Shown: piece by piece, positions 1 to 64,000 of the stretch
Layout of the letters: each line of letters starts with the position of its first letter
Position numbering within the stretch: position 1 is the stretch's first letter
Source of the DNA: Fistulifera solaris
Lineage: Eukaryota
DNA length: 64,000 bases
NCBI GenBank assembly: GCA_030295235.1
Contig: AP026126.1
Span: 62,001 to 126,000 of the forward strand
Reading direction: 5' to 3'
The notes under the pieces: generated by a model
Databases searched by the model: none
The model's input: the letters and a program-made list of their open reading frames with translations, nothing else
What the model was told of the DNA's origin: nothing
Program-made: the position numbers and the translations under genes

Positions 1-3000
1 TGTTAGTAAGAGGGTGTGGCTTGGCCATGCTGTCATCGTTCAGTGTCCAAGAGGCCCACGACATGGCGGCAATTGCGCAAGTGGCGACCTTGCAGTCACG
101 AGTACCCTTTTGCATTTCATGGATGGCTTCCGTACCTCGCATGAAGTCAATAAGATTACCTTGATCAGTGATGAGCAGTTGAAGGTATTGCTGCCGTACG
201 ACAAGATTGAAGAGCATCGTCGGCGTAGCTTGTCGCCGATGCATCCGACGTAAGTGAAAGTAGTTGGTTGGGAATGTCGTTCATTTTAGTAATACTCACC
301 AACACGTTAATTTTCGCAGTCAACGAGGAACCGCACAGGGACCGGATGTGTTTATGCAATTGGTCGAAAGCAGTAACACGTACTATCAGGCCGTAGATGG
401 GATTATCGAAAAGGCCATGGCGGATTTTGCAGCCGTGACAGGTCGTACCTATCATCCCTATGAGTATGCCTATTACGGAACGACGCAGCCAACGGTAGCC
501 ATCATCACCATGGGATCTTCTGTGCGGGTGGTGGATCGTGCTCTGCACTATTTAAAGAGCGAGCAAGCGTGTATGATTGCGATTCGCATGTTCCGTCCTT
601 GGGCGGCCAAGAAATTCGTGGCACTCATTCCCCCGTCGGTACAGCGCATAGCCGTCCTCGATCGCACCCGAGAAGGAGGTTCTCAAGGTGAACCGCTGTA
701 TTTGGATGTTTGCACATCCTTACAGACGCAAAACCGGCACGGCATTTTCGTCGCGGGTGGGCGATATGGGCTGGGAAGCAAGGATTTCACGCCGCGCATG
801 GTGCATTCAGTAATTCAAAACATGCTCCGCAAGGATGTTCATGATATTCAGCATCCTTTCACGGTGGGAATTACGGATGATGTCACTCACTTATCGTTGC
901 CGCTGGGTCGTCCTCTAAGTACGATTGGCGATGAGGCGACGCAATGCGTCTTTATGGATTCGGAAGTGATGGTACGGTGGGAGCGAACAAGGAAGCCATC
1001 AAAATGATTGGGAATTATCAGGAGCAAACTAAAGTGCAAGCTTATTTCGAATACGATGCTAAGAAGAGCAGTGGATGGACGGTCTCGCACATGCGTTTCT
1101 CTCCAGGGACAGAAATTGACGCGCCATTTCGAATTGAAGAGGGCCAGGGAGATTACGTAGCCTGTCACAACGAGTCGTATGTACAAGCCAACAAGTTTGA
1201 TATTGTCAAATTTCTCAAGCGGCGCGGTACTTTCTTTCTAAATACAACCTGCGCTTCCGTTGCGGATCCGAAAGAGCGCTTGGAAGCGTTAGAAGCGCTT
1301 GTTTGTCATAAAACTCTCCGCAAGCTCGCCTTGAAGAATGCCAAGTTCTACATCATGGATGCTGGTCGCCTGGCCAGCAAATACGGACTTCCTGGACGTA
1401 TCAACGTAATCTGCATGTGCGTCTTCTTCCGCTTGAGTAGTGTCTTGCCGTTAGAAGATGCGATCGCGCTCTTGAAATCGTCCATCAGGAAGACGTATTC
1501 GTACAAGGGCGAAGACATCATGCAGAAAAACATCGATCTACTCGATACAGTTGTTAATGATCCGGAAAGTCTGTTACTAGTAGACATTCCGAAAAGGTGG
1601 CGAGCTTTTGAGGATGCAGAACAGGCCTTTTCCAAGCGACACGTGGCACTGATCGATGACGAAAAGGCGCGGCAATTTATGCAAGACATTGGTGATCCTG
1701 TTGCTCGGTTACAAGGAGACGCTATTCCTATCTCGAAGTTCCTTCAAAATAATCTTTTGGGTGGCGTTATGATTCCAGGTACATCGAAGTACGAGAAACG
1801 TAATCCGAATCCCAGCAAAAAGGTACCTGTATGGGAGCCCAACAACTGCACACAGTGTAATCAATGCGTCTTCATTTGCCCGCACGCTGCTATCCGGCCC
1901 TTTATTGTCACGAGAGATGAAGTTACAAAGGCTCCCCATCCCGAAACCTTTCAAACACTTAAGGCAACCGGTGTTGAACTCCAAGGAAAGCGTTACGCAC
2001 TTCAAGTGTCCGTGTTGGATTGTACCGGCTGCAATGCATGCGTAGAAGCGTGCCCCGAAGCTCCAAAAGCACTAAAAATGGGTCCTATCGAAGACTTGCT
2101 TACAACCGGAGTTGAGAACTGGGACTTTGCGATGAAGCTTCCCGAACGAGGCCACTTGGTGGAAAAGAGTAGTGTACGTGGTTCACAGTTTCAAACGCCA
2201 CTTATGGAATTTTCTGGTGCTTGCAGCGGTTGCGGAGAAACACCTTACTTCAAGCTTTTGACGCAACTTTTTGGACAGCGAATGCTGGTTGCGAATGCAA
2301 CGGGTTGCAGTACGATTTGGGAGGTTCTTTTCCATCGAATCCCTACACAGTGAACAAAGAAACGGGACGTGGACCGGCTTGGGCGAACTCCTTATTTGAA
2401 GACAACGCTGGTGCGTTACGATGCTTTTCATAAAGTTTATTTTGCTTGGCGCAAGATCCCCTAACAAAATATTTTTTTCTTGTTGTGCTCGTTATGAAGA
2501 GTTCGGTCTGGGCATGTTTTCTGCGACACAGCACCGCCGAGCTAGACTCGTTGGTTATGTCCAAGACTTTGTGCACCAAATGGAAATCTCACCACCACAG
2601 AATGATCTACTCTCGCAACTGGTTGCTCTTTTACACGAGTGGCTCGAGATCCGTGACGAAAAGTCGGATCGATGCACATTATTATTTGATCATATGGCAC
2701 CTTTATTCAAGTCCGTATTGTCGCAATCGCCTGGAGCTGATTCAAAACTGAGCGATCTGTTACAAAAATATGGTCCGAACGCGACATGTTTCCCAAACTG
2801 TCACAATGGATCTGCGGCGGTGACGGCTGGGCGTATGACATCGGTTTTGGTGGCTTGGACCATGTTGAAGCTTTTGAAGCCAACGATGTAAATGTGTTGG
2901 TGGTCGACACAGAAATGTACAGTAATACCGGTGGACAACAATCGAAAGCAACACCGGCTGGTGCAGCCGTCAAATTTGCCATGGGTGGGAAGCAGCAGAA

Positions 3001-5173
3001 GAAGAAGAGTTTAGGTGAAATGTTCATGACATATGAACACGTTTATGTGGCATCGGTGGCATTGCACAATTCAGCTCAAGTGCTACAAGCTTTTTGGGAG
3101 GCTGATCAACATCAAGGTCCTTCGATTATAATTGCATACGCTCCTTGCATTCAGCAAGGCGTTCGACCCGCCGGCTTAAATGACATGTACGATGAATCAA
3201 AGTTTGCCGTCGAAAGCGGCTACTGGCCACTGTATCGGTTCAATCCAGAGCTCACCAAGCAGGGTCAGAATCCATTTGTCTTGGATAGCAAAAAGTTGCG
3301 AAAAGATGTAACGGCGTTCTTGCAACGAGAAAGTCGCTTCATCAACTTGCGAAAAAGGGATCCAAAAGTAGCCGATGCTCTGTGGGAGCAAGTAACTGCA
3401 GATGTCAACCATAGAATGGACCACTTGCAACAACTAGCCGAAGGCTACAAGAATTTCTCCCATCCCAGTGACGCGAAAATCAAAGTTTTGTTTGCGTCGG
3501 AAACGGGTACTGCGGCTCGAGTGGCGCGTGATTTTGCTAACGCGTGCCCAGATTCAGCCACTGCATCGGCACTTGATGATATCGATATCGACGATGACAT
3601 TAACGGCAAGGTAGTCGTGCTGTTTGTATCAACATGTGGACAAGGAGCGATGCCGCGGAACGGTAGAAACTTTTACCACGAATTATGTCGGCGTACAGAG
3701 CCATTGCAAGCAGAGACGAAGTTTCTTATTTTTGGCTTGGGTGATTCTAGCTACTACTTTTACTTGAAGGCTGCCAGAGATATTCAAGACCGTTTGAGAG
3801 CATTGGGAGCTACCCAATTGTTGGACATGGGAGAAGGTGACGACGCAGCAGAAGACGGTATGGAAGCCGGTTTGCACGACTGGCTGGAACTTGTGTGGCC
3901 GAAGTTGGAAATACCTCCACCGTCCGAGGTGCCGCATATTCAAGCCGTCAATGCCACCTTCTCAAACCGTGCCATTCTTCGACCGGAAGAGGACTGGCAC
4001 GTGCTGGAACAGTACTACCATGGAGTTCATCATGCTGTCAATGCTACAATCATCAGTAATGACTTGATGTGCCGGCCCGATTACAACCGCGACTTCCGAA
4101 GGCTTCGCTTGGCGAAAGCCAACACCGAACTTGAAAATTTCCAGCTGGGAGATGCTTTGGAAATATTTCCACAGAACGACCCAACACTTGTATCGCAGTT
4201 TCTACACGATTACTCACCTGATTTTGGAGAAAATACGGTGGTCCAGCTCCATCAGGCTTTTGGTATACACGGCGAGATATCGTTAGCAGCTCTGTTCACG
4301 AGCATTTTGGATTTGTTTGGAAAGCCGACTAAACACTTTCTGCAAGAGTTAGCAACATTTGCGAAGACTGAACAAGACAAGGCAATTCTCTTGGATCCGA
4401 TGTACTTGAAAAAAGCCGCAAAACAGACCGGAATGACGGTTGCCGATGTCTTGATGCAATTTCAGACAGCGAATCCTGCGCTACCGGCCCTACTCGGGAT
4501 GATTCCGCCAATTAAACCCCGAGCATATTCGATTGCCAGTACCCCGCATGCCAGTCACATTGAACTGTTGGTTTTAATTGATACGTGGTGGTGTGAAGCT
4601 GGTATGAAATATGGCTTGACTTGTAACATGCTTCGCAAGTTGCATCCCAGTAATACGGTTTGGTGTCGGATCCACCCAGGAAGTATGGAGCCCCCTTCGC
4701 CGCAAGATCCAGTCGTATGCGCTGGCATTGGAAGTGGTTTGGCGCCGCATATGGCATTTTTGAGAGATCGCGTACGGGCCGCCGAAGCAGGGGAACAAGT
4801 CGGTCCATTTTCTTTGTATTTCGGAAATCGCTACCGTTCCGATGAGTACCTCTATGAGTCCGAGTTGGCTGAGTATGCTCGCAAACACTCCGAATGGTTC
4901 CACTTGCATGTTGCCTTCAGTCGCGATGATCCGCACAAGAAAGTCTACGTGCAGAATCTTGTGGGTGACACGGACGATGCAAGGCTGTATTTGCGTGACC
5001 AGCCAGGTCTCTTGTACGTCTGTGGAAACCGTCAACTGCCGAAGCCATTGCAACAGGCACTCGTAAAATCCTTTTGTCGCCCGAATCCTGAAGACGAGAG
5101 TGAAGTGTCGAAAGCCATCAAGGCCGTGAAAGACTTGTATCTTCATGGCAAAGCACAACAGGAGGTGTGGTAG
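1..5173 (+). CDS. PNO: Pyruvate:NADP+ oxidoreductase (PFOR fused to flavodoxin and FAD/NADPH-binding CPR-like module); 5' end outside window
   Basis: PFOR motifs: HFMDGFRTSHE, RGTAQGPD, GGRYGLGSKDF, GFGSDGTVGANK, YDAKKSSG, two ferredoxin motifs (CTQCNQCVFICP, CTGCNACVEACP), GACSGCGE, ATGCS, TPP motif GGDGWAYDIG. C-terminal flavodoxin (FASETGTA, STCGQG, GLGDSSY) and FNR module (RAYSIAS, GIGSGLAP, YFGNR, YVCG, terminal W). Introns 250-319 and 2411-2499. One-base homopolymer deletions near 953, 2320 and 2766 join the ORF pieces. Confidence 0.95.
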
Positions 5174-5510
5174 ATGGAGTGCAATATCTCGCTTTGGATA
5201 CTTGTCTCACCACAGTGCAACTATCACAAATCACAATACATATTTGATACTTAGCGTTATAAACTTCATTAAACCTTTTAAATTCTATTTTTCGTACAAA
5301 CGACAACATTCCGCCTGGTGCTTTTTCGAGGTGAATCGTCACCATCGATCAGGTTCGGCACGGCTAAAATATCGGTTATCTTCCTGGAAAAGAAGCACTT
5401 TGCGCTTGCTCGTTGTTGTGAAGCAGAATTGCGTTCTTTTTGCTGTGGTGTTGGATCCAATGGGCCCGTCTCCATGTTGCGGGTTAAATTTCGAATATTA
5501 CAAGAATCAC

Positions 5511-6626
5511 CTATACTCGACGAACGACGATGCCGAACAGGTTTGCTATATCGCAACATGTCCGATTTCTTTGCCGCAGTTCTTTCTTCATTCGCTCTCG
5601 AAGACTCACGAGGTATCCGAGAACCTTTAACAATACCCTGAAGTCGCGAATGTAACTTGGATTGTTCCTTTTGTCTGTCTTTGTGTCTTTGACCAGACGG
5701 CCGGATTCATGTTGGTAGGTTTTCGTAGACCGAGTCGTAGAGGAACGTAACGACTTCTCGGAATCTTGTGAAGATTGTTTGAAACTGTGGCTCTTGGCGT
5801 CGGATTCTTCTTTCGACCGATCGGATTTCTTACGTGACATTCGACGTTGCATTGGTTCTTTGCCCTCCAGCTGGATCAATGATAGACTGACCTCGTCCGA
5901 AGAATGGCGTCGCCTGGGCTTCTTGTTTTTCACCCGCAAAAGCGATTGTTGGAGACAACTGCGTTGTTGCATGTATTCCATCGCCTTGGAAGAACTCTTG
6001 GTTATGGAACCCGATCGAATGTGCCGGGGTCGGCGTCCTCGCGATTTGCTTACTGTGGAAGAAGACGACCTCATGGAGGATTGACTGGCATCATCATCAT
6101 TATCACACGGATTCCATGATAAAGATCGAAAGGACGACGCTTGCTCCAAAGCCGACAAGGTCCTTGATAGTTGATTGCTCTCGGACGTGTCGTCGGCATC
6201 GCTATCCCAATCGATCTCGTCAAAGTCTCCTTCAAATTCGATCGATTCCCTGCGATTCATAGTGGGACGATTATTCCACTTGATGGTAAACAAATTAACA
6301 TCATTGGATTTGGTGCGACGATGCTGGAGATCATCTTGGCTCTGCGGTAGCGTCAGCGACTGACTCAAACCACGCGGCGCTCTTCGCATTTCGATCAAAG
6401 ACTGAACACTCTTTTGATCAGAGCAAGATGCGCATTTGGACTGTCTCCGATGAGCTAGTCGATGCAACGCAGCATCCAAACTCCCCATGACGTGTTGTTG
6501 ATCCGACTGTTGCGAATCGGCTTTTGATTTACCTTTGACGTCTCGCAACCGAAGAGGGGACGGCATCATTGCCGCTGTCGGTGGACCCATGGAAAAAGAC
6601 GATGGGCGCTGAAACATACGATTCAT
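5511..6626 (-). CDS. Hypothetical Ser/Arg-rich low-complexity protein
   Basis: 371-aa ATG-initiated ORF; disordered composition, no recognisable domain; C-terminus uncertain. Confidence 0.55.
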   Translation of the reverse strand: MNRMFQRPSSFSMGPPTAAMMPSPLRLRDVKGKSKADSQQSDQQHVMGSLDAALHRLAHRRQSKCASCSDQKSVQSLIEMRRAPRGLSQSLTLPQSQDDLQHRRTKSNDVNLFTIKWNNRPTMNRRESIEFEGDFDEIDWDSDADDTSESNQLSRTLSALEQASSFRSLSWNPCDNDDDASQSSMRSSSSTVSKSRGRRPRHIRSGSITKSSSKAMEYMQQRSCLQQSLLRVKNKKPRRRHSSDEVSLSLIQLEGKEPMQRRMSRKKSDRSKEESDAKSHSFKQSSQDSEKSLRSSTTRSTKTYQHESGRLVKDTKTDKRNNPSYIRDFRVLLKVLGYLVSLRERMKKELRQRNRTCCDIANLFGIVVRRV

Positions 6627-7637
6627 TTTGGTGATGACTACTTAATAAGCTTAGCGAAACGAGGTCAAAACAAAAGCGTTTGAGGAAGAGGGCAGCTGCT
6701 CGAGGAAAATGTAAAAAACAACGAAAACAATTTTGCTTTGCTTTGCTTGTTGCATTTTGCATGTTGAATGTTGAACGGTTCTTCTCGGAAAGTTCTCTTG
6801 TTGAAGGAGGTCATCAGGTGCCTATTTGTTATTGAAAGAAAGTAGAATGGGCGTTCTTTCCCGAGTAGTATTACTGGAGACTTCCAGAAGTCCCGTAGGT
6901 TTGAAGAATTCTCGATTCTCAGATCTCGGATCTCGGATGTTCCAAAAGAGAATTCAGGGGCACAATGACTATCGATTACCGAATACCGATTGTGAAGTCT
7001 TATCGCAAGAAAAATCCTAAGACCTGAATCAGAATTCCAACTGGCATCCAGCTATGGGTCATACATCATAGAATACTAAGTCATAGCTCATAACTGAGTA
7101 CAAAGTATAGCAAAAAATAGCAGATCAGTAGATCAGATGCCATTCTTAAACTTAACGTTGAAGAAATCACGGAACGCGAAGACGATGATGCTCTTTCTCT
7201 TCAAACGAGAAAAAACTAGAGAGAGGTCCAATCCTCAACAATTTTATTTCTCTTTTCGCACTCCCAACAAACTACGACATCATGCTTACTAAAGAAAATG
7301 GAATATGACCATCGGAACGGAAATAAGACGCCCGCCCTGACGCGAAAAACTTCGAGACGATTATCCCCTCTTTCAAGTCTATAAAGAGCTCGACAACTTC
7401 ATTGATGACAGTTGAAAACACACTGACGGTCAAGTGTGCTGCCATCATTGGCTAATCTTCGACTTGCGATACATAAAAAAATCCAAATAGCAGCACAATG
7501 CTGATATCAGCCTTTTTTGCTAGATCTTTGTATTGAAAACTATGCTTTCCGGTAGTTCTTCTCATCTTAGTTTTAATGGTATCGTTGTCTCCAAAGCACC
7601 ACGAAAATAGGGCCCAAAGTCCTCTTCGAACTAAGTC

Positions 7638-9950
7638 TTAGCTCACCAAAAGAGCTTTCGCCAAGTTGCGTGGAGTGTCGGGATTAAGGCCCCTGTCGTA
7701 ACGAAGAAACAGAAACAAGCCGGGTCAGAAAAATCTAGAATACAAGCACTGGCTCGATTCCTAACACGTCCCCACAAATTATCAACTTACTTTATCAATG
7801 CCAATTCGTACGCAATCAATGTCAAAGGAATTGTTGCCGCCAAGGCTGTCAAGTATCCATTGTTTGGGATAACAATCGGATCGTCGTCTAAATCTTCCGC
7901 CAATGCCGCATTGTCGGTAATGATATGAATCTGGGCACCACGTGCTTTGACGACTTCGGCGGCCATGCGCATTTCCTGAGCGTGATCGTCATCCAAAATG
8001 ATCATAATCACGGGCGTTGCGCCTTGTTTACCAGTCAAATCACTTTGCAATAATGCAAACGGACCATGAATCAACGAACCGCCGCTGTATCCTTCGGCAT
8101 GGATGTAACTGAATTCTTTTAGTTTCAACGCACCCTCTTGTGCCACGGGCTCACCAAAGCCTTTGCCGAGCACGAAACAATGTTCTTTGCCTTTGAGCTT
8201 ACGAGCAATGGATTTGCACTGCTCGTGCGTCTGCAGCGCAGCACCAAACGACATGGGGAGTCGCATGAGAGATTCTTTTAATTGCTCGGCTTCCACCAAA
8301 TGTTGCTTCTTACGATTCGGACGGTTCTGCTGAAACCACAGGGCAATCAGAGATAACACAGTGACTTGACTGGTGAAAGCTTTGGTGCTGGCCACGGCGT
8401 TTTCGCGCCCCGCATTGCAATAGACACCCAATTTTGTGGCACGCGCAATCGTACTGCCCACGGCATTGACCACTGACATGGTGGGAATATTCAATCCTTT
8501 GGCCATTTGCACCAACGAAACACCATCTTTGGTTTCACCCGATTGCGAAATGACGACTAAACCGGTTTCTCGCAAATCTTCCGATACGGGAAAATCTTTG
8601 GATTCACATTCGGCCGCATCCAGTGCCGCCACGGAAGTGACACTCCCCAAACGTTTCATCAGCAGTTCACCATATTTCGCGGCATGCAAGGAAGTAGCGA
8701 CACCTGCCAATACCAAATGACGTATCTGTTTCAAGGATTCCACTTGATCATCGAGTCCCCCCAAATACACCCGATCCGCACCCAAACGACCACCAAAGCC
8801 AAGAGCGCGTGCCGCGGCCTGTGGAGCTTCCGACAATTCTTTCAAGGTCCAATGCGGATAAGGTTCCGGTGACGAGGCCCGTTGTTCTTCTTCTTCGTCG
8901 TCATCCGCGACTTGTTCCACCCGCGAAAAATCCAACGACCGTCCATCGGCATAGAGTGTCGCAATTTCACCATCTTCCATATGCACGACGGTCTTGGTCA
9001 ATCCAGCAAAGGCTTCGGCTTCACTGGCGACATACATGCGACGATCATCGACTCCAATGACCATGGGAGATCCGTGACAGGCGACAATGAGTTGATCGGG
9101 TTGAGTTTGACTCATGACAACCAATCCCCACGTCCCATCACACCGACTAAGTGCTTTTTCCACCGCTTGTTTCAAATTGTCGCCGTTGTAATAGTGACCA
9201 ATCAATTTGGCCAAAACTTCCGAATCCGTTTGTCCTTGCAACGATATTTTATGAACTTCAATCAGTTCCTTCCGCAAGGCATCATAGTTATTGATATTCC
9301 CGTTGTGCACGACCGCAATACGTCCCGCCGCATCCGTGTGCGGATGCGCATTTTCGTTCGTCCGGGCTCCTTGGGTCGCCCACCGTGTATGCGCAATGCC
9401 CATGCTGTCGACGGAAGTAGGATGTTGCGTTTGCACCAATTCAATGGAATTCATGCCGTGATCGACGCTGGCAAATTTGGTAATAGTCTGTGTGTGTGTA
9501 TGTGTGTCGAAGAGAAGCGATCGTATGTGTATGTGTGAGAGAAAATATGAAAGAGCATTCTTTTTCGTCGTCTGCCGTGGATGACGCACCATATGTTCTC
9601 CTTGAGCATCCATTGTAGCAATTCCCGCACTATCGAAACCACGATTCTTTAGTAAACTCAATCCATTCAATAAAAAAGTCGCTGAATTATAAAGAAAGTG
9701 AGCAAAGAGCGAACGGAAAGTCAAAGGACTTGAAGGACTTTTTGTTTTTGGTTACGCACCGCGAAGAATAATTCTCACTCCCAATAACTCCCACCAATCC
9801 ACAACAGTAGGCTTTCTTGGCTTGGAAGTAGGAAATGAGTTCATCTTCGTTTTGTAGGGAATAGCCCGCCGTCACGGCGGCAACGGCCATCCACCGTGAT
9901 GAGAATAAAGGAGTAGTCCCTGAGCGTTTCGTGAGAATATGGCGTAACAT
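7638..9950 (-). CDS. GFAT: Glucosamine--fructose-6-phosphate aminotransferase (GFAT/GlmS), divergent, with N-terminal presequence
   Basis: CGLVGVIG Ntn start, RGFDSAG, AHTRWAT, NAHPH, VVHNG, SQSGET, VASTKAFT, LKLKE, HAEG, HGPFAL, C-terminal PRNLAK. Introns 9759-9682, 9589-9488 and 7790-7693 (GT..AG); last exon GLNPDTPRNLAKALLVS*. A one-base indel is probable in the T-run near 9675. Confidence 0.92.
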
Positions 9951-10680
9951 AATGAACTTATATATTACTTGCGCTCAGAGGACCTTTGTGCTGTCTCGTT
10001 CGTTTCAGATGCAACTTTCTTAGAGTGCAGCAAGAGAAAAGCAACGATAACAATAGCAACAACAATAAAAAAATCTTTTTTTCGGTTTTCGCGCTTAAAT
10101 AATTATATCGTCGAGGATTTCTTTGCCGGTCCCATTCGTGACCCAACGATGACCCTGGGAAATAGTGTTCGACAGGATGTACAAAGTATAATACAGCGCC
10201 AAACCGCGCTTTCGGCGCGCCTTTTTCTACAAGAACGCCTATACCCAATGTCACTATTCTCAAAGAAGTAGCAGAATGATGCACCCATGCACCCATGCTG
10301 AAATAGCGGACGACGGCAAGACTGAATAAGTCGAATACGTCCGTACGGCGTACGTGATTATGTATCGCACTGGTTCTAGACGTGGGATTCCGCCTACAGT
10401 ATAAGAACAGTATGCATTGAAGATCACTGCAAATTCAATGTATGGAGCTTTGTCGTACAGCGCAGTAATATATGGACAATTGAGTATAGTATGAAACGAG
10501 CACAACGCATGCAGCGAAAATAAACGAGACATCGCGGCAAACAATAGGCACGACATGAAACACAGCAGCGTTTGCTTTCTCAGTTCATTCATTCGTTGAT
10601 TATTATTATTATTATTACAACTCTTTACTGCTTCCCACATCTGCGGAGCTTGCGACCTGAATTTCCGATTTGCATTTACA

Positions 10681-11506
10681 ATGGCGTACGTATCCTTAGA
10701 TAAGAGAGCAGAAAAAGAGAGACTCTTGTGGGATGCTTCCCCTCTTTGTTCCTCGCTGTACTTTTTCGCTTCTCATGCACATCACTTTTCTTTTCTTTCC
10801 CAACAATACATCTTTTTCTTAACCTTTTAATGCACAATCCCATTCTATCTTCAACGACGCAAATATATATATATCACAGACTCCCCGGATCACGGCACCG
10901 CCAACGCCGGAAACGCACCATCCACGCATGTCAGGGACTCACCTTTTGTCGTTTTGCATGACCTTTCTATCCTTTGATTTCTTTGCCACTGTATTGGGAC
11001 TAACGATTGTCATTCTGTATACGTGTTCGACTTGTTGGGTGAAACAAACGAACGAATTGTATCGACAACAGCAACCGACCTCGACGGCACTCTTGACATC
11101 TTCCCTCTTGTCGTTTGTGTGCAGTGGTGTCATGTTGTGGTCAGTCTTTGTGATTGCCTTGACGACCGTGTGTGATGAAAAGACTGGTACTGATAACAAC
11201 ACCACGGATACTAACACGACACTGGCACCGCAAGAAGAAGAAGAAGAGGAAAACACTACGGATTATGATTTCTTTTGCAAGAATCGGTCCTGGATTTGGG
11301 CTTTTTCGATTCTTTCTTCCGTCACGTGGTTTATTAATGCTTGTCTGCTAATGTGGTTGTCCACGACGGTTCCTCCGCCACCGCCTCCGCCACGGAGACG
11401 GCAACGGCCGGTGATGTGGGAAGAAGACGGTGATACCGTAGCCGAGACGATGGTAGATGAGAATGAAGAGCGGGAGGATGTGTCGCCCGAAACCGGAATG
11501 CGATAA
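10681..11506 (+). CDS. Hypothetical multi-pass membrane protein
   Basis: ORF 10928-11506 has about 3 hydrophobic helices and an acidic, N-glycosylatable loop. A possible first exon (ATGGCGTAC, 10681-10689) splices in frame to the CAG acceptor at 10879. Confidence 0.6.
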
Positions 11507-11960
11507 ACGAGAATGGCAGAAAATGTACATGATATGACAGTATGTGTCGAACGAGAGATTGAAGCATGTACAACGACGCCGACGATTATTAGAGACCGTT
11601 TGCAATGAATTTGTATACTTCGAATGAAGATTCATCGATGAGTAGCCACAAATCACTATCCTATTCTGCGATGCACATGGTAAAATGCAACGACGTCTTT
11701 AGTGAATTAAAAGGATGCCTCTTTTTGGTCTGGAGAAGTAGTGAGTAGTTACTTTACAATTACAATATCTTATTCGCATCGGCCTACTTCAACGTTTTTC
11801 TCCTTACTGCTTAGCGATTTTCTAGGCTCACGAAGATCACTATGTATACTGCGTTTAGGATGATACTATGACAGAAGAAACAATCTTCACAAATAGCTGG
11901 TGATTACATTTACAGATGCGCTTCACAATAATAGACAAAAATGGCGGTGCCGAAGTATTT

Positions 11961-14901
11961 CTATTCGCTTCGCACTTCGACGCCGTATATTTGTCCTTTC
12001 TCCTTATACAGTACAGAGACCACTTGATCAGCGAGGAAAACAAATCCTTCGCGCTCAATGACATACTTTTTCCGCCGCTTGGCCGCTTTCAAGAGCTCCA
12101 GACCGAAGGCCTCCGCTTCCAAGCGACCACTGAGACTCAAATGGGCATGATTCGATTCAAACTTGCCCGTTCCGAGCTTTCGCACCGTCGGTTTGTTGCG
12201 CGCCATTTTTGTGATGCTGGCATCACCGACTTTGATCGTCGATGTGGTCGTGCACACGCAACTAGGATCCATATCTTCTACACCATAGTTATCCGCGGCA
12301 TCATAGTTGACGGTGTATCCCATGTCTTCCAAGGAAGCCACGGTCATTCTTGACAGCACAACTTTACCCCCTTCGTAGCCCGTCATGGATTCTTTTTTTG
12401 AAACATGTCTTATCCGTGAAGCCACAGCCTTCGAGTGGAATGGGCTTGTCGCACCCAGTCAGCTTCTGGTACTCGGCAGTGGCTTTCGAGGATGCAGTAT
12501 ACGAGCACGACGAGAAGGGAGTCTCCTTGACTAATCCATTTTTCTTCCACAGGGCACCGATTCCATACTGAAAGGCAAACAACAAATTAGATATCATTAG
12601 CTTGCACCAAGCAAAACACACAGCCAAAACACTTACAATTCGACCCATTTCGTGCGTCTGCGTTGGATAAAGAAAGCGACGTTTCGGATGAGATAGGGAT
12701 GTTGTCAAAAGTCAGAGTGGGCGTTTCGGTATTCTTATACTTACAATAACAGACTCGAGCATTGACGAGTCAGCCAAATCATCAATATCGGCACTATCAA
12801 GAGTCATGCTTCCAATCACAGGAATAATTTTACTACCGACCCTTGCCCCATACTCTGCTTGTGAATAGCCCAACACTCCGCTGATAGCATCGATATCGCC
12901 CACCGTTGCGCAGATAAAAATGTCGTCGATCGTGTCAGGCAAACTTTTGCATGTCACACCATCTCGTGTATCGTCGGTAACGGAAAGACCAGGCATATCT
13001 CCAACAATAATGGATCCCCATCGATCGGCAGCCACCACAAATGCATCTTGATACGTCTCATCTACATTGGATAAATCAAGGGTTGTCTCAAAACCGGCTT
13101 CCCTCAAATTACCATCATCGGCAGAAGGTTCACTTGATGGAACCTGGCTTGGAAATACGGTAGGAATGATGGATGGAAATTCCGAAGGCGCAATACTTGG
13201 GCTGAATGTTGCAGTGGGTACAGCAGTAGGAACTACGGTGGTGGTGGGTTCGGCAGAAACACTAGGACTCTGAGTGTCAGCTGATGGTGCCGCACTTATA
13301 CTTAAGCTCGGACTTTCGGTCGCGGCACTTGGACTCTGCGTATCAGTGCTTGGACTCGGTGTTGAGCTCGGGCTTTGGGTGTCAGCGCTAGGACTCTGTG
13401 TACCGATACTAGGAGCTGCAGTGGGAGCGGAAGTCGTTGTTTCAGCCTCGGTAGGGGCGGGACTGGAAGTTTCGATTATCTGAGATGAGGGGGGCGCTGA
13501 CACCAACGTAGACGGTGCAAAAGTCCGCGCGACGGATGGAAGCGTAGACGGAGAGATTACCGAAGGACTTGCTGACACACTGGGAGACGTCGTTGGGCTC
13601 AGTGATATTGACGGACCTGGTGTTTCAGTTGAAATTGCGGTTGGGCTTAGTGAAGGCGCCGGTGAAGCACTCTTCTTCGAAGACTTTTTGCTTGATTTGC
13701 TTGATTTACTCGACTGGCTCTTTTGACCTTTTCCACTTTTCTTGCCCTTGCCTGACTTGTCGCTTTTTTCGCCTTTGCCCTCGCTATTTGAATCGCCCTT
13801 ACCCTTTCCACTTTTTTCGCCTTTGCCTTTGCCGCTACTTTCACCTTTGCCGCTTTTCTTACTTTTAAACTCAGTTGTCGGATATGCTGTGCCTGTTGGC
13901 ATAGCTGAGCTAGTGGGCAGAAGGGTGGGCAAGAGAGTGGGGAAATCGGAGGGGTAGAGTCATCATCGTCATTTGAATCGCCCTTGCCCTTTCCGCTCTT
14001 CTTGCCTTTGGCCTTTGCGCTATTTTCACCTTTGCCACTTTTCTTACTTTTCAATTCAATCGACGTCGGGTATGCTGTGCCTGTTGGGATAGCTGAGCTA
14101 GTCGGCAAATAAGTGGGGTAGTCTGAGGGAGTGTCATCGCTGTCCCTTGAGTCGCCTTTGCCCTTGCCACTCTTCTTGCCTTTAGTCTTGGCACTATTTT
14201 CACTTTTGCCTTTGCCGCTTTTTCTTACTCTTCAATTCAATCGTCGTTGGGTATGCTGTGCCTGTTGGGATACCTGAGCTAGTCGGCAAATAAGTGGGGT
14301 AGTCTGAGGGAGTTTCATCGCTGTCACTTGAATCGCCCTTGCCCTTGCCACTCTTCTTGCCTTTTGCTTTTGCACTCGTTTCTCCTTTGCCGCTTTTCTT
14401 ACTCTTCAATTCAATCGTCGTCGGGTATGCTGTGCCTGTTGGGATACCTGAGCTAGTCGGCAAATAAGTGGGGTAGTCTGAGGGAGTTTCATCGCTGTCA
14501 CTTGAATCGCCCTTGCCCTTGCCACTCTTCTTGCCTTTTGCTTTTGCACTCGTTTCTCCTTTGCCGCTTTTCTTACTCTTCAATTCAATCGTCGTCGGGT
14601 ATGCGGTTGATGTTGGCATCGCTGATCCAGTCGGCAGATAAGTGGGTTCAAATGAATTCGTTGGCGAGGGAGTATCGTCGTCGTCGTGTGCTTCAGCGGC
14701 AGCAAGCTCTATGGCCGCTTTCACTTTCTCCGCAACTGTCTGCTGTAGATGGCGTTGTTGAATGAGCTGCTCGTGCGACGGCCTTGTCACCGACGATCGA
14801 CTCGTGCCTTCGATTCCAACATCTTGACTTAAGTCATATCCCCATGCAGCAGTGAAGGCAATCGTCGTCAGCACTAATATATTTTCGATTGAGCGAACCA
14901 T
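11961..14901 (-). CDS. Leishmanolysin-like (M8) protease paralog A, predicted catalytically inactive, with 58-aa tandem repeats and mucin stalk
   Basis: Signal peptide, K/S/G repeats, P/S/T stalk, AADRW..IIVGD and DDIFIC motifs. Introns 12744-12658 and 12636-12568 flank micro-exon THEMGRI. ESMTG Met-turn and conserved C-terminal VLY.E.G module present; several single-base frameshifts. Confidence 0.8.
13800..14650 (-). repeat. Coding tandem repeat, about 5 copies of a 174-bp (58-aa) unit
   Basis: CAATTCAATCG recurs at 14581, 14407, 14233 and 14052, with a degenerate copy near 13867; unit PTYLPTSSGIPTGTAYPTTIELKSKKSGKGETSAKAKGKKSGKGKGDSSDSDETPSDY. Confidence 0.9.
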
Positions 14902-15538
14902 GGTGGTTCTGACTTTAGCTGATTTAACCGTTTCGCGATATCAACCGGCAATGTAAAAGAACTCGTGAGTTTCAGATGTCTGAAGACAAGATGTTTTGAT
15001 TCAACGGCACGCTTTGAATCGTTTCTGTGTTATGGCCGGCTCTCCGATGGTCGTCTACAAGATCGATCAATTTGTGAAGGCGATTTTTTCATTTCAACGC
15101 ATCCGCGAAATTTTTTTTAGTACTACTACTTGACGGTATAGTCATTTCAACACTGCTGTTTTGATTTTTAAATGATGTTCCCGCATCTGACCACTGTGTA
15201 CCGGTAAGATTCGGAAACCACTAATGAATGTGGGGGTGGGATGCACATGCTAAGAGGTCTGAGGAGGAAAAATACCACCACTGCTCGTGCCACATAGCTA
15301 CTCATTCCAACTAACTAGCATCAAACAAAAGCTGAGAGGCTTTAAATTTATTGGGAATCTCTTCATGGCTTAAAGGAGTTTTCGAATTTCTTATGAATAA
15401 CAAGAGCAAGTTCCCTTACTTCACAAACGACGCTCTTCAATTATACAACGAACTATTTCGCAAGTGCGACCTCGGTCTGCGCTTATGATCCTATAACGAC
15501 AATGGAGTACGCTTTCGTTAGCGCGTATGGTCATGCCG

Positions 15539-17701
15539 TTATCTTGTCACCATGACTGTGTATTTGTAGCCATTTTCCATGTAAAGTACAATAATGATTT
15601 GATCACCAATATATTGATCAGCTTGCTCATCCTTGAGGTAGGCGTTCTTCCACTCGTGGTTTGCGTCCAAGATAGCCATTCCGTGGGCCCTAGCAATCCG
15701 CTGGCCTTCTTGGCTGAGCGGAGGTCTGAGACTAGAAGTACTGGTTGTGCTGGTGTGCGATATTGGAAGTTTACCCACGTTATGGTAGGTAAACACTTCA
15801 GGTATGTCACTCTCTGTAGTGCCTTGCAGTTCTCTCCGGTTACAAACACAGTCTGGGCTCATCTTGGACGTATCGAACGGATCCGCTCTCGAGTAGTCCA
15901 CAGTGTACCCAAGGTCGTCTAAGGCGGCGACAGTTAAAATGGATAATTCTAAGCCGTCTGTGCTAAATCCTGTCATGAGTTCACCCAAAAGCAATCTTCG
16001 TCCCAGTGCCCACACTGCGTTCCCGCGCCAAAATTATCTTCCACTGGTATAGAAGCATCGCATCCACTGAGCAATCGATATTGTTCGCTGGCTCGGGAGT
16101 CATAACTGTATGGACATGGAGAAGTTTGCGAAGCAAGATTGTTAACCGCCCACAAAGTGCCGAATCCATACTGAAAACAAAAGGAACTAGGTAAGAGATT
16201 ACCACGTTCATTGATTTGTAACGTTCGTGCTGCTGAAAACTTACCACATGCGCCATTTCGTGTAACTGCAAATCGGTTAGTAAAGGAATCATTGTGTTAG
16301 TGCGGCAGAAATCCATTGTATGACAAAACATTTGTCAACGTACAATCAGGCCTTCTAAAGTGCCAGCTTCAAGTTGTAAGTCCATGTCAGCCTCATCGAA
16401 ATTCATTCCGCCAACCGTAACTGTGATCGTATCGCCGAAGCGAGCAAGTTGAGGGCCTTCAAAAATGAAACAGAGTGTGAGTAGGGTCCATTCGAAGCCA
16501 AAGCAAGTCAAAACGTTTGACAAACCTGCTGTACCAAGCACTCCGAAAGGTCCATCAATAGGTATGATGGAGGCACAAATGAAGATATCGTCAATGACAT
16601 CAGGTAATGTCGAAGGATCGCAATTCAAACCGGGACTGTTCAATACGTCACTATCGACAACCAGGTCTGGCATATCCCCGACTATCACCGTGTCCCAGAT
16701 CCTCGCGGCGTCAATAAATGATGATTGAAATCGATCGGGGACTTGTTCAAGACCGAGTGTTGTATCGAATTCTGAAATTGGTACAGGTGTTGGTTCTGGG
16801 CTCGTGTTGTCCACAGAAGGAGGATCCGTGAGTGCTACTGAAGGTTCGGATGTTCCAGGTGGCGAAGGAGCGACGGTAGAAGTAGGTTCTAGGCTTGGCG
16901 CTGCCGTAATGGTTGGGAAGGAAGTTATCGTTGGTGCGGGACTGGTAGTGACTTCTTGAGAGGGAGCCCCGGTCACTGCTTGCGACGGTGCCGTTGTGTC
17001 TGTGGATGTCGGAGAAGTAGTTGCCGATGGTTCGGGCGTTGTAGGACTTGCTGTCGGACTTTCCGTGTCAATCGATGTGGGAGTAGCCGTGGAAGTTGGT
17101 TCGGCCGTCGTAGGACTTGCTGTTGGACTGGCGGTTGTTGGAGCTGTTGTCGTATCGGCTTGTGGAGTCGCAGTCGGTTCAGAAATAGCGGAGGGCGAAA
17201 CAGTTGGTGAAACGACTGGCGTCGGTACAGGAACTGGGGCTGGGACAACAACCGGACTCGGCACAGGAACATTGGGTGCTGCGACGGGCATTTCCGTCGA
17301 TATCGACACGATAGGACTAGGAGAATGCACAGTAGGAGCCGCAGTGGGTTCATCCACGGATTTTTTCGAGCTCTTTTACCGCTACCTTTACCCGATGATG
17401 GCATAGTGGGTGATGGTGATGCAGAGGCCGATCCTTTGCCTTTGGACGTTTTCTGACTTGTCGTTTTGGAAGTTGTTGGCGAACCTTTTCCGCCCTTGCC
17501 CGAACTTTCCGTTCCTTTCCCTCTTGTTGTTTTCTTACTTGTGGAGTCTGTTTTGGTCGATCCCTTCAAGTACATCAAGTCATTGACAACCTGAACGTTG
17601 AGGTTGCGATCAACACGAAGTGATTCTCGCACATGCCGGGCTTGTGCCGCGGAAAAGCTCGACACGGTCAAGAGAACTGATAACAATCGTTCGGCCTTCA
17701 T
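15539..17701 (-). CDS. Leishmanolysin-like (M8) zinc metalloprotease paralog B
   Basis: Signal peptide MKAERLL..., RNL, K/S/G segment, PT stalk; introns 16525-16457, 16343-16266, 16244-16171; micro-exon LHEMAHV; CGHWDE third His; ELMTG. Confidence 0.88.
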
Positions 17702-18150
17702 GTTTGCTATCTGGATCACAAGAACAAGATAGCTGTTCCAGAAGAAGGCGTGTGTTTTTGAATTTTACTTTGACTTGGGAATGTTGTGACGAGGTTTTTG
17801 TTTTGCGCCAAAAGTGATCCGTTACGGCCAAAAATTCGCCACAACGAAAACCGGTACTCGAAACTCGGCTAAATAGTACACAACCACTCGCGCTTACTCG
17901 CGCGCAATTCATCAACACGTGACCCAACAATGATAAGTGACACGTGACTGCAATGTTACGAAAGGTGTAAAATAGGGAATGCGCCCTAAAGGCTAGAGAG
18001 ACAGAATCATTTCTCAGTAAATCATTCGTAATGACTACGTTTTAGCTGCATTTTATGTTTGTCATTTGAGAAGTTGATCTCCAAGCAGCTACGATTGATT
18101 AGCAAAAACGAAAAAAACTATGAATTTATAGGTGATATCACGGCGTCAAA

Positions 18151-20289
18151 CTACCTCTTCACCATCACAGAGTATTTGTACCCATTTTCCATGTAAAGGA
18201 CAACAATGATCTGATCACCGACATAATGTTCCGCCAAATCGTCTCTCAGATACGCTTTTTTCCACTCATGGTTGGCATTTAAAATGGATAAGCCGTGCGC
18301 TCGTGCGATTCGATTTCCCTCTTCGCTGAGTGGCGGTTTGTGCGATCGTAGATGCGCGTCAGATGCCCATTGCGGAACGTTGCCAACATTTTGGTAAGAG
18401 AAAATGCCAGGGTCATGGCTACCTCTCAACTGTCTCCGATTGTTGCAGACGCAACTCGGACTCATCTGGGACGTATCAAAGGCAGTCGCTTTCGAGTAAT
18501 CGACTGTGTAGCCCAGGTCTTCTAAAGAAGCTATCGATAAAGTGGACAACTCCAAGCCATCGGAACTAGAACCTGTCATGAGTTCACCCAAGAAACAATT
18601 TTCATCCCAGTGCAAACATGCCGTTCCTGCACCAAATTCGTCTTCGACCGGGATGGGCGCGTCGCAGCCGCTGAGTTTTCGATATTCGTCGCTGGCACGA
18701 GAATCCGATTTGTATGGACATGGAGCTGTTCCCGCGGCAAGACCATTTAAATCCCACAATGTACCGAATCCATACTGGATATAAAGGAAAATTTGAGTGA
18801 GAAAACATTGTACGTCAAGGAATGAATTGGACAAGCTATTTGCAACTTACGACATGGGCCATTTCGTGCAGCTGACGATTTGTTGAAGCAGGTACAGAGT
18901 GTCAGAATCTTGGTTGAGAGCATTGCAATATGATAGCACTTCAAGGAACTTACAATCAAGCCTTGCAAAGTACCTTCTTCCCGCTGAAGATCCATATCAG
19001 CTTCATCGAAATTCATAAAGCCAATTGTAGAAGTAATCGTATCTTCAAAGCGGAAAAAAGTTGGCCCGGCTGTCCCCAGGATAGAGTTAGGCCCGTCTAT
19101 CGGCTGCACTGAAGCGCAAATGAAGATGTCGTCAATAACGTCTGGTAATGTCGTTGTATCGCAATTCATATTTGGGCTATTCATTACGGAAGCGTCAACC
19201 ACAAAGTCCGACATATCTCCAACGATGACGCTGTCCCATATTGCTGCGGAATTAACGAATGCTGATTTGAAGCGATCAGCTACTTTGTCTAGATTCAGAG
19301 TCGTCTCAAACGCTCCGGCGATGATTGGAGGAGGCACCACAGGGCGTGAAACGGGAGGAGCTACAGGACGAGGCACAGGCCACGGTACAGGAGGAGCTAC
19401 TGGTCGTGGAACAGGTCGCGGCACAGGGGGTGGCTTGGGGGACCGTGTTGGTGTTTCGATCGGGGAGAGAGTCGGAGGCACAGTTTCGGGTTGCGGAGCA
19501 GCCGTGGGAGATGCAGTTTGTTTTGCAGGAAAAGTCGGCATGCTCGTAGGCGAAGGCAGAGGACTGGGTGTTGTAACAGAAGAAGCCAGCGGGCTTGCTG
19601 TAATAACCGAAGATGCCAATGGGCTTGATGTAGATACTGGCGATGCCACTGGACTTGGCGTAGAAGATACACAATCCGTCTCAGGATAGTCTTTGCTCAT
19701 CTTTTTTGTTTTGCCCAAGTAATGATGGTCTTTGGAGGGTTGTTGCGTCGGCAATACTACAGGAGACGAGGATTTGCCTTTACCTTTTCCTTTTGAATGC
19801 GACTTGGACTTCTTTTTTGGTGAAGAAGTGGGCGATGTTGTCGGTTCGTCTACTTCCTCGAAACTCGGACAGTCTTTGGACTTTTTGGTCGTTGTTTTCT
19901 TCTTTTTATCCTTGTCCAATTCTTCTCGGCCTTCCAGTTTTTTTTGACTTCGAGCTTTTTTGTTTCGGTACCTTTCTGTTTTTACCCTTGCCCAATTCAT
20001 GACGATCATCAAGCTTCTTCGATTGCGACGTTGATTTTGGTGGGGATGATACAGGTTGAGTTGCGACCGGTGTCTGTGTTGGCACTCCAGTTGGCTGTGA
20101 GCTCGAGTCTTCATCTGACTTGAGTTCTTTATCGACCGAATGCGATTTGGATTTTTTCAGCCGCCTTCGGCGAACGGAATCGTTTTCTCCGCGTTGCACA
20201 GCATAGCCACTTCGTCTTGTGGCCCTGGCAGAAACCGACGACAAAGTCGTGAGGGCAGAAAGGATCAGTAGAGCGTTACCAGGTTTCAT
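18151..20289 (-). CDS. Leishmanolysin-like (M8) zinc metalloprotease paralog C
   Basis: Signal peptide MKPGNALL..., RRL, Lys-rich and PV/PR-rich stalk; LGTAGP; micro-exon LHEMAHV (18851-18871); CLHWDE; ELMTG. Confidence 0.88.
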
Positions 20290-20698
20290 CTTGGCGACGC
20301 TCCTGTTCGCATTGGCAATCGTTGCATGTGACGTTCGGTGCTCTTCTTGGTCAAAGATGAATAAGCCCGTGCTTTCAAAATGTGAAGGAAGGCGTTCCGT
20401 CACAAATATTCAAACCGCGCAACGGCATCCGATTTTGAACTGTACCGCATAATGTGTTACTTTTATAGCGGTGAGACACTTACAATTCTTGTTTGCTCGA
20501 GAGGCTGCATAAGGATATAGTACTATAAATTGTACAATAATAATATGTTTCCAGAAAAAAAGTTTTCAAGTCAAGTCCCGACTGAAAGAACATTTGATAG
20601 AAACGCCATTTCCAATTTAAACGATTGCAATGGAACAATGTTCATGAAAACAAATATCACTATTCTACGTATGCATTTTTAAACCTTTCACGCACGCT

Positions 20699-23134
20699 TT
20701 AGGTATCAGACCGAACAACGACGGACTTTACCCCATCATCCCAATACAACACAACAATTACCTTGTCACCTAAGTATACAGAGTTGCCGCCCAAAGCAGC
20801 TGCTCGAAACGATCGCAACTGGGAACGTCCATAATCGATCGCATTCAATCTTGCCGCCGTGGTGGTTTCTGTCTGTAATTGTCGTCGCTCGTTGAAGAAA
20901 ACACCCGCGTTCAAGTTGCGATTCACATTACAATTGCAACTGGGCGCCAACAGAGAAGACGGGTAAGGCGTAGCTTGACTGTAATCTACTGTGTAACCTA
21001 GATCCTCCAAACCCGCTACGGTGATGCGTGAGAGTTCTTGGCTACCTGTGTTGACACCCGTCATGAGTTCGGATTGAAAGCAATCTTCATCCCAATGCAA
21101 GCATTTCGTTCCTTCAGCTCCGTCAGTCTCAATGGGAACAGCTCCATCACAACCACTCAAGGCCCGATACTCTTCACTGGCCTTGGAATCATAGCGATAC
21201 GCACAAATGTCGGTGTTTTCCACCAAAGAGTTGGGTCCCCAAAGCGTACCAATACCGTACTGCAGAATGAATCAGATGTAATTACCGCCAAAGTGAGACA
21301 AACATGTTGCCACAGGAAATACATGAACTTGGAATTGAGGTTACTCACCACATGAGCCATCTCATGAAGCTGAACGAAGAGGGAGAACGATCAGTGAGTT
21401 AGGGTTACGGTTGTCAGACGTTTTATCCGCGCGTCAGTGTGCACCACAACTAGAGTTAGGGATTAAGACAGAAAATCTAGGGTCGAACTTACAATTGTTC
21501 CAGCAAGTTGACCATTTCCATTTAAAATATCAATGTCTGCCAAATCAAACTGCATATATCCCACAGACGTCTGCAAAATTTCTCCACTTCGAGCTGCGAA
21601 AAAACGAATAAGCATGAGTTTGGAGCTAAAAAAGGAGGAAAAATCGATCAAAAATTTTGCCGTTCAATACAACAAAACAAAGCCATCTCTTCATTTAAAA
21701 CAAACCTAAAAGTGGGCCTGCTGAACCGAGAATACCGACTTCCCCGTCGATACTGGGGAGGCTTGAACAAATGAACACATCATCGATAACATCAGGAATA
21801 GTGGATGTATCACAACGTGACCCTGCCGTAGCGCGGTCGGCATCGGTCATGACAAAGTCCTGTAGGTCACCCACAATGACTGTATCCCACCGCGAGGCGG
21901 CGTCGATAAACACTTGGCGATACGCTTCGGGCACTTGATCAAGATTGAGTTCGGTGGTAAAGCCTCCTTCGACACGAGCGAGAGTCGGAGCGCTTGTCGT
22001 AGTGGGACGCAAACTAGGGGGAACACTTGTCGTACTGTTGCTCGTGGGGAAAACGGAAGGAGATTCCGAAGTTGTCGGCGGCAAAGATCGGGAGGGCTGC
22101 ACTGATCCAAAAGGCTGAGCAGTTGACGAAGGTGCTCTCGATGCGGACGGCAGCGCGGTAATGGAAGGAGCTACCGACACGGAAGGTTTACTCGAAGCAA
22201 TAATGTTTGAACTCGGCACCAGAGAAGGCGCCAAGGATGACGAAGGCGAAATACTTGTCGGTACTTGCGAAAGCGTCGGATCCTCGCTTCCGGTTCCTGC
22301 TGACGTTGGTAATTGGCTCAAAGTCGGAGAAAAGCTCGAAGTCGGTGCACCGCTCAAAGCATTAGGCGCGAGTGACGGAGGAACTGAAGACGATGGGGGA
22401 ACTGTTTGAATCTGCGATGATGGAATCAAAGAAGGAGCGATTATGGTTCCAGTCGTAGGGAAAACAGTTGTTGTGGGTCCTTCAGTACCAGCAACCGGAG
22501 GAATTGTGGGCACACCACTCGGGGCCGGAGAAATCGTAGGAGCCGGCGAGACTGTAGGATTCACCGTGCGAGCAGCAAACACACTCAAAAATATTTCCGA
22601 ATAGGTTCCTTCGGGTTTGGGCACCCAACCTCCGGTATACGTTTCAAGGAAGTTTTTGGCTGTTTCTTTAACCTTCTCGGCCGTTACCGGCTGGGCTGTC
22701 TGTTTCTCCACGGGGGCGCGTGTCGGAGCCAGAGTCGTGTCTTCTACTTTCGACCCGACTTCTTCTTCTTCTTCTTTCTCTTCCTCTTTGCTTGCTGCGG
22801 GCTTTTCATTCGCAGGCTTTTCGTTTGCTGGTGACTCGCTCGTGCTCGGGTCACGTTCGCCCGTAAAGATGTTGGTGAAGAGATTAAAGTAGCTACGACC
22901 CGACTCAAATGACGAATCATCAATAACTTCTTCGGTTTTTGTTGTGTCATCCAAAAGCGATTGCAAGTTGAATACATTGAAAAGACGTCGATTGCGGATA
23001 GGTCCTTCCGAATCTCGTGCTGTTGGCACGCTCACATCGTTTCCTTCGCGATTTGTTGGCTTGTCAGCACGCAATAACTCTGCCGAGCTCGGTTGTAGCA
23101 AGAAAGGAAGTAAAAGACGTAGAAGAGGCTTCAT
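20699..23134 (-). CDS. Leishmanolysin-like (M8) zinc metalloprotease paralog D
   Basis: Signal peptide MKPLLRLL..., RRL, acidic segment and S/T/P stalk; intron 21705-21594; micro-exon LHEMAHV (21349-21369); CLHWDE; ELMTG. Confidence 0.88.
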
Positions 23135-23930
23135 GGTTATTAGGCTTGAATAGACTGCTTTCTTTCCATTCTTCTTTGCTACATCGTTGCATGGCGGAGG
23201 ATCCAGCGCAACACGTAAGAAAGATGAAACTGCGTTCAATACCGTTCAAGAAGAGAAGCTGACAAAACAGTCTGACTACCAGTTAACTGTATAGAAGCAA
23301 TGTGTACAGTGCGCAAGAAGCAGTGATAGTAAACACGTGACAAATTCGTAAGATCCAAGATACAAGGCCCTACGTCATATACTTTTCTGATATCAGGAAT
23401 GTGAGCTGTGATTTTTTTATTTAATGAAAAGAGATTTGTTTTCCGAATTCTTCATGTCACCGGCGCGTCAGCAGTGCTCTTCCCTACATTTTTCGTGCTA
23501 CTTTTCATTATGTCTTTTGGTCCCAATAATCTAAAAAATTCAATCGTGCATCTACAGTAGAGTCCAGAGTGTCCAGAGCAACGGTCATTTTCTTAGCCGT
23601 TCCAACTTCCAACAATACAAAGTATAATTACGACTACGATGAACGGAACCAAAAGTACACAGTACCAAGTAAACCTCATCCCTTGTGTGATGCTTGATGC
23701 GTAGCCTCCGTCCGGCGTCGCTTGAGGAGTCTTGCCTGGCAAATAAAATATGTGAAATGCAAAAGCATCATTGTGTTACCCCAACAAGGCGACATGACTC
23801 GAGAAACATCTAGCTTTTCTTATTGGCTGCTGAAAATTCACTTGGAATCGAATCATTTCCGCGGGCATTGAGTGGGGCAATATTGCAAGACTCTGCGAGA
23901 GTTGTCTGTAAACAAACATGGATGTACTTC

Positions 23931-24950
23931 TCAATGCGCACCATTCATAGATTCACAGAGCGTTTCTGTGTGATCTGACAATAGCAGAGCCAAAAACTGA
24001 AAGTTTATTGAACAGTTTCCTGTCAATACCGCTTCCAGTATAGCCGATCGCAACCATGTAGACTCCATGACCAAAATTGCCGATCCACTATAAACGTGGT
24101 TCAAAGCTTGTCGCTTCTGGATCCGTTTGTGTGCTTTTGATGTCAATGATTCACAACAAAAGTACGGTTGGGTGATAGCAAATGCTGCAGGCAGGCATAC
24201 GCAGGGTCTTTCTGACGCGGTTACTCGATCACCGTGAACAAACGAAGACTTCTGTGTTTTTTTTTCATAGCCTTCATGATAATCTTCCAGTGAGGGCCCC
24301 AATCCACAAACGATTCAAGTCGCTTAAATCCAAGCAAGTGAGTTTTGGATTGGCACGAATGACACCGATCAAGGCTCGGGCAACAGATGCAATACACTTG
24401 GTTTGATAGTCCACAGTTGATTGGTCATCCTCGATCCAGCAGGAAACAGACAAGCCCAATCGTTCAAATTGCTTGAATTTTGCTACTCGCTTCAAGAATG
24501 AGATGACCTCCATATCCAAATCCCAATAAATCTGGTCCTCGAAAATACCGTCCACTTTTTCTTTTGCCTTAAGATCTTTCGCCACTATTGGAGGGAACCG
24601 AAACGTTGGACCCAATGAGAATCCGTGTCTAACTCGTAGTCCAAAACACTAGTCTCGTTCAAGCTCTTGATCCAGGTTGGTAAGCTCGAGCTTTTCAAAA
24701 TGACATTGTAAAAGGGGTTCCATATTGGGGCGGCTGAAAAGTGAGATGTTCCTGCAAGACAGAGAAAAAAACGAACCAAAGAGGGGTCTTGTGTTTTCTC
24801 GAGCACATATACGAACGTGGCACCCTGATCGCGGAAGCCAAATATCATCGGGTGTAGAAAATTTTCACTGAGTTTCAGTTTCAAAGGAAAAGAGCGAGTC
24901 GCCAAGACGGTCTCCTGTTCTGGACTCCATTGATGCCATCAGCAACCAGT
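23931..24950 (-). pseudogene. Fragmented hypothetical gene with LRR-like segment, inserted in the protease array
   Basis: Three overlapping minus-strand ORF pieces (24905-24585, 24615-24274, 24302-23931) read as one protein (..IRANPKLTCLDLSD..; ..ALLLSDHTETLCE..); unrelated to the flanking proteases; several disruptions and no clear start. Confidence 0.45.
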
Positions 24951-25508
24951 AGGATAAATTATTCTTCCGGCAAGTGATGGTACTTCTTCAAGTCGCAGTT
25001 ATCAGATATAGACGTTCACAACAACTGAAGTGTGAAAATTGATCATACAGGAGAAAGGATAGCGCAGATAATGACACTCCAGTAACATTCTCTGCTGATA
25101 GCTCTGTCATGATTTTCGTTTAATGGCCAAATAGCCCCGCATAAATGCGTTTTTTTAAAAAAGAGACTTTCGAGGGGAAAAGGTCATTTCAAATTTTCGT
25201 TCTGGATGTTTTACATTACTTGGAAATTCGAAAACAATTTCCTTTTGACAACGCATCGCTTAGCAATAAAGGATTGCAACGCAATGCAACGCAAGATCTG
25301 GATACTCTTACATGAAACTCAAGCGTCTATCTTCATTGCGATCTCAATTTGTCGTGTACTTGTATTTGCTATGTAGTAATGTATTCAAAAGACAAAGTCG
25401 TAGACCAATTGACAATGAATAAAGAGGGGAAAGAAACAATGTGACTGACTTGGATGAAAAATCTCCATTATGCGGAGTAAGCAATAGCAACAAACAAAAA
25501 GACTTCAG

Positions 25509-28149
25509 TTACGACCAATCTGTCACCAACACAGATTGAACTCGATCGTTGTCCCAATACAATACGACAATCATCTTGTCTTCCAAATAAATTCGATTGA
25601 GATCTCGGCTGATCACGTTGGCGGATCGGGCCGATTTTAACTTGGCTCGTCCGTATTCGATGGCATTCTGTCGAGCCTCTTGACTGGCAGTAGATGGTCT
25701 TTGGACTCGAGTGACTTGATCCTTAAGACTTCGGGTGTTTTCCGCGTTGCAAACACAATTCGGTGACAAGAGATTGGCGGAAAAGGGTGTCGCTTGATTG
25801 TAATCGACTTGATAGCCCAAGTCCTCTAGGGCTGCAATGGAGATACGAGAAAGTTCGAGATCACCTGTGTTGACGCCCGTCATGAGTTCGGATTGAAAGC
25901 AATCTTCATCCCAATGCAAGCATTTTGTGCCCTTTTCTCCGTCTGTTTCAACGGGTACTGGACCATCACAGCCACTTAAAGCCCGATATTCTTCACTGGC
26001 ACGAGAATCATATTTGTACGGACACGAATCTGAATCTTCTGTCAATTTATTCTCGGACCACAAAGTTCCAATTCCGTACTGTGGATTGAGATGTATTGGT
26101 TAGAGAAACACGATTCCTGAGGTTCAGGCCACATTTTTGTTTCAGCGATTACTTACCACGTGGGCCATTTCGTGTAACTGATGATGCGAAACGCCAAAAC
26201 AAGAAACGATGGTTAGTATCCTGCGCAAGTCAATCAATTTTCTTTTTAACCTTTCTTCATGACAAACACACTTACAATAGTACCAGCCAGTTGCCCCTTC
26301 TGCTCCAGAATCTCAACGTCAGCAAGGTCGAACTGCATATATCCGACCGAGGTTTGCACAAAGTCGCCGAAGCGGGCAAAACTTGGCCCCGCTGATCCTA
26401 AAATGCCCCCCACATTATCAATCTCCGGGAGGGAGGCACAAATGTAAACGTCGTCCACTACTTGAGGTATTGATGCAGGATCACAACGAAGATCTGGAAT
26501 AGAAAGCTCTGCTTCGCGAACGACATAGTCCTCCAAGTCACCGACAATCACGCTATCCCATTTGGCAGCTGCGTCGATAAAGATTTGCCGATATCTCTCA
26601 GGCACTTCGTCCAGATTGAGGGCTGTTTCGAAAGATCCTTCTACCTCATTTTGTGTTGTAGCGGTTGTCGGTGCAGCACTGTTGGTCTGATTGGAGGGAG
26701 AAATAAGTGACGGCACTGCCGAAGGCGCATTGGAAAGGACAGGACTAGACGAAGAAGTATTATTGGGGACTGCAGACGGTGCATCTGATGCAGTAGAGCT
26801 AGAAGTTGGCGCTATAGTCCGATTCGTCGGCGTTGAATCATTTGTCGTTGGAATCACGGACGGCGGAGATGAAGCCGTAGAGTCAGTGGTGGGTGCCACA
26901 GTCTCATTACCTGGAGAGTTCACTGTGGGCACCACCGATGGCGACTCCGACAGACGAGTTTCAGTCGGTGCGGGCGTCCTTTCTTGGGTGGAAGCACCGG
27001 AAGGCGCAAAGCTTGGCTGCAATGAGTCCGTTGCCGCACCAATCGGTGCAGAACTTGGCAAACTCGTGTTTTCGATCGTAGGCGTATTTGATGGATGACC
27101 TGAAGGTGCTTGCGATTCTATAGTGCTCGGTCCTGCCGTTGGGTTCTGAGTAACTTCTCTGGGCGGAGAAGTCTGTGTTGTCGTTGGTGCGGCAGTAGGC
27201 ATAAGCCCAGAAGCTCTCGTTGGAGAGGCAGTTTGTGATATCGTGGGCTTCATCGAGGGTAAAACTGTTACTGAAGTCGTTGGCGCTCTCGTGGGCAATG
27301 CGGTACGAGAGCCAGCTGGTGCTTGAGTTACGTTTGGATTTCCTAAACTTGGAGCTCTTGTTGGTCCATCATCGACTTCGGAACTCGTCGGGGAAGCAAA
27401 AGGCCCGTCCGAAAGAATATCACTTTCATTAGCTGTCGGTGCAGGCGTTTTATTTCCACTGTCGGGCGACTTCGATGGAGAGAGACTACTAGCGGGTATC
27501 ACAGAAGGACTTTGGCTTGGAGCAGGAACATCCAAATCGTCTTCCGGTGACTTGTCATCTGAATCCTTATGCTTTTTCGACTTCTTAGAGTACTTTATTG
27601 ACGTTTTTGAGGAATCAACAGACAAAGACGACTTTGACTTTTTGGATTTCTTGGACTTCTTAGAGTCTTTCTTTGATTTCTTTCCACTCAATGATGAATC
27701 ATTGTCATCACTGTGATCCGCATTATTAGTATCGCTGTGATGCTCTTCTTCGTCTTCGGTATTTTCCCCTTCCCCTTGTTGACCTTTGCCTCCTCCTTTT
27801 CCTCACTGAAAATAGACTCCGTGTTGACGGACACTGAATGTGATATATGTGAATGTGATGCCTCTTTCGTAGTCGATCTCGCTGGCTCCGATTTCTTTCC
27901 GCTTTTCCTTCCTTTCGCAGATGGTACGTAGGGCTCAGATGGCGACGGTGAAGTCCCATCCGTTGAGATAGAAACAGCTATTTCTTCGTCATTTGCATCG
28001 TAAAAAGACGTCTCTTTACCTGACGATTTGTTTCTTGTCTGTTGCCGTAATCGTTGTCGTCGTTCGCTATTGTTAATTGTTTTTCCTGATGATAATACTA
28101 GTAGCAGAGAAAGAAAGATCAACGCCAATTCAGCTCTCCTCGACCGCAT
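25509..28149 (-). CDS. Leishmanolysin-like (M8) zinc metalloprotease paralog E
   Basis: Signal peptide MRSRRAELAL..., KKSK repeats, long PT/PS stalk; LGSAGP; micro-exon LHEMAHV (26157-26177); CLHWDE; ELMTG. Confidence 0.88.
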
Positions 28150-28629
28150 GATGATGTTATTTTCACTGCAACAATTTGATAGACAATTGTGACCGGAGAG
28201 CTTGATGAGAAATGAAATGGCAAAATGTGAGGAAGTTGGCCGTTTCAAAACGAAATTTTGGCGCGACCAGTGGAGCGGAAAATTCATTGTTTAGTGCACA
28301 GTGGACTATCTGCATTAATGTACAATGAGATGTTATTTTAGAATGGTTAAAACAGGATAAGGCGTTTCTTGATGTCACACCATTACAAGCACGAGCTAGG
28401 GTAATCAGTGTCATCATTCATCATCCACTCTGGCCTGAATCACTACTTAATTACTCAATACCTTGCATCTCTTCGTTGTGGTCACAATGCCCGACGTCAT
28501 TCAACTTTCTCTGAAACCATATGATAAGACCTATCTTGTTTTTTTTACCTTGTTGTTTTCCAACGAAACCTTTCACGTATCAGAGGCAAAGGAGGAACAC
28601 GTGGAAGATTGAAGGCTCGCTTTCTCCTT

Positions 28630-30782
28630 TCAAGGATCTGGTGTGACTAAGACAGACTGAATGCGCTCATTTTTGTCAAAGTAGAGTACGAGGACAACTT
28701 TGTCTGCCAAAAATATCCTTCGCGGATCGGTGTTCCTCGACATGTGCTCCGCCGAGCGGTGATTATCTTGAAGTTTCTTTTTTCCGTATTGAATGGCCTG
28801 CTCGCGCTCTTTATCACTCGCATCATAACGAAGGGAGCGACGATTATCTTGCCAATGAAAGCTCATTGATACACCATTGGAAAGTTGGAAATCGTTTTCG
28901 TGGACTTGATTGGCGCCGCAGACACAACTCGGGTCCATTTGATCCACAGAATAGGGATCCGCCTGGCTGTAGTCCACTACGTATCCCATATCCTCTAACG
29001 TTGCGATTGAAAGACGAGACAACTCTTGATCGCCTGTGTTGACGCCCGTCATCAGCTCGGTTTGAAAACAGCTTTCAGCCCAATGCAAGCACGCCGTACC
29101 CGCACCGCCGGTCGTTTCAATAGGTACGGCTGTATCACAGCCACTCAGAGCACGATATTCCTCGCTGGCTTTTGAATCATACGAATACGGACAATCGGGA
29201 GTGTCGGTGACCAATCCATTTTGTCCCCAGAGAGTTCCTGTGCCGTACTATATTTCGTTTTAAACCGTTAGAGACGACGAGGACAAGTGAGCAATGTCAG
29301 ATTTTAAAACACAACTCACCACGTGTGCCATTTCATGCAACTGTCAAAAAGACAAAGAGCAGAGGGAGACTGAGTAGAAAATCTGGGTCAACTTATCACG
29401 CAAGGGGTTGTACTTACGATAAGACCGTCTAATCGACCTTGCGTCTCCAGCATTTCAATATCCGCGAGATCGAATTCCATATAACCCACCGCTGTTTGAA
29501 CAAAATCTCCCACTCTTCCAAAGATAGGGCCGGCTGAACCAAGGATAGAGTTAACACCGTCAATGTTTGGAAGTCTTGCGCAAATGAAGACATCGTCGAC
29601 AATTTCGGGCAAGCTATTACCGTCACAAAGGAGCTCTGGATTGGTTCGATCTTCTTCAAAAATTGGATAGTCTTCTAGATCACCGACAATGATGCTATCC
29701 CATTTGGCCGCAGCATTTTGAAAGACACGATGATACTGAGGAGGCACTTGATCCAAATTGAGCGTCGTTTCAAAATCTTCGGTGGGCAAAGCAGCAGGAA
29801 CGGCCGTAGGAGCTTCAGCCGCGGTTGTCGGGGGATTCGTTGAAGATGAAGTTGCAGCAGTAGGAGTACTCGTGCGAGATTCATCCAATGCAGTAGGTAG
29901 ATCTGTTGAGGACGCGATCGCAGCAGTTGGAACGCTCGATAAAGATGTTTCAAGTGAAGTTGGCGCACTTGTTGAAGACGGGCCCAACGGAGTAGGTGCA
30001 GCTGTCGCATCAGTGTTGGAAACAGTCGGTGCACTTGTCGAAGAGACGTCTACAGGAGTTGGTAAAGTTGTCGAAGCTGAATCAAGAGGCGTCGGTGCAC
30101 TCGTCGAGGGGTCGTCTACAGGAGTAGGTGCATTTGTCAAAACTGGATTGGAAACAGTCGGTGCACTCGTCGAGGAGTCGTCTACGAGAGTAGGTGGAGT
30201 TGTCGAAGCTGGATCGAGAAGCGTCGGCGTACTCGTTGGAGCTTGTTGCGTTTCCATTGTCGGACGTGATGTAGGAGCATCTGTAGATGACGTTGGAGGT
30301 GCTGCAGGTGCTAAAGTCGTTGCAGGAACTCGTGTAGGAACCGCATTTTCCATTACAGGAGCCAGAACAGGAGTTTGGATCGGAGCTGTTTCTTCTGTAA
30401 CAGGTGATAATGTGGGCGCAGGACTTAATGTCTCTTTGCTACTGCTTTTCTTGGATTTCTTTTTTCCTTTCCCTTTCCCCTTGGATTTCGAGGAGGAGTA
30501 TTTGCTCCCCTTTCCTTTGCTGCCTTTTCCTCCTTTCCCTTTCGACTTTTTGCTACTAGATGACTTTCCTGCTGCCGTTGTTTTCGTACTGCTATGGGTC
30601 ATATCATGATGCATGGCCGGCGGAGTAATCGAAAGAATATATTCATGCTCCTGGTCATCGAAATTGCCATACGGTGTCGTGGCCTGCAAAGAGCGTTTTC
30701 TTACATGATGAGTTTCACTAGGATGGCGTGTGCTGGCCCATGTGGCTGTCACGAGCAGCGACAAAATTGAGATGGATTTCAT
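28630..30782 (-). CDS. Leishmanolysin-like (M8) zinc metalloprotease paralog F
   Basis: Signal peptide MKSISIL..., RSL, KGKG/KSSK block, STSAPT repeats; LGSAGP; micro-exon LHEMAHV (29320-29340); CLHWAE; ELMTG. Confidence 0.9.
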
Positions 30783-31118
30783 TTGAACCTGACTTGTATG
30801 AACGTGTTTCTTTTATTGCCGTTATCATTGTCTGCTTTCAATGGTAGGCGTTTGAAATGGGTCGAAAAAGTGAACGGTGCGTTTACTGCAAAATTCGAGG
30901 CGTGGCCGGCGTGCTTCAATGTCAGTCGCGCGCGGGTCTACGTTTCTGTCATCCTGAACCTTAATCAGTATACCAACTTTTATGGCAGCCGCAGAAAAAC
31001 TTCGTACCGATGCCTACTTTTTCTGCTATACAGCAGCCAACGAAAAGGATCGCTGGCTTCTTGAATATTCTTCAGTACCTTAACAACAAAAGCAAATACA
31101 TTCCTTCCTTTTGTCAAC

Positions 31119-32351
31119 ATGAAGATTCCTAATCACATTGTTGTATCATTCCTTCTTTCACTTTGCGTCAGTGAAACAAGTGGCTTCATTGCGGTCGCCC
31201 CGCCGCGGTTCTCGTTGACGTTAAAAGCCGCGCGCAATAATACACCCGAGGACAGCAACAGCAAATCGGCGGCCCTCCAAAGTGTTTTGAATCAAATTGA
31301 ACGCAGTTACGGACGTGGTAGCATTTTACAATTAGGAAATGCGGATCTTCCAACGGTCGAATGTCTTAGTACCGGTGCCTTGACGTTGGATATGGCATTG
31401 GGAGGACAGGGTTACCCGAAAGGCCGTGTGGTGGAAATTTACGGCCCCGAGTCGTCGGGAAAAACCACATTGGCGTTACATGCTATAGCCGAATGTCAAA
31501 AGAAGGGAGGTACGGCGGCTTTTATTGATGCGGAACATGCCTTGGATTTGTCGTATGCACAAGCGTTAGGAGTGGATGCTTCGCAATTGTTGTTGTCGCA
31601 ACCGGATTCGGGGGAAATGGCGCTGGATGTTTGTGATCAGTTGATTCGCAGTCGTGCGGTCGATATTGTAGTCATTGATAGTGTTGCGGCTTTGGTACCC
31701 CGTGCTGAACTGGAAGGCAGCATGGGCGATGCGCAAATTGGATTACAAGCCCGTCTCATGAGTAAGGCCTTGCGCAAGTTGACAGGAAGTTTGCATTCCA
31801 GTAATGCCATTGTTATTTTTCTCAATCAACTACGCCAGAAGGTAGGGGTCATTTACGGTAGTCCTGAAGTCACTGCCGGAGGCAATGCGTTGAAATTTTA
31901 TGCTTCGGTTCGACTGGATACTCGGCGACAAGAAATTTTGCCTCCGAACGCTGGAATTCGCATCAAAGTGAAAGTTGTGAAGAACAAAGTTGCTCCGCCG
32001 TTTCGTGTGGTCAACTTGGATATTCTATTTGGAAAAGGCATTGATAGCTGGGGTGATTTGGTTTCGGTGGCGACTGAATTGGGCGTATTAGAGCGCAAGG
32101 GGAGCTGGTACGCTTTGCAAGGCAATAATCTGGCACAAGGAAAACAAAACTTGGTGCAAATATTACAAGAAGACGAAGTATTGCAAGAGAAATTACAAAG
32201 CGCTGTACGAGAAGCTGTTGTCAAGAATATCAAGATGGGTGATACTGGCTCCATCAGCAAGAAGTCGTCCGCAACTGCGTTGTCGGAACCCGTTGGTGAT
32301 ATGGAAGATGGTTCTTACGCGATGGAAGAAGAAGAATTGGATGTTTTTTAA
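31119..32351 (+). CDS. recA: Plastid-targeted bacterial-type RecA recombinase
   Basis: Walker [69 protein letters not shown]-terminal signal peptide ends SG-F and is followed by a transit-like peptide (complex-plastid bipartite leader). Intronless. Confidence 0.97.
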
Positions 32352-32615
32352 GTTTTAATGTATATTGTACTTGTTCTGAACACGTAATGACGCTTTCTGT
32401 TTCCAAATAGAGTAACTTTGACGTTGTCTGCAACCAACGCTTGATAGATAGACTGCGTTGATGAGGCTTTCGCGTAAACAACGTCATGTACCAGATAGCA
32501 ACCATTAATGTTGCTCTCTTGCGTGTGATATATGATTATCAACTAGTCGAGTGAAATCATCCTACGCATGGTTGTCGCGTTGACTCGCTACACATTCTGT
32601 GACATTTACCCTTAG

Positions 32616-34688
32616 CTAATCACCCTGAATTTCGACGGAAAAGATTTCACCGCCTTCGAGGTACAAAATAATGACGGCCTGATCTCCTACATATCTCGCT
32701 GCTAGTTCGGGCGGTAGTTTCGCTTTCAGTTCTTTGTTTTGTAGAAGTAGCTTCTTACCATAATCGAGTGCGATTTGACGACCTTCTTGGCTTAACTTTC
32801 GACTTCGGGTGCCTCGAGTTATCACGTTGGTGTGATTACTTATTAGGTTTTGATCCGAAGGATGGCGTCGAGTTGTCAATTTTTCCTGGCCGGCATCTGC
32901 ACTTCCTCGCTCTACCTTTTCTACTGACTCTTCCGAGGGAACACTGAACAAAGTCGAAACAGAAAATGCTCCAATCTTGAGTACGTTGGATGTACTGCCC
33001 GGTCCTTTCTCCTCGGGTTGATCCTTCGTTTCGTCATCTTTTTCCTGAAGACTGCTGCTGCAAACACAACTTGGGGCCAAATCCGCTGCAGTGTATGGAT
33101 CCGCCGCATCATAGTCTACTACATAACCCATGTCCTCTAGTGATGCCACGGTGATGCGCGATAATGGTAAAGATCCAGTGGAAAAGCCCGTCATGAGTTC
33201 GTCCAACAGACAGTCCTCTTCCCAATGCCCGCATTGCGTACCCGGACCTCCGTCGAATTCAATAGGAACAGCCACACCCGCACATCCACTAATAGCTTGG
33301 AATTCCGCAGACGCCTTTGTGTTGCCATTGTAAGGACACGGGGGAGTCGCAGTGTCCGCCTGAGCACTCGTTTGCAAATTGTTCAGCGTCCACAGAGTAC
33401 CAAGCCCTAGTACGTGACCCATCTCATGGAGCTGTTAAAAAATATCAAGGAGTAAGATTCGTTAGATTCATACACACTTTTGGAGATAATCGAGGAGGAA
33501 AGTTTACGTACGATAACACTTGGCAGAGTGCCGCCCGCTTGGAGCGCTTCCACATCCGCCGAATCGAAACGCATAGCCCCAATGTAAGGAATCGTTGTCG
33601 GCGTAAACCTGGCAAATTCCGGGCCCGCAGATCCCAGTACACCATCGATTCCATCTATACTTTCGACTTTTGCGCAAATGAAGAGATCATCGATTTCGGC
33701 CGGCACCAGAGTACCACAAGAACTTTCGGTGGTCCCCTCGATCGCCGCCAAGTCTCCTATGATCACTTGCGACCAGCGGTCGGCTGCCAACGTAAACACT
33801 TCACGACTTTCCTCGGGTACCTCCGATAAATCCAAGGTAATATCAAATCGGTCCGTTGTGGGCATGATAGTACCAGGACTTGTCGGTAAGATGGTGGACG
33901 ACGGCGGTGCTTCGACGGGTGACATGACCGGAGCTGTGACGGGCGACCCGACTGGAGTTGGTGATATCGGCGCCGGGGCCACGGGAGATGGTACAGGTAC
34001 ATTATCTGGCTCATCGGAAGGAACAATAATGGTAGAGGTGACGGTGGAGCGAAACGCAGGGACCTCTTGCACGTAGTCCTCGACGTACTCTAGCAAGTCC
34101 ACTTTGTCGTCCATAAAGGGGATAATTCTGTCGTTAAAACCTTTGCGGAAACTTTCTTTTCAAAATTGACATGTGCTGTTAAATTGAGCACGTAATTGAA
34201 ACTCCCATGAGCTTGCGAATAAACAATGTCATCCACAAAGGTTAGCTTCACCGAACGAAAGGATTCTTGAAACAGGACATTATCCATGAAAGCGTCTCCG
34301 TAAAAATCTTCCGTAAGACATAACAGGTCGATCACATCATTTAATGGCGGTCTTTCTTTCAAATTTGGTACCATGTAGCCAATCAAGAAGGGTTCGATGG
34401 TGACAGTCCGAACAGGGCCGCCTTGTTTCTTCTTGCCACTCTTTTGCCACTGTTTGATGACTTGAAGGATGATTTTGATTTCTTCGCGTTTGCTTTGACG
34501 CGAAGACCCCCCGCTGTTGACCTTGGTTCTTCTTTACCATTTTGTTTGATCATAACAGTAGCGTTCTTTTGCTTCACAAACAGTTCATCTTGAAAGACAA
34601 GTCGAGCCCCTGTGGCATCTGCCCCTTTCCTACAACATATCGATGCTAAGCAGCAATACAACAACGCTACTTCCCTTCGTCTCAGCAT
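32616..34688 (-). CDS. Leishmanolysin-like (M8) zinc metalloprotease paralog G (extra N-terminal globular domain; no micro-exon)
   Basis: Signal peptide, KKSKSSFKSS, about 110-aa non-repetitive domain, PV stalk; intron 33511-33432 followed by continuous LHEMGHVLGLG; CGHWEE; ELMTG; frameshifts near 34420 and 34120. Confidence 0.85.
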
Positions 34689-35298
34689 GTTGGCTTATTG
34701 CAAGATCGTTCAAACTAGAAAGACCGGCTGCTGTTGTTCAAGATGTCGGCTGTTGTTGTTCGTTGTTGTTATTGTCGATGTTGTTCCATCTCACGTTTGA
34801 AAAAGGCGGGACACGAATTTGTGACCCCTTTCGACTTCTTTTCGTTCCCGTGAAACAGGTTTCGTGTGATAATGAACAGTACGCACCGCCAATTTTGTCC
34901 AGATTGTGACATTTGTCACAAGACTTCAGGTATAGTCTAATGTGTAGTGTGTAGAGAGGAGAGTCGTATGAATGAATTATACCGAAAACATCTAAATATC
35001 GCTCTGGGTTTGATGGAGCATTCTGGCACGACCTTTGTTCCAGCGACCTTACTCCGCTCTACTTTCGTAGTAACTGATGGCAAAGTTTTAAGCTAGGTGC
35101 GTTCGTTGTAATGATTTACTGAATTATAATTGATTGTATGGAATGGAGACAAATAATAATGTTACAAAATTCTTCCAGAAACAACAGATTCTTTCGTCTT
35201 CAAGACAGAAAGCACAAATGTCGAGTTCAAGGACACGAAGGTCGTGTAACGCTCGAGTTGCAGTACGAAAAGGAGGTGTACGATGACTATCGGTTCGT

Positions 35299-37087
35299 TT
35301 AACCACGGACTTCAACACCATACAAATGGCCTTCTTCTTCATACAGGACCACCACAATGCGGTCACCGACGTACAGGACGGAATCGTTTTCTTGCACTAT
35401 GCTCTTTCGCTTGATCTTGCGTTCCAAAAGCAACATTTCACCGTATTCGAAGGCCTTGGTGCGGCCAACGTCACTCAACTTTCGTCGGCGGCCGCCTCCC
35501 AGTTGGTTGGTTCCAGTGACCGCAGGACGTGTCGTGATCGTCGCGTTGTTGCTTTTGAACGAATCTTTGCCTTGTAACGCCGCTTCCAGATTACTACATT
35601 GGCAGGTTGGACTCAAATCGGCGGCTGTAAATGGATCCGCAGCAGAGTAGTCCACTTCATATCCCATGTCTTCCATAGAACCAATCGTGACACGCGAAAT
35701 CGGCATGGCTCCCGAAGAAAAGCCTGTCATTAGTTCATCTACGAAACATTCATCGGACCAGTGACTGCATTGTGTACCAGAACCTCCAGTTTGTTCCATG
35801 GGAACCGCTGAAGTGCATCCACTGAGTGTTTGCCATTCAGCATTCGCCTTGGAAGATTCTGAGTAAGAGCATGGTGGGTTGGCACTATTGGTAAAGCCGT
35901 TGATTTCCCAAAGAGTTCCGAAACCGAGAACGTGTCCCATTTCGTGAAGCTGGAGATTGGAGAGCGAAGAAAAAATTTGAGTGTCGCTGAGGTATTAAAA
36001 CTATGTATGGCTCGCTGATGACGAACTTACAATCACCGAAGAAAATGTTCCTTCTGCCTTCAATAGCTCAATATCATCGAGGTCAAACGTCATTTGACCG
36101 ATAGTTGTCGTAAAAGGTTTGGTATCTTGACGTACATACTGTGAAAAAGGTGGGAAAAAGTGAGCGTCGCTTGAAAATCCATATTTTCTTTAACCCCAAG
36201 ATTTATTTACCTCCGGGCCGGCTGAACCGAGCACTCCGCCAACCCCATCATTGGGCTGCAAACTAGCGCAAAGGAAGATATCGTCGATCACTGGAGGCAA
36301 ATTTGGACAGTTCTCACTAACCAGACCAGTGGTATCAACGTCGACAAGGTCACCTACGATCACTTCCTCCCAGCGATTCGCTGCGTCTTCAAATGCCGGT
36401 CGACAGTCCTCAGGAACCGCTGTGAGATCTAACGAAATTCCAAAGTCGATTGCCGTAGGAGTGGCGGTACTTGTTGGGGGCGAGGTCGATGTTGGAATTG
36501 CGGTAACGATCGGTTCGACTGGAGGGGATGTTGCTGTCGGCACTACCGTTGAAGGAGCCGGAGAAGGAACTTCCGTTTCCTCTTCACAGACATCGTCTTT
36601 CTTCTTGCTACCCTTACCGCTACCTTTACCGCTTCCTTTGCCACTAGAGCTGCCACTGTCGCCCTTTCCAGCTTTGCCTGCTTTGCCGCTACTAGCTTTT
36701 CCACCCTTGCCGCTCTTGCTGCTCGGACATTTCTTTCCTTTTCCTTTACCCTTGCCGCTTTTGGAACCTTTACTGCTCTTCTTGCCTTTCCCTTTGCCCG
36801 TTGTTGGACTGAAAGTAAGCGTTGGAGCTAGCGTTGCAGCTGTAGGAAATGCGGTTGCTGTTGGAACGGCCGATGCGGTTGGGTACATACTTTCTAAATC
36901 TTGACTCGAAGACTTTTTTTGACTTGTGCGCGGCCGTTTTGAAGTTGGCACTGGGTAGGACCTCATAGTCTGACAGTTTTGCTCCTCCTCCCCTTCCTCT
37001 TACGTGACTGGTTTCAGCGGCCAAGGAGGACGCGACGAAAGAACATATTGCTAGTGTTGCCGTGGAAGTGCTGATGCGCCCTCGCAT
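35299..37087 (-). CDS. Leishmanolysin-like (M8) zinc metalloprotease paralog H (no micro-exon)
   Basis: Signal peptide, strongly silaffin-like SGKG/KAGK block, PT stalk; introns 36210-36139 and 36030-35950; LHEMGHVLGFG; CSHWSD; ELMTG. Confidence 0.88.
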
Positions 37088-38149
37088 AATTCAGCTTAAA
37101 TTTTTAAAAAGGTCGAGAGAGATGAGCGAAATCTCAACTTGGATTTCTGTGATAGGAACTTGTTGGCCATTTGTAAAACAATCGATCGGATCTTCTGTCT
37201 CGTAGAGGGTCCCGTCGACCAAATTGAAATCGTTGTCGGCGTGTCGCAATAATGCTTTGCGTGAAAGGTTCGACGAATTGGTCCACCAACCAGCGGGACA
37301 GAGCCGTTGGATTCGTACTTCCTTTTGATATAGAATTTTTATTATAGGGTTCACTCTTTAACTATCCTTAACTTTCGGTGCCGCAGAATATAAGTAGGAA
37401 ATATGTTCGAGTGAATTTCAAATTTCAAATCATGCCACAATCATTCAACAAAAAACGATCCGATGCATTGACCGTTGGTCACAAGACTGATGTGTCGTGA
37501 GAAATTTCTGTACCTGGTACCGTGTTGCTATAAGCTGTTGTCTGAAAGGTATAGAATAATTAACCTTATAAAGTGTCTACGTCAAGTACGGTACAGTAAA
37601 CAACCGAATTTAAAGTTAAAGCGGTTGTTGTTCGAGGTCACCTTTGTTATACAGAAGGCTGTGACGTCTTTGGACTTTATAAGGCTTTGCTATCCTGATT
37701 CTTTTTAGCTATCTTGGTGTTGTTTGATGAGAATCGGCAGCTGCATGATGCTTTAGAGAGAGAGAGAGACGGGCGGGTGCATACCACAGTTAATGACGCC
37801 AATAAAAACCTTCCAGATTCCTTGACCAGGTTATCGACAAGGCGAAAGACTGCCATTCTTTAATGGAGACGAACTTTTTCTCGTTTGTCACACTCCTTAG
37901 GCAATCAATACAACACAACACCACAATTGTCAGCTACGACTTTGAATAGCATGTCCAGGCTATGCTTTCCCTTCATCGTGCCTTGCCGGGAAAGTAAAAG
38001 GATTCTAGAATGAATCACGATAAAAGATTTAGCAACAGTATTTCAAGTTCTTATAGTCAAACTTTCATTCGAATTGAATCTTTGTGCACTCAGCTATTGT
38101 TGAGCAATTTGCACCTTCGTTTGCATTCTCGGATAGGTTGTCACCAGCA

Positions 38150-39105
38150 TTAAAACACACCCAACGCGGTCGTTACGGCAAATACCAAGAACAAGGTCCC
38201 CCCGATAATCCCAATGACTCGTTCACTAATGTACTTGGCCAAGTACGATCCACCCGCAACGGCAATGCCCGTGGCCAACGCATGCGCAGCAATAGCGCCT
38301 CCGCAGACACTGACCGGATTCTGTGCGGCACTCAACGCAATCGTACTCAAAAACGAGCGATCACCAAATTCCGCCGCAAAGACCAAACCAAAGATACTCG
38401 CTACTTGTCCCAACCGCGACGCGGACAAGAGTGACGTTTGTTCTTGTACGGTTTCTTCCGCTTCCGCGAGTTCTTCGTCCATGGCACTGGGTGCACCCGG
38501 TTCCATGGCGAGCGCGTCTTGCAATGTTTTGATCCCAAAAAGGCAAAGGCCGCAATGGCAGCAACATCATCCAAGGGTATTTGTCCTCCTCCGAAGCTCG
38601 GCATGACGTGAAAGACTTGCCCAATTAAAACACTCAACACGGTCATGACCGCCAGTGCCCCCACGGATCCGACAAAACTAATCCACCGACCCAATTTCAT
38701 GCCCAACAATCCAGCCACAAAGAATGTTTTGTCACCAATTTCACTCAAAAAGACTAAAGTGAAGGCTTGATAAAATCCTGTTTCCGTCAGACTGCTCCAC
38801 CAAGCGGATGACGTGAGTGAGGGCGCGGCGTGGGCGGCGGCCGGGAAGAACGAAGCGGCCGTCAGGAATACAGCGGCTGTCGTTGCGGCTGTCGTTGAAG
38901 AATTCCAGATGGATGATGATGTTTCTTTCTTTGAGTTGGTACATTCCATTCGTTTTTGGTGTGCCGATAATGATAATTGTGTTGTGGAAAGAATGATGGC
39001 AGGACGTGTCGGTCGTCGCAACGAGTGGTGTCTCAGTGAGGGGGCTTGAAATGCCCCTGCTGACCCCACAAAAAGGAGCAGTAACAATTGATAGCAGTTA
39101 TACAT
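38150..39105 (-). CDS. GDT1/UPF0016 (TMEM165/PAM71-like) Ca2+/Mn2+ transporter, plastid-targeted
   Basis: Two family signatures EIGDKT and EFGDRS with flanking helices; leader ...SAGA-FQAP (ASAFAP-like); one frameshift near 38537. Confidence 0.92.
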
Positions 39106-39462
39106 GTTCAATAGACGAATATCGTTGTGTTGATTGATGTATATCTATATCTTGTTCTGTAAGCCACAGCAGGTTTATAGATGCATCGAGAACCTTGCTT
39201 GTCGATCAAAAAATAATAATGATGGGTAAAGGTTGTGCCGACTTGACTGACGTTTTTGTGGCTGGATCGGCGTATCATCTACAGTCTTGCCGTCGATCGT
39301 ACACATTCAGAAGCCGACATACAGACAGGCGATGTGACGTCATCCCCATGTTTCAACCGCCAACCGCCGCGCTTGATGATGATCGATCGCTGACTTAATC
39401 CAACAATAACCCATTGTTTTTCTTGTATTCGCTCCAATTTACTTTTTTTCAAAAACACAATC

Positions 39463-40461
39463 ATGGTACAAATGCTTTCATCACAAACCTTCTGTCGAAT
39501 TCGAATGCTGACACGACGACGACGACGACGACGATGGACTTCCACTACCACAACAGCGCCCACCGTGCAATATCTCGATTTGACTGGCTTGTCCATTTTA
39601 GAACGATTGGTATTGGAAGAATATGTTTACCAGACACAGACACAATGTAACTGGGTCTTGATTGGGACTCATGGATTGCAGTCTACTTTAGAGGAATCTT
39701 CTCCGTGGTCTCTGGCTTCTTCCTTCCTTCATTCATCCCGAGACGCCGCCATTGTATTAGGAATTGGCGGAAAGATTCCGGAATTGTTGTACACCAAACC
39801 CGTGCAAGACGATCAGATACCCGTCATTCGTCGTTTTTCTGGTGGTGGAACTGTCTTGATGAATGGCGATTGTATATGGACAACCTTGATGGGACGTGAT
39901 TTTCCGACACGACCTTTTTATCCAAGGCCTTTGATGGAATACACGGCGACTCATTTCTTTCATCCCCTCTTTACGCGACTTCAATCCTATCAACAGCTGA
40001 AACAACAACAATCGAATGATCATCATTCAAGCACCACCATCACCACCGATAACTTGTTTTCCTTACGCGAACACGATTATGTGTGGGACAAGGACTCGAA
40101 AATTGCCGGCAACGCCCAGAGCATTGGGAAAACTGGGTGGTTGCACCATACAAGTTTCTTGTGGCAGATTCCGTCCGGTATGAGTCGGTATTTGCGGTTA
40201 CCGGCGAAGCGACCGGAATATCGGGCTTCCCGGCCGCACGAAGACTTTGTGCGGGCCTTGTCACAGATCTTTCCGCATTTGACGGTGGATGATTTTCGAC
40301 GGGCATTCCGCGAAACAAGTCAGACAGTGTATTCTGTGGAGTCGTCGTGTGTATTATCTGAATTGCAAGAGGAATATCTGTTGCCAGTAGTTGTTCCAGA
40401 AGGTGGGTTGCGACAGTGGTATCAAACGAAAAGTCGAACCAAAGTGATGACCCAATTTTGA
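39463..40461 (+). CDS. Lipoate-protein ligase A / lipoyltransferase family
   Basis: VIRRFSGGGTV, KIAGNAQ, LHHTSFL and P..RPEYR..R.H.DF motifs; Arg-rich N-terminus (possible mitochondrial leader). Confidence 0.9.
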   Translation: MVQMLSSQTFCRIRMLTRRRRRRRWTSTTTTAPTVQYLDLTGLSILERLVLEEYVYQTQTQCNWVLIGTHGLQSTLEESSPWSLASSFLHSSRDAAIVLGIGGKIPELLYTKPVQDDQIPVIRRFSGGGTVLMNGDCIWTTLMGRDFPTRPFYPRPLMEYTATHFFHPLFTRLQSYQQLKQQQSNDHHSSTTITTDNLFSLREHDYVWDKDSKIAGNAQSIGKTGWLHHTSFLWQIPSGMSRYLRLPAKRPEYRASRPHEDFVRALSQIFPHLTVDDFRRAFRETSQTVYSVESSCVLSELQEEYLLPVVVPEGGLRQWYQTKSRTKVMTQF

Positions 40462-40782
40462 GGTGATTTATCTTTTGATGGAAACGTATGGTAGCTTGTT
40501 ACATGATTCAGATGAAAATCTGGTTAAGACTCACTGTATCTATCGCATCACCTAGCGAAAGGAATACAAAAGGCAGAAATCATGATAAAATTATTGAGAA
40601 AATAAAACCAGGCGAAATCTTAGTCGTGTACCGCTAGGACATCGGCATTGCCTACTACTCCGTACTGTATTACGGACAGTATTTTATTGTCAGCGCGCCG
40701 TCTGCAAGGCAAAGACGCGATGATGCCAAGATAATCAAAATCATATCTATCGGTGCTAATACAAACTCTTTAGTGTTAAGAA

Positions 40783-41454
40783 ATGTGGTGCGGCGGCAGC
40801 TTACTTTGGGTAACAGCGTGGCTTGTATCCCACTCATCCATTCGTCATGACGAAAAAGTACCAACCAAGCAATTTGCCTTTAACGAACTGCTGGAAGAAG
40901 ACGATCCTTTACGACGACGAACGATGCAATCGTTCATGACTGCTTTACTAGGAATGAATGCATGGGTTAAAGCGTCTCAGCAAACCACTGCTATGGATGA
41001 TTCACTGCTAGATGATAGTGCACGAATGCCCTCACTGTTTACCCGACAGGTCAGCCATCCTTTTTCGTGCGAATACACCATTCAGCCACCCGATCAAGCA
41101 ACAATTACCCGGAATAGTCCTCATCAAGTGCAATGGACGTCGCACGACGACGAAAGTTGGCAGCTCGACTTAGTTTTTAGTCATTTGCCCAGTGCCGATG
41201 TCTCGTGGAACGACTTGGTTCACAATCGCTTATTGCAGGTGCAACACGAGGAACAATGTTTCGTGACTTGTCGCGAAGAACCCTTCGACCTTCGTCACAT
41301 GTCCTGGAGCTTGCTTACGTCACCACGCATCAACCTTTGCATCTGGGAAAGCGACAAGAGTGGAAAACTCGCCTGCACTGGAATAAGAATGTTCTTCTAT
41401 CGACACACTGTCACGGTTCAAATCTTCCAGAACGATCCGTTTCGGCTGTTCTAG
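40783..41454 (+). CDS. Hypothetical protein with N-terminal hydrophobic segment
   Basis: 223-aa ATG ORF; no recognised domain. Confidence 0.5.
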   Translation: MWCGGSLLWVTAWLVSHSSIRHDEKVPTKQFAFNELLEEDDPLRRRTMQSFMTALLGMNAWVKASQQTTAMDDSLLDDSARMPSLFTRQVSHPFSCEYTIQPPDQATITRNSPHQVQWTSHDDESWQLDLVFSHLPSADVSWNDLVHNRLLQVQHEEQCFVTCREEPFDLRHMSWSLLTSPRINLCIWESDKSGKLACTGIRMFFYRHTVTVQIFQNDPFRLF

Positions 41455-42582
41455 ATTCTATCGTGCTGAAATGTTTGTAGGTTTTATTCTGAAATAGCTA
41501 TATCATCATCACCACGAACGACCCGCCGATGTTCGAAAAAAGCTTTTCGAAACATGAATCAATCACAACTCACAACATTTTGGCAATCATTGACTACTCG
41601 GAGTGTTACTTGTCAGTTCAATGGTTTTTTGACAAGACAATGATGGGAAGAGTCTCATTAAAACTCAGCAGCTTTCTGTGATTCACGATAAAGTCCTTAC
41701 CAGTTGGTCGTTTCAACCATAACCTAGGATCGACAAGAACACGAGGACCTATTTTTCCATAATTAAGCCATAGGCGTCCCAGGTCCCAGTGATTCCATGT
41801 GGAATTTAACAAGCAGCAATTCGGAATTGGTGTCGAAGTTCCATTATTTCCTGTCAATCTTAGAGGTTCGCTACGAAAACGCTAGTCAGGACTTCGACCT
41901 AAGCCTATAGCCAAGGATGTTAGGATCAGGGAATAAAATTAACTTTATTCCAAGTAGTTCGATGCAAGTTTGTTTTTCCATTTACTCTAGTTTAAGTAGT
42001 AGTCAGAGAAAATCAGGCGTGGGAGGGCTGGAGTCTTCTGTAAGCTCATTTTTCGAAGTGCCCATAAATCTGATATTGACTGTGCCGGTTATAAATGTCT
42101 TTTTTCGCTTCGGGGCCCACTTTCGAAAAGATACTCAGCATGTCTGTTTCCAAGAACCTGTCATTGTGCGTTGGATTGCAATAATTTCTTCGCAGTTTCC
42201 GTTTCAAGAAGTCTTTTGTTGGTCTTTTGGGTCATTTAACGCAACACGATCTGCAGAATTTGAAGCCGAGTCTTGGTGGGATCGTACAGAATAGCTTAGT
42301 GATGGGTGACGAGCGACACACGATTCTTGCTTTTTTCACTGACCCAACTGGATTTAAATTTATAGCTAATATACCTAGGATAAGTGCGCGCCAGACCTGT
42401 GCCCCTTCTCCGTGCTGCTTCCATGCATGACCGGATTTCGCTGGAAGTTGGACGGGCGCGCCGCGGTCCCACGTTTGCGTGGCCTTCCGCCCATTTTTGG
42501 GACAAGTCTCTTACATTTTTCTATTTTCGCAATCCATCTCACGATTTCTCGTTCGCCCAAAATTACCTCTCCTATTTCTCCC

Positions 42583-43059
42583 ATGGAATCATCACAAACG
42601 GCAATGCCATCACGGAAAAACTCATTATCATTAGAAACAATTGACGGCAGTCACACAAACTTGACACACAACATGACATTACCAATCCCGTTCATGCGAC
42701 GAACATCCACCAATTCAACTCTCTCCTCCATGGTATCGTCCTTGTCGTTACAAATATTAGACGACGAAATGATTGAATCTCCATCGAAAAAGCAAGGCTT
42801 GCGAAGAAAAGAAAACCCCAACGCGGTATTACCTCCTCGATCACCTTCCAAGGCTGTTCGATGGAGTGACTTGTCATCATCTTCACTGCGCTACAACGAT
42901 CGATGGTCGTCTGATTTTGACATGGATGTTTGCCCCAAACGGCCTCGAAGGTCTCCGGAAGCATCTTCTTTACCGACGACACCACCACCACAAAGGAAAT
43001 CACTGTGGAGCGTGGCGACCCAAAGTCTGTTGCAAGTCCTCACAACCTCCGACAAGTGA
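42583..43059 (+). CDS. Hypothetical small Ser/Pro/Arg-rich protein
   Basis: ATG at 42583 opens about 158 aa of low-complexity sequence with RW and P.RP.R motifs. Confidence 0.5.
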   Translation: MESSQTAMPSRKNSLSLETIDGSHTNLTHNMTLPIPFMRRTSTNSTLSSMVSSLSLQILDDEMIESPSKKQGLRRKENPNAVLPPRSPSKAVRWSDLSSSSLRYNDRWSSDFDMDVCPKRPRRSPEASSLPTTPPPQRKSLWSVATQSLLQVLTTSDK

Positions 43060-43876
43060 TCACAAAATCTCTTCTTCCTCCTTCCTTATAATAGACTCTT
43101 CATGATGTGTATCTAAAAATTTATAAGCAGTTTTGGTTCATGTTATTCACTGTATCTATTTTTGAATAAATCTACAGTTATGCACATCTCGAGCTCCCTC
43201 TAGAGTTCAACACTCGCATCTCAATTCAAGTATTCCTTCTATCTTGAAGGTAATTGATGGTTGATAATTGTTGATCCTTCGTATGTTTCAGTCCTACATT
43301 TCTCTTCCTTCATTCCTTGTGATTTTTTCATTCGATCGAGTATGGAGTGCGTGGATGTCTGCTTCGGCACGATTCCCACCGTCGTGTTTCACGAAGGCAC
43401 GAGGAGTAGTCGTCGTCGTCGTCAGTCGTCTCGTGCCTTCGACGAAAAGTCCAAAGGGTTGAGGTTAGGGACATTTGGGCGTTACAGATCAGTATCGACG
43501 AAAAGGTACAAGTGACTTTTGGGTGGCCTTCCCGCCGGCCTTTTTATTGCAATCGACAGCGCGAGGAGCTTTTATTGCGACGTTGTTGTTGCTGTGCAAA
43601 AGGATTGTAAATTACTCTGTTGCGTCCTTTGCTTGGCTTTCATTTCAGCTTTACTCTCTCATCCGTAAAAAGAAAGACAATTAACTGATTTTGCGGGTTT
43701 CTTTCGAAAGTACTGCAATTATTCGTGAACGAACTATTGCTTTCATTTTAACGCACCTCGCCGTTTCCGTTTCGCTCCGTGACCGTCCGTTTCTTTACAA
43801 GAATCTTCATTTTGACAACACGCTGCATTACATTACATTATAATCTTGTATCAATATCAATTTGCAAAAGTAAGGA

Positions 43877-45618
43877 ATGTCGGAAGCATCCACTCCGCGC
43901 GTTGCGGCGACCGTTCGATCGAAGAATCCTTTAAAAGGAGCCGTCGAAATTCTCCCGGTACGTCAAACGAATCTCCTTCGTTTCCGTTAGTCAGTTTTCT
44001 TGCCAGTACCTCTGAACTCGTCTTTCTCATATTCTCTGTTGTGTGATTATCACGTGATTTCTGTATCCCTGCGCTCGTTTGTTACGTTTCATTGACAGCA
44101 ACGACTCTATTATGCCGCATTAAAGACGCCGCCGCCGAGTCACAATATTCTCGCCTCCACGCCACGACGACACGACGATGGGAAGAAAGATCCCAAGAAA
44201 CAGATCCACTTTTTCAATATGGACAATGAACTCATTTACTGGAACTTCTTTCTCGATTTTGGGCCTCTCAATTTGGGACAATTGATTCGATTTTCGAACC
44301 GACTCAACGATAAATTGCGCAAGTTCCCCGTCGTTTGTTTTTATTCCACAACGTTACCGGCGAAACGAGCGAATGCAATTTTTCTCATTTCGGCGTGGCA
44401 AATGTTGTTTCTGGGACGCAGTCCTGAACAAGCGTATAAAGGCTTTGCCAAGACAATAACGAATAGTCCTCGGCATCGGAGTACTTCCCTAGTAACCTCG
44501 AATGTGTTTCCAGACACCGCCGCCACGTGCAGTCTACCGCCGGTGTCGGCAAGTCAAGGGGCGGTGACGATTGCGCCGTTGCCCAACTTCCACGATGCTT
44601 CGCCGTGTGAGTGTACGTTCGATATTACCGTCATGGATTGTTTGCATGGACTGGCGGCCGCCTTGACGCACGGGTTTTTTGATCTGGATACATTTGATGT
44701 CGATGAATACGAACACTTTGAACAAGTTGAGGTAAGTCTTGCAAGGATTGTGCTGCAAGCTTTGATTCGGGGGTTATTATGTCGCTCATCAGGCACTCTG
44801 TCTCTCTCGTTTTTCGCAGAACGGTGATTTGAATTGGCTATGCAAGGATCGAATTTTAGCCTTTGCGGGTCCATCCTACGAACGACACGTATCACCCGAA
44901 GGTTATTGCACATTAGCACCTGCGGACTACATTCCTTACTTTTTTAGAAAAGAAGGTTAGTTTAGTCGTTCGATTGAACAAGAAAGCGTATCACGAGGAA
45001 GACTTTGTCGAAGCCGGAATCAATCACGTGGAAGCCTTCTTTCTAGATGGTTCATGTCCTCCCATGTCCATTCTTCATGGTGTCGTAGAAGCCTTTGAAA
45101 GTGTTCCTGCTGATGAAGCATTTGCGGTGCACTGCAAAGCCGGTTTGGGACGCACCGGAACTTGCATCGGTGCGTATTTGATGAAACATTACCGCATGAC
45201 GGCCGTCGAGTGTATTGCCTGGATGCGCATTTGTCGTCCAGGATGTGTCATTGGTCCGCAACAAGAGTTTTTGGAAAAGATTCAGCCCATGTTTTGGCAA
45301 GAAGGGGAGGCGGCCGGATTAATTGAACGGCCGTTGGCTCTCGTTGCGGCGGATGACGATGACGACAAAGAAGAAACTAAAGAGCAAGAGGTAGTTGAAA
45401 CTACTGAAGAGACTCCTCCCATTACGAACGATGATGAGGAAGTGACGGGCCGCTCCGGGCAAGCGGAAGGTCTCTTAGCAGCCAGAACTCGACGAAACGG
45501 TAAATCATCGTCACCATCGACGACCCCTAGTCGCAAAGTTCAGCCGTTACCAGCACCGATTACACCGGAAAAATCGGTCGTTGCGGCCGAATCGAATGGG
45601 ACAACATTACGATGTTGA
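43877..45618 (+). CDS. CDC14: Cdc14 dual-specificity phosphatase
   Basis: FFLDFGPLNLG, FHDAS, YEHFEQVE|NGDLNW, AFAGP, F.DGSCP, catalytic VHCKAGLGRTG, W.RICRPG.VIGPQQ. Introns 43958-44098 and 44732-44819; homopolymer frameshift near 44945. Confidence 0.95.
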
Positions 45619-45796
45619 TGGCCCTTGTAAATGTATCACACAGGCGTTAACACAAAGCTATGGGTCTATGTTCAAAAGCAGAAATACAATGATATAAAGC
45701 ATATGAGACAAAATGGTATCTTTTATTCAAGCTCTGACGCTAATCTATCTTTGAGAGGCTGGTGTCAAAGGCATTAGCTTGTCTTATTGAGTCTGT

Positions 45797-46058
45797 TTAT
45801 TCTTGCGTAATTTCTCTGGAGATTTCTCGTTGTGGAAGCTCCGGAAGGACGTCCCACTGAATACTCGACAAGCTACTCCATCGGCTTTGGGGAGGGGCAA
45901 ACGTCACATGCTTCGTGCAGGAGTGTTTTCCGTCTCCTTTCCTGTTTGGTAGAGTCGAATAGCTGGTGTCTGTCGAGGAGGATGGAACTTCAGAGGAGGA
46001 GTCGGTGGTTTGATTCGATGAAGTTGAAGGTGGCGTCATAAGGGACAATATAGACATG
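45797..46058 (-). CDS. Hypothetical small Ser-rich protein
   Basis: Short ATG ORF (MSILSLM...RW...PELPQR), similar in composition to 42583-43059. Confidence 0.4.
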
Positions 46059-46412
46059 TTGCTGTTGATGATAGATATCCTAAGCGTTTCTCTTGTTGAA
46101 CAATCAAGCATTGATATTTGTGTTTGTTTGCGTGTGTGTGACCTGAATTTATGGATGAAACAACAACACAGATGATCGACAGGAAGAGCAAAGCAAAACG
46201 AAGAATGAGGAAAGAAATCGTGCCGAATTTATGGTTCCAGCATGGAAACGGGTTTACCAGGTACAGTTTACAGAAGTGTAACGTAAACGCCGTCCATAAG
46301 CAAAACACAAAAAGGGGACCGACAAACACCGCAGATGAGAAGATTTCCGTGTCGCCTCTTGTTGATGTTCGTCAGGATTCTTGTGAAGCGAAGAGTCGTC
46401 GTCGGTCGTCGT

Positions 46413-46675
46413 TATAGTTCGACACGCTCTAAAATAACAAATAACGAATACCGATATTCAAGTTATAATAACGTATTATATCAGAGCCATTTTTCCCAAT
46501 ATCGATATTTGTCGATATTGTACGCCTGACAGACGGATTTGTGGCATTTTACGCTAAAATGGCTGTATTTTGCGGGCGAAGACAGACGGTCGCCGATATT
46601 AATATCGGTTATTATATCGTATAATACGATATTGATATTCGTAAAAATCGAAATATCGATATTTGTCGAACTATA
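46413..46675. mobile_element. Putative MITE / non-autonomous TIR element (263 bp)
   Basis: Perfect 12-bp terminal inverted repeat TATAGTTCGACA (46413-46424) / TGTCGAACTATA (46664-46675); AT-rich interior with repeated CGATAT/ATATCG motifs; GTCGTC-type sequence on both flanks. Confidence 0.65.
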
Positions 46676-47489
46676 GTCGTCGTCTTTTACTCCGGAGTAG
46701 CATTTAGCATCGTATCAAGCTTAGTGTAAAGAAGACCAGTGTCAAGTTCAAAGTTCAAGGTATAACAATAAAGTAAGCGTCGCATCTTCGGCTTCGGGTC
46801 ATTTCCTCGCTGCTTCTTCTTCTTCTTCGCTCGATACCTGGTATGCAATATTTCAACATTTCAACGAAAAAATATGCAAATGAACGTCAAATTTGCATTC
46901 TGACTTGAGGAAATTAGGAATAAATATTAGTGTTTTATACGTAGTAGCAAGAAGCCTGTCGAGTTTCGACAAAATTACTCGATGCTGCTTCGAATTCCGA
47001 ATTCCAGACGCCGCACCAGTGGCTATTTTACGGATTAACCAGCGATTGGAATCGGCGTTAAATTTCTGCCTCGTCGTGGACAATATGTAGTCTCTAGCTA
47101 GAGAATTTTGTACTCGAGGCAGAATTTTAACGTCCCTCAGTCCCTCATCTTATTCCTGGCTGATAATCCACTCAAGATTTTACTCCGTATTACTTTTCAC
47201 AACTCAAACAAGCAGAGGGGGTCAAAGTCGCCGACGACCTTTCGGTAACATTCAAAAGCGGCGCTTTTTGTTACAATCAACGATATAACGAATGAAAAGG
47301 TAGGCTTGCATATCCATTGCCAGTGGGACAGTTAGTTCTTCTTTGCGTTCGACAATCAACCGCGTACATTTTTCGGAATAATAAAAAAGCGTCCACTCAT
47401 TTTTTGCGGAAAACGTGACAACTTTCATTATTTCATAATCCTCCATTATCCATTACTATATTTCGTTTAGAGCAAGCAGGTTCTATCGG

Positions 47490-48192
47490 CCGATTTCCTT
47501 TGGCAAAGATAGCATTCGCGTCAATGTGTATTATACAACTGGAAATGTCGGAACATGCTTGAATCATCCCTTCACTCACAGGAAAAACTCAACTGTTTCG
47601 CCGCAATGTGACGCTGCCCGAACTCAAACAATTGTTTCAAAATCCCCGTAAACACACGGGCAAAGGCTATTACCGCAAACACGTCGGACAAGCCTGGAGA
47701 AGCGGTGCCACGGTCGTGACAGACATGGCACGTCGATGGGAATATGTTGCCGATACGTCGGAATAATTACAACAATTCATGGATGACTTGTCAAAACGAT
47801 TGTTCGGTGCACAAAATGTGACCCCCGGACGTGCCACTGTTTCCGGTGATACTCGGCATTTTGTTTTATTGTTACTTTTGAAACAAGCCGTGACCGATGG
47901 TGCCATGGGAATGGTCACAATCGATGAATATACGACAATGAATTGTTCCGAGTGGTCGTTACAGACTCCCGCAGATTTGGATTTCACGGTCAACGGTATT
48001 CCGACGCCCAATGGTTTGCAATTGTACGATTTGTGGGAGATTCTACAAACTCATATCCCAAAACCCTTGCGTTTGGAACTATGTCACTGGTGTTTGGGAT
48101 TATTGGGCCATGTTTTGGTCATGGAACATCATCATCAATACTTTCAAGTCTTTCCCACGGCGGAAGCTGTCAAACTGGCACATGTTGGTTGA
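47490..48192 (+). pseudogene. Degenerate tandem paralog of the gene at 48688-49648
   Basis: ISF...RVNVYYTTGNVGTCLNHP (frameshift) GKTQLFRRNV...NPRKHTGKGY...DMARRWEYVA, then an in-frame TAA at 47764; no intact start. Confidence 0.75.
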
Positions 48193-48687
48193 CTATTCCA
48201 AGTCGTTTTATTCAAAACGACAATTGAAGTATCTGGATAAGACGTACGGTATTGTTTTGTAGAGGAAGGAACTTGTTCTTTGTAGCATTATTGAAGTGAG
48301 ATCATTACAAGCTGCGGGTCAAAAGTCAGATAATAAACGAGCATGAGATTGAGTAGATGGATGTGAAATCAACAAATAGTATGAGAAAGAATTACGATGA
48401 TTATCACCAGTAAGATAAGATGACAATATTGAGCGTTACGTTTCCGACTCGAGTCATGTCGTCACTCACGACTATGACGCGACTAGTGGTCGAAGAGCAG
48501 ACGAGCGCGCCAGTCCGCGCTTTTCGACTTCGACGAGCTTCGTGCGTCCACCGACGCTTGCCTTTACTATTATTTATTTACTTTATTTCGATCGCATCTG
48601 TTGTCGACTTTTCTTCTTGTGAAGGACTTTGCTTTGCGTTTCCTTTCCTCTTAGTTTTTTTTTGATAGAAAAACTACGTATTATCAT

Positions 48688-49648
48688 GTACGAGAAAACA
48701 AAGGCAGATGATTGGGTTTTCACACCCGATCAAGTCCGTGAAATTGCTGCACAACATGATTATCAAGAAATCTCTCTCAATGTAACCAGTCGCGTCATTT
48801 CCTTTCGTCAACAAACAACGCGCATAAACGTGTATTATACCACCGGTACTGTGAGTACCTGTTTGAATCATCCCGTCAAGGGCAAGACACAACTCTTTCG
48901 TCGTAATATTGTGACAACGGAACTGCTCGATGCTCTCTTTGACAATCCCCGGAAACATACGGGAGAAGGCTATTTTTATACACGCAAACAGGCGTCACAA
49001 GAATGGAAATGGATCGGCAGTAGTAAAAAGAAAAAACCCAACATGACTGATATGGCACGTCGGTGGGAATATGTGGCAACGGCAGCGAATCTTGTGGAAG
49101 ATGACAAACAGTTACTTCGTTTGACCAAAACCATGAATCAGATATCTCATCTCTTTTGGGATGCTGGTACTCTTCCCAGTTTGGAAGAAATGAATTACGC
49201 TTGTGGTTCCTTGACGGGTGTTGGTCTCATGGTGCAAAATGTTGCTCGAGAATATGGTACCGTGGGTCTTTGTCACTTGAAACAAGTCCGAAATTATATT
49301 ACACAAAACGATGGACGTCCTCCGCAATTTATCGAATTCGAATGTTTGAACGATTGTGAAAATGTACTGCCCTTTATGGAGGCCCATGCTCGTACGTTGC
49401 ACGAAATTGAACGTTCGTTGAAGGCTCTTCCTCTTATCTTGCGAAAAGAGGTATGCCAATGGCTGTTGGGTTTGAAAAAATGCGGTACGGTACTCGTTGA
49501 TAAAGATTATCATTATCATTTCAGCGAACAAGTGGTAGAGATGCACGAAGAGTATTCGCAATTATATTATGCCAAGAAACATTTGGCAAAAGTATGTCCA
49601 GTTCATGGTGTGGTTATGTTTGAGAAAGAAGACCACGATTCCGAATGA
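48688..49648 (+). CDS. Conserved hypothetical protein (N-terminal RINVYYTTGTV..CLNHP..GKTQLFRR..NPR.HTG.GY domain)
   Basis: Intact ORF of about 319 aa from ATG 48688; N-terminal domain conserved with the upstream paralog. Confidence 0.75.
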
Positions 49649-49749
49649 AAACGCGAAACGGCGCGAATGAACAACAAGGTATAACACATAGCTTCTCTAT
49701 CATTAGTTCATACTTTGTAGTCAAGCATTTCGTCGCGCGACCCTGGTAC

Positions 49750-51462
49750 TTATTTGCTACGATCTCCAACGTGCTTTTTTAGAGCTTGCAGAATCTTTTT
49801 GACTCCAGACGTGATACCGACTTGTTGCATATCATCGGCAGTCATCCACCGCATCGCACGTCCGTCTGATGTACTCGCCATTGCTTGATATATGTCGTCG
49901 TCAACTTGACCGGTTTGTAACCACAGAATGTGTTTCACATGACTAAAGACGTGCTCCAACGAAGATTCTCCTACCGTTTGTACGGAGGAAACCGTATACA
50001 CCGACAGCTCTTTCAGCAACGCCTTCCACGCTGCTCGTTTTTGGGTAAACGGAATTGTCGGTGGTTCTGGATCGACGGCCTTTTTCACTGTTTTGGACTT
50101 TTTGTCGACCTTCGTATCGGCACTGTCCCAAAAGACATATACAGGGAAATTCCCATTGCCCCGCCAATAATCCGGTCGGTGGACGTTGTACTAACAGCCA
50201 TCTCTTTTCTTTGGTGGCGTTATGACCCAAAGCCGCAACTTGCCACACTTGAACACGTTTAGCAGATTGCGGTGGCGCCATGGGCAAATATTGATGTCCA
50301 TAGACACGTAGATTGGGTATTATAGCACATTCTCGCCATTGTTGAATGACTTGTTCAACGCCGTCCACCGCGCACAGTGGACACGATGCAGCTGTTGTTG
50401 TTGGAGCCGTCGTAGACGATATTAGAATGGGAGATACATCATTCGACACAATGGCCGGTTCCACCAATCGCGTCGACCAATAATATTCCTTGAGAGGATC
50501 ACCCTCCTCCAGTCCCGTCCCCGAAGGAGCACAATACGTTGCTCCCAATTCCATCAGCGCTTGATTGATATTCCCCGGTTCGTCCGTGTTTTCCACGAGA
50601 GGCTGCAACAACGTCCAGGCGTATTGATCTTTGAATACAGATGCTTTCACATGTTGTGCGACACCCCGCAATCGCGACAAGACGCGACACACATTCCCAT
50701 CGACGACGGGGACAGGGATTTGAAAACAAATAGAACAAATCGCACTGGCGGTATACCGTCCCACACCGGGCAATTGTTGCCATTCTGCGACAGTGGTGGG
50801 CCACTGGACACTACCATCTCGCGTTGTGTAGTGCGTGACGACGTGTTGTGCACCCGCATGCAACATCCGCGCCCGTCGATAAAATCCCAATCCAGCCCAA
50901 TGGGCATTGACTTGTTCTGGTGTCGCGGCCGCTAATGTTTGTACCGTAGGAAAGGATTGCATCCATTTTACCCAATACGGAATCACAGCTTCCACCCGTG
51001 TTTGTTGTAACATGATTTCACTGACCCATACACCGTAGGGTGTCACGGCGAACGTCGGTAAGGAAGCGTCGTCGTCATCGTCGTCGTTGTCATCCTCATT
51101 TTCAGTCCTCGAACGGTCGTTGGAGTGTTTGAAAAAGCTATGCAAGGAGGTTTGTTTTTGTTTCTTGTTTCCACCCTTCGGCTTACTCCTATTTACAACA
51201 AACTTGGCGGTACTACCGTTCCAGGGCGGTGGATCACCACGCCACGGCAATTTCCGACGATAAGCATGATACCACGTTAACAATTGATGTTGGATGTGTT
51301 TTATTTCGAAAGGATCGTCAAAAGCATGAAATTGTAGTGAATCATGCGTCTTCCATGCTTGAAAAAGTTCCATGTCCTTCGTTTTGTTTGTCAACAAAGG
51401 AATAGAGGAAGAAGAAAATGAGACAACAATTTGGGTCGGCATACTACGATCGGCCGATGATA

Positions 51463-51493
<31 letters not shown>

Positions 51494-51625
51494 GCCTTTC
51501 ACGGGCGAAGAAGATAAGAACGCTTGAACCGTTCGTTTCCGAGACGACGGCGACATTTTTGACAGCAAAGAATAAACGAAGGACGTAATGACAAGAAACA
51601 AAACTATAAATTGCGTCCAGAGCAT
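49750..51625 (-). CDS. mutY: A/G-specific adenine DNA glycosylase MutY
   Basis: RRKLPWR, WVSEIMLQQT, WAGLGFYRRAR, HhH LPGVGRYTA, VVDGNV.RVLSR, NQALMELGA; NUDIX-like C-domain LLVQRP.TGLLAGQWEFP and H.FSH; frameshift near 50130. Confidence 0.95.
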
Positions 51626-52073
51626 CCTATGATTGCATTAGTTATATACTTTGTATTGTTGCGGCTCGTCGTCTATAATTTTGCTTCGGGCGATTAAAAA
51701 AATGAGCGATATCGTCGTAATCGCACAGAAAACGGACCAAGGACATACGTTTCTTAGACGTGAGTGTAGTTTCAGTCAACAGCGCAAAGACTATACACGA
51801 GAGGCTACGTATATGAGTATTCGGCAAATAATAGTTGCTTAAATTTACGATGATTCGCTGCAGTCGGCACATTGCAACCTAATCTCAATGTGGAATATAT
51901 AAATGAACTAGTCTTGTGGTACATTGACGGCTCGGGAATAATCGATTATCATAGCAGTGTTCTTTTGTCGAGTTTTGACCTTCAATCGTTGCATTACATC
52001 CACGACAAGAACTAACTTGTTAGTTACACTCGTGATGGACCTACACGAAGCATAAAAAGCAATAAGTTGTTTC

Positions 52074-53338
52074 TTATTTCTTATTGTCGCTTTCACTTTC
52101 ATCCTTAGTCAGAAAGCATTTGAGGCAAAAGATCGCTAAGACAAATACAGGTAAAAGAACAAGAACTGTAATCCCCCTTGGGCTGAGTCCAGGGTTACAA
52201 GTGATCACGCGCGAGTTTCCTTCATTTGGTGTCAATAGGAAAGTCATATGACCCTCTATGGCTGGATCGTTTACCGCGTGCACAAACATGTAAAGATTCT
52301 TGGACGGGTCATTATAGATAACTGGGTTAGTTTGGCACGGTAGAGGATCTTGGAACGAAAGGGTCAAAGAATGCACCAAATGCTGACAATCGGTACCACG
52401 ATAAAACGAGATGTATAGATTCTCATTGTTGGCAGAACATGTATCAATGGCCAACGAAGTATAGTTGGCGCTGATCCAAAACTGTCCTTCCATGGGAGGG
52501 AGGGTATACCAGACGCCTTTCCATTGATTGGTCCACAATCTGGAGATTGCGGCTGCTGCTGCTGCTGCTTCGGAAGTACCCGTGCAATTGATATCCGCAC
52601 AATTGGGTGGCACAACATCAGTATAGACGTTGGCAAAATCATCTGTCGTGATGGTCTGCGTTTGGGCTACTAGAGCAATGGAGTTCGAGCAGACATCGTT
52701 CGGTACGACGAAATCCGTTACCATCGTCGTGGCTTGCAAATCGGACAGTTCAGTTGCCATGGTAACTTTCACATAGACAAAATACAACTGATCTTTAGTG
52801 GCAGAGAAACTCACACTACCGTAACTGGTAGCATCTGGGCAAATGGAACCTTCCGTACGAATGGCTTCCGTAGTAGAAGGATGACGACTCATTCCTTCCG
52901 CGACACAATACAAATCTTCGCATGTGGTAGTATTCCCCACCAGTGCCGTGTAGACTATCGGTATTAAAACAGCGGTCGAATGGGTACAAAAGGTAACATC
53001 AATTTGTCCTCGCGATTCTGGACGGACCGGAAACCAAAAACCGCGTCCGGACGACCCCTCCTCTACCTCCTCCTCCTCCTCGACCATTTCACAGGCTGGA
53101 CCCACCGGCATGTTGACAGGAACCGGCAATATTCCGTCCATGATACCCGTACTAGTTTCTCCCGGTGTTCCACCGAGTAAGTAAACAAAATTTTGATTCG
53201 CGTAGACGTTTTGGTTGTCGCAGGTCAAAGCAGGCTCAAAGTCGATGTTGTCATCGCCACGGGCCTGCCAAGCAGGACTTGTGGAAACGAACCAAGCGAT
53301 CCATCCTACTAATAGAAGGTGTGAATGTTTTTCATCAT
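52074..53338 (-). CDS. Cys-rich surface protein family member Y1 (two beta-type domains, C-terminal TM)
   Basis: Shares G.WFPV...G..D..FCT, C.DL.C.A, CPDAT.Y..V.F and PND.CSNSI.L with 55358-56059 and 57748-58975; N-terminal hydrophobic leader; C-terminal TM; start uncertain (probable A-run indel). Confidence 0.75.
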
Positions 53339-53804
53339 TGAATGGTATATTTCTGAAAAAAATAACGGAAAGAGCAAAGAGCGAAATGATCTTTGAAAAA
53401 AAAAGGAATGAGGGCAAAACAAAATGGATCTTTGCCCGCTGGTTTTTCTATGCGGGAGGTTCCGCGGTGTTTTCCAGTCGTGAGTCGTGAGGAATAAACG
53501 ATTTTTGGATGTAAGAAAACCCTCCTCCAGCTTCCGAGTGTTAAATAATGTTCCTGTGCACAGCGCGGCGCGCGGATCATTCCTTCACGTACTACGTACT
53601 CCGTAATACAAAGCACCTTTGTACCAGTACCAGGGAGGGTGTCGATTATACATCTTTTGTGTTAATAGCCATTACACAGTATAAACTTGTGCCGAATCGA
53701 CGATTTCGACTTTCTGAATCAGTACTGGGGCCTTAATAATTCACTTATTATTTTATTACATTCAACAGCAAACTGAAAAATTAACCACGACTCGATCTAC
53801 GAGT

Positions 53805-53932
53805 TTCTTTCGAAAGAAGGTTTCTTCTTTTATACTGCGTAGAACTTGTGTAGAGAATGTACCAAGAATTTTTTTCTTCTTTCGAAAGAAGCTTTCTTGT
53901 TTCGAAAGAAGGATTCTTCTTCGAAAGAAGAA
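53805..53932. repeat. Cluster of four palindromic TTCGAAAGAAG units
   Basis: Perfect 16-bp palindrome CTTCTTTCGAAAGAAG at 53876-53891; variants at 53805, 53900 and 53914. Confidence 0.7.
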
Positions 53933-54720
53933 TTCTTCAAGAAAAAATTAGCTACACTAATTCGTATTTTAAAAGCAAACGGCACTGCTTTGAATTTTTG
54001 TGTAGTACTAAAGTCCTAGTACTGATATCTATACCACAATATGTACTTGAATGTTGTATAGGGAATTCGTACAAAAGAAGCCGTTCCGACATCCTCCCAG
54101 GTACTTTGGAAGCAGCCAGCGAAAAGCTTTCAAGTACGAATAAACAGTTGTCTGGCAGCTGGCAGAGCCCGGAGAACATAAATTCAAATAGCTACCAGGT
54201 ATACGGATACTCGGTGCAGCAACTTGTTGCGGCTTGCTGGCTTGCTACTTCGGTCTTCTTCATTCTTCATAGACGTGGACAATAGGCATAAACAACTTAC
54301 GACATACTGCGGACTGCGGCCTAGGATACGGAATACGGATACGGAATATTGGTTCTAGAGAGTCTTGAGGCAATATATACAAATTTACAGCATAAACCAA
54401 AGTACGCAGTACAAATAGGATGAATATTGACAGCACGTGTTTTGATACCGAGCGTCTTTTCATGCCTTTCAGCTTCCTGCAACCTTTTTAAGCCTTGGTG
54501 ACTTAAAACTATCCCCGCGCATCGACTATACTGAAATAAGAAGAAAGATATTCTCGGGAAGAACAAGTCAGGCAACGGCAAAAACGAGCAAAAACATTTT
54601 TAATTTGATACAGAACGTCGGATGTCAGGTCCAACAATCAAGCAAGCTTATCAAGCAAATCTTTTGCTCATTGATCAGCGCCCTTGCCCAAATCAACACT
54701 ACCTTTGCCCCTCGAATAAA

Positions 54721-55236
54721 ATGATCCATCAAGAAGCAGAAAAGAACTCTCGCAGTTGTATTGCTCTCGGCAGCGCCATCTTGCTTTTCGCAGCTGCGAC
54801 AGTGGGTTTCTACTACAACAGCTCGTTCGAAACTCTCTTGGATCGCAGCATGCTTCATCAATGCAACGGCCCAGCACGTGGTATCAAACTCACACCCGAT
54901 CGACCACATTACGTGGCTGCCATAGTCAACCCTCGCATCTTTTACATTCCCACTCCGACGGCCGAACTCAACAACTTCTGCAGCTGCGAAGTGGAATGCG
55001 AAACCGGCTTTATCGATCTGTACATGACCGATCATGAAGGCTTCTGGACTTTCCCCGATTTTATCAACAACTGGGTGCCAGAAGAAGAATACGAATGTAT
55101 TTCCTCAAACAAAGGGAATGCGAAGGAAACGTGCCAGATTCGTGGTGTCGGCGATGAGTGGTATTGTTACATCATGATCAAAGCCAAGGTTCCCGCCTCC
55201 AGGTGCGCTATCGAATGTTCTTATGTCGTCATCTAA
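54721..55236 (+). CDS. Membrane-anchored protein with a PPC-like (pre-peptidase C-terminal-like) domain
   Basis: N-terminal TM segment; C.VEC.TG.IDLY ... YEC.S...GN..ETC ... YIMI pattern resembles PPC domains (recognised by eye); alternative start at 54622. Confidence 0.6.
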   Translation: MIHQEAEKNSRSCIALGSAILLFAAATVGFYYNSSFETLLDRSMLHQCNGPARGIKLTPDRPHYVAAIVNPRIFYIPTPTAELNNFCSCEVECETGFIDLYMTDHEGFWTFPDFINNWVPEEEYECISSNKGNAKETCQIRGVGDEWYCYIMIKAKVPASRCAIECSYVVI

Positions 55237-55357
55237 ACAGATTTCGGATGTGTACACGGTTCCTTAATTTTATTTTAGATAGGCAGCCATAGTCAATGCG
55301 TTTTTTTAGAAGCGTCTCAGTTTGATAGATACTATCTAACCATCTATATGTTGTTCT

Positions 55358-56059
55358 TTAACATTGGAGCCATCCAACGAGTAACATCGCCATAACAGTG
55401 GATACCCCCGACGCCAAGGAGTCCGAACGACTCTCCGTTACGTGAGAAATGGCTTCAAAGCCCTCTAGTTCCACCAAATCGGTAGTTACGTCGACATGAA
55501 CATAATAAATTTGATTCTTTGAGGCCGTAAAGTGGACACCACCCACGTTTGTTGCATTCGGACATAGATCTCCTTCTGATTGTATTTTTTCAGATTGCAG
55601 AGGATGTTTACTGCCGATCGCAGTACAAGTCATGTCTTCGCAATTGGTCTCTTCGACCGCGTGCTCCGGAGGAGCTTGGTACACGGTCGGTATGATCGTC
55701 AAGGGTGTTTTGGTCAGGGTACAAAACAAAAGATCGACTTTGCCCTGTGTTTCGGACGAAACGGGAAACCAGTATCCTTTGCCACCGGGTGTGACACCAC
55801 CACACACCGGTCGGTCAAGTGCATCGTTGGGCAAGGCGATGGTTTCCGTTGTGGATACGGCCAAGGTAGCCGGGACGCTTCCTCCACCGAGACGGACATC
55901 AAACGCGGAAAACATTTCGACCTTTTCATTGCCACAGTTCAAATTGAATCCTGCCGGTGTTGCTGTGGCATTGCTTTGACCTTGAGTTATGCCGATGAAG
56001 AAATGTACCGTCATGAGCCAGATAATCCCTTCGAAACGGTTCAAAGTCATAGTTTCCAT
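55358..56059 (-). CDS. Cys-rich surface protein family member Y2 (single domain, GPI-like tail)
   Basis: Signal peptide; GYWFPV..QGKVDLLFCT, CEDMTC, CPNAT; hydrophobic C-terminus. Confidence 0.75.
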   Translation of the reverse strand: METMTLNRFEGIIWLMTVHFFIGITQGQSNATATPAGFNLNCGNEKVEMFSAFDVRLGGGSVPATLAVSTTETIALPNDALDRPVCGGVTPGGKGYWFPVSSETQGKVDLLFCTLTKTPLTIIPTVYQAPPEHAVEETNCEDMTCTAIGSKHPLQSEKIQSEGDLCPNATNVGGVHFTASKNQIYYVHVDVTTDLVELEGFEAISHVTESRSDSLASGVSTVMAMLLVGWLQC

Positions 56060-57237
56060 GTTCGAATTGGAACAATAATTGTGATATTTTTGAGATTGAA
56101 GAGCGAAAAAGACAAAGAATGCAGACAATGATAAGTCTGATTGTGAAGGAAGGTAAATGGAGACACTTTGATGAGCGATAATAACGCATTGAGCATTGGC
56201 ATCTTTGAAACCTTTTTCGTGATGTGCTTCCGAGTTCGTGTTTCGGATTCTCAGAGTGAGACGTTTGTCGTTGTAAGAAGAGTAGATCGGAAGCCGCTCG
56301 GGACTAACTTTACATCAAAAAGTTTTGGGATACCAGACAAGAATCTAGCTAGGCGGCTCTTTCGCACCACAGTTTTCGCACCCGTCGTACATTTTTGAGC
56401 GACCTTTTCAAAATTATTCTCACGCTCTACATGCTTCGTTCTTCGATAAGCGATAGTATCATAATCATGCTGCCCCAGGCCAAGCAAGCGGCGGAACATT
56501 CCTAACTGGTTTAAATAATGTATTTTGTGTACGAGGGAATAATATGATCATTGGCATTGTTTTTGTCTCTTTTTTTGAGAACCAATTTTTATAAAATCAA
56601 CGAGAGCAAAAAATGAGGCAAAGTTCTGCATACCAATTAACTTATGAGTTTTGACTGACAACTCACGCTCATGGTCGGAATCAAATAACACTCACTCTAC
56701 GGATCTTCTTAGGGTGGACAGTATGGCGGGCACCACTCTTTAGCCATCCAACAACTACACGAGTTGCAGCTTGTTAAAAAATCTGTGTTGTACGCTAAAA
56801 AGGCATGGCTGTTGGCTTGCAACGCTGCCTTTCAGCGCTCTTCTGTCCACTGCTCTTCTCTGCCTGTGCACACACCATCACAATGGAAAGGGTCTCTCCA
56901 CCTTTGGACATAGTAGCACCCACTTTGTTCAACAACGCAACTACTTTGATAGGGACAAGGAAACGTACTCCAAGGACCCTTGTCCATGTGGAAGAAGTAA
57001 TTACACAACGGCACATTGGGAGCGGGTACTGGCGGGGTCACCAGAACGACCGGACTTTGTGTCGGCACCTTACAGTCTCGACACTTCAAGTCGGCAACGA
57101 CGCAATACAAGTTCCCTGCCAGAGTCGCCGCGGCAATAATCGCCGCACCGGCTCCCGTCAATGTCCCCAATAGCGCAAATCCGGAGTACAGTATTCCGTG
57201 TGTACTCACTAGCGCTGTATACCACAGAGTGAGCTCC

Positions 57238-57340
57238 GTTCCCGCCGCCAGGTGCGCTTTCGAGTGTTCTTACGTCGTCATCTGAACAGGTTTTGGTCTA
57301 TAGATGATGTGCGCACGGTTACGTACTTTTATTTTAGATG
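57238..57340 (+). pseudogene. 3' remnant duplicate of the gene at 54721-55236
   Basis: GTTCCCGCCGCCAGGTGCGCTTTCGAGTGTTCTTACGTCGTCATCTGA (VPAARCAFECSYVVI*) matches 55189-55236 (VPASRCAIECSYVVI*), and the 3' UTR is similar (ACAG.TTT...CACGGTT...TTTATTTTAGAT). Confidence 0.75.
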
Positions 57341-57747
57341 AAACAGAAATAGACCATAGCTGTGCAATGCAACATTCGGAAAGTTCGTACATTTGATGAA
57401 TCATTCATTCTCGAGACTGAATCGTCAAATAATAGGACTAAGGACTACCAAGTGCAAAGATATGCTCTATGTTGCCTATGAATGTTGTAGAGATCAATCC
57501 GAGATCCGAGCTTGTCGAAGAAGGACAGGTGACTATGAGGCCTTGTTGTGGCAATACGTTCAACGAAACAATAAACGATGTCAGCTTGATGCATTTCAAA
57601 GCGTCAGTGTTCTGTTATCATGCGTTTGATGTACCTGGTTTAGTCAATGCTGATCGCGGGTTTTTACCAAATTGTTAACGAGCAAAGACATTCACATTAG
57701 GCACACATCCACTCCCAAAATGAGTTGCCATTCTTTTACTATTTTCT

Positions 57748-58975
57748 TTATTGCAATATAACAAAAAACAGTGACAAGAGTAGCCAAGGTGCTTTACCAT
57801 TCATCATTCTTCCCCAACAAGGATAGAAATTAGCGATACCACTGTTACCACTAACAATATCAAGTCCGTGTGGTGTAGCTGTCAACGTGACAGCACCTTC
57901 AATTGCTGGATCTCGATTAGTTGACACAAACAAGTAGTAGACTTGGCCGTTCTCGTTAGGAAGTCCAATCGAAAAGCTGCAAAGTTCGGAAACGCCAATG
58001 AAACATTTCATATTCTGGCAATCACGCCCTTCGTAAATATACATGTCAAAATCGGCACTGGCATTGTCTGTCGAACAAAAGTCCATGTCCCATACTGTCT
58101 CATTTGTATCACTCACAAAGTTCTCAACACGAGGCAATGTAAACCAGACACCTTTCCTTTCGCTATTCCATGCACGGGAGGCCGACTGCTCGTGAGCTGT
58201 AGCATTCTTACTATAACTGATATTGCAACTGGGTACTAAATCCATTTGCACCATGGCAAAATTGTTTGTGGTAACTGACTGCGACGTATCCAGCAGTATC
58301 GAATTGGAACAATGATCATTCGGTACTTCTAGATCCGTTACCATGGTCGTGACTTGGAAATTATTCAGTTCCGCTTCTAGCTCTACCGAAATGACATCGA
58401 GGTATACAAAATAAACCTGCCCCTCGGTGGCTGGAAAACGCACACTAGCATAACTCGTGGCATCGGGACAAACAGTACCTTCCAAATGTAGCACAGCAAT
58501 GGATTGTGAAGGATTTGTGATTCCTTCTGCAACACAGTACAAATCGTCGCAACCACTCGTTGTAGCTTGTGCTTGACGTAGAGCGGTGTAAACAATCGGT
58601 ATCATTGTAGTAGCCGAGGTGTTGGTGCAAAAGATGACATCCACTTGTCCACGTGTGTCGAGTTGCACCGGAAACCAAAAGCCACGAACCGACGGTACAA
58701 CCGTCCCACAGGAGGGACCCACCGGTTGGTTTTTGTGGTACGGGCAACCGACCCTCCGTGCTTGCGGTGAGTGTACCAAGTAGATTTCCTCCCAGCAAGG
58801 CAATGAAATTTTGACTTTCATAGACACTTTGATTGCGACACTGCAAAGCCGGTTCAAACTCGAGTATCTTCATTGTAGAATTGATGTCATCGCCTCTTGC
58901 ACTATCGATGAAATGATGACATGCTGCTGTAAAAACAATCCATCCGTAGCGATGCAGATAAGGCGTTGTCTTCAT
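57748..58975 (-). CDS. Cys-rich surface protein family member Y3 (two domains, hydrophobic tail)
   Basis: Colinear with Y1 (ARGDD..FEPAL.C.NQ.VY..QNF..LLGG; GFWFPV; PNDHCSNSI; KGVWFTLP; DPAIEG); one frameshift near 58740. Confidence 0.75.
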
Positions 58976-59012
58976 CTTGAAATTGTTCTATTTATTGATG
59001 GGAACCTCTATA

Positions 59013-59144
59013 TGATGATAAGGTGATCTCAATTATTATGAGTTACGAGGTTGCTATCAAATGGTCGATCCGTATACTGGTGGATGCCGTGATCCGAGAG
59101 GGTTACGGGTTGGTCGGTTGACGTGCAGAAACTGGCTAACAACA
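59013..59144 (-). repeat. Putative 3' LTR (about 132 bp) preceded by polypurine tract
   Basis: Minus strand: purine tract GGCAAGGGTG (59154-59145) directly followed by TGTTG, ending ...TTATCATCA (TG...CA termini, imperfect inverted TGTTG/CATCA). The 5' LTR is not in the window, so the boundary is unconfirmed. Confidence 0.65.
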
Positions 59145-62100
59145 CACCCTTGCCAACAGTATGCGGAGCGAACAGCGACAGAGCATTTGCAGAACCATGG
59201 CTGTTGTCATCTTCAGTTTCCGTGGGCAAGGCATGCATAATAATTGGTGCTTGTAAGTGGTTCCACAAAATAAGTTGAGCGCATTTGTTGATGATATTTT
59301 CAGCGAATGATGCTTGGTGAAATAATCTGCTTTGTTTGTTTCGCCTTTTGCCAATAAATGTGAAATTGGCCTTGTCAAACACGATCGTGTATCCAATAAA
59401 AGTGCATGTCCATTGCTTTGGAGCGTTTCTGTTTGACAGTATCGTTAGCAATGCCGCTGGCGGTGCTATTGTCGGTGACAATGGGCGTGGCAGGCTGTGG
59501 GTGGTTCATTTCTTCAAGTGCAGTGCGGATCGGACATGCTTCCTTGCCATTGTAAAATAAAGCGGCGAGTTCGGCTTCGGCAGCACTGGACACAACTTCT
59601 TTAAGGATGGTGGAATGCACGGCAATGGGTCCATTGAAAGGTGGTGGCGTGTCAGTGGTGGTCTGTTTGGAGCTGAGATAGTGGTAACCGGCTGCACGGG
59701 AACGAGCCTTTGTTTCGGACAGATAGGATGCATCACTTTCGATGTGCAAGATCATATCAGAAGCTTGAAAACGAATGGTAGCATCAGGGTGCGTTGCACA
59801 GTAATTGAGCAATTGCGTGATTGCCTCAACAGTGTGTTCAGTCGCATGGGCCTGTTGTGTAGCAAGAGTGCCAACAGCAGGCAGCAATGAACAATCAACC
59901 GCACAGGCATAATACAACAATGTTCCCAAGATTTCCTGAATGCTCGTGGTGATAGCAGGACTGACTTGAGGTGCGTCATCCAATGTTTGAGCATATTGCT
60001 GTCTGGAGCCGTAAATGGGTGCCGTCCAGGCGTGAGGAGAATGTTCTGGTTGTTTGGGCAGTGGGTGGTCAAAGCGGGACAGAGCGTTCGACGTAGCCAG
60101 GCATGGATATGTCGGCAGTGCGATTTTCGTAATCCCAATGTATAGTGAGCCCAACGTAGTGACTGGCTGACCAATCTGTTTTGACAACATAATACTGTTG
60201 AAGAAGTTGGAGAAGCTTGTCCGCTTGCTGGCGATCGGTGTATTTAACCAAAAAATCATCCACAACCAACGTAAAGAGCAAATCGGAAGTGGTGTGACAC
60301 CAAAGTCCGTGTGTGTGGGTGCACGGAACATAGCCATGGGGAGCAAGATGGTTTTTGAGTCGATCATGGGCGAAGCTTGCCTGCCTGTGGGAGGCCATAC
60401 ATGCCTTTGCACACTTCAACATAGAGGAACCCATTGTGGATTTTGTCTTGAAGTTGATACAAGTCAATAATAACATCTGGTATGAGGTGCACCGGAACGC
60501 GAATGTATTCATACTCGTCAAGATTAGCGGTGAGGTAAAAGTCTTTGAGATCCATGGACATGGCACGAGCATTAAGAGTACTGAGAACACTGTTGATAAG
60601 GATTTTGACAGTGATAACATCGGCAGTGTGTGTGCTAATGTCGCCATGGTGTTGAATTCGATCGCCGCCTGCAGTCCAGCGAACACGTTCAGGGTCAGCT
60701 TTTTCGGGCCGATCGGCACACACGACTTTAACGTAGGTAACAGGTTTTCCTTTGGGGACCTCGTGGTGGTGGATGAAGTGGCAGGTATCAGTGCCAGTCG
60801 GCATATGAGAGGATGATCCGAGGCCTTGAAAAAGGCGTCCAATTTCATCACAATTTGCTTGTTGCCAACGGGGACTGGTGGAACATTGACTGAGCTCACG
60901 ATATTCAGCCACACGGCCAGTATCGGGATTCAAGGCAGTCCCATGGAATGCAAACAAAGGGATAGGGTCAGGTGGTAATGGTGGCGCTGAAGAAGAAACG
61001 CGAAGCGCGGCAAACGGAACTTTAGGTTTGGGCATACGGCCAGAACGACGGGACACCAGAAGTTAGGTGTGTGCCGGTTGGAGTATGAGGGCGTTGTGCA
61101 CGGCGTAGTGTGCGCCGATGGCGGCGGCCAACAGGACCAGTGAGTTCGCGGTATGTGGTGGCCGGAGTGGGCACCAGCAGTTCAGCACTGGGTGGTACCG
61201 GCTGGTCTGAAGTTCGCTGGCTGTTGGCATTACGGTAACATTGTGTAGTGGTGCGATCATTGGTTGGTAGGTTGGGGTCAAAATGGACCTTTCGTGGCGT
61301 CACCCTTGGACTTGTGACAAGCTCGGGAACCTGGATGGGTGGGTTCACCCTTGGAAGTGGTGCAGTTTCCCGCACTTCCACCCTTGGATGTGCGGGATGG
61401 TCATCTGTACACATGGTGGTGAGCAAAGTGACAATGTCTTGGAGCTCCTGAGTCTGACTATCCATACGTGGCGCAAGAGGGGATGCCGGTGAAGGATTTT
61501 GTAACGCAAAGAGGATATCCTGGAGGGCAGAATAGATAAGGTCGGTGGACGAACTGGCTGGCATTTTGACATGCTGCGGGAACCATTCAAGTGTATCGCA
61601 AATTCTGGTGTCGCGTGTATCAATAATCCATACTTTGTAGCACCGATAGGATTCAAGAGCAGGACCAATATACCAGGCTTCCAAGGCATGAGGCGACCAC
61701 GTAGTGCGGTTACCGGGCTTCTCGTGGGCAAGGACGAATGTGCCAGGCGGTCCAAGAGGGTGACGGTTGAAATCAAAGCGTGCCATTGAGCTGCGCAAAG
61801 GCAGAGAGATTGGGGTTAATGCGGGACCCACGCATCAGGTTCAGGGTGATTTCGGCCTGTGGGATAAGTTGGTCCCATAGATGTAAGGGAAAGTTGACAT
61901 CGGTGCTGCATAACCCGGCAATGAAATGATTGGCAAAGGTGCGTATGGCACGTTCAGCAGCATTGCGGCGATGGACTGCTGGTGGGACAAGCTGATAATC
62001 GATGTCTTCATCAGTCATGAACTCTTTTAACTCATGTGATGCCTCATTGTCTAAGCGTTGTAGGGCGAGGTCGGAGGCCACCATTTACAAGTCGATTATG

Positions 62101-64000
62101 GAGCTTTTTGTATGCTGTCAGGAGACTGGCACTTGTCTTAGTGGGATATGGTTGTGCCCAGATAGAATTACTGTCGTAATCATAAAGCACCATGAGATAA
62201 TTATTGCCGGTTGTAGAAGGCGTGATGAATTTTCCAGTTTGGTCGGTATAGATCTGACCGGTAGGTTCGATGGCGTTGACATAGCAGTAATGTGTACGAG
62301 CCGTAAGCTGTGGTGGTTGGTGATCCTCGGCTGCATCATTGTCGGGAAACAAGATTGCATCCGATGCAGGATGGGGTTGCAGTTTGGTAGACTTCAGGTT
62401 TTTACGAATTTGATCCATGTGCCCCTTGTGCATGGCTAAACTGCGTGGTGGGTATTTGCGGAGGCTGCTTAGTGTTAGGCCAGGAAAATTAGTGAGGAAG
62501 CCACGTGCAGCCTCCAACGTTGATAATGCTGGCAAAAATAAGGAAGCATGTGCAAAAGCGACCAGTTCGGCGGTGGCAGAAGCACCAATCGCACGGGCTG
62601 CGATGGGATGTGGCAGAGGGCATGGTGGCGGCCATGGTGCAGGTGTTACTGGGACATGGGGTACCGGGACATGCCAAAGGCCGGTACAGTGATCGCGGTG
62701 ACCAGTGAGCACAATATTGGAGAGACTGTCGTGAACTGTCATGGTTGTGGCGTCAAACCGCACAGTATAGCCCGCATCGCAAAGTTGGCCAATGGAAAGA
62801 AGTGAGCACTGGTGGAGTTCAGGGAAAATGTGAACATGCCATGCAGCAGGGGCCAAGCCAGGGAAGTCTAACACGCCTTCATGTGTGGAGGTAAGGGTCG
62901 AACCATCTGGAATGGTGATGTGCAGAGGTTTGGTAGTAGGGACAATATTCAGGACGGGAAAATTGCTGCTGACGTAATTGCCGGTACTACCTGAGTCAGC
63001 AATGAGATGAGAGGGGGACCTGGGCTAACATTAGAATCAGATGGCGGAGAAGTTAACAGGTTGTTAAACTTAACATCGTGCTGTAGAATGAGCTCAGGCT
63101 CCCCTCGTCCCTATTCTGCAAGATTAGGTGCAGCTGCTGAATTGGCCGAAGAGGTGTGGCGACGTCCATTACTGTTTGTCTTGCCAGATTTTCCAAATCT
63201 CAACTTTTGCTGCCTCCTTTGCGGTTGGTGGCTGTAGCATCAATGTGGTGGCCTAGCTCGGGGTTCTTGCATGTGTTGCCATTGTGAGTCACAGTAGAGG
63301 AGGGTGGGTTGTTTGCTGCTGCTGCAATAGGATGGGCAAAAGTGGTGACCATGTGTGCGCCATGGTAGCCTGCCGCCCTGAGCAGTGAGGTTATGTTTGC
63401 GATCATTATCAGCTCGTGTGAAATGATCCTTAAAATTAGCCCACGTCTGCTCGGCTGCCGGTTTATCGCGCCAGGTCTGCAAATAGTAGTGGAAGACTCC
63501 AGATTTTGCCAACGCTTCCTGAGTTTTGAGGATGACCGTGGCATCCTGAATGGTAGGATCAATGGCCTTAATTTTTGCAATGTGGGCCCATAAATGCTCG
63601 ATAGGATTAGATGGATCCCATTGATTGGCAAGCTGATCACGATTGTTTTCGTAATCCAATGCCGTCATTTGCCCGTAATTGGTCTCCAAATATGCCAGGA
63701 AATCGCGAATGCTCACAAGATTGTATTCATGGAGGGGGTCAAGAAGTTCCTCGCGGTAGATGGGTGCCACTGCAGCCAAAATTTGTCTTGTATAAGATGG
63801 CAATGAGGGCCGTGTATGTTTCAAATTCGGCCACGGCGGCATCATAGGCTTGTCGCGTGGCTGTAATAACATACTGTGTGTCGCCCTGTTGGGGCACAGG
63901 TGGCGGTCCTGGGCTAGGCGGTGGAATGAAGTGCTGATTGGTTAATGCAAAATATTCGTTGTCGGGCATGACAGCTCAAATGACCATGTGCCCCGCCACC
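59013..64000 (-). mobile_element. Ty1/Copia LTR retrotransposon (diatom CoDi-like), degenerate; 5' end outside window
   Basis: Copia domain order: gag (63969-63200), protease LIADSGSTGNY (about 62980-63010), integrase (IYTDQTGKF, RLDNEAS, HRRNAAERAIRTF), RT (DLKDFYL, GMYGLPQAG, LVVDDF), RNase H (SDASYLSE, SAAEAE, TDNSTA, ADYFTK); many frameshifts and a stop codon. Confidence 0.95.

Follow-up and report, generated by a model that had tools for sequence, protein, structure and literature searches.

Whether a protease can be switched on and off by splicing its catalytic site in or out is the question raised by an array of metalloprotease genes of Fistulifera solaris. The sequence-only reading of the window (the whole stretch of 64,000 nucleotides of contig AP026126.1 analysed here) had described six tandem metalloproteases with the HExxH motif on a separate 21-nt exon, the skipping of which would preserve the frame and remove the active site. 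The tandem metalloprotease array is borne out by our reading of the sequence, in which it has eight rather than six members, all on the minus strand and denoted A to H, with G and H as the additional paralogs. We find that the 21-nt exon of A-F is real and apparently constitutive, and that the proposed on/off switch is unsupported.

All six 21-nt segments were recovered on the minus strand precisely where they had been predicted, at 12637..12657 (A), 16245..16265 (B), 18851..18871 (C), 21349..21369 (D), 26157..26177 (E) and 29320..29340 (F). The acceptors are (C/T)AG in 6/6 cases, with CAG directly before each segment, and the donors that follow are GTAAGT in four paralogs and GTGAGT in two. 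The upstream exon closes with a full Ile codon, followed by GTA(A/C)G, and the downstream exon opens with a Tyr codon (YGxG); because of these intact codons, both flanking introns are in phase 0, as had been proposed. Micro-exons are commonly defined as exons of up to about 27-30 nt, and all six segments, 21 nt long and flanked by canonical splice sites, belong to this class. The pattern of AG, 21 nt of the HEMG type and GTRAGT occurs 6 times in the window, versus 0.00 matches expected from 100 shuffles. B-F encode LHEMAHV, which holds two zinc ligands and the catalytic Glu, so that the claim of an HExxH in all six paralogs holds for these five; A reads THEMGRI, that is, HExxR. The 21 nucleotides of B-F differ at 7 positions, in every case synonymously, which shows that selection acts on the peptide. 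For E, the micro-exon is predicted from consensus splice sites and from a sequence that departs from those of B, C, D and F only synonymously.

The introns flanking the micro-exons of A-F are short (69-123 nt). Upstream of the micro-exon they lie at 12658..12744 in A (87 nt, phase 0, GTAAGT..CAG), 16266..16343 in B (78 nt, GTACGT..CAG), 18872..18953 in C (82 nt), 21370..21492 in D (123 nt), 26178..26275 in E (98 nt) and 29341..29417 in F (77 nt). Their downstream counterparts are at 12568..12636 (A, 69 nt, phase 0), 16171..16244 (B, 74 nt), 18775..18850 (C, 76 nt), 21260..21348 (D, 89 nt, GTGAGT..CAG), 26079..26156 (E, 78 nt) and 29248..29319 (F, 72 nt, GTGAGT..TAG). Introns of C and E were placed from the sequence, and those of A, B, D and F from the sequence together with transcript contigs. 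The last exons, also placed from the sequence, span 11961..12567 (A, with an alignment in addition), 15539..16170 (B), 18151..18774 (C), 20699..21259 (D), 25509..26078 (E) and 28630..29247 (F); that of C runs from YGFGTLW to the stop. The ATG of F is at about 30782 and begins a signal-peptide-like sequence, MKSISILSLLV. Such a start was seen in the paralogs whose N-terminus was readable, followed by long low-complexity stretches rich in Lys/Gly/Ser and in Pro/Thr/Ser.

G and H carry LHEMGHV, and in both of them it is continuous with the last exon, running on into LGLGTLW in G (32616..33431) and LGFGTLW in H (35299..35949). Each is preceded by an intron at the same phase-0 position as the upstream intron of A-F (33432..33511 in G, 80 nt; 35950..36030 in H, 81 nt).

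The family assignment rests on several lines of evidence. In a Pfam model search, the last exon of H matched PF01457 with 42.8 bits (E 3.9e-11) and G matched it with 27.3 bits, the gathering cut-off being 21 bits; no Pfam match was obtained when the exon-1 halves of B, C and H were searched by themselves. The same family is precomputed for the public protein models of B and C (P0151) and of G (P0155). The third His (H55) and the Met of the Met-turn (M66) do not vary among the aligned last exons of C-H, and in a profile alignment they fall on SHI and DELM of leishmanolysin (1lml). In B, the third His occurs in GHWDEDCF, followed by GELMTG, past the frame error of the window. A PDB search with a single sequence found no match, and the profile search retrieved 1lml_A (E 2.5e-12), in an alignment that brings HExxH, the third His and ELM (Met-turn) into register. 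The catalytic role ascribed to HExxH in these proteins fits the Pfam matches and this alignment. Furthermore, the AlphaFold model of G, the one paralog covered by a structure model, has a catalytic domain with pLDDT mostly >90, for which Foldseek returned 1lml as the top match (E 8.2e-8, probability 1.00) and the sole one with E<=0.001; MMPs came next, at E 8.5e-3 or weaker. On these sequence and model grounds, the paralogs encode leishmanolysin-like (MEROPS M8, PF01457) zinc metalloproteases, predicted to be active where HExxH is intact.

Transcript data consisted of assembled contigs from three small RNA-like runs (X2, X3 and X4) of one study, which we took as cDNA because they contain GT..AG joints, whereas the full-coverage run X1 contains none. 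Contigs lose minor isoforms and give no quantification, and those of X2-X4 reached the micro-exon sites of A, B, D and F, but not of C and E. Both introns of A are spliced in an X3 contig (joints 12657>12745 and 12567>12637); the downstream joint recurs in X2 and X4, with 15-nt loose ends that read into the micro-exon. For B, record 19 of X3 has all 21 nt between the flanking exons, counted as 16 letters between the sides of the joint plus 1+4 absorbed by the aligner. For D, an X4 contig has the upstream intron spliced (21369>21493) and, at 21349, a loose end of 8 nt whose letters equal those with which the last exon begins, and for F both introns are spliced in an X2 contig (29247>29320 and 29340>29418). 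Thus, every spliced contig at these sites includes the micro-exon (three runs for A, one run each for B, D and F), and the joints fall precisely on the predicted splice sites, in agreement with the 21-nt exon model. Among the joints listed for the X2-X4 contigs, none leads from the upstream exon straight into the last one, and from this absence the micro-exon is apparently constitutive. Mature mRNA holds the micro-exon in A, B, D and F according to the spliced contigs, and in C according to a public protein model.

That model, FisN_11Lh317 of F. solaris (P0151; UniRef name leishmanolysin-like peptidase, PF01457), holds GLILHEMAHVYGFG twice, once for C and once for B, and is a single public model that fuses these two genes. 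It contains GLILHEMAHVYGFGTLWDLNG across the micro-exon of C, is 100% identical to the last exon of C with its third His and Met-turn, and reads GHWDEDCFLGELMTG in the last exon of B. The expectation that gene predictors would miss the exon and the genes be misannotated is therefore refuted for B and C, since the peptide is included. FisN_11Lh309 (P0155) is the public model of G, with the upstream intron spliced out; for A, D, E and F, the database searches yielded no spliced public model. In the window as given, the last exons of A and B are frameshifted by a surplus base at 12393 and by a base missing after 15986, respectively. All four runs, DNA and cDNA, omit the former and insert the latter, and each frameshift comes from an error of one base in the window.

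Paralog A differs from the others at the active site. An Arg replaces the second His of the motif (HEMGR) and a Phe replaces the third zinc-ligand His (CGFTDKTCF), with the Met kept in ESMTG. It is nevertheless transcribed, as the contigs of X2-X4 show despite the degenerate motif, and A is probably a dead protease. Metagenome loci L009-L013 are degenerate as well (EHLTLLA), with the zinc ligands lost, and in both sets of degenerate copies the 21-nt exon is kept. Activity in this M8 family would thus seem to have been lost by substitution, not by dropping the exon.

Relatives place the micro-exon in the context of intron turnover. The upstream intron is common to all eight paralogs and several relatives, and the downstream intron is found in A-F and some relatives but is absent from G and H. 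L009-L013 have their 21-nt segment, between cag and gtaagt, in the same place, and the read-through ORFs P0028 and P0063 of relatives show the succession Q / LHEMGH(V/I) / VS...Q / LGIG. Moreover, Q stands directly before xGxGxxW in 16 of 56 proteins with non-homologous upstream sequence. Across the family, at least 4 intron positions fall within about ten codons of the motif. The paralog tree leaves 17 of its 32 inner branches open, and its only pairs are B+C and D+E. The relatives that share the 21-nt architecture are probably diatom sequences. Given an upstream intron in all eight paralogs and a downstream one in A-F but not in G and H, the comparison argues that the micro-exon arose incidentally, as introns were gained or lost near a conserved motif, and is not a regulatory device.

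Could the exon nonetheless be a regulated cassette, skipped conditionally and in frame to give a full-length dead isoform that serves as a structural or adhesive protein or as a decoy? Its 21 nt in phase 0/0 let the frame survive skipping; this is necessary for a switch, yet it is no evidence of one. Exon skipping is known from another diatom, PMC5859163 reporting 1099 Phaeodactylum genes with skipped exons in one time course. Since contigs drop rare variants, low-level or condition-specific skipping could have escaped them. Against this stand inclusion joints for four paralogs, with no skipping joint in three cDNA-like runs, and 362 related database proteins, in none of which (0/362) upstream homologous sequence is joined straight to xGxGxxW without the heptapeptide. 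The splice sites, with GTRAGT donors in 6/6, are unlike those of a weak cassette exon. A switch is impossible in G and H and in many relatives, whose motif is part of the last exon, and the degenerate copies retain the 21-nt exon. Furthermore, in the G model the seven residues (LHEMGHV, 394-400) are the C-terminal part of a 12-residue core helix (389-400, pLDDT >90), and their deletion would probably disrupt folding and leave no intact inactive protein. We consider a regulated cassette very unlikely. Its more specific form, in which skipping under nutrient stress or at a life-cycle stage, outside the conditions sampled by the three runs, would turn several secreted M8 proteases into dead decoys or adhesins at once, is slightly less probable still; if true, conditional skipping would be the reason for which the architecture has been kept across diatom lineages.

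Skipping or intron retention might also occur at a low level as splicing noise, its products degraded or misfolded and without function. Such noise is general spliceosome behaviour, rare forms of this kind would be lost from contigs, and the downstream intron of A, being 69 nt long, a multiple of three and free of stops, could be retained in frame. However, the contigs contain no such forms, and we regard noise as an improbable account, if somewhat less so than a switch. It is compatible with a constitutive exon, from which it differs in degree only. A reading of the 21-nt segments as chance ORFs within one long intron, or as pseudogene remnants, might draw on the frameshifted last exons of A and B and on the degenerate motif of A, but the frameshifts disappear in all four runs, the variation among B-F is synonymous only, and the segments are present in a public protein model. 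Their presence in spliced contigs rules this reading out, and its probability is close to nil.

Very probably, then, the locus is an eight-gene M8 array in which A-F have a constitutive 21-nt micro-exon under selection as coding sequence. Two short phase-0 introns 21 nt apart leave the seven C-terminal residues of the active-site helix on an exon of their own, which has consensus splice sites, is spliced into the mRNA, is held by purifying selection and would behave constitutively. Given the short introns, the spliceosome probably pairs the sites across each of them by intron definition, a mode established for short-intron eukaryotes in general, and a 21-nt exon would then pose no recognition problem and need no special regulator.

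Such a micro-exon, real, conserved and apparently constitutive, is no sign of a new mode of regulation. A catalytic motif isolated on 21 nt is a useful case on which to test micro-exon-aware gene prediction in diatoms, and it is relevant to how introns are gained and lost near a conserved motif. Of practical use are the eight-member extent of the array, the public model that fuses two genes and the indels of the window that mimic frameshifts.

Among known systems, leishmanolysin (GP63; M8, PF01457, 1LML) shares with the diatom proteins the HExxH helix, the third His about 60 residues downstream and the Met-turn (H..x..ELM), as well as the fold matched by the G model, and signal-peptide-like N-termini are present in the diatom proteins. 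Over 247 aligned columns, identity to the diatom protein reaches only about 19%, and the diatom proteins differ in having N-terminal regions that are long and of low complexity, as well as a C-terminal domain of a distinct kind. To our knowledge, GP63 genes of Leishmania are intronless, whereas the diatom motif has an exon to itself. Micro-exons of animals (3-27 nt), such as those of the neuronal SRRM4-dependent programme, are alternatively included and mostly encode surface loops or interaction sites. The diatom exon resembles them in being very short, frame-preserving, flanked by canonical splice sites and conserved across species, but it was only seen included and encodes part of a core catalytic helix; we know of no micro-exon regulator in diatoms. 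A and L009-L013, with fold-encoding sequence retained and zinc ligands lost, recall pseudoproteases, catalytically inactive protease homologues such as iRhoms, their own inactivity being predicted from sequence. Bacterial leishmanolysin-related zinc metalloendopeptidases (Planctomycetota, Gemmatimonadota, Methylobacterium) share the (I/L)xHEMGHVLGIGTxW core and the third-His/Met-turn region; unlike the diatom genes, they are contiguous ORFs free of introns, and they frequently carry pre-peptidase C-terminal, Calx-beta or RTX domains as fusions.

Eight tandem leishmanolysin-like (M8) metalloprotease paralogs, A to H, lie on the minus strand of the window, and in six of them, A to F, the zinc-binding heptapeptide occupies a micro-exon of its own, 21 nt long. 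This micro-exon encodes THEMGRI in paralog A (12657-12637) and LHEMAHV in paralogs B (16265-16245), C (18871-18851), D (21369-21349), E (26177-26157) and F (29340-29320), and all six minus-strand segments were found exactly where an earlier, sequence-only reading had placed them. Each lies between CAG and the donor GTAAGT (A, B, C and E) or GTGAGT (D and F). The upstream exon closes on a whole Ile codon before GTA(A/C)G and the last exon, downstream of the micro-exon, opens on a Tyr codon (YGxGxLW); because the codons are whole on both sides, both flanking introns are in phase 0, as had been claimed. From A to F, the upstream introns measure 87, 78, 82, 123, 98 and 77 nt, and the downstream introns 69, 74, 76, 89, 78 and 72 nt. 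A pattern made up of AG, the motif-encoding 21 nt and GTRAGT occurs 6 times in the window versus 0.00 times in 100 dinucleotide-preserving shuffles of it. Furthermore, 7 of the 21 nucleotide positions vary among the micro-exons of B to F, with changes that are synonymous without exception, which shows that selection acts on the heptapeptide they encode.

Splicing was assessed with contigs assembled from four sequencing runs of one study, X1 to X4 (share of sampled words 0.92, 0.21, 0.19 and 0.12, respectively), aligned to positions 11900-30900 in 30 bins, all covered by X1 and 12-14 by X2 to X4. The X1 contigs contained no GT..AG intron-skipping joints in this region, whereas those of X2 to X4 did, the skipped parts ending CT..AC on the plus strand, that is, GT..AG on the minus strand; no run is on record as RNA, and X2 to X4 were taken as cDNA from these joints alone. 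In paralog A, the link 12567>12637 (n>m denoting a joint that skips an intron) was present in X2, X3 and X4 and the joint 12657>12745 in X3, where a single contig spans the last exon, the 21 nt and the upstream exon; the X2 and X4 contigs end in 15 loose letters matching the start of the micro-exon. In paralog B, 16 letters of X3 record 19 fall between 16171 and 16340 and, together with 1+4 letters absorbed into the flanks (one mismatch), make up the complete 21-nt exon. Paralog D is represented in X4 by the joint 21369>21493 and by an 8-letter loose end at 21349 identical to the start of the last exon, and paralog F by an X2 contig carrying both 29247>29320 and 29340>29418. Thus, the micro-exon exists and is spliced in, and the joints in A, B, D and F match the predicted boundaries. 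No joint bypassing the micro-exon is listed in the X2 to X4 contigs, which cover A, B, D and F at the exon; since rare variants are lost in contigs and isoform levels cannot be read from them, they demonstrate inclusion but not the absence of skipping. Paralogs C and E lie outside the cover of X2 to X4 at the micro-exon, which has no bearing on their expression. In the last exon of D (20759-21050), the X3 and X4 contigs differ from the window at ~20 positions, and X1 contigs carry part of these variants; the variant contigs may represent a transcribed homeologous or allelic copy.

We collected 362 related database proteins and sorted them by what precedes xGxGxx(W/F). HxxxHx stands immediately ahead of the motif in 210, 36 begin within the motif, and 56 have non-homologous sequence before it, including 16 with a Gln at position -1 that would be the translated CAG acceptor; the remaining 60 were unclassifiable (56 without a motif match and 4 with too little upstream sequence). 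Homologous upstream sequence joined to xGxGxxW without the heptapeptide was found in 0 of the 362 proteins. The 21-nt architecture recurs among relatives: the read-through ORFs P0028 and P0063 read Q-LHEMGH(V/I)-VS..Q-LGIG (hyphens marking junctions), so that other organisms share the 21-nt exon with its two flanking phase-0 introns, and the metagenome loci L009-L013 have at this place (about 2350-2370 in L009) 21 nt that are flanked by cag and gtaagt and encode EHLTLLA, without HExxH. Other relatives, in contrast, have other layouts. Two metagenome loci (L004 and L006) are of the type seen in paralogs G and H, and two have, instead of the upstream intron, one that interrupts the Gly codon following HEMAHVI in phase 1 (L007, about 41-150) or the second His codon in phase 2 (L016, about 298-410). 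In L001 (2203-2500; L002 and L003 are identical), the motif reads ..tag-CTGCACGAGATGGCTCACA-gtaagt.., followed ~100 nt further on by cag-TT-gtaagt and then by ..tag-ATGGGGATTGGA, so that the frame LHEMAH-I-MGIGTLW would be restored only if the 19-nt and 2-nt pieces were both spliced in. In high-GC, bacterial-looking loci the motif is contiguous.

The sequence-only reading had also proposed that the exon serves as a regulated on/off switch, its skipping yielding a full-length isoform without protease activity. That skipping would preserve the frame is the sole basis of this idea, and it found no support: the contigs of A, B, D and F include the exon, no skipping product was seen in them, and none of the 362 related proteins shows the skipped junction. 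Moreover, the splice sites of the micro-exon are consensus, the encoded residues are part of a core helix, and the motif is fused to the next exon in two paralogs (G and H) and many relatives. We consider such a switch very improbable, and leave it a slim chance because exon skipping is reported in another diatom, Phaeodactylum (PMC5859163). We infer instead that the micro-exon is constitutive. Intron definition is established for eukaryotes with short introns and, given introns of 69-123 nt, is probably how the micro-exon is recognised. Literature searches on micro-exons in diatoms, in active sites or HExxH, and on exon skipping in metalloproteases turned up no account of the feature.

The array had been thought to comprise six tandem paralogs; a tblastn search of the window with fragments of B recovered these six and two more on the minus strand, G (about 32616-34688) and H (about 35299-37100). 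Both have the upstream intron at the identical phase-0 position (..VI-LHEM..) and lack the downstream intron, LHEMGHV continuing straight into LG(L/F)GTLW of the last exon. In the N-terminal half of the catalytic domain, B (16456-16524, minus strand, from X3 record 19), D (21594-21705, minus strand, from a spliced contig) and H (about 36100-36210, minus strand, from the sequence) have one more intron, located after ..AGP.., which C, E, F and G lack. Intron content thus clearly differs among the paralogs. An introner-like origin or recent repeat-borne insertion was rejected, since the 16 window introns compared have only 8-14-nt chance words in common, and each matches only itself in the window. 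A tree of paralogs and relatives (35 rows, last-exon region, quick method) left 17 of 32 inner branches open and placed rows P0024 and P0161 badly, and thus does not decide between gain in A to F and loss in G and H.

The interval between F and G contains, on the plus strand and thus opposite to the array, a bacterial-type RecA gene (31068-32348; PF00154, E 5e-122), presumably a nuclear gene whose product is an organellar RecA. ORFs at 264-5173 (plus) encode, one after another, pyruvate:ferredoxin oxidoreductase, 4Fe-4S, TPP-binding, flavodoxin, FAD- and NAD-binding domains, arranged as in a pyruvate:NADP+ oxidoreductase-type fusion, and a GFAT-like gene (GATase and SIS domains) occupies 7790-9748 on the minus strand.

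The expectation that gene predictors would miss the micro-exon and misannotate these genes as non-proteases did not hold for B and C. The last exon of C matches, at 100% identity, P0151 ('hypothetical protein FisN_11Lh317 [Fistulifera solaris]'; UniRef name 'Leishmanolysin-like peptidase'), a protein of 1324 residues that carries PF01457 and consists of paralog C followed by paralog B (15539-20289), fused through a short spurious linker. Because ..GLILHEMAHVYGFG.. is found in both halves, the public model already has the micro-exon in both checkable cases. Paralog G corresponds to P0155 (FisN_11Lh309), with its single intron spliced, and database searches for the other five paralogs (A, D, E, F and H) gave only unspliced ORF fragments (91-97% identity; P0268, P0271 and P0273), plausibly homeologous copies, and no spliced model. 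The last exons of A and B seem to be frameshifted, but these shifts are single-base window errors: all four runs omit the base at 12393 and have an extra base behind 15986; the corrected reading of B equals P0151. Ten more single-base indel differences from all covering runs are listed within 13950-28539, plus three others.

HExxH had been claimed for all six paralogs; it stands in B to F, but paralog A (11961-12657, minus strand) reads HEMGR. In addition, its third-His position is a Phe (..CGFTDKTCF.. versus ..C(L/G)HWDE(D/N)CF..), and the Met-turn is retained. With two of three zinc ligands gone, paralog A is most likely inactive, a probable pseudoprotease. It is present in contigs of all three cDNA-like runs (X2, X3 and X4), with the micro-exon spliced in. 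The loci L009-L013 provide a second degenerate case with the micro-exon retained. Inactive members of the family thus arise by substitution while the seven-residue segment is kept, which argues that the segment is needed for structure. The N-terminal region of paralog A (13968-14646) contains a 174-nt tandem repeat (3.9 copies, 90% matches) encoding a 58-residue unit rich in Lys/Gly/Ser and Pro/Thr; an X1 contig links 14171 to 13819 there, which suggests a different repeat copy number in the X1 data set.

The N-termini are signal-peptide-like wherever readable (B, C, D, F and G) and are followed by low-complexity regions rich in Lys/Gly/Ser and Pro/Thr/Ser; in the diatom Nitzschia putrida, leishmanolysin is one of the families enriched in the secretome (PMC9054022). 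Against Pfam PF01457, Peptidase_M8 (leishmanolysin; cut-off, 21 bits), the last exon of H scores 42.8 bits and that of G 27.3 bits, whereas exon-1 pieces searched on their own matched no Pfam family. In the alignment of the last exons of C to H, the His that serves as third zinc ligand and the Met of the Met-turn are invariant. In the AlphaFold model of G (P0155, with an alignment of 36 relatives), the catalytic domain is confident and the active-site helix spans residues 389-400, with LHEMGHV at 394-400. Of the 12 residues of this core helix, the final seven thus correspond to the micro-exon, which codes for the zinc-binding half of the M8 protease active-site helix; judging from the model, the upstream splice junction would fall inside this helix and the downstream junction at its end. 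A PDB search with P0155 as a single sequence gave 0 matches, so that a profile was needed; the profile of the 36 relatives retrieved leishmanolysin (1lml_A, E 2.5e-12), and in that alignment HExxH, ..H.. and ..ELM.. line up. Consistently, leishmanolysin 1lml was the best fold match of the G model in Foldseek and the sole one at E<=0.001 (8.2e-8), followed by the catalytic domains of MMPs.

Follow-up and report, generated by a model that had tools for sequence, protein, structure and literature searches.

A leishmanolysin-like gene lacking two zinc ligands, transcribed at the end of a tandem array of intact copies

In a eukaryotic alga, gene A is the last in a row of eight M8 (leishmanolysin-like) genes, arrayed head to tail along the minus strand of the window, by which we mean the whole 64,000-nucleotide stretch of DNA analyzed. 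With a probability of about 0.7, we read A as a secreted M8 pseudo-peptidase that has lost zinc ligands and is transcribed, spliced, and under selection. Judged from its residues and its relatives, A is a maintained and almost certainly non-catalytic M8 homolog rather than a decaying pseudogene. The principle has precedents: pseudo-enzymes are common, other protease families have their non-cutting pseudo-proteases, and for M8 itself inactive groups have been reported from Trypanosoma cruzi. The points of interest here are that intact and dead copies adjoin in one array, that the loss of the third His dates to before the split of A from its NCBI relative P0151, and that public data give both the expression of A and, from comparison of sequences, the selection on it.

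The array and the layout of gene A

Gene A occupies 11961..14901 on the minus strand, with its start codon at 14899-14901 and its stop codon at 11961-11963. The read-through product is 927 aa, obtained by dropping an extra base at 14220 and another at 12393 and by placing an X at 13951-13952. It opens with a probable signal peptide (MVRSIENILVLTTIAFTAAW, 14842..14901), judged by eye from the translation. There follow a lysine-rich repeat region (13650..14600), delimited by tandem repeats and Lys-cluster counts, a Ser/Thr/Pro-rich linker that is apparent in the translation (13102..13649), and the N-terminal half of the M8 domain (FETTLDLS...LESVI), which makes up the last 116 codons of exon 1 (12745..13092). 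Beyond 2 introns and the micro-exon between them, the last exon (11964..12567) encodes the second half of the M8 domain and a C-terminal module of about 60 aa, a helix plus a beta-hairpin, that is common to all 8 copies (11964..12140). The C-terminal module draws only chance-level rows from Pfam with E up to 10, and its model for A, at a mean pLDDT of 70.1, matches no fold in the PDB at E <= 0.001. A PepSY-like fold was considered for it, and nothing supports this reading. The 3' UTR of A is short, with RNA contigs stopping near 11931-11947. Searches for Rfam families and tRNAs found none within the 64-kb window.

By descent, A belongs to family M8. In copies G and H, the C-exon matches Pfam Peptidase_M8 (PF01457) with 33.8 and 43.7 bits, where the cut-off is 21, and tblastn of pieces of G and H aligns them on A with E = 1.2e-24 and E = 7.8e-31, respectively; A's own exons have no PF01457 match in the Pfam search. 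G's C-exon alone has no match to PDB sequences and a profile of 6 paralog C-exons was needed, in which C.HW..C..ELM aligns to GSHIKMRNAQDELM of leishmanolysin 1lml_A with E = 1.2e-4. A metzincin/leishmanolysin fold is seen in the predicted model of the homolog P0078 (mean pLDDT 76.5), for which the best fold match is 1lml with E = 5.3e-10, followed by MMPs. For copy G, the ESM Atlas gave M8-labelled clusters that were only weak (at most 0.88). The family of A resembles GP63 of Leishmania major (PDB 1lml) in its HExxH, its third His far from that motif, and its Met-turn, all of which align, but GP63 is an active zinc protease, whereas A is without two of the ligands and has other flanking domains; at the level of its homolog, the identity to GP63 is about 18%.

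Active-site residues and their reading in RNA contigs

The micro-exon has 21 bases (12637..12657, minus strand) and reads, from 12657 to 12637, ACG CAC GAA ATG GGT CGA ATT (THEMGRI), with cag before it and gtaagt after it. Its CGA (Arg) codon at 12640-12642 is the site of the second zinc-binding His. When all 8 paralogs are aligned, HEM[AG]H, C.HW, and LG[ST]AGP are found in every copy except A. The third-His segment of A is shortened to EGCGFTDKTC (12403..12432), with 7 residues gone upstream, and Phe at 12418-12420 stands where the other 7 copies have the family His, in a column that the paralog profile aligns to GSH of 1lml. B-H have all three His, and A is the only copy to read R and F in place of two of them. 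The 37 library homologs in the alignment have H in both columns without exception, but since these were chosen by their HExxH pattern, only the third-His column is an independent result. Against these losses, A keeps 8 of 8 cysteine columns, the first His, the Glu, the Met-turn Met (ESM at 12384..12392, ELM in the family), and the C-terminal module. It retains 38 of 48 family-conserved columns, and the 10 lost ones cluster at the active site. Compared with an active M8 peptidase, A thus has neither the HExxH nor the third zinc-binding His, and it does have the Met-turn. Because two of three ligands are gone, the domain of A should not, to judge from its residues, hold a catalytic zinc or cut peptides.

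The remodelling near the active site includes, besides the shortened His loop, IDG>IDA and LG.AGP>LGYSQA. In the 8-paralog alignment, LGYSQA (12856..12873) replaces LG[ST]AGP, and the site corresponds to a beta-strand (163-171) in the predicted model of P0078. The first-pass annotation had included this replacement, as a sign of lost catalysis, in a segment ending at 12850. The change is real, the site lies 6-23 bases past that end, and the replacement is weaker evidence than first thought, because the homologs P0078 and P0084 have all three His intact and read LGYASP at the LGSAGP site.

Contigs covering A are available from four public runs of one study (X1-X4) labelled 'RNA?', and such contigs drop rare forms and give no expression level. 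Spliced joints, together with a loose end in poly(A), are our grounds for taking X2-X4 to contain RNA. With 0 other letters in each case, the Arg codon is covered by X1 records 3 and 4, X3 record 18, and X4 record 26; the Phe codon by X2 record 11, X3 record 18, and X4 record 24; and LGYSQA by X1 record 4, X2 record 13, X3 record 18, and X4 record 27. Reads could have restored the histidines, and the contigs instead keep the Arg and Phe codons. Several claims of the first-pass annotation therefore stand: the HEMGR micro-exon with its Arg codon, the shortened segment lacking the third His, and the view that all three altered sites are codon-level changes and not homopolymer artifacts. Its statement that the cysteines, Met-turn, splice sites, and C-terminal module are retained agrees with the 8-paralog alignment and the spliced contigs.

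Gene A is transcribed and correctly spliced with the micro-exon included. Both introns are GT..AG and are spliced out in the run contigs, intron 1 (87 bases, 12658..12744) through the joint 12657>12745 in X3 and intron 2 (69 bases, 12568..12636) through the joint 12567>12637 in X2, X3, and X4. At intron 1, X2 and X4 have loose ends that carry the letters of the micro-exon, the full joint being in X3. Expression, on which the earlier reading of A had been made to depend, is accordingly present as spliced contigs. The first-pass annotation had likened A to a permanent form of micro-exon skipping. No skipping joint 12567>12745 is found among the contig joints, which says nothing either way about skipping since rare forms are dropped.

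As written in the window, A has three frame changes; real frameshifts had been named at first pass as a sign of an ordinary pseudogene. One of the three, which the first-pass annotation did not mention, is at an A7 homopolymer (12393..12399) between ...CFKK and ESMTGY, where one letter is left out in X1 (24.1/24.1), X2 (19.3/19.3), X3 (9.99/9.99), and X4 (6.7 + 4.8 of 11.5). Because 4 of 4 runs omit one base, this excess base is an assembly error, the true reading is CFKKESMTGY, and with the error removed the frame is open across the M8 domain and the C-terminus. The other two changes are read from the letters of the window alone and lie in the N-terminal repeats, outside read coverage: one in a C-run at 13951..13952 (C4 versus the C5 needed for the repeat frame) and one in an A-run at 14220 (A5 versus A4 in other repeat units). 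Close to the C-run change, at 13919 and 13954, contigs of X1 end loosely. A conserved PFOR-type gene elsewhere in the window has a like homopolymer break. Given homopolymer-length errors in this assembly, frameshifts should not count as pseudogenization without reads.

Selection, close relatives, and rival explanations

A second A-like copy, 90-95% alike, is found in the same four runs. Between it and A, 15 of 19 and 14 of 21 differences are synonymous where 6.0 are expected, and 0 of 5000 trials reach that, a count resting on a partial list of 40 of the 123 differences. The second copy also differs from A by an in-frame 6-base insertion. The first-pass annotation had suggested dN/dS as a check; what the partial list of differences gives is a synonymous excess against the second copy. 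The paralogs B-H are 24-46% identical to A in protein, and at such identity synonymous sites would be saturated for dN/dS.

P0151, a relative found at NCBI, has an open frame of 193 aa that is 91% identical to A, is without the third His, and shares A's F/T/K replacements. Since the loss of the third His is common to A and P0151, it predates their split. In a tree, the two fall inside the clade of the window's paralogs, and from root to tip they are about as long as the intact copies. Among the marks of a pseudo-peptidase are the absence of essential metal or catalytic residues and purifying selection after their loss, and A combines the two, selection being shown by the open frame of P0151, the branch of A that is not lengthened, and the synonymous excess in the partial list of differences.

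In wider searches, the C-terminal 143 aa of A and its N-exon have no match to longer proteins, a metagenome scan with its C-terminus gave 240 pattern matches with 0 confirmed, and an exhaustive N-exon search gave 648 matches in which the top-ranked full-length ones are 42-47% identical and no close ortholog appears. These searches found no relative closer than P0151, so that conservation is seen in a narrow lineage.

One alternative is that A is a decoy or regulator of its active neighbors, binding substrates, inhibitors, or enzymes and tuning extracellular proteolysis. The array that A shares with 7 copies having all three His would suit such a role, as would the kept cleft scaffold (first His, Glu, Met-turn, and disulfide cysteines), and regulation of active relatives is among the roles given to pseudo-peptidases in PMC11266112. 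However, the active-site strand and loop are themselves remodelled, by IDA, LGYSQA, and the short His loop, which argues against simple retention of substrate binding, and we regard this explanation as rather unlikely.

It is improbable that A is a transcribed pseudogene heading to decay with an mRNA that is noise. Such a gene might show what A shows in its three frame changes, its lost catalytic residues, its exons below Pfam detection, and its want of an ortholog outside a narrow lineage in the searches run. But the only frame change that reads can test is an assembly error, and the PFOR-type conserved gene in the window has the same type of homopolymer break. The synonymous excess against the second copy also speaks against decay, as does P0151, which is open over 193 aa though it parted from A after the His had been lost. 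Nor is the branch of A lengthened, and the 38 of 48 conserved columns are kept.

That A is still a working metallopeptidase, holding metal through other residues (the first His, the Glu, and the Asp of FTD), is highly improbable even with the first His, general-base Glu, and Met-turn remaining and an Asp two residues past the Phe, as 2 of 3 ligands are missing where all 37 aligned homologs have H, the third-His column being the independent part, and as by general chemistry Arg cannot ligate zinc. According to PMC11957388, mutation of either His or of Glu in HEXXH abolishes GP63 activity, which tells against it as well.

A possible role for the non-catalytic domain

For A as a secreted pseudo-peptidase, we tentatively propose that the M8 domain has become a binding module, with the repeats and linker as its tether. 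With Arg at the second HExxH His, Phe at the third, and a shorter GT..HW.E loop, the dead metzincin domain may serve to bind whatever the active paralogs recognize. The lysine-rich repeats and the Ser/Thr/Pro-rich linker would hold A at the cell surface or wall, and A would thereby be a non-cutting wall or matrix protein, not an enzyme. The signal-peptide-like start of A and its 6 lysine clusters are consistent with tethering. Neofunctionalization as a non-catalytic protein had been suggested in the first-pass annotation; the parts of it that stand are a probably lost zinc-binding site, judged from residues, and a gene that is maintained, and the structural or binding role is a proposal. If true, it would be a transition from protease to structural protein within a tandem array, with the loss written in a 21-base micro-exon.

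A literature search for leishmanolysin-type pseudoproteases gave no match. A can be compared with several known systems. According to PMC11957388, Trypanosoma cruzi has inactive GP63 (M8) groups with members lacking an essential active-site residue. As in A, these are of the M8 family and are members of large tandemly amplified sets judged inactive, but T. cruzi is a trypanosomatid parasite with GPI-anchored surface proteins, whereas A is from a free-living eukaryote with spliceosomal introns. A also differs in having lost two ligands and a loop, in having its active site on a micro-exon, and in its lysine-rich repeats and other C-terminal module.

Non-catalytic ADAMs act by binding, not cutting. 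Table 2 of PMC11266112 has ADAM11, 22, and 23 with the HExxH histidines replaced and the Met-turn Met kept, and A is like them as an extracellular metzincin pseudo-peptidase with a lost HExxH His and a kept Met. The ADAMs differ from A in being M12, not M8, and animal transmembrane proteins with disintegrin domains. In mitochondrial processing peptidase (M16), the alpha subunit works only as a heterodimer with its active partner. It is given as HxxDR in Table 2 of PMC11266112 and is like A in the change of a zinc-ligand His to Arg in an inactive paralog kept beside an active one, but its inverzincin fold is unrelated and it is intracellular.

A more specific idea, which we hold to be quite unlikely, is that the dead M8 domain is a scaffold or binding part of a cell-wall protein, perhaps biosilica-associated, to which the repeats target it; the former active-site cleft would then hold a wall or matrix ligand uncut. 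Literature searched on frustule, biosilica, silaffin, and cingulin has no link of M8 to biosilica, and a proteome preprint mentions serine protease domains only and no M8. If the host is a diatom, the dead protease domain together with silaffin-like Lys repeats would make A a specific candidate for a binding protein associated with the wall. Pentalysine clusters, defined as 5 Lys in 12-14 aa, occur in silaffins and cingulins of diatoms according to PMC9650480. Clusters that reach this count are present in the repeats of A, where they alternate with P/T/Y-rich stretches; the resemblance is one of composition only.

The expanded K-rich repeats that had been noticed in this copy are borne out by counting, with 6 clusters having at least 5 Lys in 14 aa in A versus 0-3 in the portions read of the other copies. 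The repeat unit has 174 bases and is present in 3.9 copies at 13968-14646, each unit combining KSKKSGKGETSAKAKGKKSGKGKG with one stretch of acidic residues and another rich in P/T/Y.

The protease array and the layout of gene A

The window comes from a eukaryotic nuclear genome, and its introns are short and of the GT..AG type. Scanning for HE..[HR], together with tblastn using pieces of G and H, located eight protease genes on the minus strand: gene A at 11961-14901, and B to H from 15542, 18154, 20702, 25512, 28633, 32619 and 35302, respectively. A gene unrelated to the array lies past the 3' end of A on the plus strand (10823-11506), which makes A the terminal copy. Between F and G, the array is broken up by a bacterial-type RecA gene on the opposite strand (31065-32351, plus; 406.7 bits to Pfam RecA). 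The product of this gene begins like a signal peptide and is probably organelle-targeted; together with the short introns, this presequence hints that the host may be a diatom or some other complex-plastid alga.

The family is assigned to M8 within the metzincins because the last exons of G (33.8 bits) and H (43.7 bits) pass Pfam Peptidase_M8 at its cut-off of 21, a profile from six paralog last exons matches leishmanolysin 1lml_A at E = 1.2e-4, and a model of the intron-less library homologue P0078 finds 1lml as its top fold match (E = 5.3e-10), followed by MMPs. That model, built with 37 sequences, has a mean pLDDT of 76.5 and values of at least 90 across most of residues 90-320. The profile alignment sets G.GT.C.HW..C...ELM of the paralogs against GGAGSAGSHIKMRNAQDELM of GP63, the segment with the third histidine and the Met-turn. 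The library homologues, like all eight copies, end in a conserved C-terminal module (11964-12140 in A, the last ~60 codons of B-H), a helix plus β-hairpin of the form ..YG...L....Y.GD..VVVLY...G....V.V as in residues 350-410 of P0078, for which neither a Pfam family nor a PDB fold match was found.

Gene A begins at 14899-14901 (minus) with a start codon and a hydrophobic, signal-peptide-like stretch, and continues through lysine-rich repeats (a 174-base unit present 3.9 times), a Ser/Thr/Pro-rich linker and an M8 domain divided by two introns, with exon borders at 12745, 12657-12637 and 12567. The repeats contain six clusters of at least 5 Lys per 14 residues, against 0-3 in the portions of B-H that were read, and so are expanded in A as the first-pass annotation had described. 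The active-site helix in A-F is carried by a 21-base micro-exon of the form cag/NNN CAY GAR ATG GSN CAY GTN/gtragt, with slashes at the exon borders, located at 12637-12657, 16245-16265, 18851-18871, 21349-21369, 26157-26177 and 29320-29340 (minus); the second intron, and hence the micro-exon, is absent from G and H. In the library homologue P0094, HELAHV is followed by an apparent read-through intron at the same place, so other genomes may have the micro-exon too. An extra intron directly after LG[ST]AGP occurs in B (16457-16525), D (21594-21705) and H (36139-36210), all minus; that of B is 69 bases, in frame and stop-free, and if retained would add 23 residues.

Metal-site residues lost from gene A

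The main point of interest is whether A is a pseudo-protease with two of its three zinc-binding histidines lost, as had been proposed from the sequence. The residue changes behind that proposal are all present. The micro-exon of A reads THEMGRI, with the second His replaced by Arg (CGA, 12640-12642), versus LHEM[AG]HV in the other seven copies; the third-His segment is shortened to EGCGFTDKTC, versus a longer G.GT.C[GLS]HW..C; and LG[ST]AGP has become LGYSQA (12856-12873, just beyond where the first-pass annotation had ended the feature). The paralog alignment also agrees with what A was said to keep: the cysteine columns are complete (8/8), the Met-turn retains its Met although ELM has become ESM, and the C-terminal module is present. 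The LGSAGP change carries less weight than at first sight, since P0078 and another library homologue, P0084, read LGYASP there with all ligands in place.

For a wider comparison, 37 homologues were aligned, chosen from 42 with HExxH and at least 120 residues downstream. Those left out were P0033 and P0145 (very long), P0094 (intron read-through), P0142 (an odd insert) and P0119 (no stated reason), none on account of its histidines. The second His, third His and Met are invariant in 37/37, but only the third-His invariance is independent, since the HExxH requirement already fixed the second His. At a threshold of 86% conservation among the 37 there are 48 columns, of which A keeps 38 and B-H keep 43-48. 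The ten losses of A are IDG to IDA, LG.A to S, H to R, one Gly, a deleted GT, H to F, W to T, E to K and L to S, and the lost Gly is also variable in B-F and H. The losses other than that Gly cluster about the metal site, and the remainder of the core is intact.

Transcripts and reading frame

Contigs from four public sequencing runs of one study (X1-X4), all labelled 'RNA?', were aligned over 11500-13965; expression levels cannot be read from such contigs, and rare isoforms may escape them. Splice joints over A are found at 12567>12637 (X2, X3, X4) and 12657>12745 (X3), with plus-strand ends CT..AC, and the micro-exon letters also appear at loose ends in X2 and X4, so the A message is spliced with the micro-exon included. 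Among single records the best is X3 record 18, which spans 12207-12972, crosses both joints and has 0 mismatches; X1 has an unspliced form, from DNA or unprocessed RNA. Mismatch-free contigs cover the Arg and Phe codons as well as LGYSQA, which bears out the view that these are codon-level changes. The A7 run at 12393-12399 is one base shorter in 4/4 runs; an assembly error therefore accounts for the frameshift between CFKK and ESMTGY, and the M8 domain reads in frame.

The window sequence has two further frame changes in the repeats of A, at ~14220 (A5 versus A4 in other units) and at ~13951 (C4; with C5 the reading ...TPSDFPT would be regained). Both fall beyond or at the margin of the aligned stretch, where X1 contigs end loosely at 13877, 13919 and 13954. 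With both read through, the predicted product is 927 residues and stop-free. In copy B the frame shifts at 15986-15990, where a T4/G3 run separates ...HWDEDCF from GELMTGF; since the closest paralog, C, reads CFLGELMTG, the assembly has probably lost one base here. A homopolymer break like that of A also occurs in a conserved gene of PFOR/pyruvate:NADP oxidoreductase type (264-5173, plus; Pfam PFOR_II, POR, EKR, Fer4, Flavodoxin_1, FAD_binding_1), which loses frame at 940-960 (plus) in a T-run within ...QCVF/YGFGSDGTVGANK.

Transcript ends converge downstream of A: its contigs end at 11931-11947 (X2-X4), and the plus-strand gene at 10823-11506 has its poly(A) loose end at 11759 (X4); the ~170 bases between are uncovered in those runs.

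Selection, related sequences and the proposed role of A

A second A-like copy, 90-95% alike, is found in the same runs and may represent an allele or a recent paralog. The best-supported 40 of 123 differences between it and A were analysed, with expected synonymous counts from 5000 trials in which changes of the same kinds were scattered at random over the region. In the C-terminal part (12000-12206), 15 of 19 differences are at third codon positions and 15 are synonymous (expected 6.0), and in the lysine-rich part (13602-13924) the numbers are 13 and 14 of 21 (expected 6.0); neither count was reached in any of the 5000 trials. The second copy has an in-frame 6-base insertion behind 13795, in the lysine-rich part. 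X4 record 25, a variant contig, spans the shortened His segment with 4 mismatches and no gap besides homopolymer, indicating that the deletion is common to both copies. The first intron of the second copy differs, with its joint at 12659>12736 (X1).

A further relative is P0151, a library protein of 193 aa from a 6915-base NCBI contig, with 91% identity to the last exon of A. Its frame is open, and it reads CSFTDKTC, without the third His, and ELMTGY. Several sites set it apart from the second copy, which brings the A-type sequences to at least three. In a quick-method tree of the eight paralogs, P0151 and 21 library homologues, with SH-aLRT support only, A and P0151 are sisters (99) within the clade of the window on a stem of 0.73, which places the third-His loss before their split. 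Distances from the inner node of the clade are about 0.8-0.9 for A and 0.86-1.06 for B-F, so the A lineage has not since evolved faster than its intact relatives.

Expression and selection thus support the central idea of the first-pass annotation, a maintained non-catalytic copy. That A would bind no zinc and have no catalysis is suggested by its residues, given that in GP63 mutating either His or the Glu of HEXXH abolishes activity, according to PMC11957388. Our preferred mechanism, at a probability of roughly one in three, is that A would be secreted, be tethered to the wall or matrix, and act there as a binding protein. The main alternative, that A is a decoy or regulator of its active neighbours, we regard as somewhat less probable. 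A decaying pseudogene is a poor fit and improbable beside the excess of synonymous differences, and a still-active enzyme, with two ligands replaced, is a poor fit and very improbable.

The search of the literature found no paper pairing 'pseudoprotease' with 'leishmanolysin'. The available part of a metallo-pseudopeptidase review covers M1, M12, M13, M14, M15, M16, M24 and M41, with leishmanolysin unmentioned there (PMC11266112), and inactive M8 groups are described for T. cruzi (PMC11957388). A is thus an addition to already known inactive metallopeptidase homologues, M8 included. In Table 2 of that review, non-catalytic ADAMs keep the Met-turn, and an M16 subunit has His replaced by Arg, both as in A (PMC11266112). 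A diatom secretome has also been noted to include leishmanolysin-like proteins (PMC9054022). The lysine clusters of A reach the threshold of 5 Lys in 12-14 residues by which pentalysine clusters are defined in diatom silaffins (PMC9650480), a likeness of composition only.

Follow-up and report, generated by a model that had tools for sequence, protein, structure and literature searches.

Eight co-oriented genes on the minus strand of Fistulifera solaris (A to H, positions 11961-37087 of the 64,000-nucleotide stretch analysed here, further called the window) form a locally expanded tandem array encoding compact M8 (leishmanolysin-type) metzincins predicted to be secreted, and their products may well be RXL-processed, stalked surface proteases whose lysine blocks putatively tether them to wall or mucilage. 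All 17 introns modelled are of the GT-AG type (Table 1), and the array recurs with about 83% identity on another contig. The earlier note had described an array of eight proteases; the eight genes are real, but they do not follow one another without a gap: a recA-type gene separates F from G, and a broken gene lies between D and E. Taken as a whole, what that note observed is partly confirmed, and its interpretation, a family of proteases associated with the cell wall, the silica deposition vesicle (SDV) or mucilage, is partly supported.

Table 1. Genes of the array and features within and between them (positions in the window)
Feature	Position (strand)	Exons	Description
Gene A	11961..14901 (-)	14901-12745, 12657-12637, 12567-11961	927 aa, very probable pseudo-protease
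Gene A, micro-exon	12637..12657 (-)		21 nt with HEMGR, second His replaced by Arg; spliced on both sides, run X3
Gene A, third zinc-ligand position	12418..12420 (-)		Phe for His; loop reduced by 5 residues relative to B-F
Gene A, tandem repeat	13968..14646 (-)		174 bp (58 aa) x 3.9, 90% match
Gene A, whole Lys block	13675-14580 (-)		15 K[SG][SG]K and 3 overlapping pentalysine matches
Gene B	15539..17701 (-)	17701-16526, 16456-16344, 16265-16245, 16170-15539	647 aa, zinc site intact
Gene C	18151..20289 (-)	20289-18954, 18871-18851, 18774-18151	659 aa, zinc site intact, one pentalysine match
Gene D	20699..23134 (-)	23134-21706, 21593-21493, 21369-21349, 21259-20699	703 aa, zinc site intact, no Lys block
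Gene E	25509..28149 (-)	28149-26276, 26177-26157, 26078-25509	821 aa, zinc site intact
Gene E, Lys block	27566-27915 (-)		KKSK-type
Gene F	28630..30782 (-)	30782-29418, 29340-29320, 29247-28630	667 aa, frame-intact
Gene F, Lys block	30447-30551 (-)		
Gene F, stalk repeats	29989-30236 (-)		66 bp
recA-type gene between F and G	31119..32351 (+)		outside the protease family; Pfam RecA E 4.9e-122; same place in second array copy
Gene G	32616..34688 (-)	34688-33512, 33431-32616	664 aa, FisN_11Lh309
Gene G, C-terminal module (example)	32619..32816 (-)		long helix, short helix, beta-hairpin; pLDDT 87.5
Gene G, N-terminal domain	34093..34431 (-)		non-repetitive, weakly SEA-like; alpha/beta model, low-confidence
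Gene H	35299..37087 (-)	37087-36211, 36138-36031, 35949-35299	544 aa, zinc site intact
Gene H, Lys/Gly/Ser block	36604-36925 (-)		6 K[SG][SG]K

Identity of the array as M8 is almost certain. The protease domains are conserved, as had been claimed, with catalytic domains of 228-236 residues sharing 41-72% pairwise identity, and comparison with the Peptidase_M8 profile, proposed at that time as a check, brought six of the eight last-exon pieces over the Pfam cut-off (23.6-42.8 bits versus 21), those of B and A being shortened by frameshifts and giving no match; PF01457 is also present in P0121, the protein of gene G. Of the protease motifs listed earlier, HExxH and ELMTG hold for B-H; A departs from the list, with LGYSQ in place of LGSAG, HEMGR, Phe as the third ligand and ESMTG. 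All seven proteins B-H have the full zinc site and carry HExxHxxG, given as the M8 definition in the accessible part of PMC11957388, a third His 53-60 residues further on and the Met-turn ELMTG; the third His and Met-turn columns are invariant in an alignment of 88 sequences. The leishmanolysin fold is predicted from the model of one protein, G: its AlphaFold structure matches leishmanolysin 1LML with Z 20.1 and rmsd 3.8 over 246 residues (next match, Z 8.3) and with a Foldseek E of 6.6e-8. None of the NCBIfam families reached its cut-off for seven proteins. Common to leishmanolysin/GP63 (MEROPS M8, PF01457, 1LML) and the array are the metzincin fold, HExxHxxG, the long insertion before the third His, the Met-turn, a signal peptide, tandem gene arrangement and the occurrence of inactive members. 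In contrast, the array domain corresponds to no more of 1LML than residues 104-451 (17% identity) and contains 8-9 Cys instead of 19; the proteins differ from GP63 proper also in having no hydrophobic C-terminal tail (by hydropathy), no Cys-rich C-terminal domain and no HRC cysteine switch (0/8). Their additional parts are a Lys block, a Pro/Thr/Ser (PTS) stalk and a C-terminal module of a different kind.

Relatives of the array are found both among bacteria and among diatoms. Leishmanolysin-related zinc metalloendopeptidases of Deinococcus, Planctomycetes, Gemmatimonadota and Nitrococcus possess the same compact domain, mostly with 40-54% identity in its zinc-site half, but are combined with Ig-like, PPC, Calx-beta or P domains and have no C-terminal module; mean Cys content is 1.7 in proteins without the module versus 6.7 in those with it. 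A quick tree of 94 rows (16 array sequences, 14 named ones and 64 taken at random from the rest of the 253 full-core proteins) united the 16 array sequences in a single branch (SH-aLRT 97) with each copy pair together: the eight genes arose by local duplication before the array copies split. Bacterial proteins lie across a branch of SH-aLRT 96 from the array, and since the tree is unrooted it does not show the direction of transfer. The earlier description of the proteins as compact, leishmanolysin-like and secreted holds up, and they are near to bacterial M8-like proteins. Among diatoms, M8-like proteins of Amphora coffeaeformis (P0127), Seminavis robusta (P0132), Nitzschia inconspicua (P0088), Stephanodiscus triporus (P0159) and F. 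solaris itself (FisN_29Lh023, P0372) have the catalytic domain, PTS stalks and RXL-preceded module as in the array; unlike the array they mostly miss the Lys block, and they are annotated just as hypothetical or leishmanolysin-like. None of these members is characterised in the literature found, and the family name gave no match in the Nitzschia putrida supplement.

The C-terminal module, anticipated from the letters alone and now found in 8/8 genes, corresponds to the last ~60 codons of each and follows a linker with an RXL. This tripeptide precedes the module in all eight genes and in 152 of 169 relatives, compared with 59.8 expected from shuffled linkers, and cleavage at this point is predicted as likely. 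The best PDB match of the module fold among 48,161 chains had Z 4.4, which does not show a new fold; Foldseek gave nothing at E <= 0.001, no usable Atlas match was obtained, and complex prediction of module and catalytic domain without alignments (score 0.02) is evidence neither way. In the literature surveyed, mostly beyond subscription journals, we found no account of this array, of the module or of a diatom M8 protein in biosilica.

N-terminal parts follow the layout suggested previously, with exceptions. Secretion of the array proteins is predicted with high confidence: all eight N-termini are hydrophobic (best 11-residue Kyte-Doolittle mean 2.0-3.2), in line with the signal peptides noticed before. 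The stalk is equally real, with a PTS content of 52-63% in A-F, 41% in H and 31% in G; in the latter it is short and preceded by a non-repetitive domain of ~120 residues, which departs from the common plan, is seen solely in the two array copies and shows to a SEA cluster an Atlas feature score of 0.80, a lead only. The N-terminal RXL, said to be frequent, is present in A, B, C, D and F (5/8), where it lies upstream of the Lys block and is retained in both copies (5/5), and is missing in E, G and H. Gene E additionally encodes 13 N-glycosylation sequons. As the earlier note stated, D has no Lys block, and the strongest blocks are those of A, F and H; B and G have only 5-6 Lys each.

Motifs of the silica-targeting type, pointed out before, do exceed chance: the pentalysine cluster K..K..K.{1,2}K..K is found in 5/8 genes (A, C, E, F, H) versus 2/197 background frames, an enrichment that is overstated because the background includes non-secreted frames and the eight genes are paralogous. 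Paired K[SG][SG]K occur in 3/8 genes versus 2/197 frames. At aligned codons of the second copy pentalysine matches are preserved in A, C, E and H, while that of F was not found there and is equalled in 525 of 1000 within-block shuffles. Two further Lys/Gly-block genes lie within the 400 kb background, so the blocks are not special to the array. Only 2 of 58 module-bearing relatives from other diatoms, many of these sequences being incomplete, have a pentalysine match; since other diatom members mostly have no block, tethering cannot be the core function of the family. In centric diatoms the motif characterises 29% of silica-associated proteins versus 1.5% of the background, and silica targeting by the Lys blocks is plausible; for 92 silica-associated proteins from three such species, M8 is not among the known domains that are named. 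The silaffin-like screen of PMC5501833, which in its accessible part combines a signal peptide with K[SG][SG]K pairs 1-6 residues apart, selects A, F and H and leaves B, C, D, E and G aside (signal peptides by hydropathy). With silaffins, cingulins and silaffin-like proteins the array shares a signal peptide, N-terminal RXL, KXXK repeats, pentalysine clusters and PT-rich segments. Nevertheless, silaffins resemble no other protein in sequence, whereas in the array the repeats are fused to a folded M8 protease domain, and silaffin peptides, as far as the accessible sources describe them, are freed from RXL-bounded repeats, whereas the repeat region of A has no RXL inside; the array therefore falls outside silaffins proper. 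Adhesive-trail proteins have PTS regions with CAA or GDPH domains; in the array PTS stalks are present, and the 15 pieces scanned with Pfam, which take in part of the N-terminal regions, gave no CAA or GDPH match. The available main text of the trail-protein preprint has no mention of "protease" or "peptidase".

Gene A, bearing the strongest silaffin-like region of the array, is very probably no protease. Two of three zinc His are replaced identically in both copies (the second by Arg, the third by Phe), yet the gene is spliced, in three runs, and conserved (dN/dS 0.11-0.26; 0.18 in the catalytic domain versus 0.04-0.11 in other genes), which argues for a pseudo-protease; inactivity is predicted with high confidence, although the Met-turn, the Glu and the first of the three His remain in A, and a 65%-identical ortholog has the third His. 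Its repeat alternates Lys/Ser/Gly blocks with acidic and Pro/Thr/Tyr segments and is confined in the genome to the window and the second array copy, with no stand-alone silaffin donor found there (counts being lower bounds); a search of metagenome contigs for A-related loci yielded 240 pattern matches and 0 confirmed.

As tethered surface proteases, the products would consist of a signal peptide, a short pro-piece ending in RXL (five genes), the Lys/Ser/Gly block, an O-glycosylated PTS stalk, the catalytic domain, RXL and the 60-residue module. Both ends would be trimmed by the diatom RXL-processing machinery, while Lys block, stalk and enzyme would stay joined. In the eight proteins, 19-residue hydropathy means beyond residue 40 reach 1.63 at most; since transmembrane segments and GPI-like tails are thus missing, the polycationic block may replace the GPI anchor that trypanosomatid GP63 has, attaching the enzyme to an anionic cell surface, either acidic mucilage or the silica wall and the organic casing around it. 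The stalk would project the enzyme outward for trimming of extracellular proteins, the C-terminal module would most likely be a folding or latency element freed at RXL, and gene A might be retained as a non-catalytic binding or structural wall protein. A tethering role of the Lys blocks is putative and rather probable; the missing block of D and the few Lys of B and G count against it. That at least one member enters biosilica via the SDV is possible and somewhat doubtful.

It is unlikely that the proteins are SDV enzymes, with true pentalysine signals in the Lys blocks, proteases that process or trim the biosilica matrix and possibly represent the RXL-cutting endopeptidase itself, and A as a silaffin-like scaffold. 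Pentalysine enrichment fits such a role, as do the 58-aa KXXK repeats of A, resembling the 53-aa KXXK repeats of a Thalassiosira pseudonana silaffin-cluster gene, and the accessible parts of the literature present RXL as a typical feature of biosilica proteins and its endopeptidase as only proposed so far. The same partial sources, however, name serine or unspecified proteases in silica proteomes and silicon-responsive clusters and no M8, and a diatom-wide maturase should retain its targeting signal, which most relatives do not have. Besides, the SDV lumen is acidic, whereas metzincins usually work near neutral pH. We regard with equal reserve a scenario in which a compact M8 subfamily of diatoms' own is gated by an RXL-released module of undescribed family, Fistulifera members gained pentalysine silica-targeting blocks, and A, having lost its zinc site, turned into a structural protein of silaffin-like character whose scaffold is a dead protease fold; protease-derived silicatein of sponges would be its proposed parallel.

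No more credible is an assignment to ordinary secreted proteases for scavenging or defence, the N-termini being generic glycosylated spacers without targeting and A a decoy or slowly decaying copy. It agrees with leishmanolysins being among the top ten enriched secretome groups of heterotrophic Nitzschia putrida, for which substrate degradation was proposed, with the metalloprotease repertoire of F. solaris (in size among the top two of 46 stramenopiles; 53% of its members have signal peptides), with six other family genes of this genome whose translations have no Lys block, and with trypanosome GP63, also known for tandem arrays and inactive members. Against it stand the conservation of Lys-block regions from one copy to the other (dN/dS 0.11 for A and 0.07 for H) and K[SG][SG]K counts of A and H that beat all 1000 within-block shuffles.

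Integrity of the genes had to be judged across assembly breaks, only D and F being frame-intact here. Frameshifts of A, B, C and G are assembly errors, that of E likely is, and for H, broken by one base at an A7 run, we infer the same. All six breaks of A, B and C are absent from short-read contigs of public runs, where three assembly indels and both introns of A, the indels and splicing of B and the indel of C are visible; B and C are frame-intact in the second copy, and G coincides with P0121 in 662 of 664 residues, the remaining two being X at the breaks. Joints in these contigs show splicing of A, B, D and F (both introns of F in run X2), so runs X2-X4 hold RNA, though none is on record as such. 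No joints are listed for C or E, the stretch compared excluded G and H, and contig depth is unfit for ranking genes by expression; no joint skipping the 21-nt zinc-motif micro-exon is listed either, in contigs that cannot show its absence. Between array copies dN/dS is 0.02-0.41 across all 32 gene regions, that is, all regions are under purifying selection. A broken duplicated segment of mostly pseudogenes or assembly artefacts without common function, suggested by frameshifts in 6/8 genes and by breaks of G and H that the second copy shares in position, is rejected as highly improbable given the unbroken short-read contigs, the intact public protein of G, eight bridged models all free of stops and dN/dS far under 1.

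Should the products be generic secreted proteases, the locus would be an ordinary lineage-specific expansion. To our knowledge, few of the proteases that mature and remodel wall and mucilage in diatoms have been named. The RXL-bounded C-terminal module, conserved across diatom M8-like proteins, is new here, and the array offers a natural series on one scaffold, from D with no Lys block through B and G with short ones and C, E, F and H with pentalysine to the repeat-rich and very probably dead A, which makes targeting by Lys clusters directly testable in a pennate diatom.

Eight minus-strand genes, A to H, encoding 544-927 aa, were delineated by six-frame reading and exon modelling; all eight are stop-free once single-base breaks are bridged. 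The array of the earlier note is real, albeit in part incorrectly described there. Introns are of GT-AG type and 69-123 bases long; genes A-F carry the zinc motif on a separate 21-nt micro-exon, and in G and H the intron following the motif is missing. In the window, the reading frame is unbroken in D and F alone. The breaks in the other genes are errors of the assembly: in four public sequencing runs, contigs aligned over 11900-31800 show a compensating indel at 3/3 breaks of A, 2/2 of B and 1/1 of C, three of the indels recurring in most or all runs; a contig overlapping the break of E has one gap somewhere along the alignment, and bridged G is identical to its public Fistulifera solaris protein FisN_11Lh309 at 662/664 residues, the other two being X. 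The break of H recurs in a second array copy and lies outside read coverage; here we infer an assembly error, since dN/dS across the region is 0.07. Exon joints in the contigs agree with the intron models for A (runs X2, X3 and X4), B (X3), D (X4) and F (X2), the joint of D possibly originating from the second copy because contigs there carry 12-17 differences. The micro-exon is flanked by two phase-0 introns, and its skipping would yield an in-frame, catalytically dead isoform; no such joint is among those listed for the contigs of the four runs over 11900-31800.

Features of the array, its neighbourhood and related loci
Feature	Location	Strand	Remark
Gene A	window 14901-11961	minus	
Gene H	window 37087-35299	minus	
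HExxH micro-exon, A	window 12637-12657	minus	
HExxH micro-exon, B	window 16245-16265	minus	
HExxH micro-exon, C	window 18851-18871	minus	
HExxH micro-exon, D	window 21349-21369	minus	
HExxH micro-exon, E	window 26157-26177	minus	
HExxH micro-exon, F	window 29320-29340	minus	
Broken gene	window 23934-24938	minus	between D and E
recA-type gene	window 31119-32351	plus	between F and G
Glucosamine-6-phosphate synthase-like gene	window 7787-9751	minus	glutamine amidotransferase and SIS domains; 2 kb downstream of array
Upstream neighbours	window 38153-40461	minus; plus	presumably UPF0016/GDT1-type transporter (minus) and lipoate-protein ligase-like gene (plus), by motif look
534-codon open frame	genome contig C5, 121018-122619		between D and E of second array
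Six further family genes	C40, C41 (L030/L031); C10, C9 (L032/L033)		translations without Lys block
Lys/Gly-block gene pair	C7, 800001-810000 (L058), about 2844-3477 and 4870-5635	plus; minus	

Diatom leishmanolysin-like genes are already known at the level of annotation. The HMM search proposed in the earlier note returned Pfam Peptidase_M8 for 6/8 last-exon pieces, and the predicted structure of G, confident at residues 281-520 and 601-664, matches leishmanolysin 1LML with Z 20.1 (second-best match 8.3; Foldseek E 6.6e-8). Proteins B-H possess HExxHxxG, a third His 53-60 residues on and the Met-turn, described as M8 features (PMC11957388); unlike GP63, the array catalytic domain is shortened and has no Cys-rich tail, GPI-like end or HRC switch.

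The conserved C-terminal module was confirmed in all eight genes; the RXL ahead of it had escaped the first reading. The module comprises the last ~60 residues, predicted as helix-helix-hairpin (pLDDT 87.5), for which structure comparison gave no clear match in PDB. Of 376 retrieved proteins, 179 contain it, in 169 cases downstream of the Met-turn, and PF01457 was found in 9/12 matches of a module-only search. The preceding linker holds RXL, a proposed diatom wall-protein processing site (PMC5647440, PMC4557024), in 8/8 genes and 152/169 relatives, where shuffled linkers would give 59.8. As a cysteine switch is missing from the array proteins, the module is most simply read as a pro-like element that may be released.

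Relatives (5,285 representatives at E <= 0.001) split into a bacterial set, carrying Ig-like, PPC or Calx-beta domains, and a set including named diatoms of pennate and centric lineages. A quick maximum-likelihood tree, built from 94 catalytic domains, has one branch (SH-aLRT 96) that sets apart 37/41 module-less rows, all named bacteria among them. Since the tree has no root, acquisition from bacteria is a lead only.

A genome search gave 25 matches, which cover this array, a second complete array and six further genes. The second array, on contig C5, preserves gene order and all intron places at about 82-88% nucleotide identity, and dN/dS between copies is 0.02-0.41 in 32/32 regions tested. 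The 16 array sequences form a single branch (SH-aLRT 97) where every gene pairs with its own copy, so local duplication produced the array before the copies diverged; A-F cluster together (93), in line with their common micro-exon. Public records contain fragments with 65-80% identity to six of the genes (A, B, D, F, G and H), so the paralogs predate this genome. The open frame between D and E of the second array shares only ~66% nucleotide identity with the broken gene of the window, far below the neighbours. The recA-type gene is bacterial-type, occupies the same F-G position in both arrays and has an N-terminal extension that, to judge by its sequence, resembles a plastid-targeting presequence. 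Among the six further genes, a tandem pair encodes a Cys-rich domain at the N-terminus, which P0002, P0133 and P0135 have as well. A single gene is possibly a second pseudo-protease: in translation, the first zinc motif of either copy seems changed, reading SEMGT.

The protease motifs ascribed earlier to all eight genes fail for A, which judging by its residues is a pseudo-protease: its zinc motif is HEMGR, Phe occupies the third-ligand position, the loop is shortened and LGYSQ replaces LGSAG, identically in both array copies. Gene A is nevertheless spliced and conserved (catalytic-domain dN/dS 0.18 against 0.04-0.11 for B-H), and, counter to a simple story of a dead copy, retains His1, the Glu and the Met-turn; in its ortholog P0343 (65% identical) the third His is present, and the loop is short in the same way. 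The third-ligand His is absent in 9/348 parsed relatives, in five of them apparently through genuine substitution, and T. cruzi is known to have inactive GP63 groups (PMC11957388); dead M8 copies per se are therefore not new. Gene A also contains the most silaffin-like region of the array, a 58-aa repeat (x 3.9) with 15 K[SG][SG]K motifs, above every one of 1000 within-block shuffles.

Pentalysine clusters, as defined in a silica-proteome preprint that gives them for 29% of silica-associated proteins versus 1.5% of background, are present in five of the eight genes (A, C, E, F and H). Pairs of K[SG][SG]K, for which PMC5501833 screened, are present in three (A, F and H). Each count compares with 2/197 stop-free background frames, secreted and non-secreted alike, from 400 kb of the genome, and paralogs are counted as separate genes, so that the enrichment is overstated. 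The cluster of F is accounted for by composition and was not found in the second copy. N-terminal RXL, described earlier as frequent, holds for 5/8 genes (background 40/174), with 5/5 retained in the second copy, and fails for the other three. Only 2/58 module-bearing relatives, many N-terminally truncated, have a pentalysine cluster; Lys blocks are therefore a trait of the array, not of the family. Elsewhere, two similar oppositely oriented genes (L058) carry strong Lys/Gly blocks, with one pentalysine match, ahead of a common conserved region; these are silaffin-like candidates unrelated to the array.

Generic scavenging would accord with the leishmanolysin enrichment reported for the N. putrida secretome and the large secreted metalloprotease set reported for F. 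solaris, yet seems improbable as the role of the array. The motifs would fit action inside the silica deposition vesicle, which we regard as unlikely: M8 is not among the known domains named for the 92 proteins associated with silica in three centric species, and proteases of silicon-responsive clusters, where described, are serine-type or unspecified. The main text of a trail-protein preprint does not mention proteases. The literature searched gave no description of the array, Lys-block fusion, RXL-bounded module or dead copy; supplementary tables of the bioRxiv proteomes may include family members. We lean towards surface proteases held to wall or mucilage: secreted pre-pro-proteins would be RXL-trimmed at both sides, leaving a cationic block, glycosylated stalk and enzyme, and the block, in place of a membrane anchor, would fix the enzyme to anionic wall or mucilage. 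Differing N-termini may then confer differing locations or residence times, and the product of gene A would serve as a non-catalytic binder or structural member.
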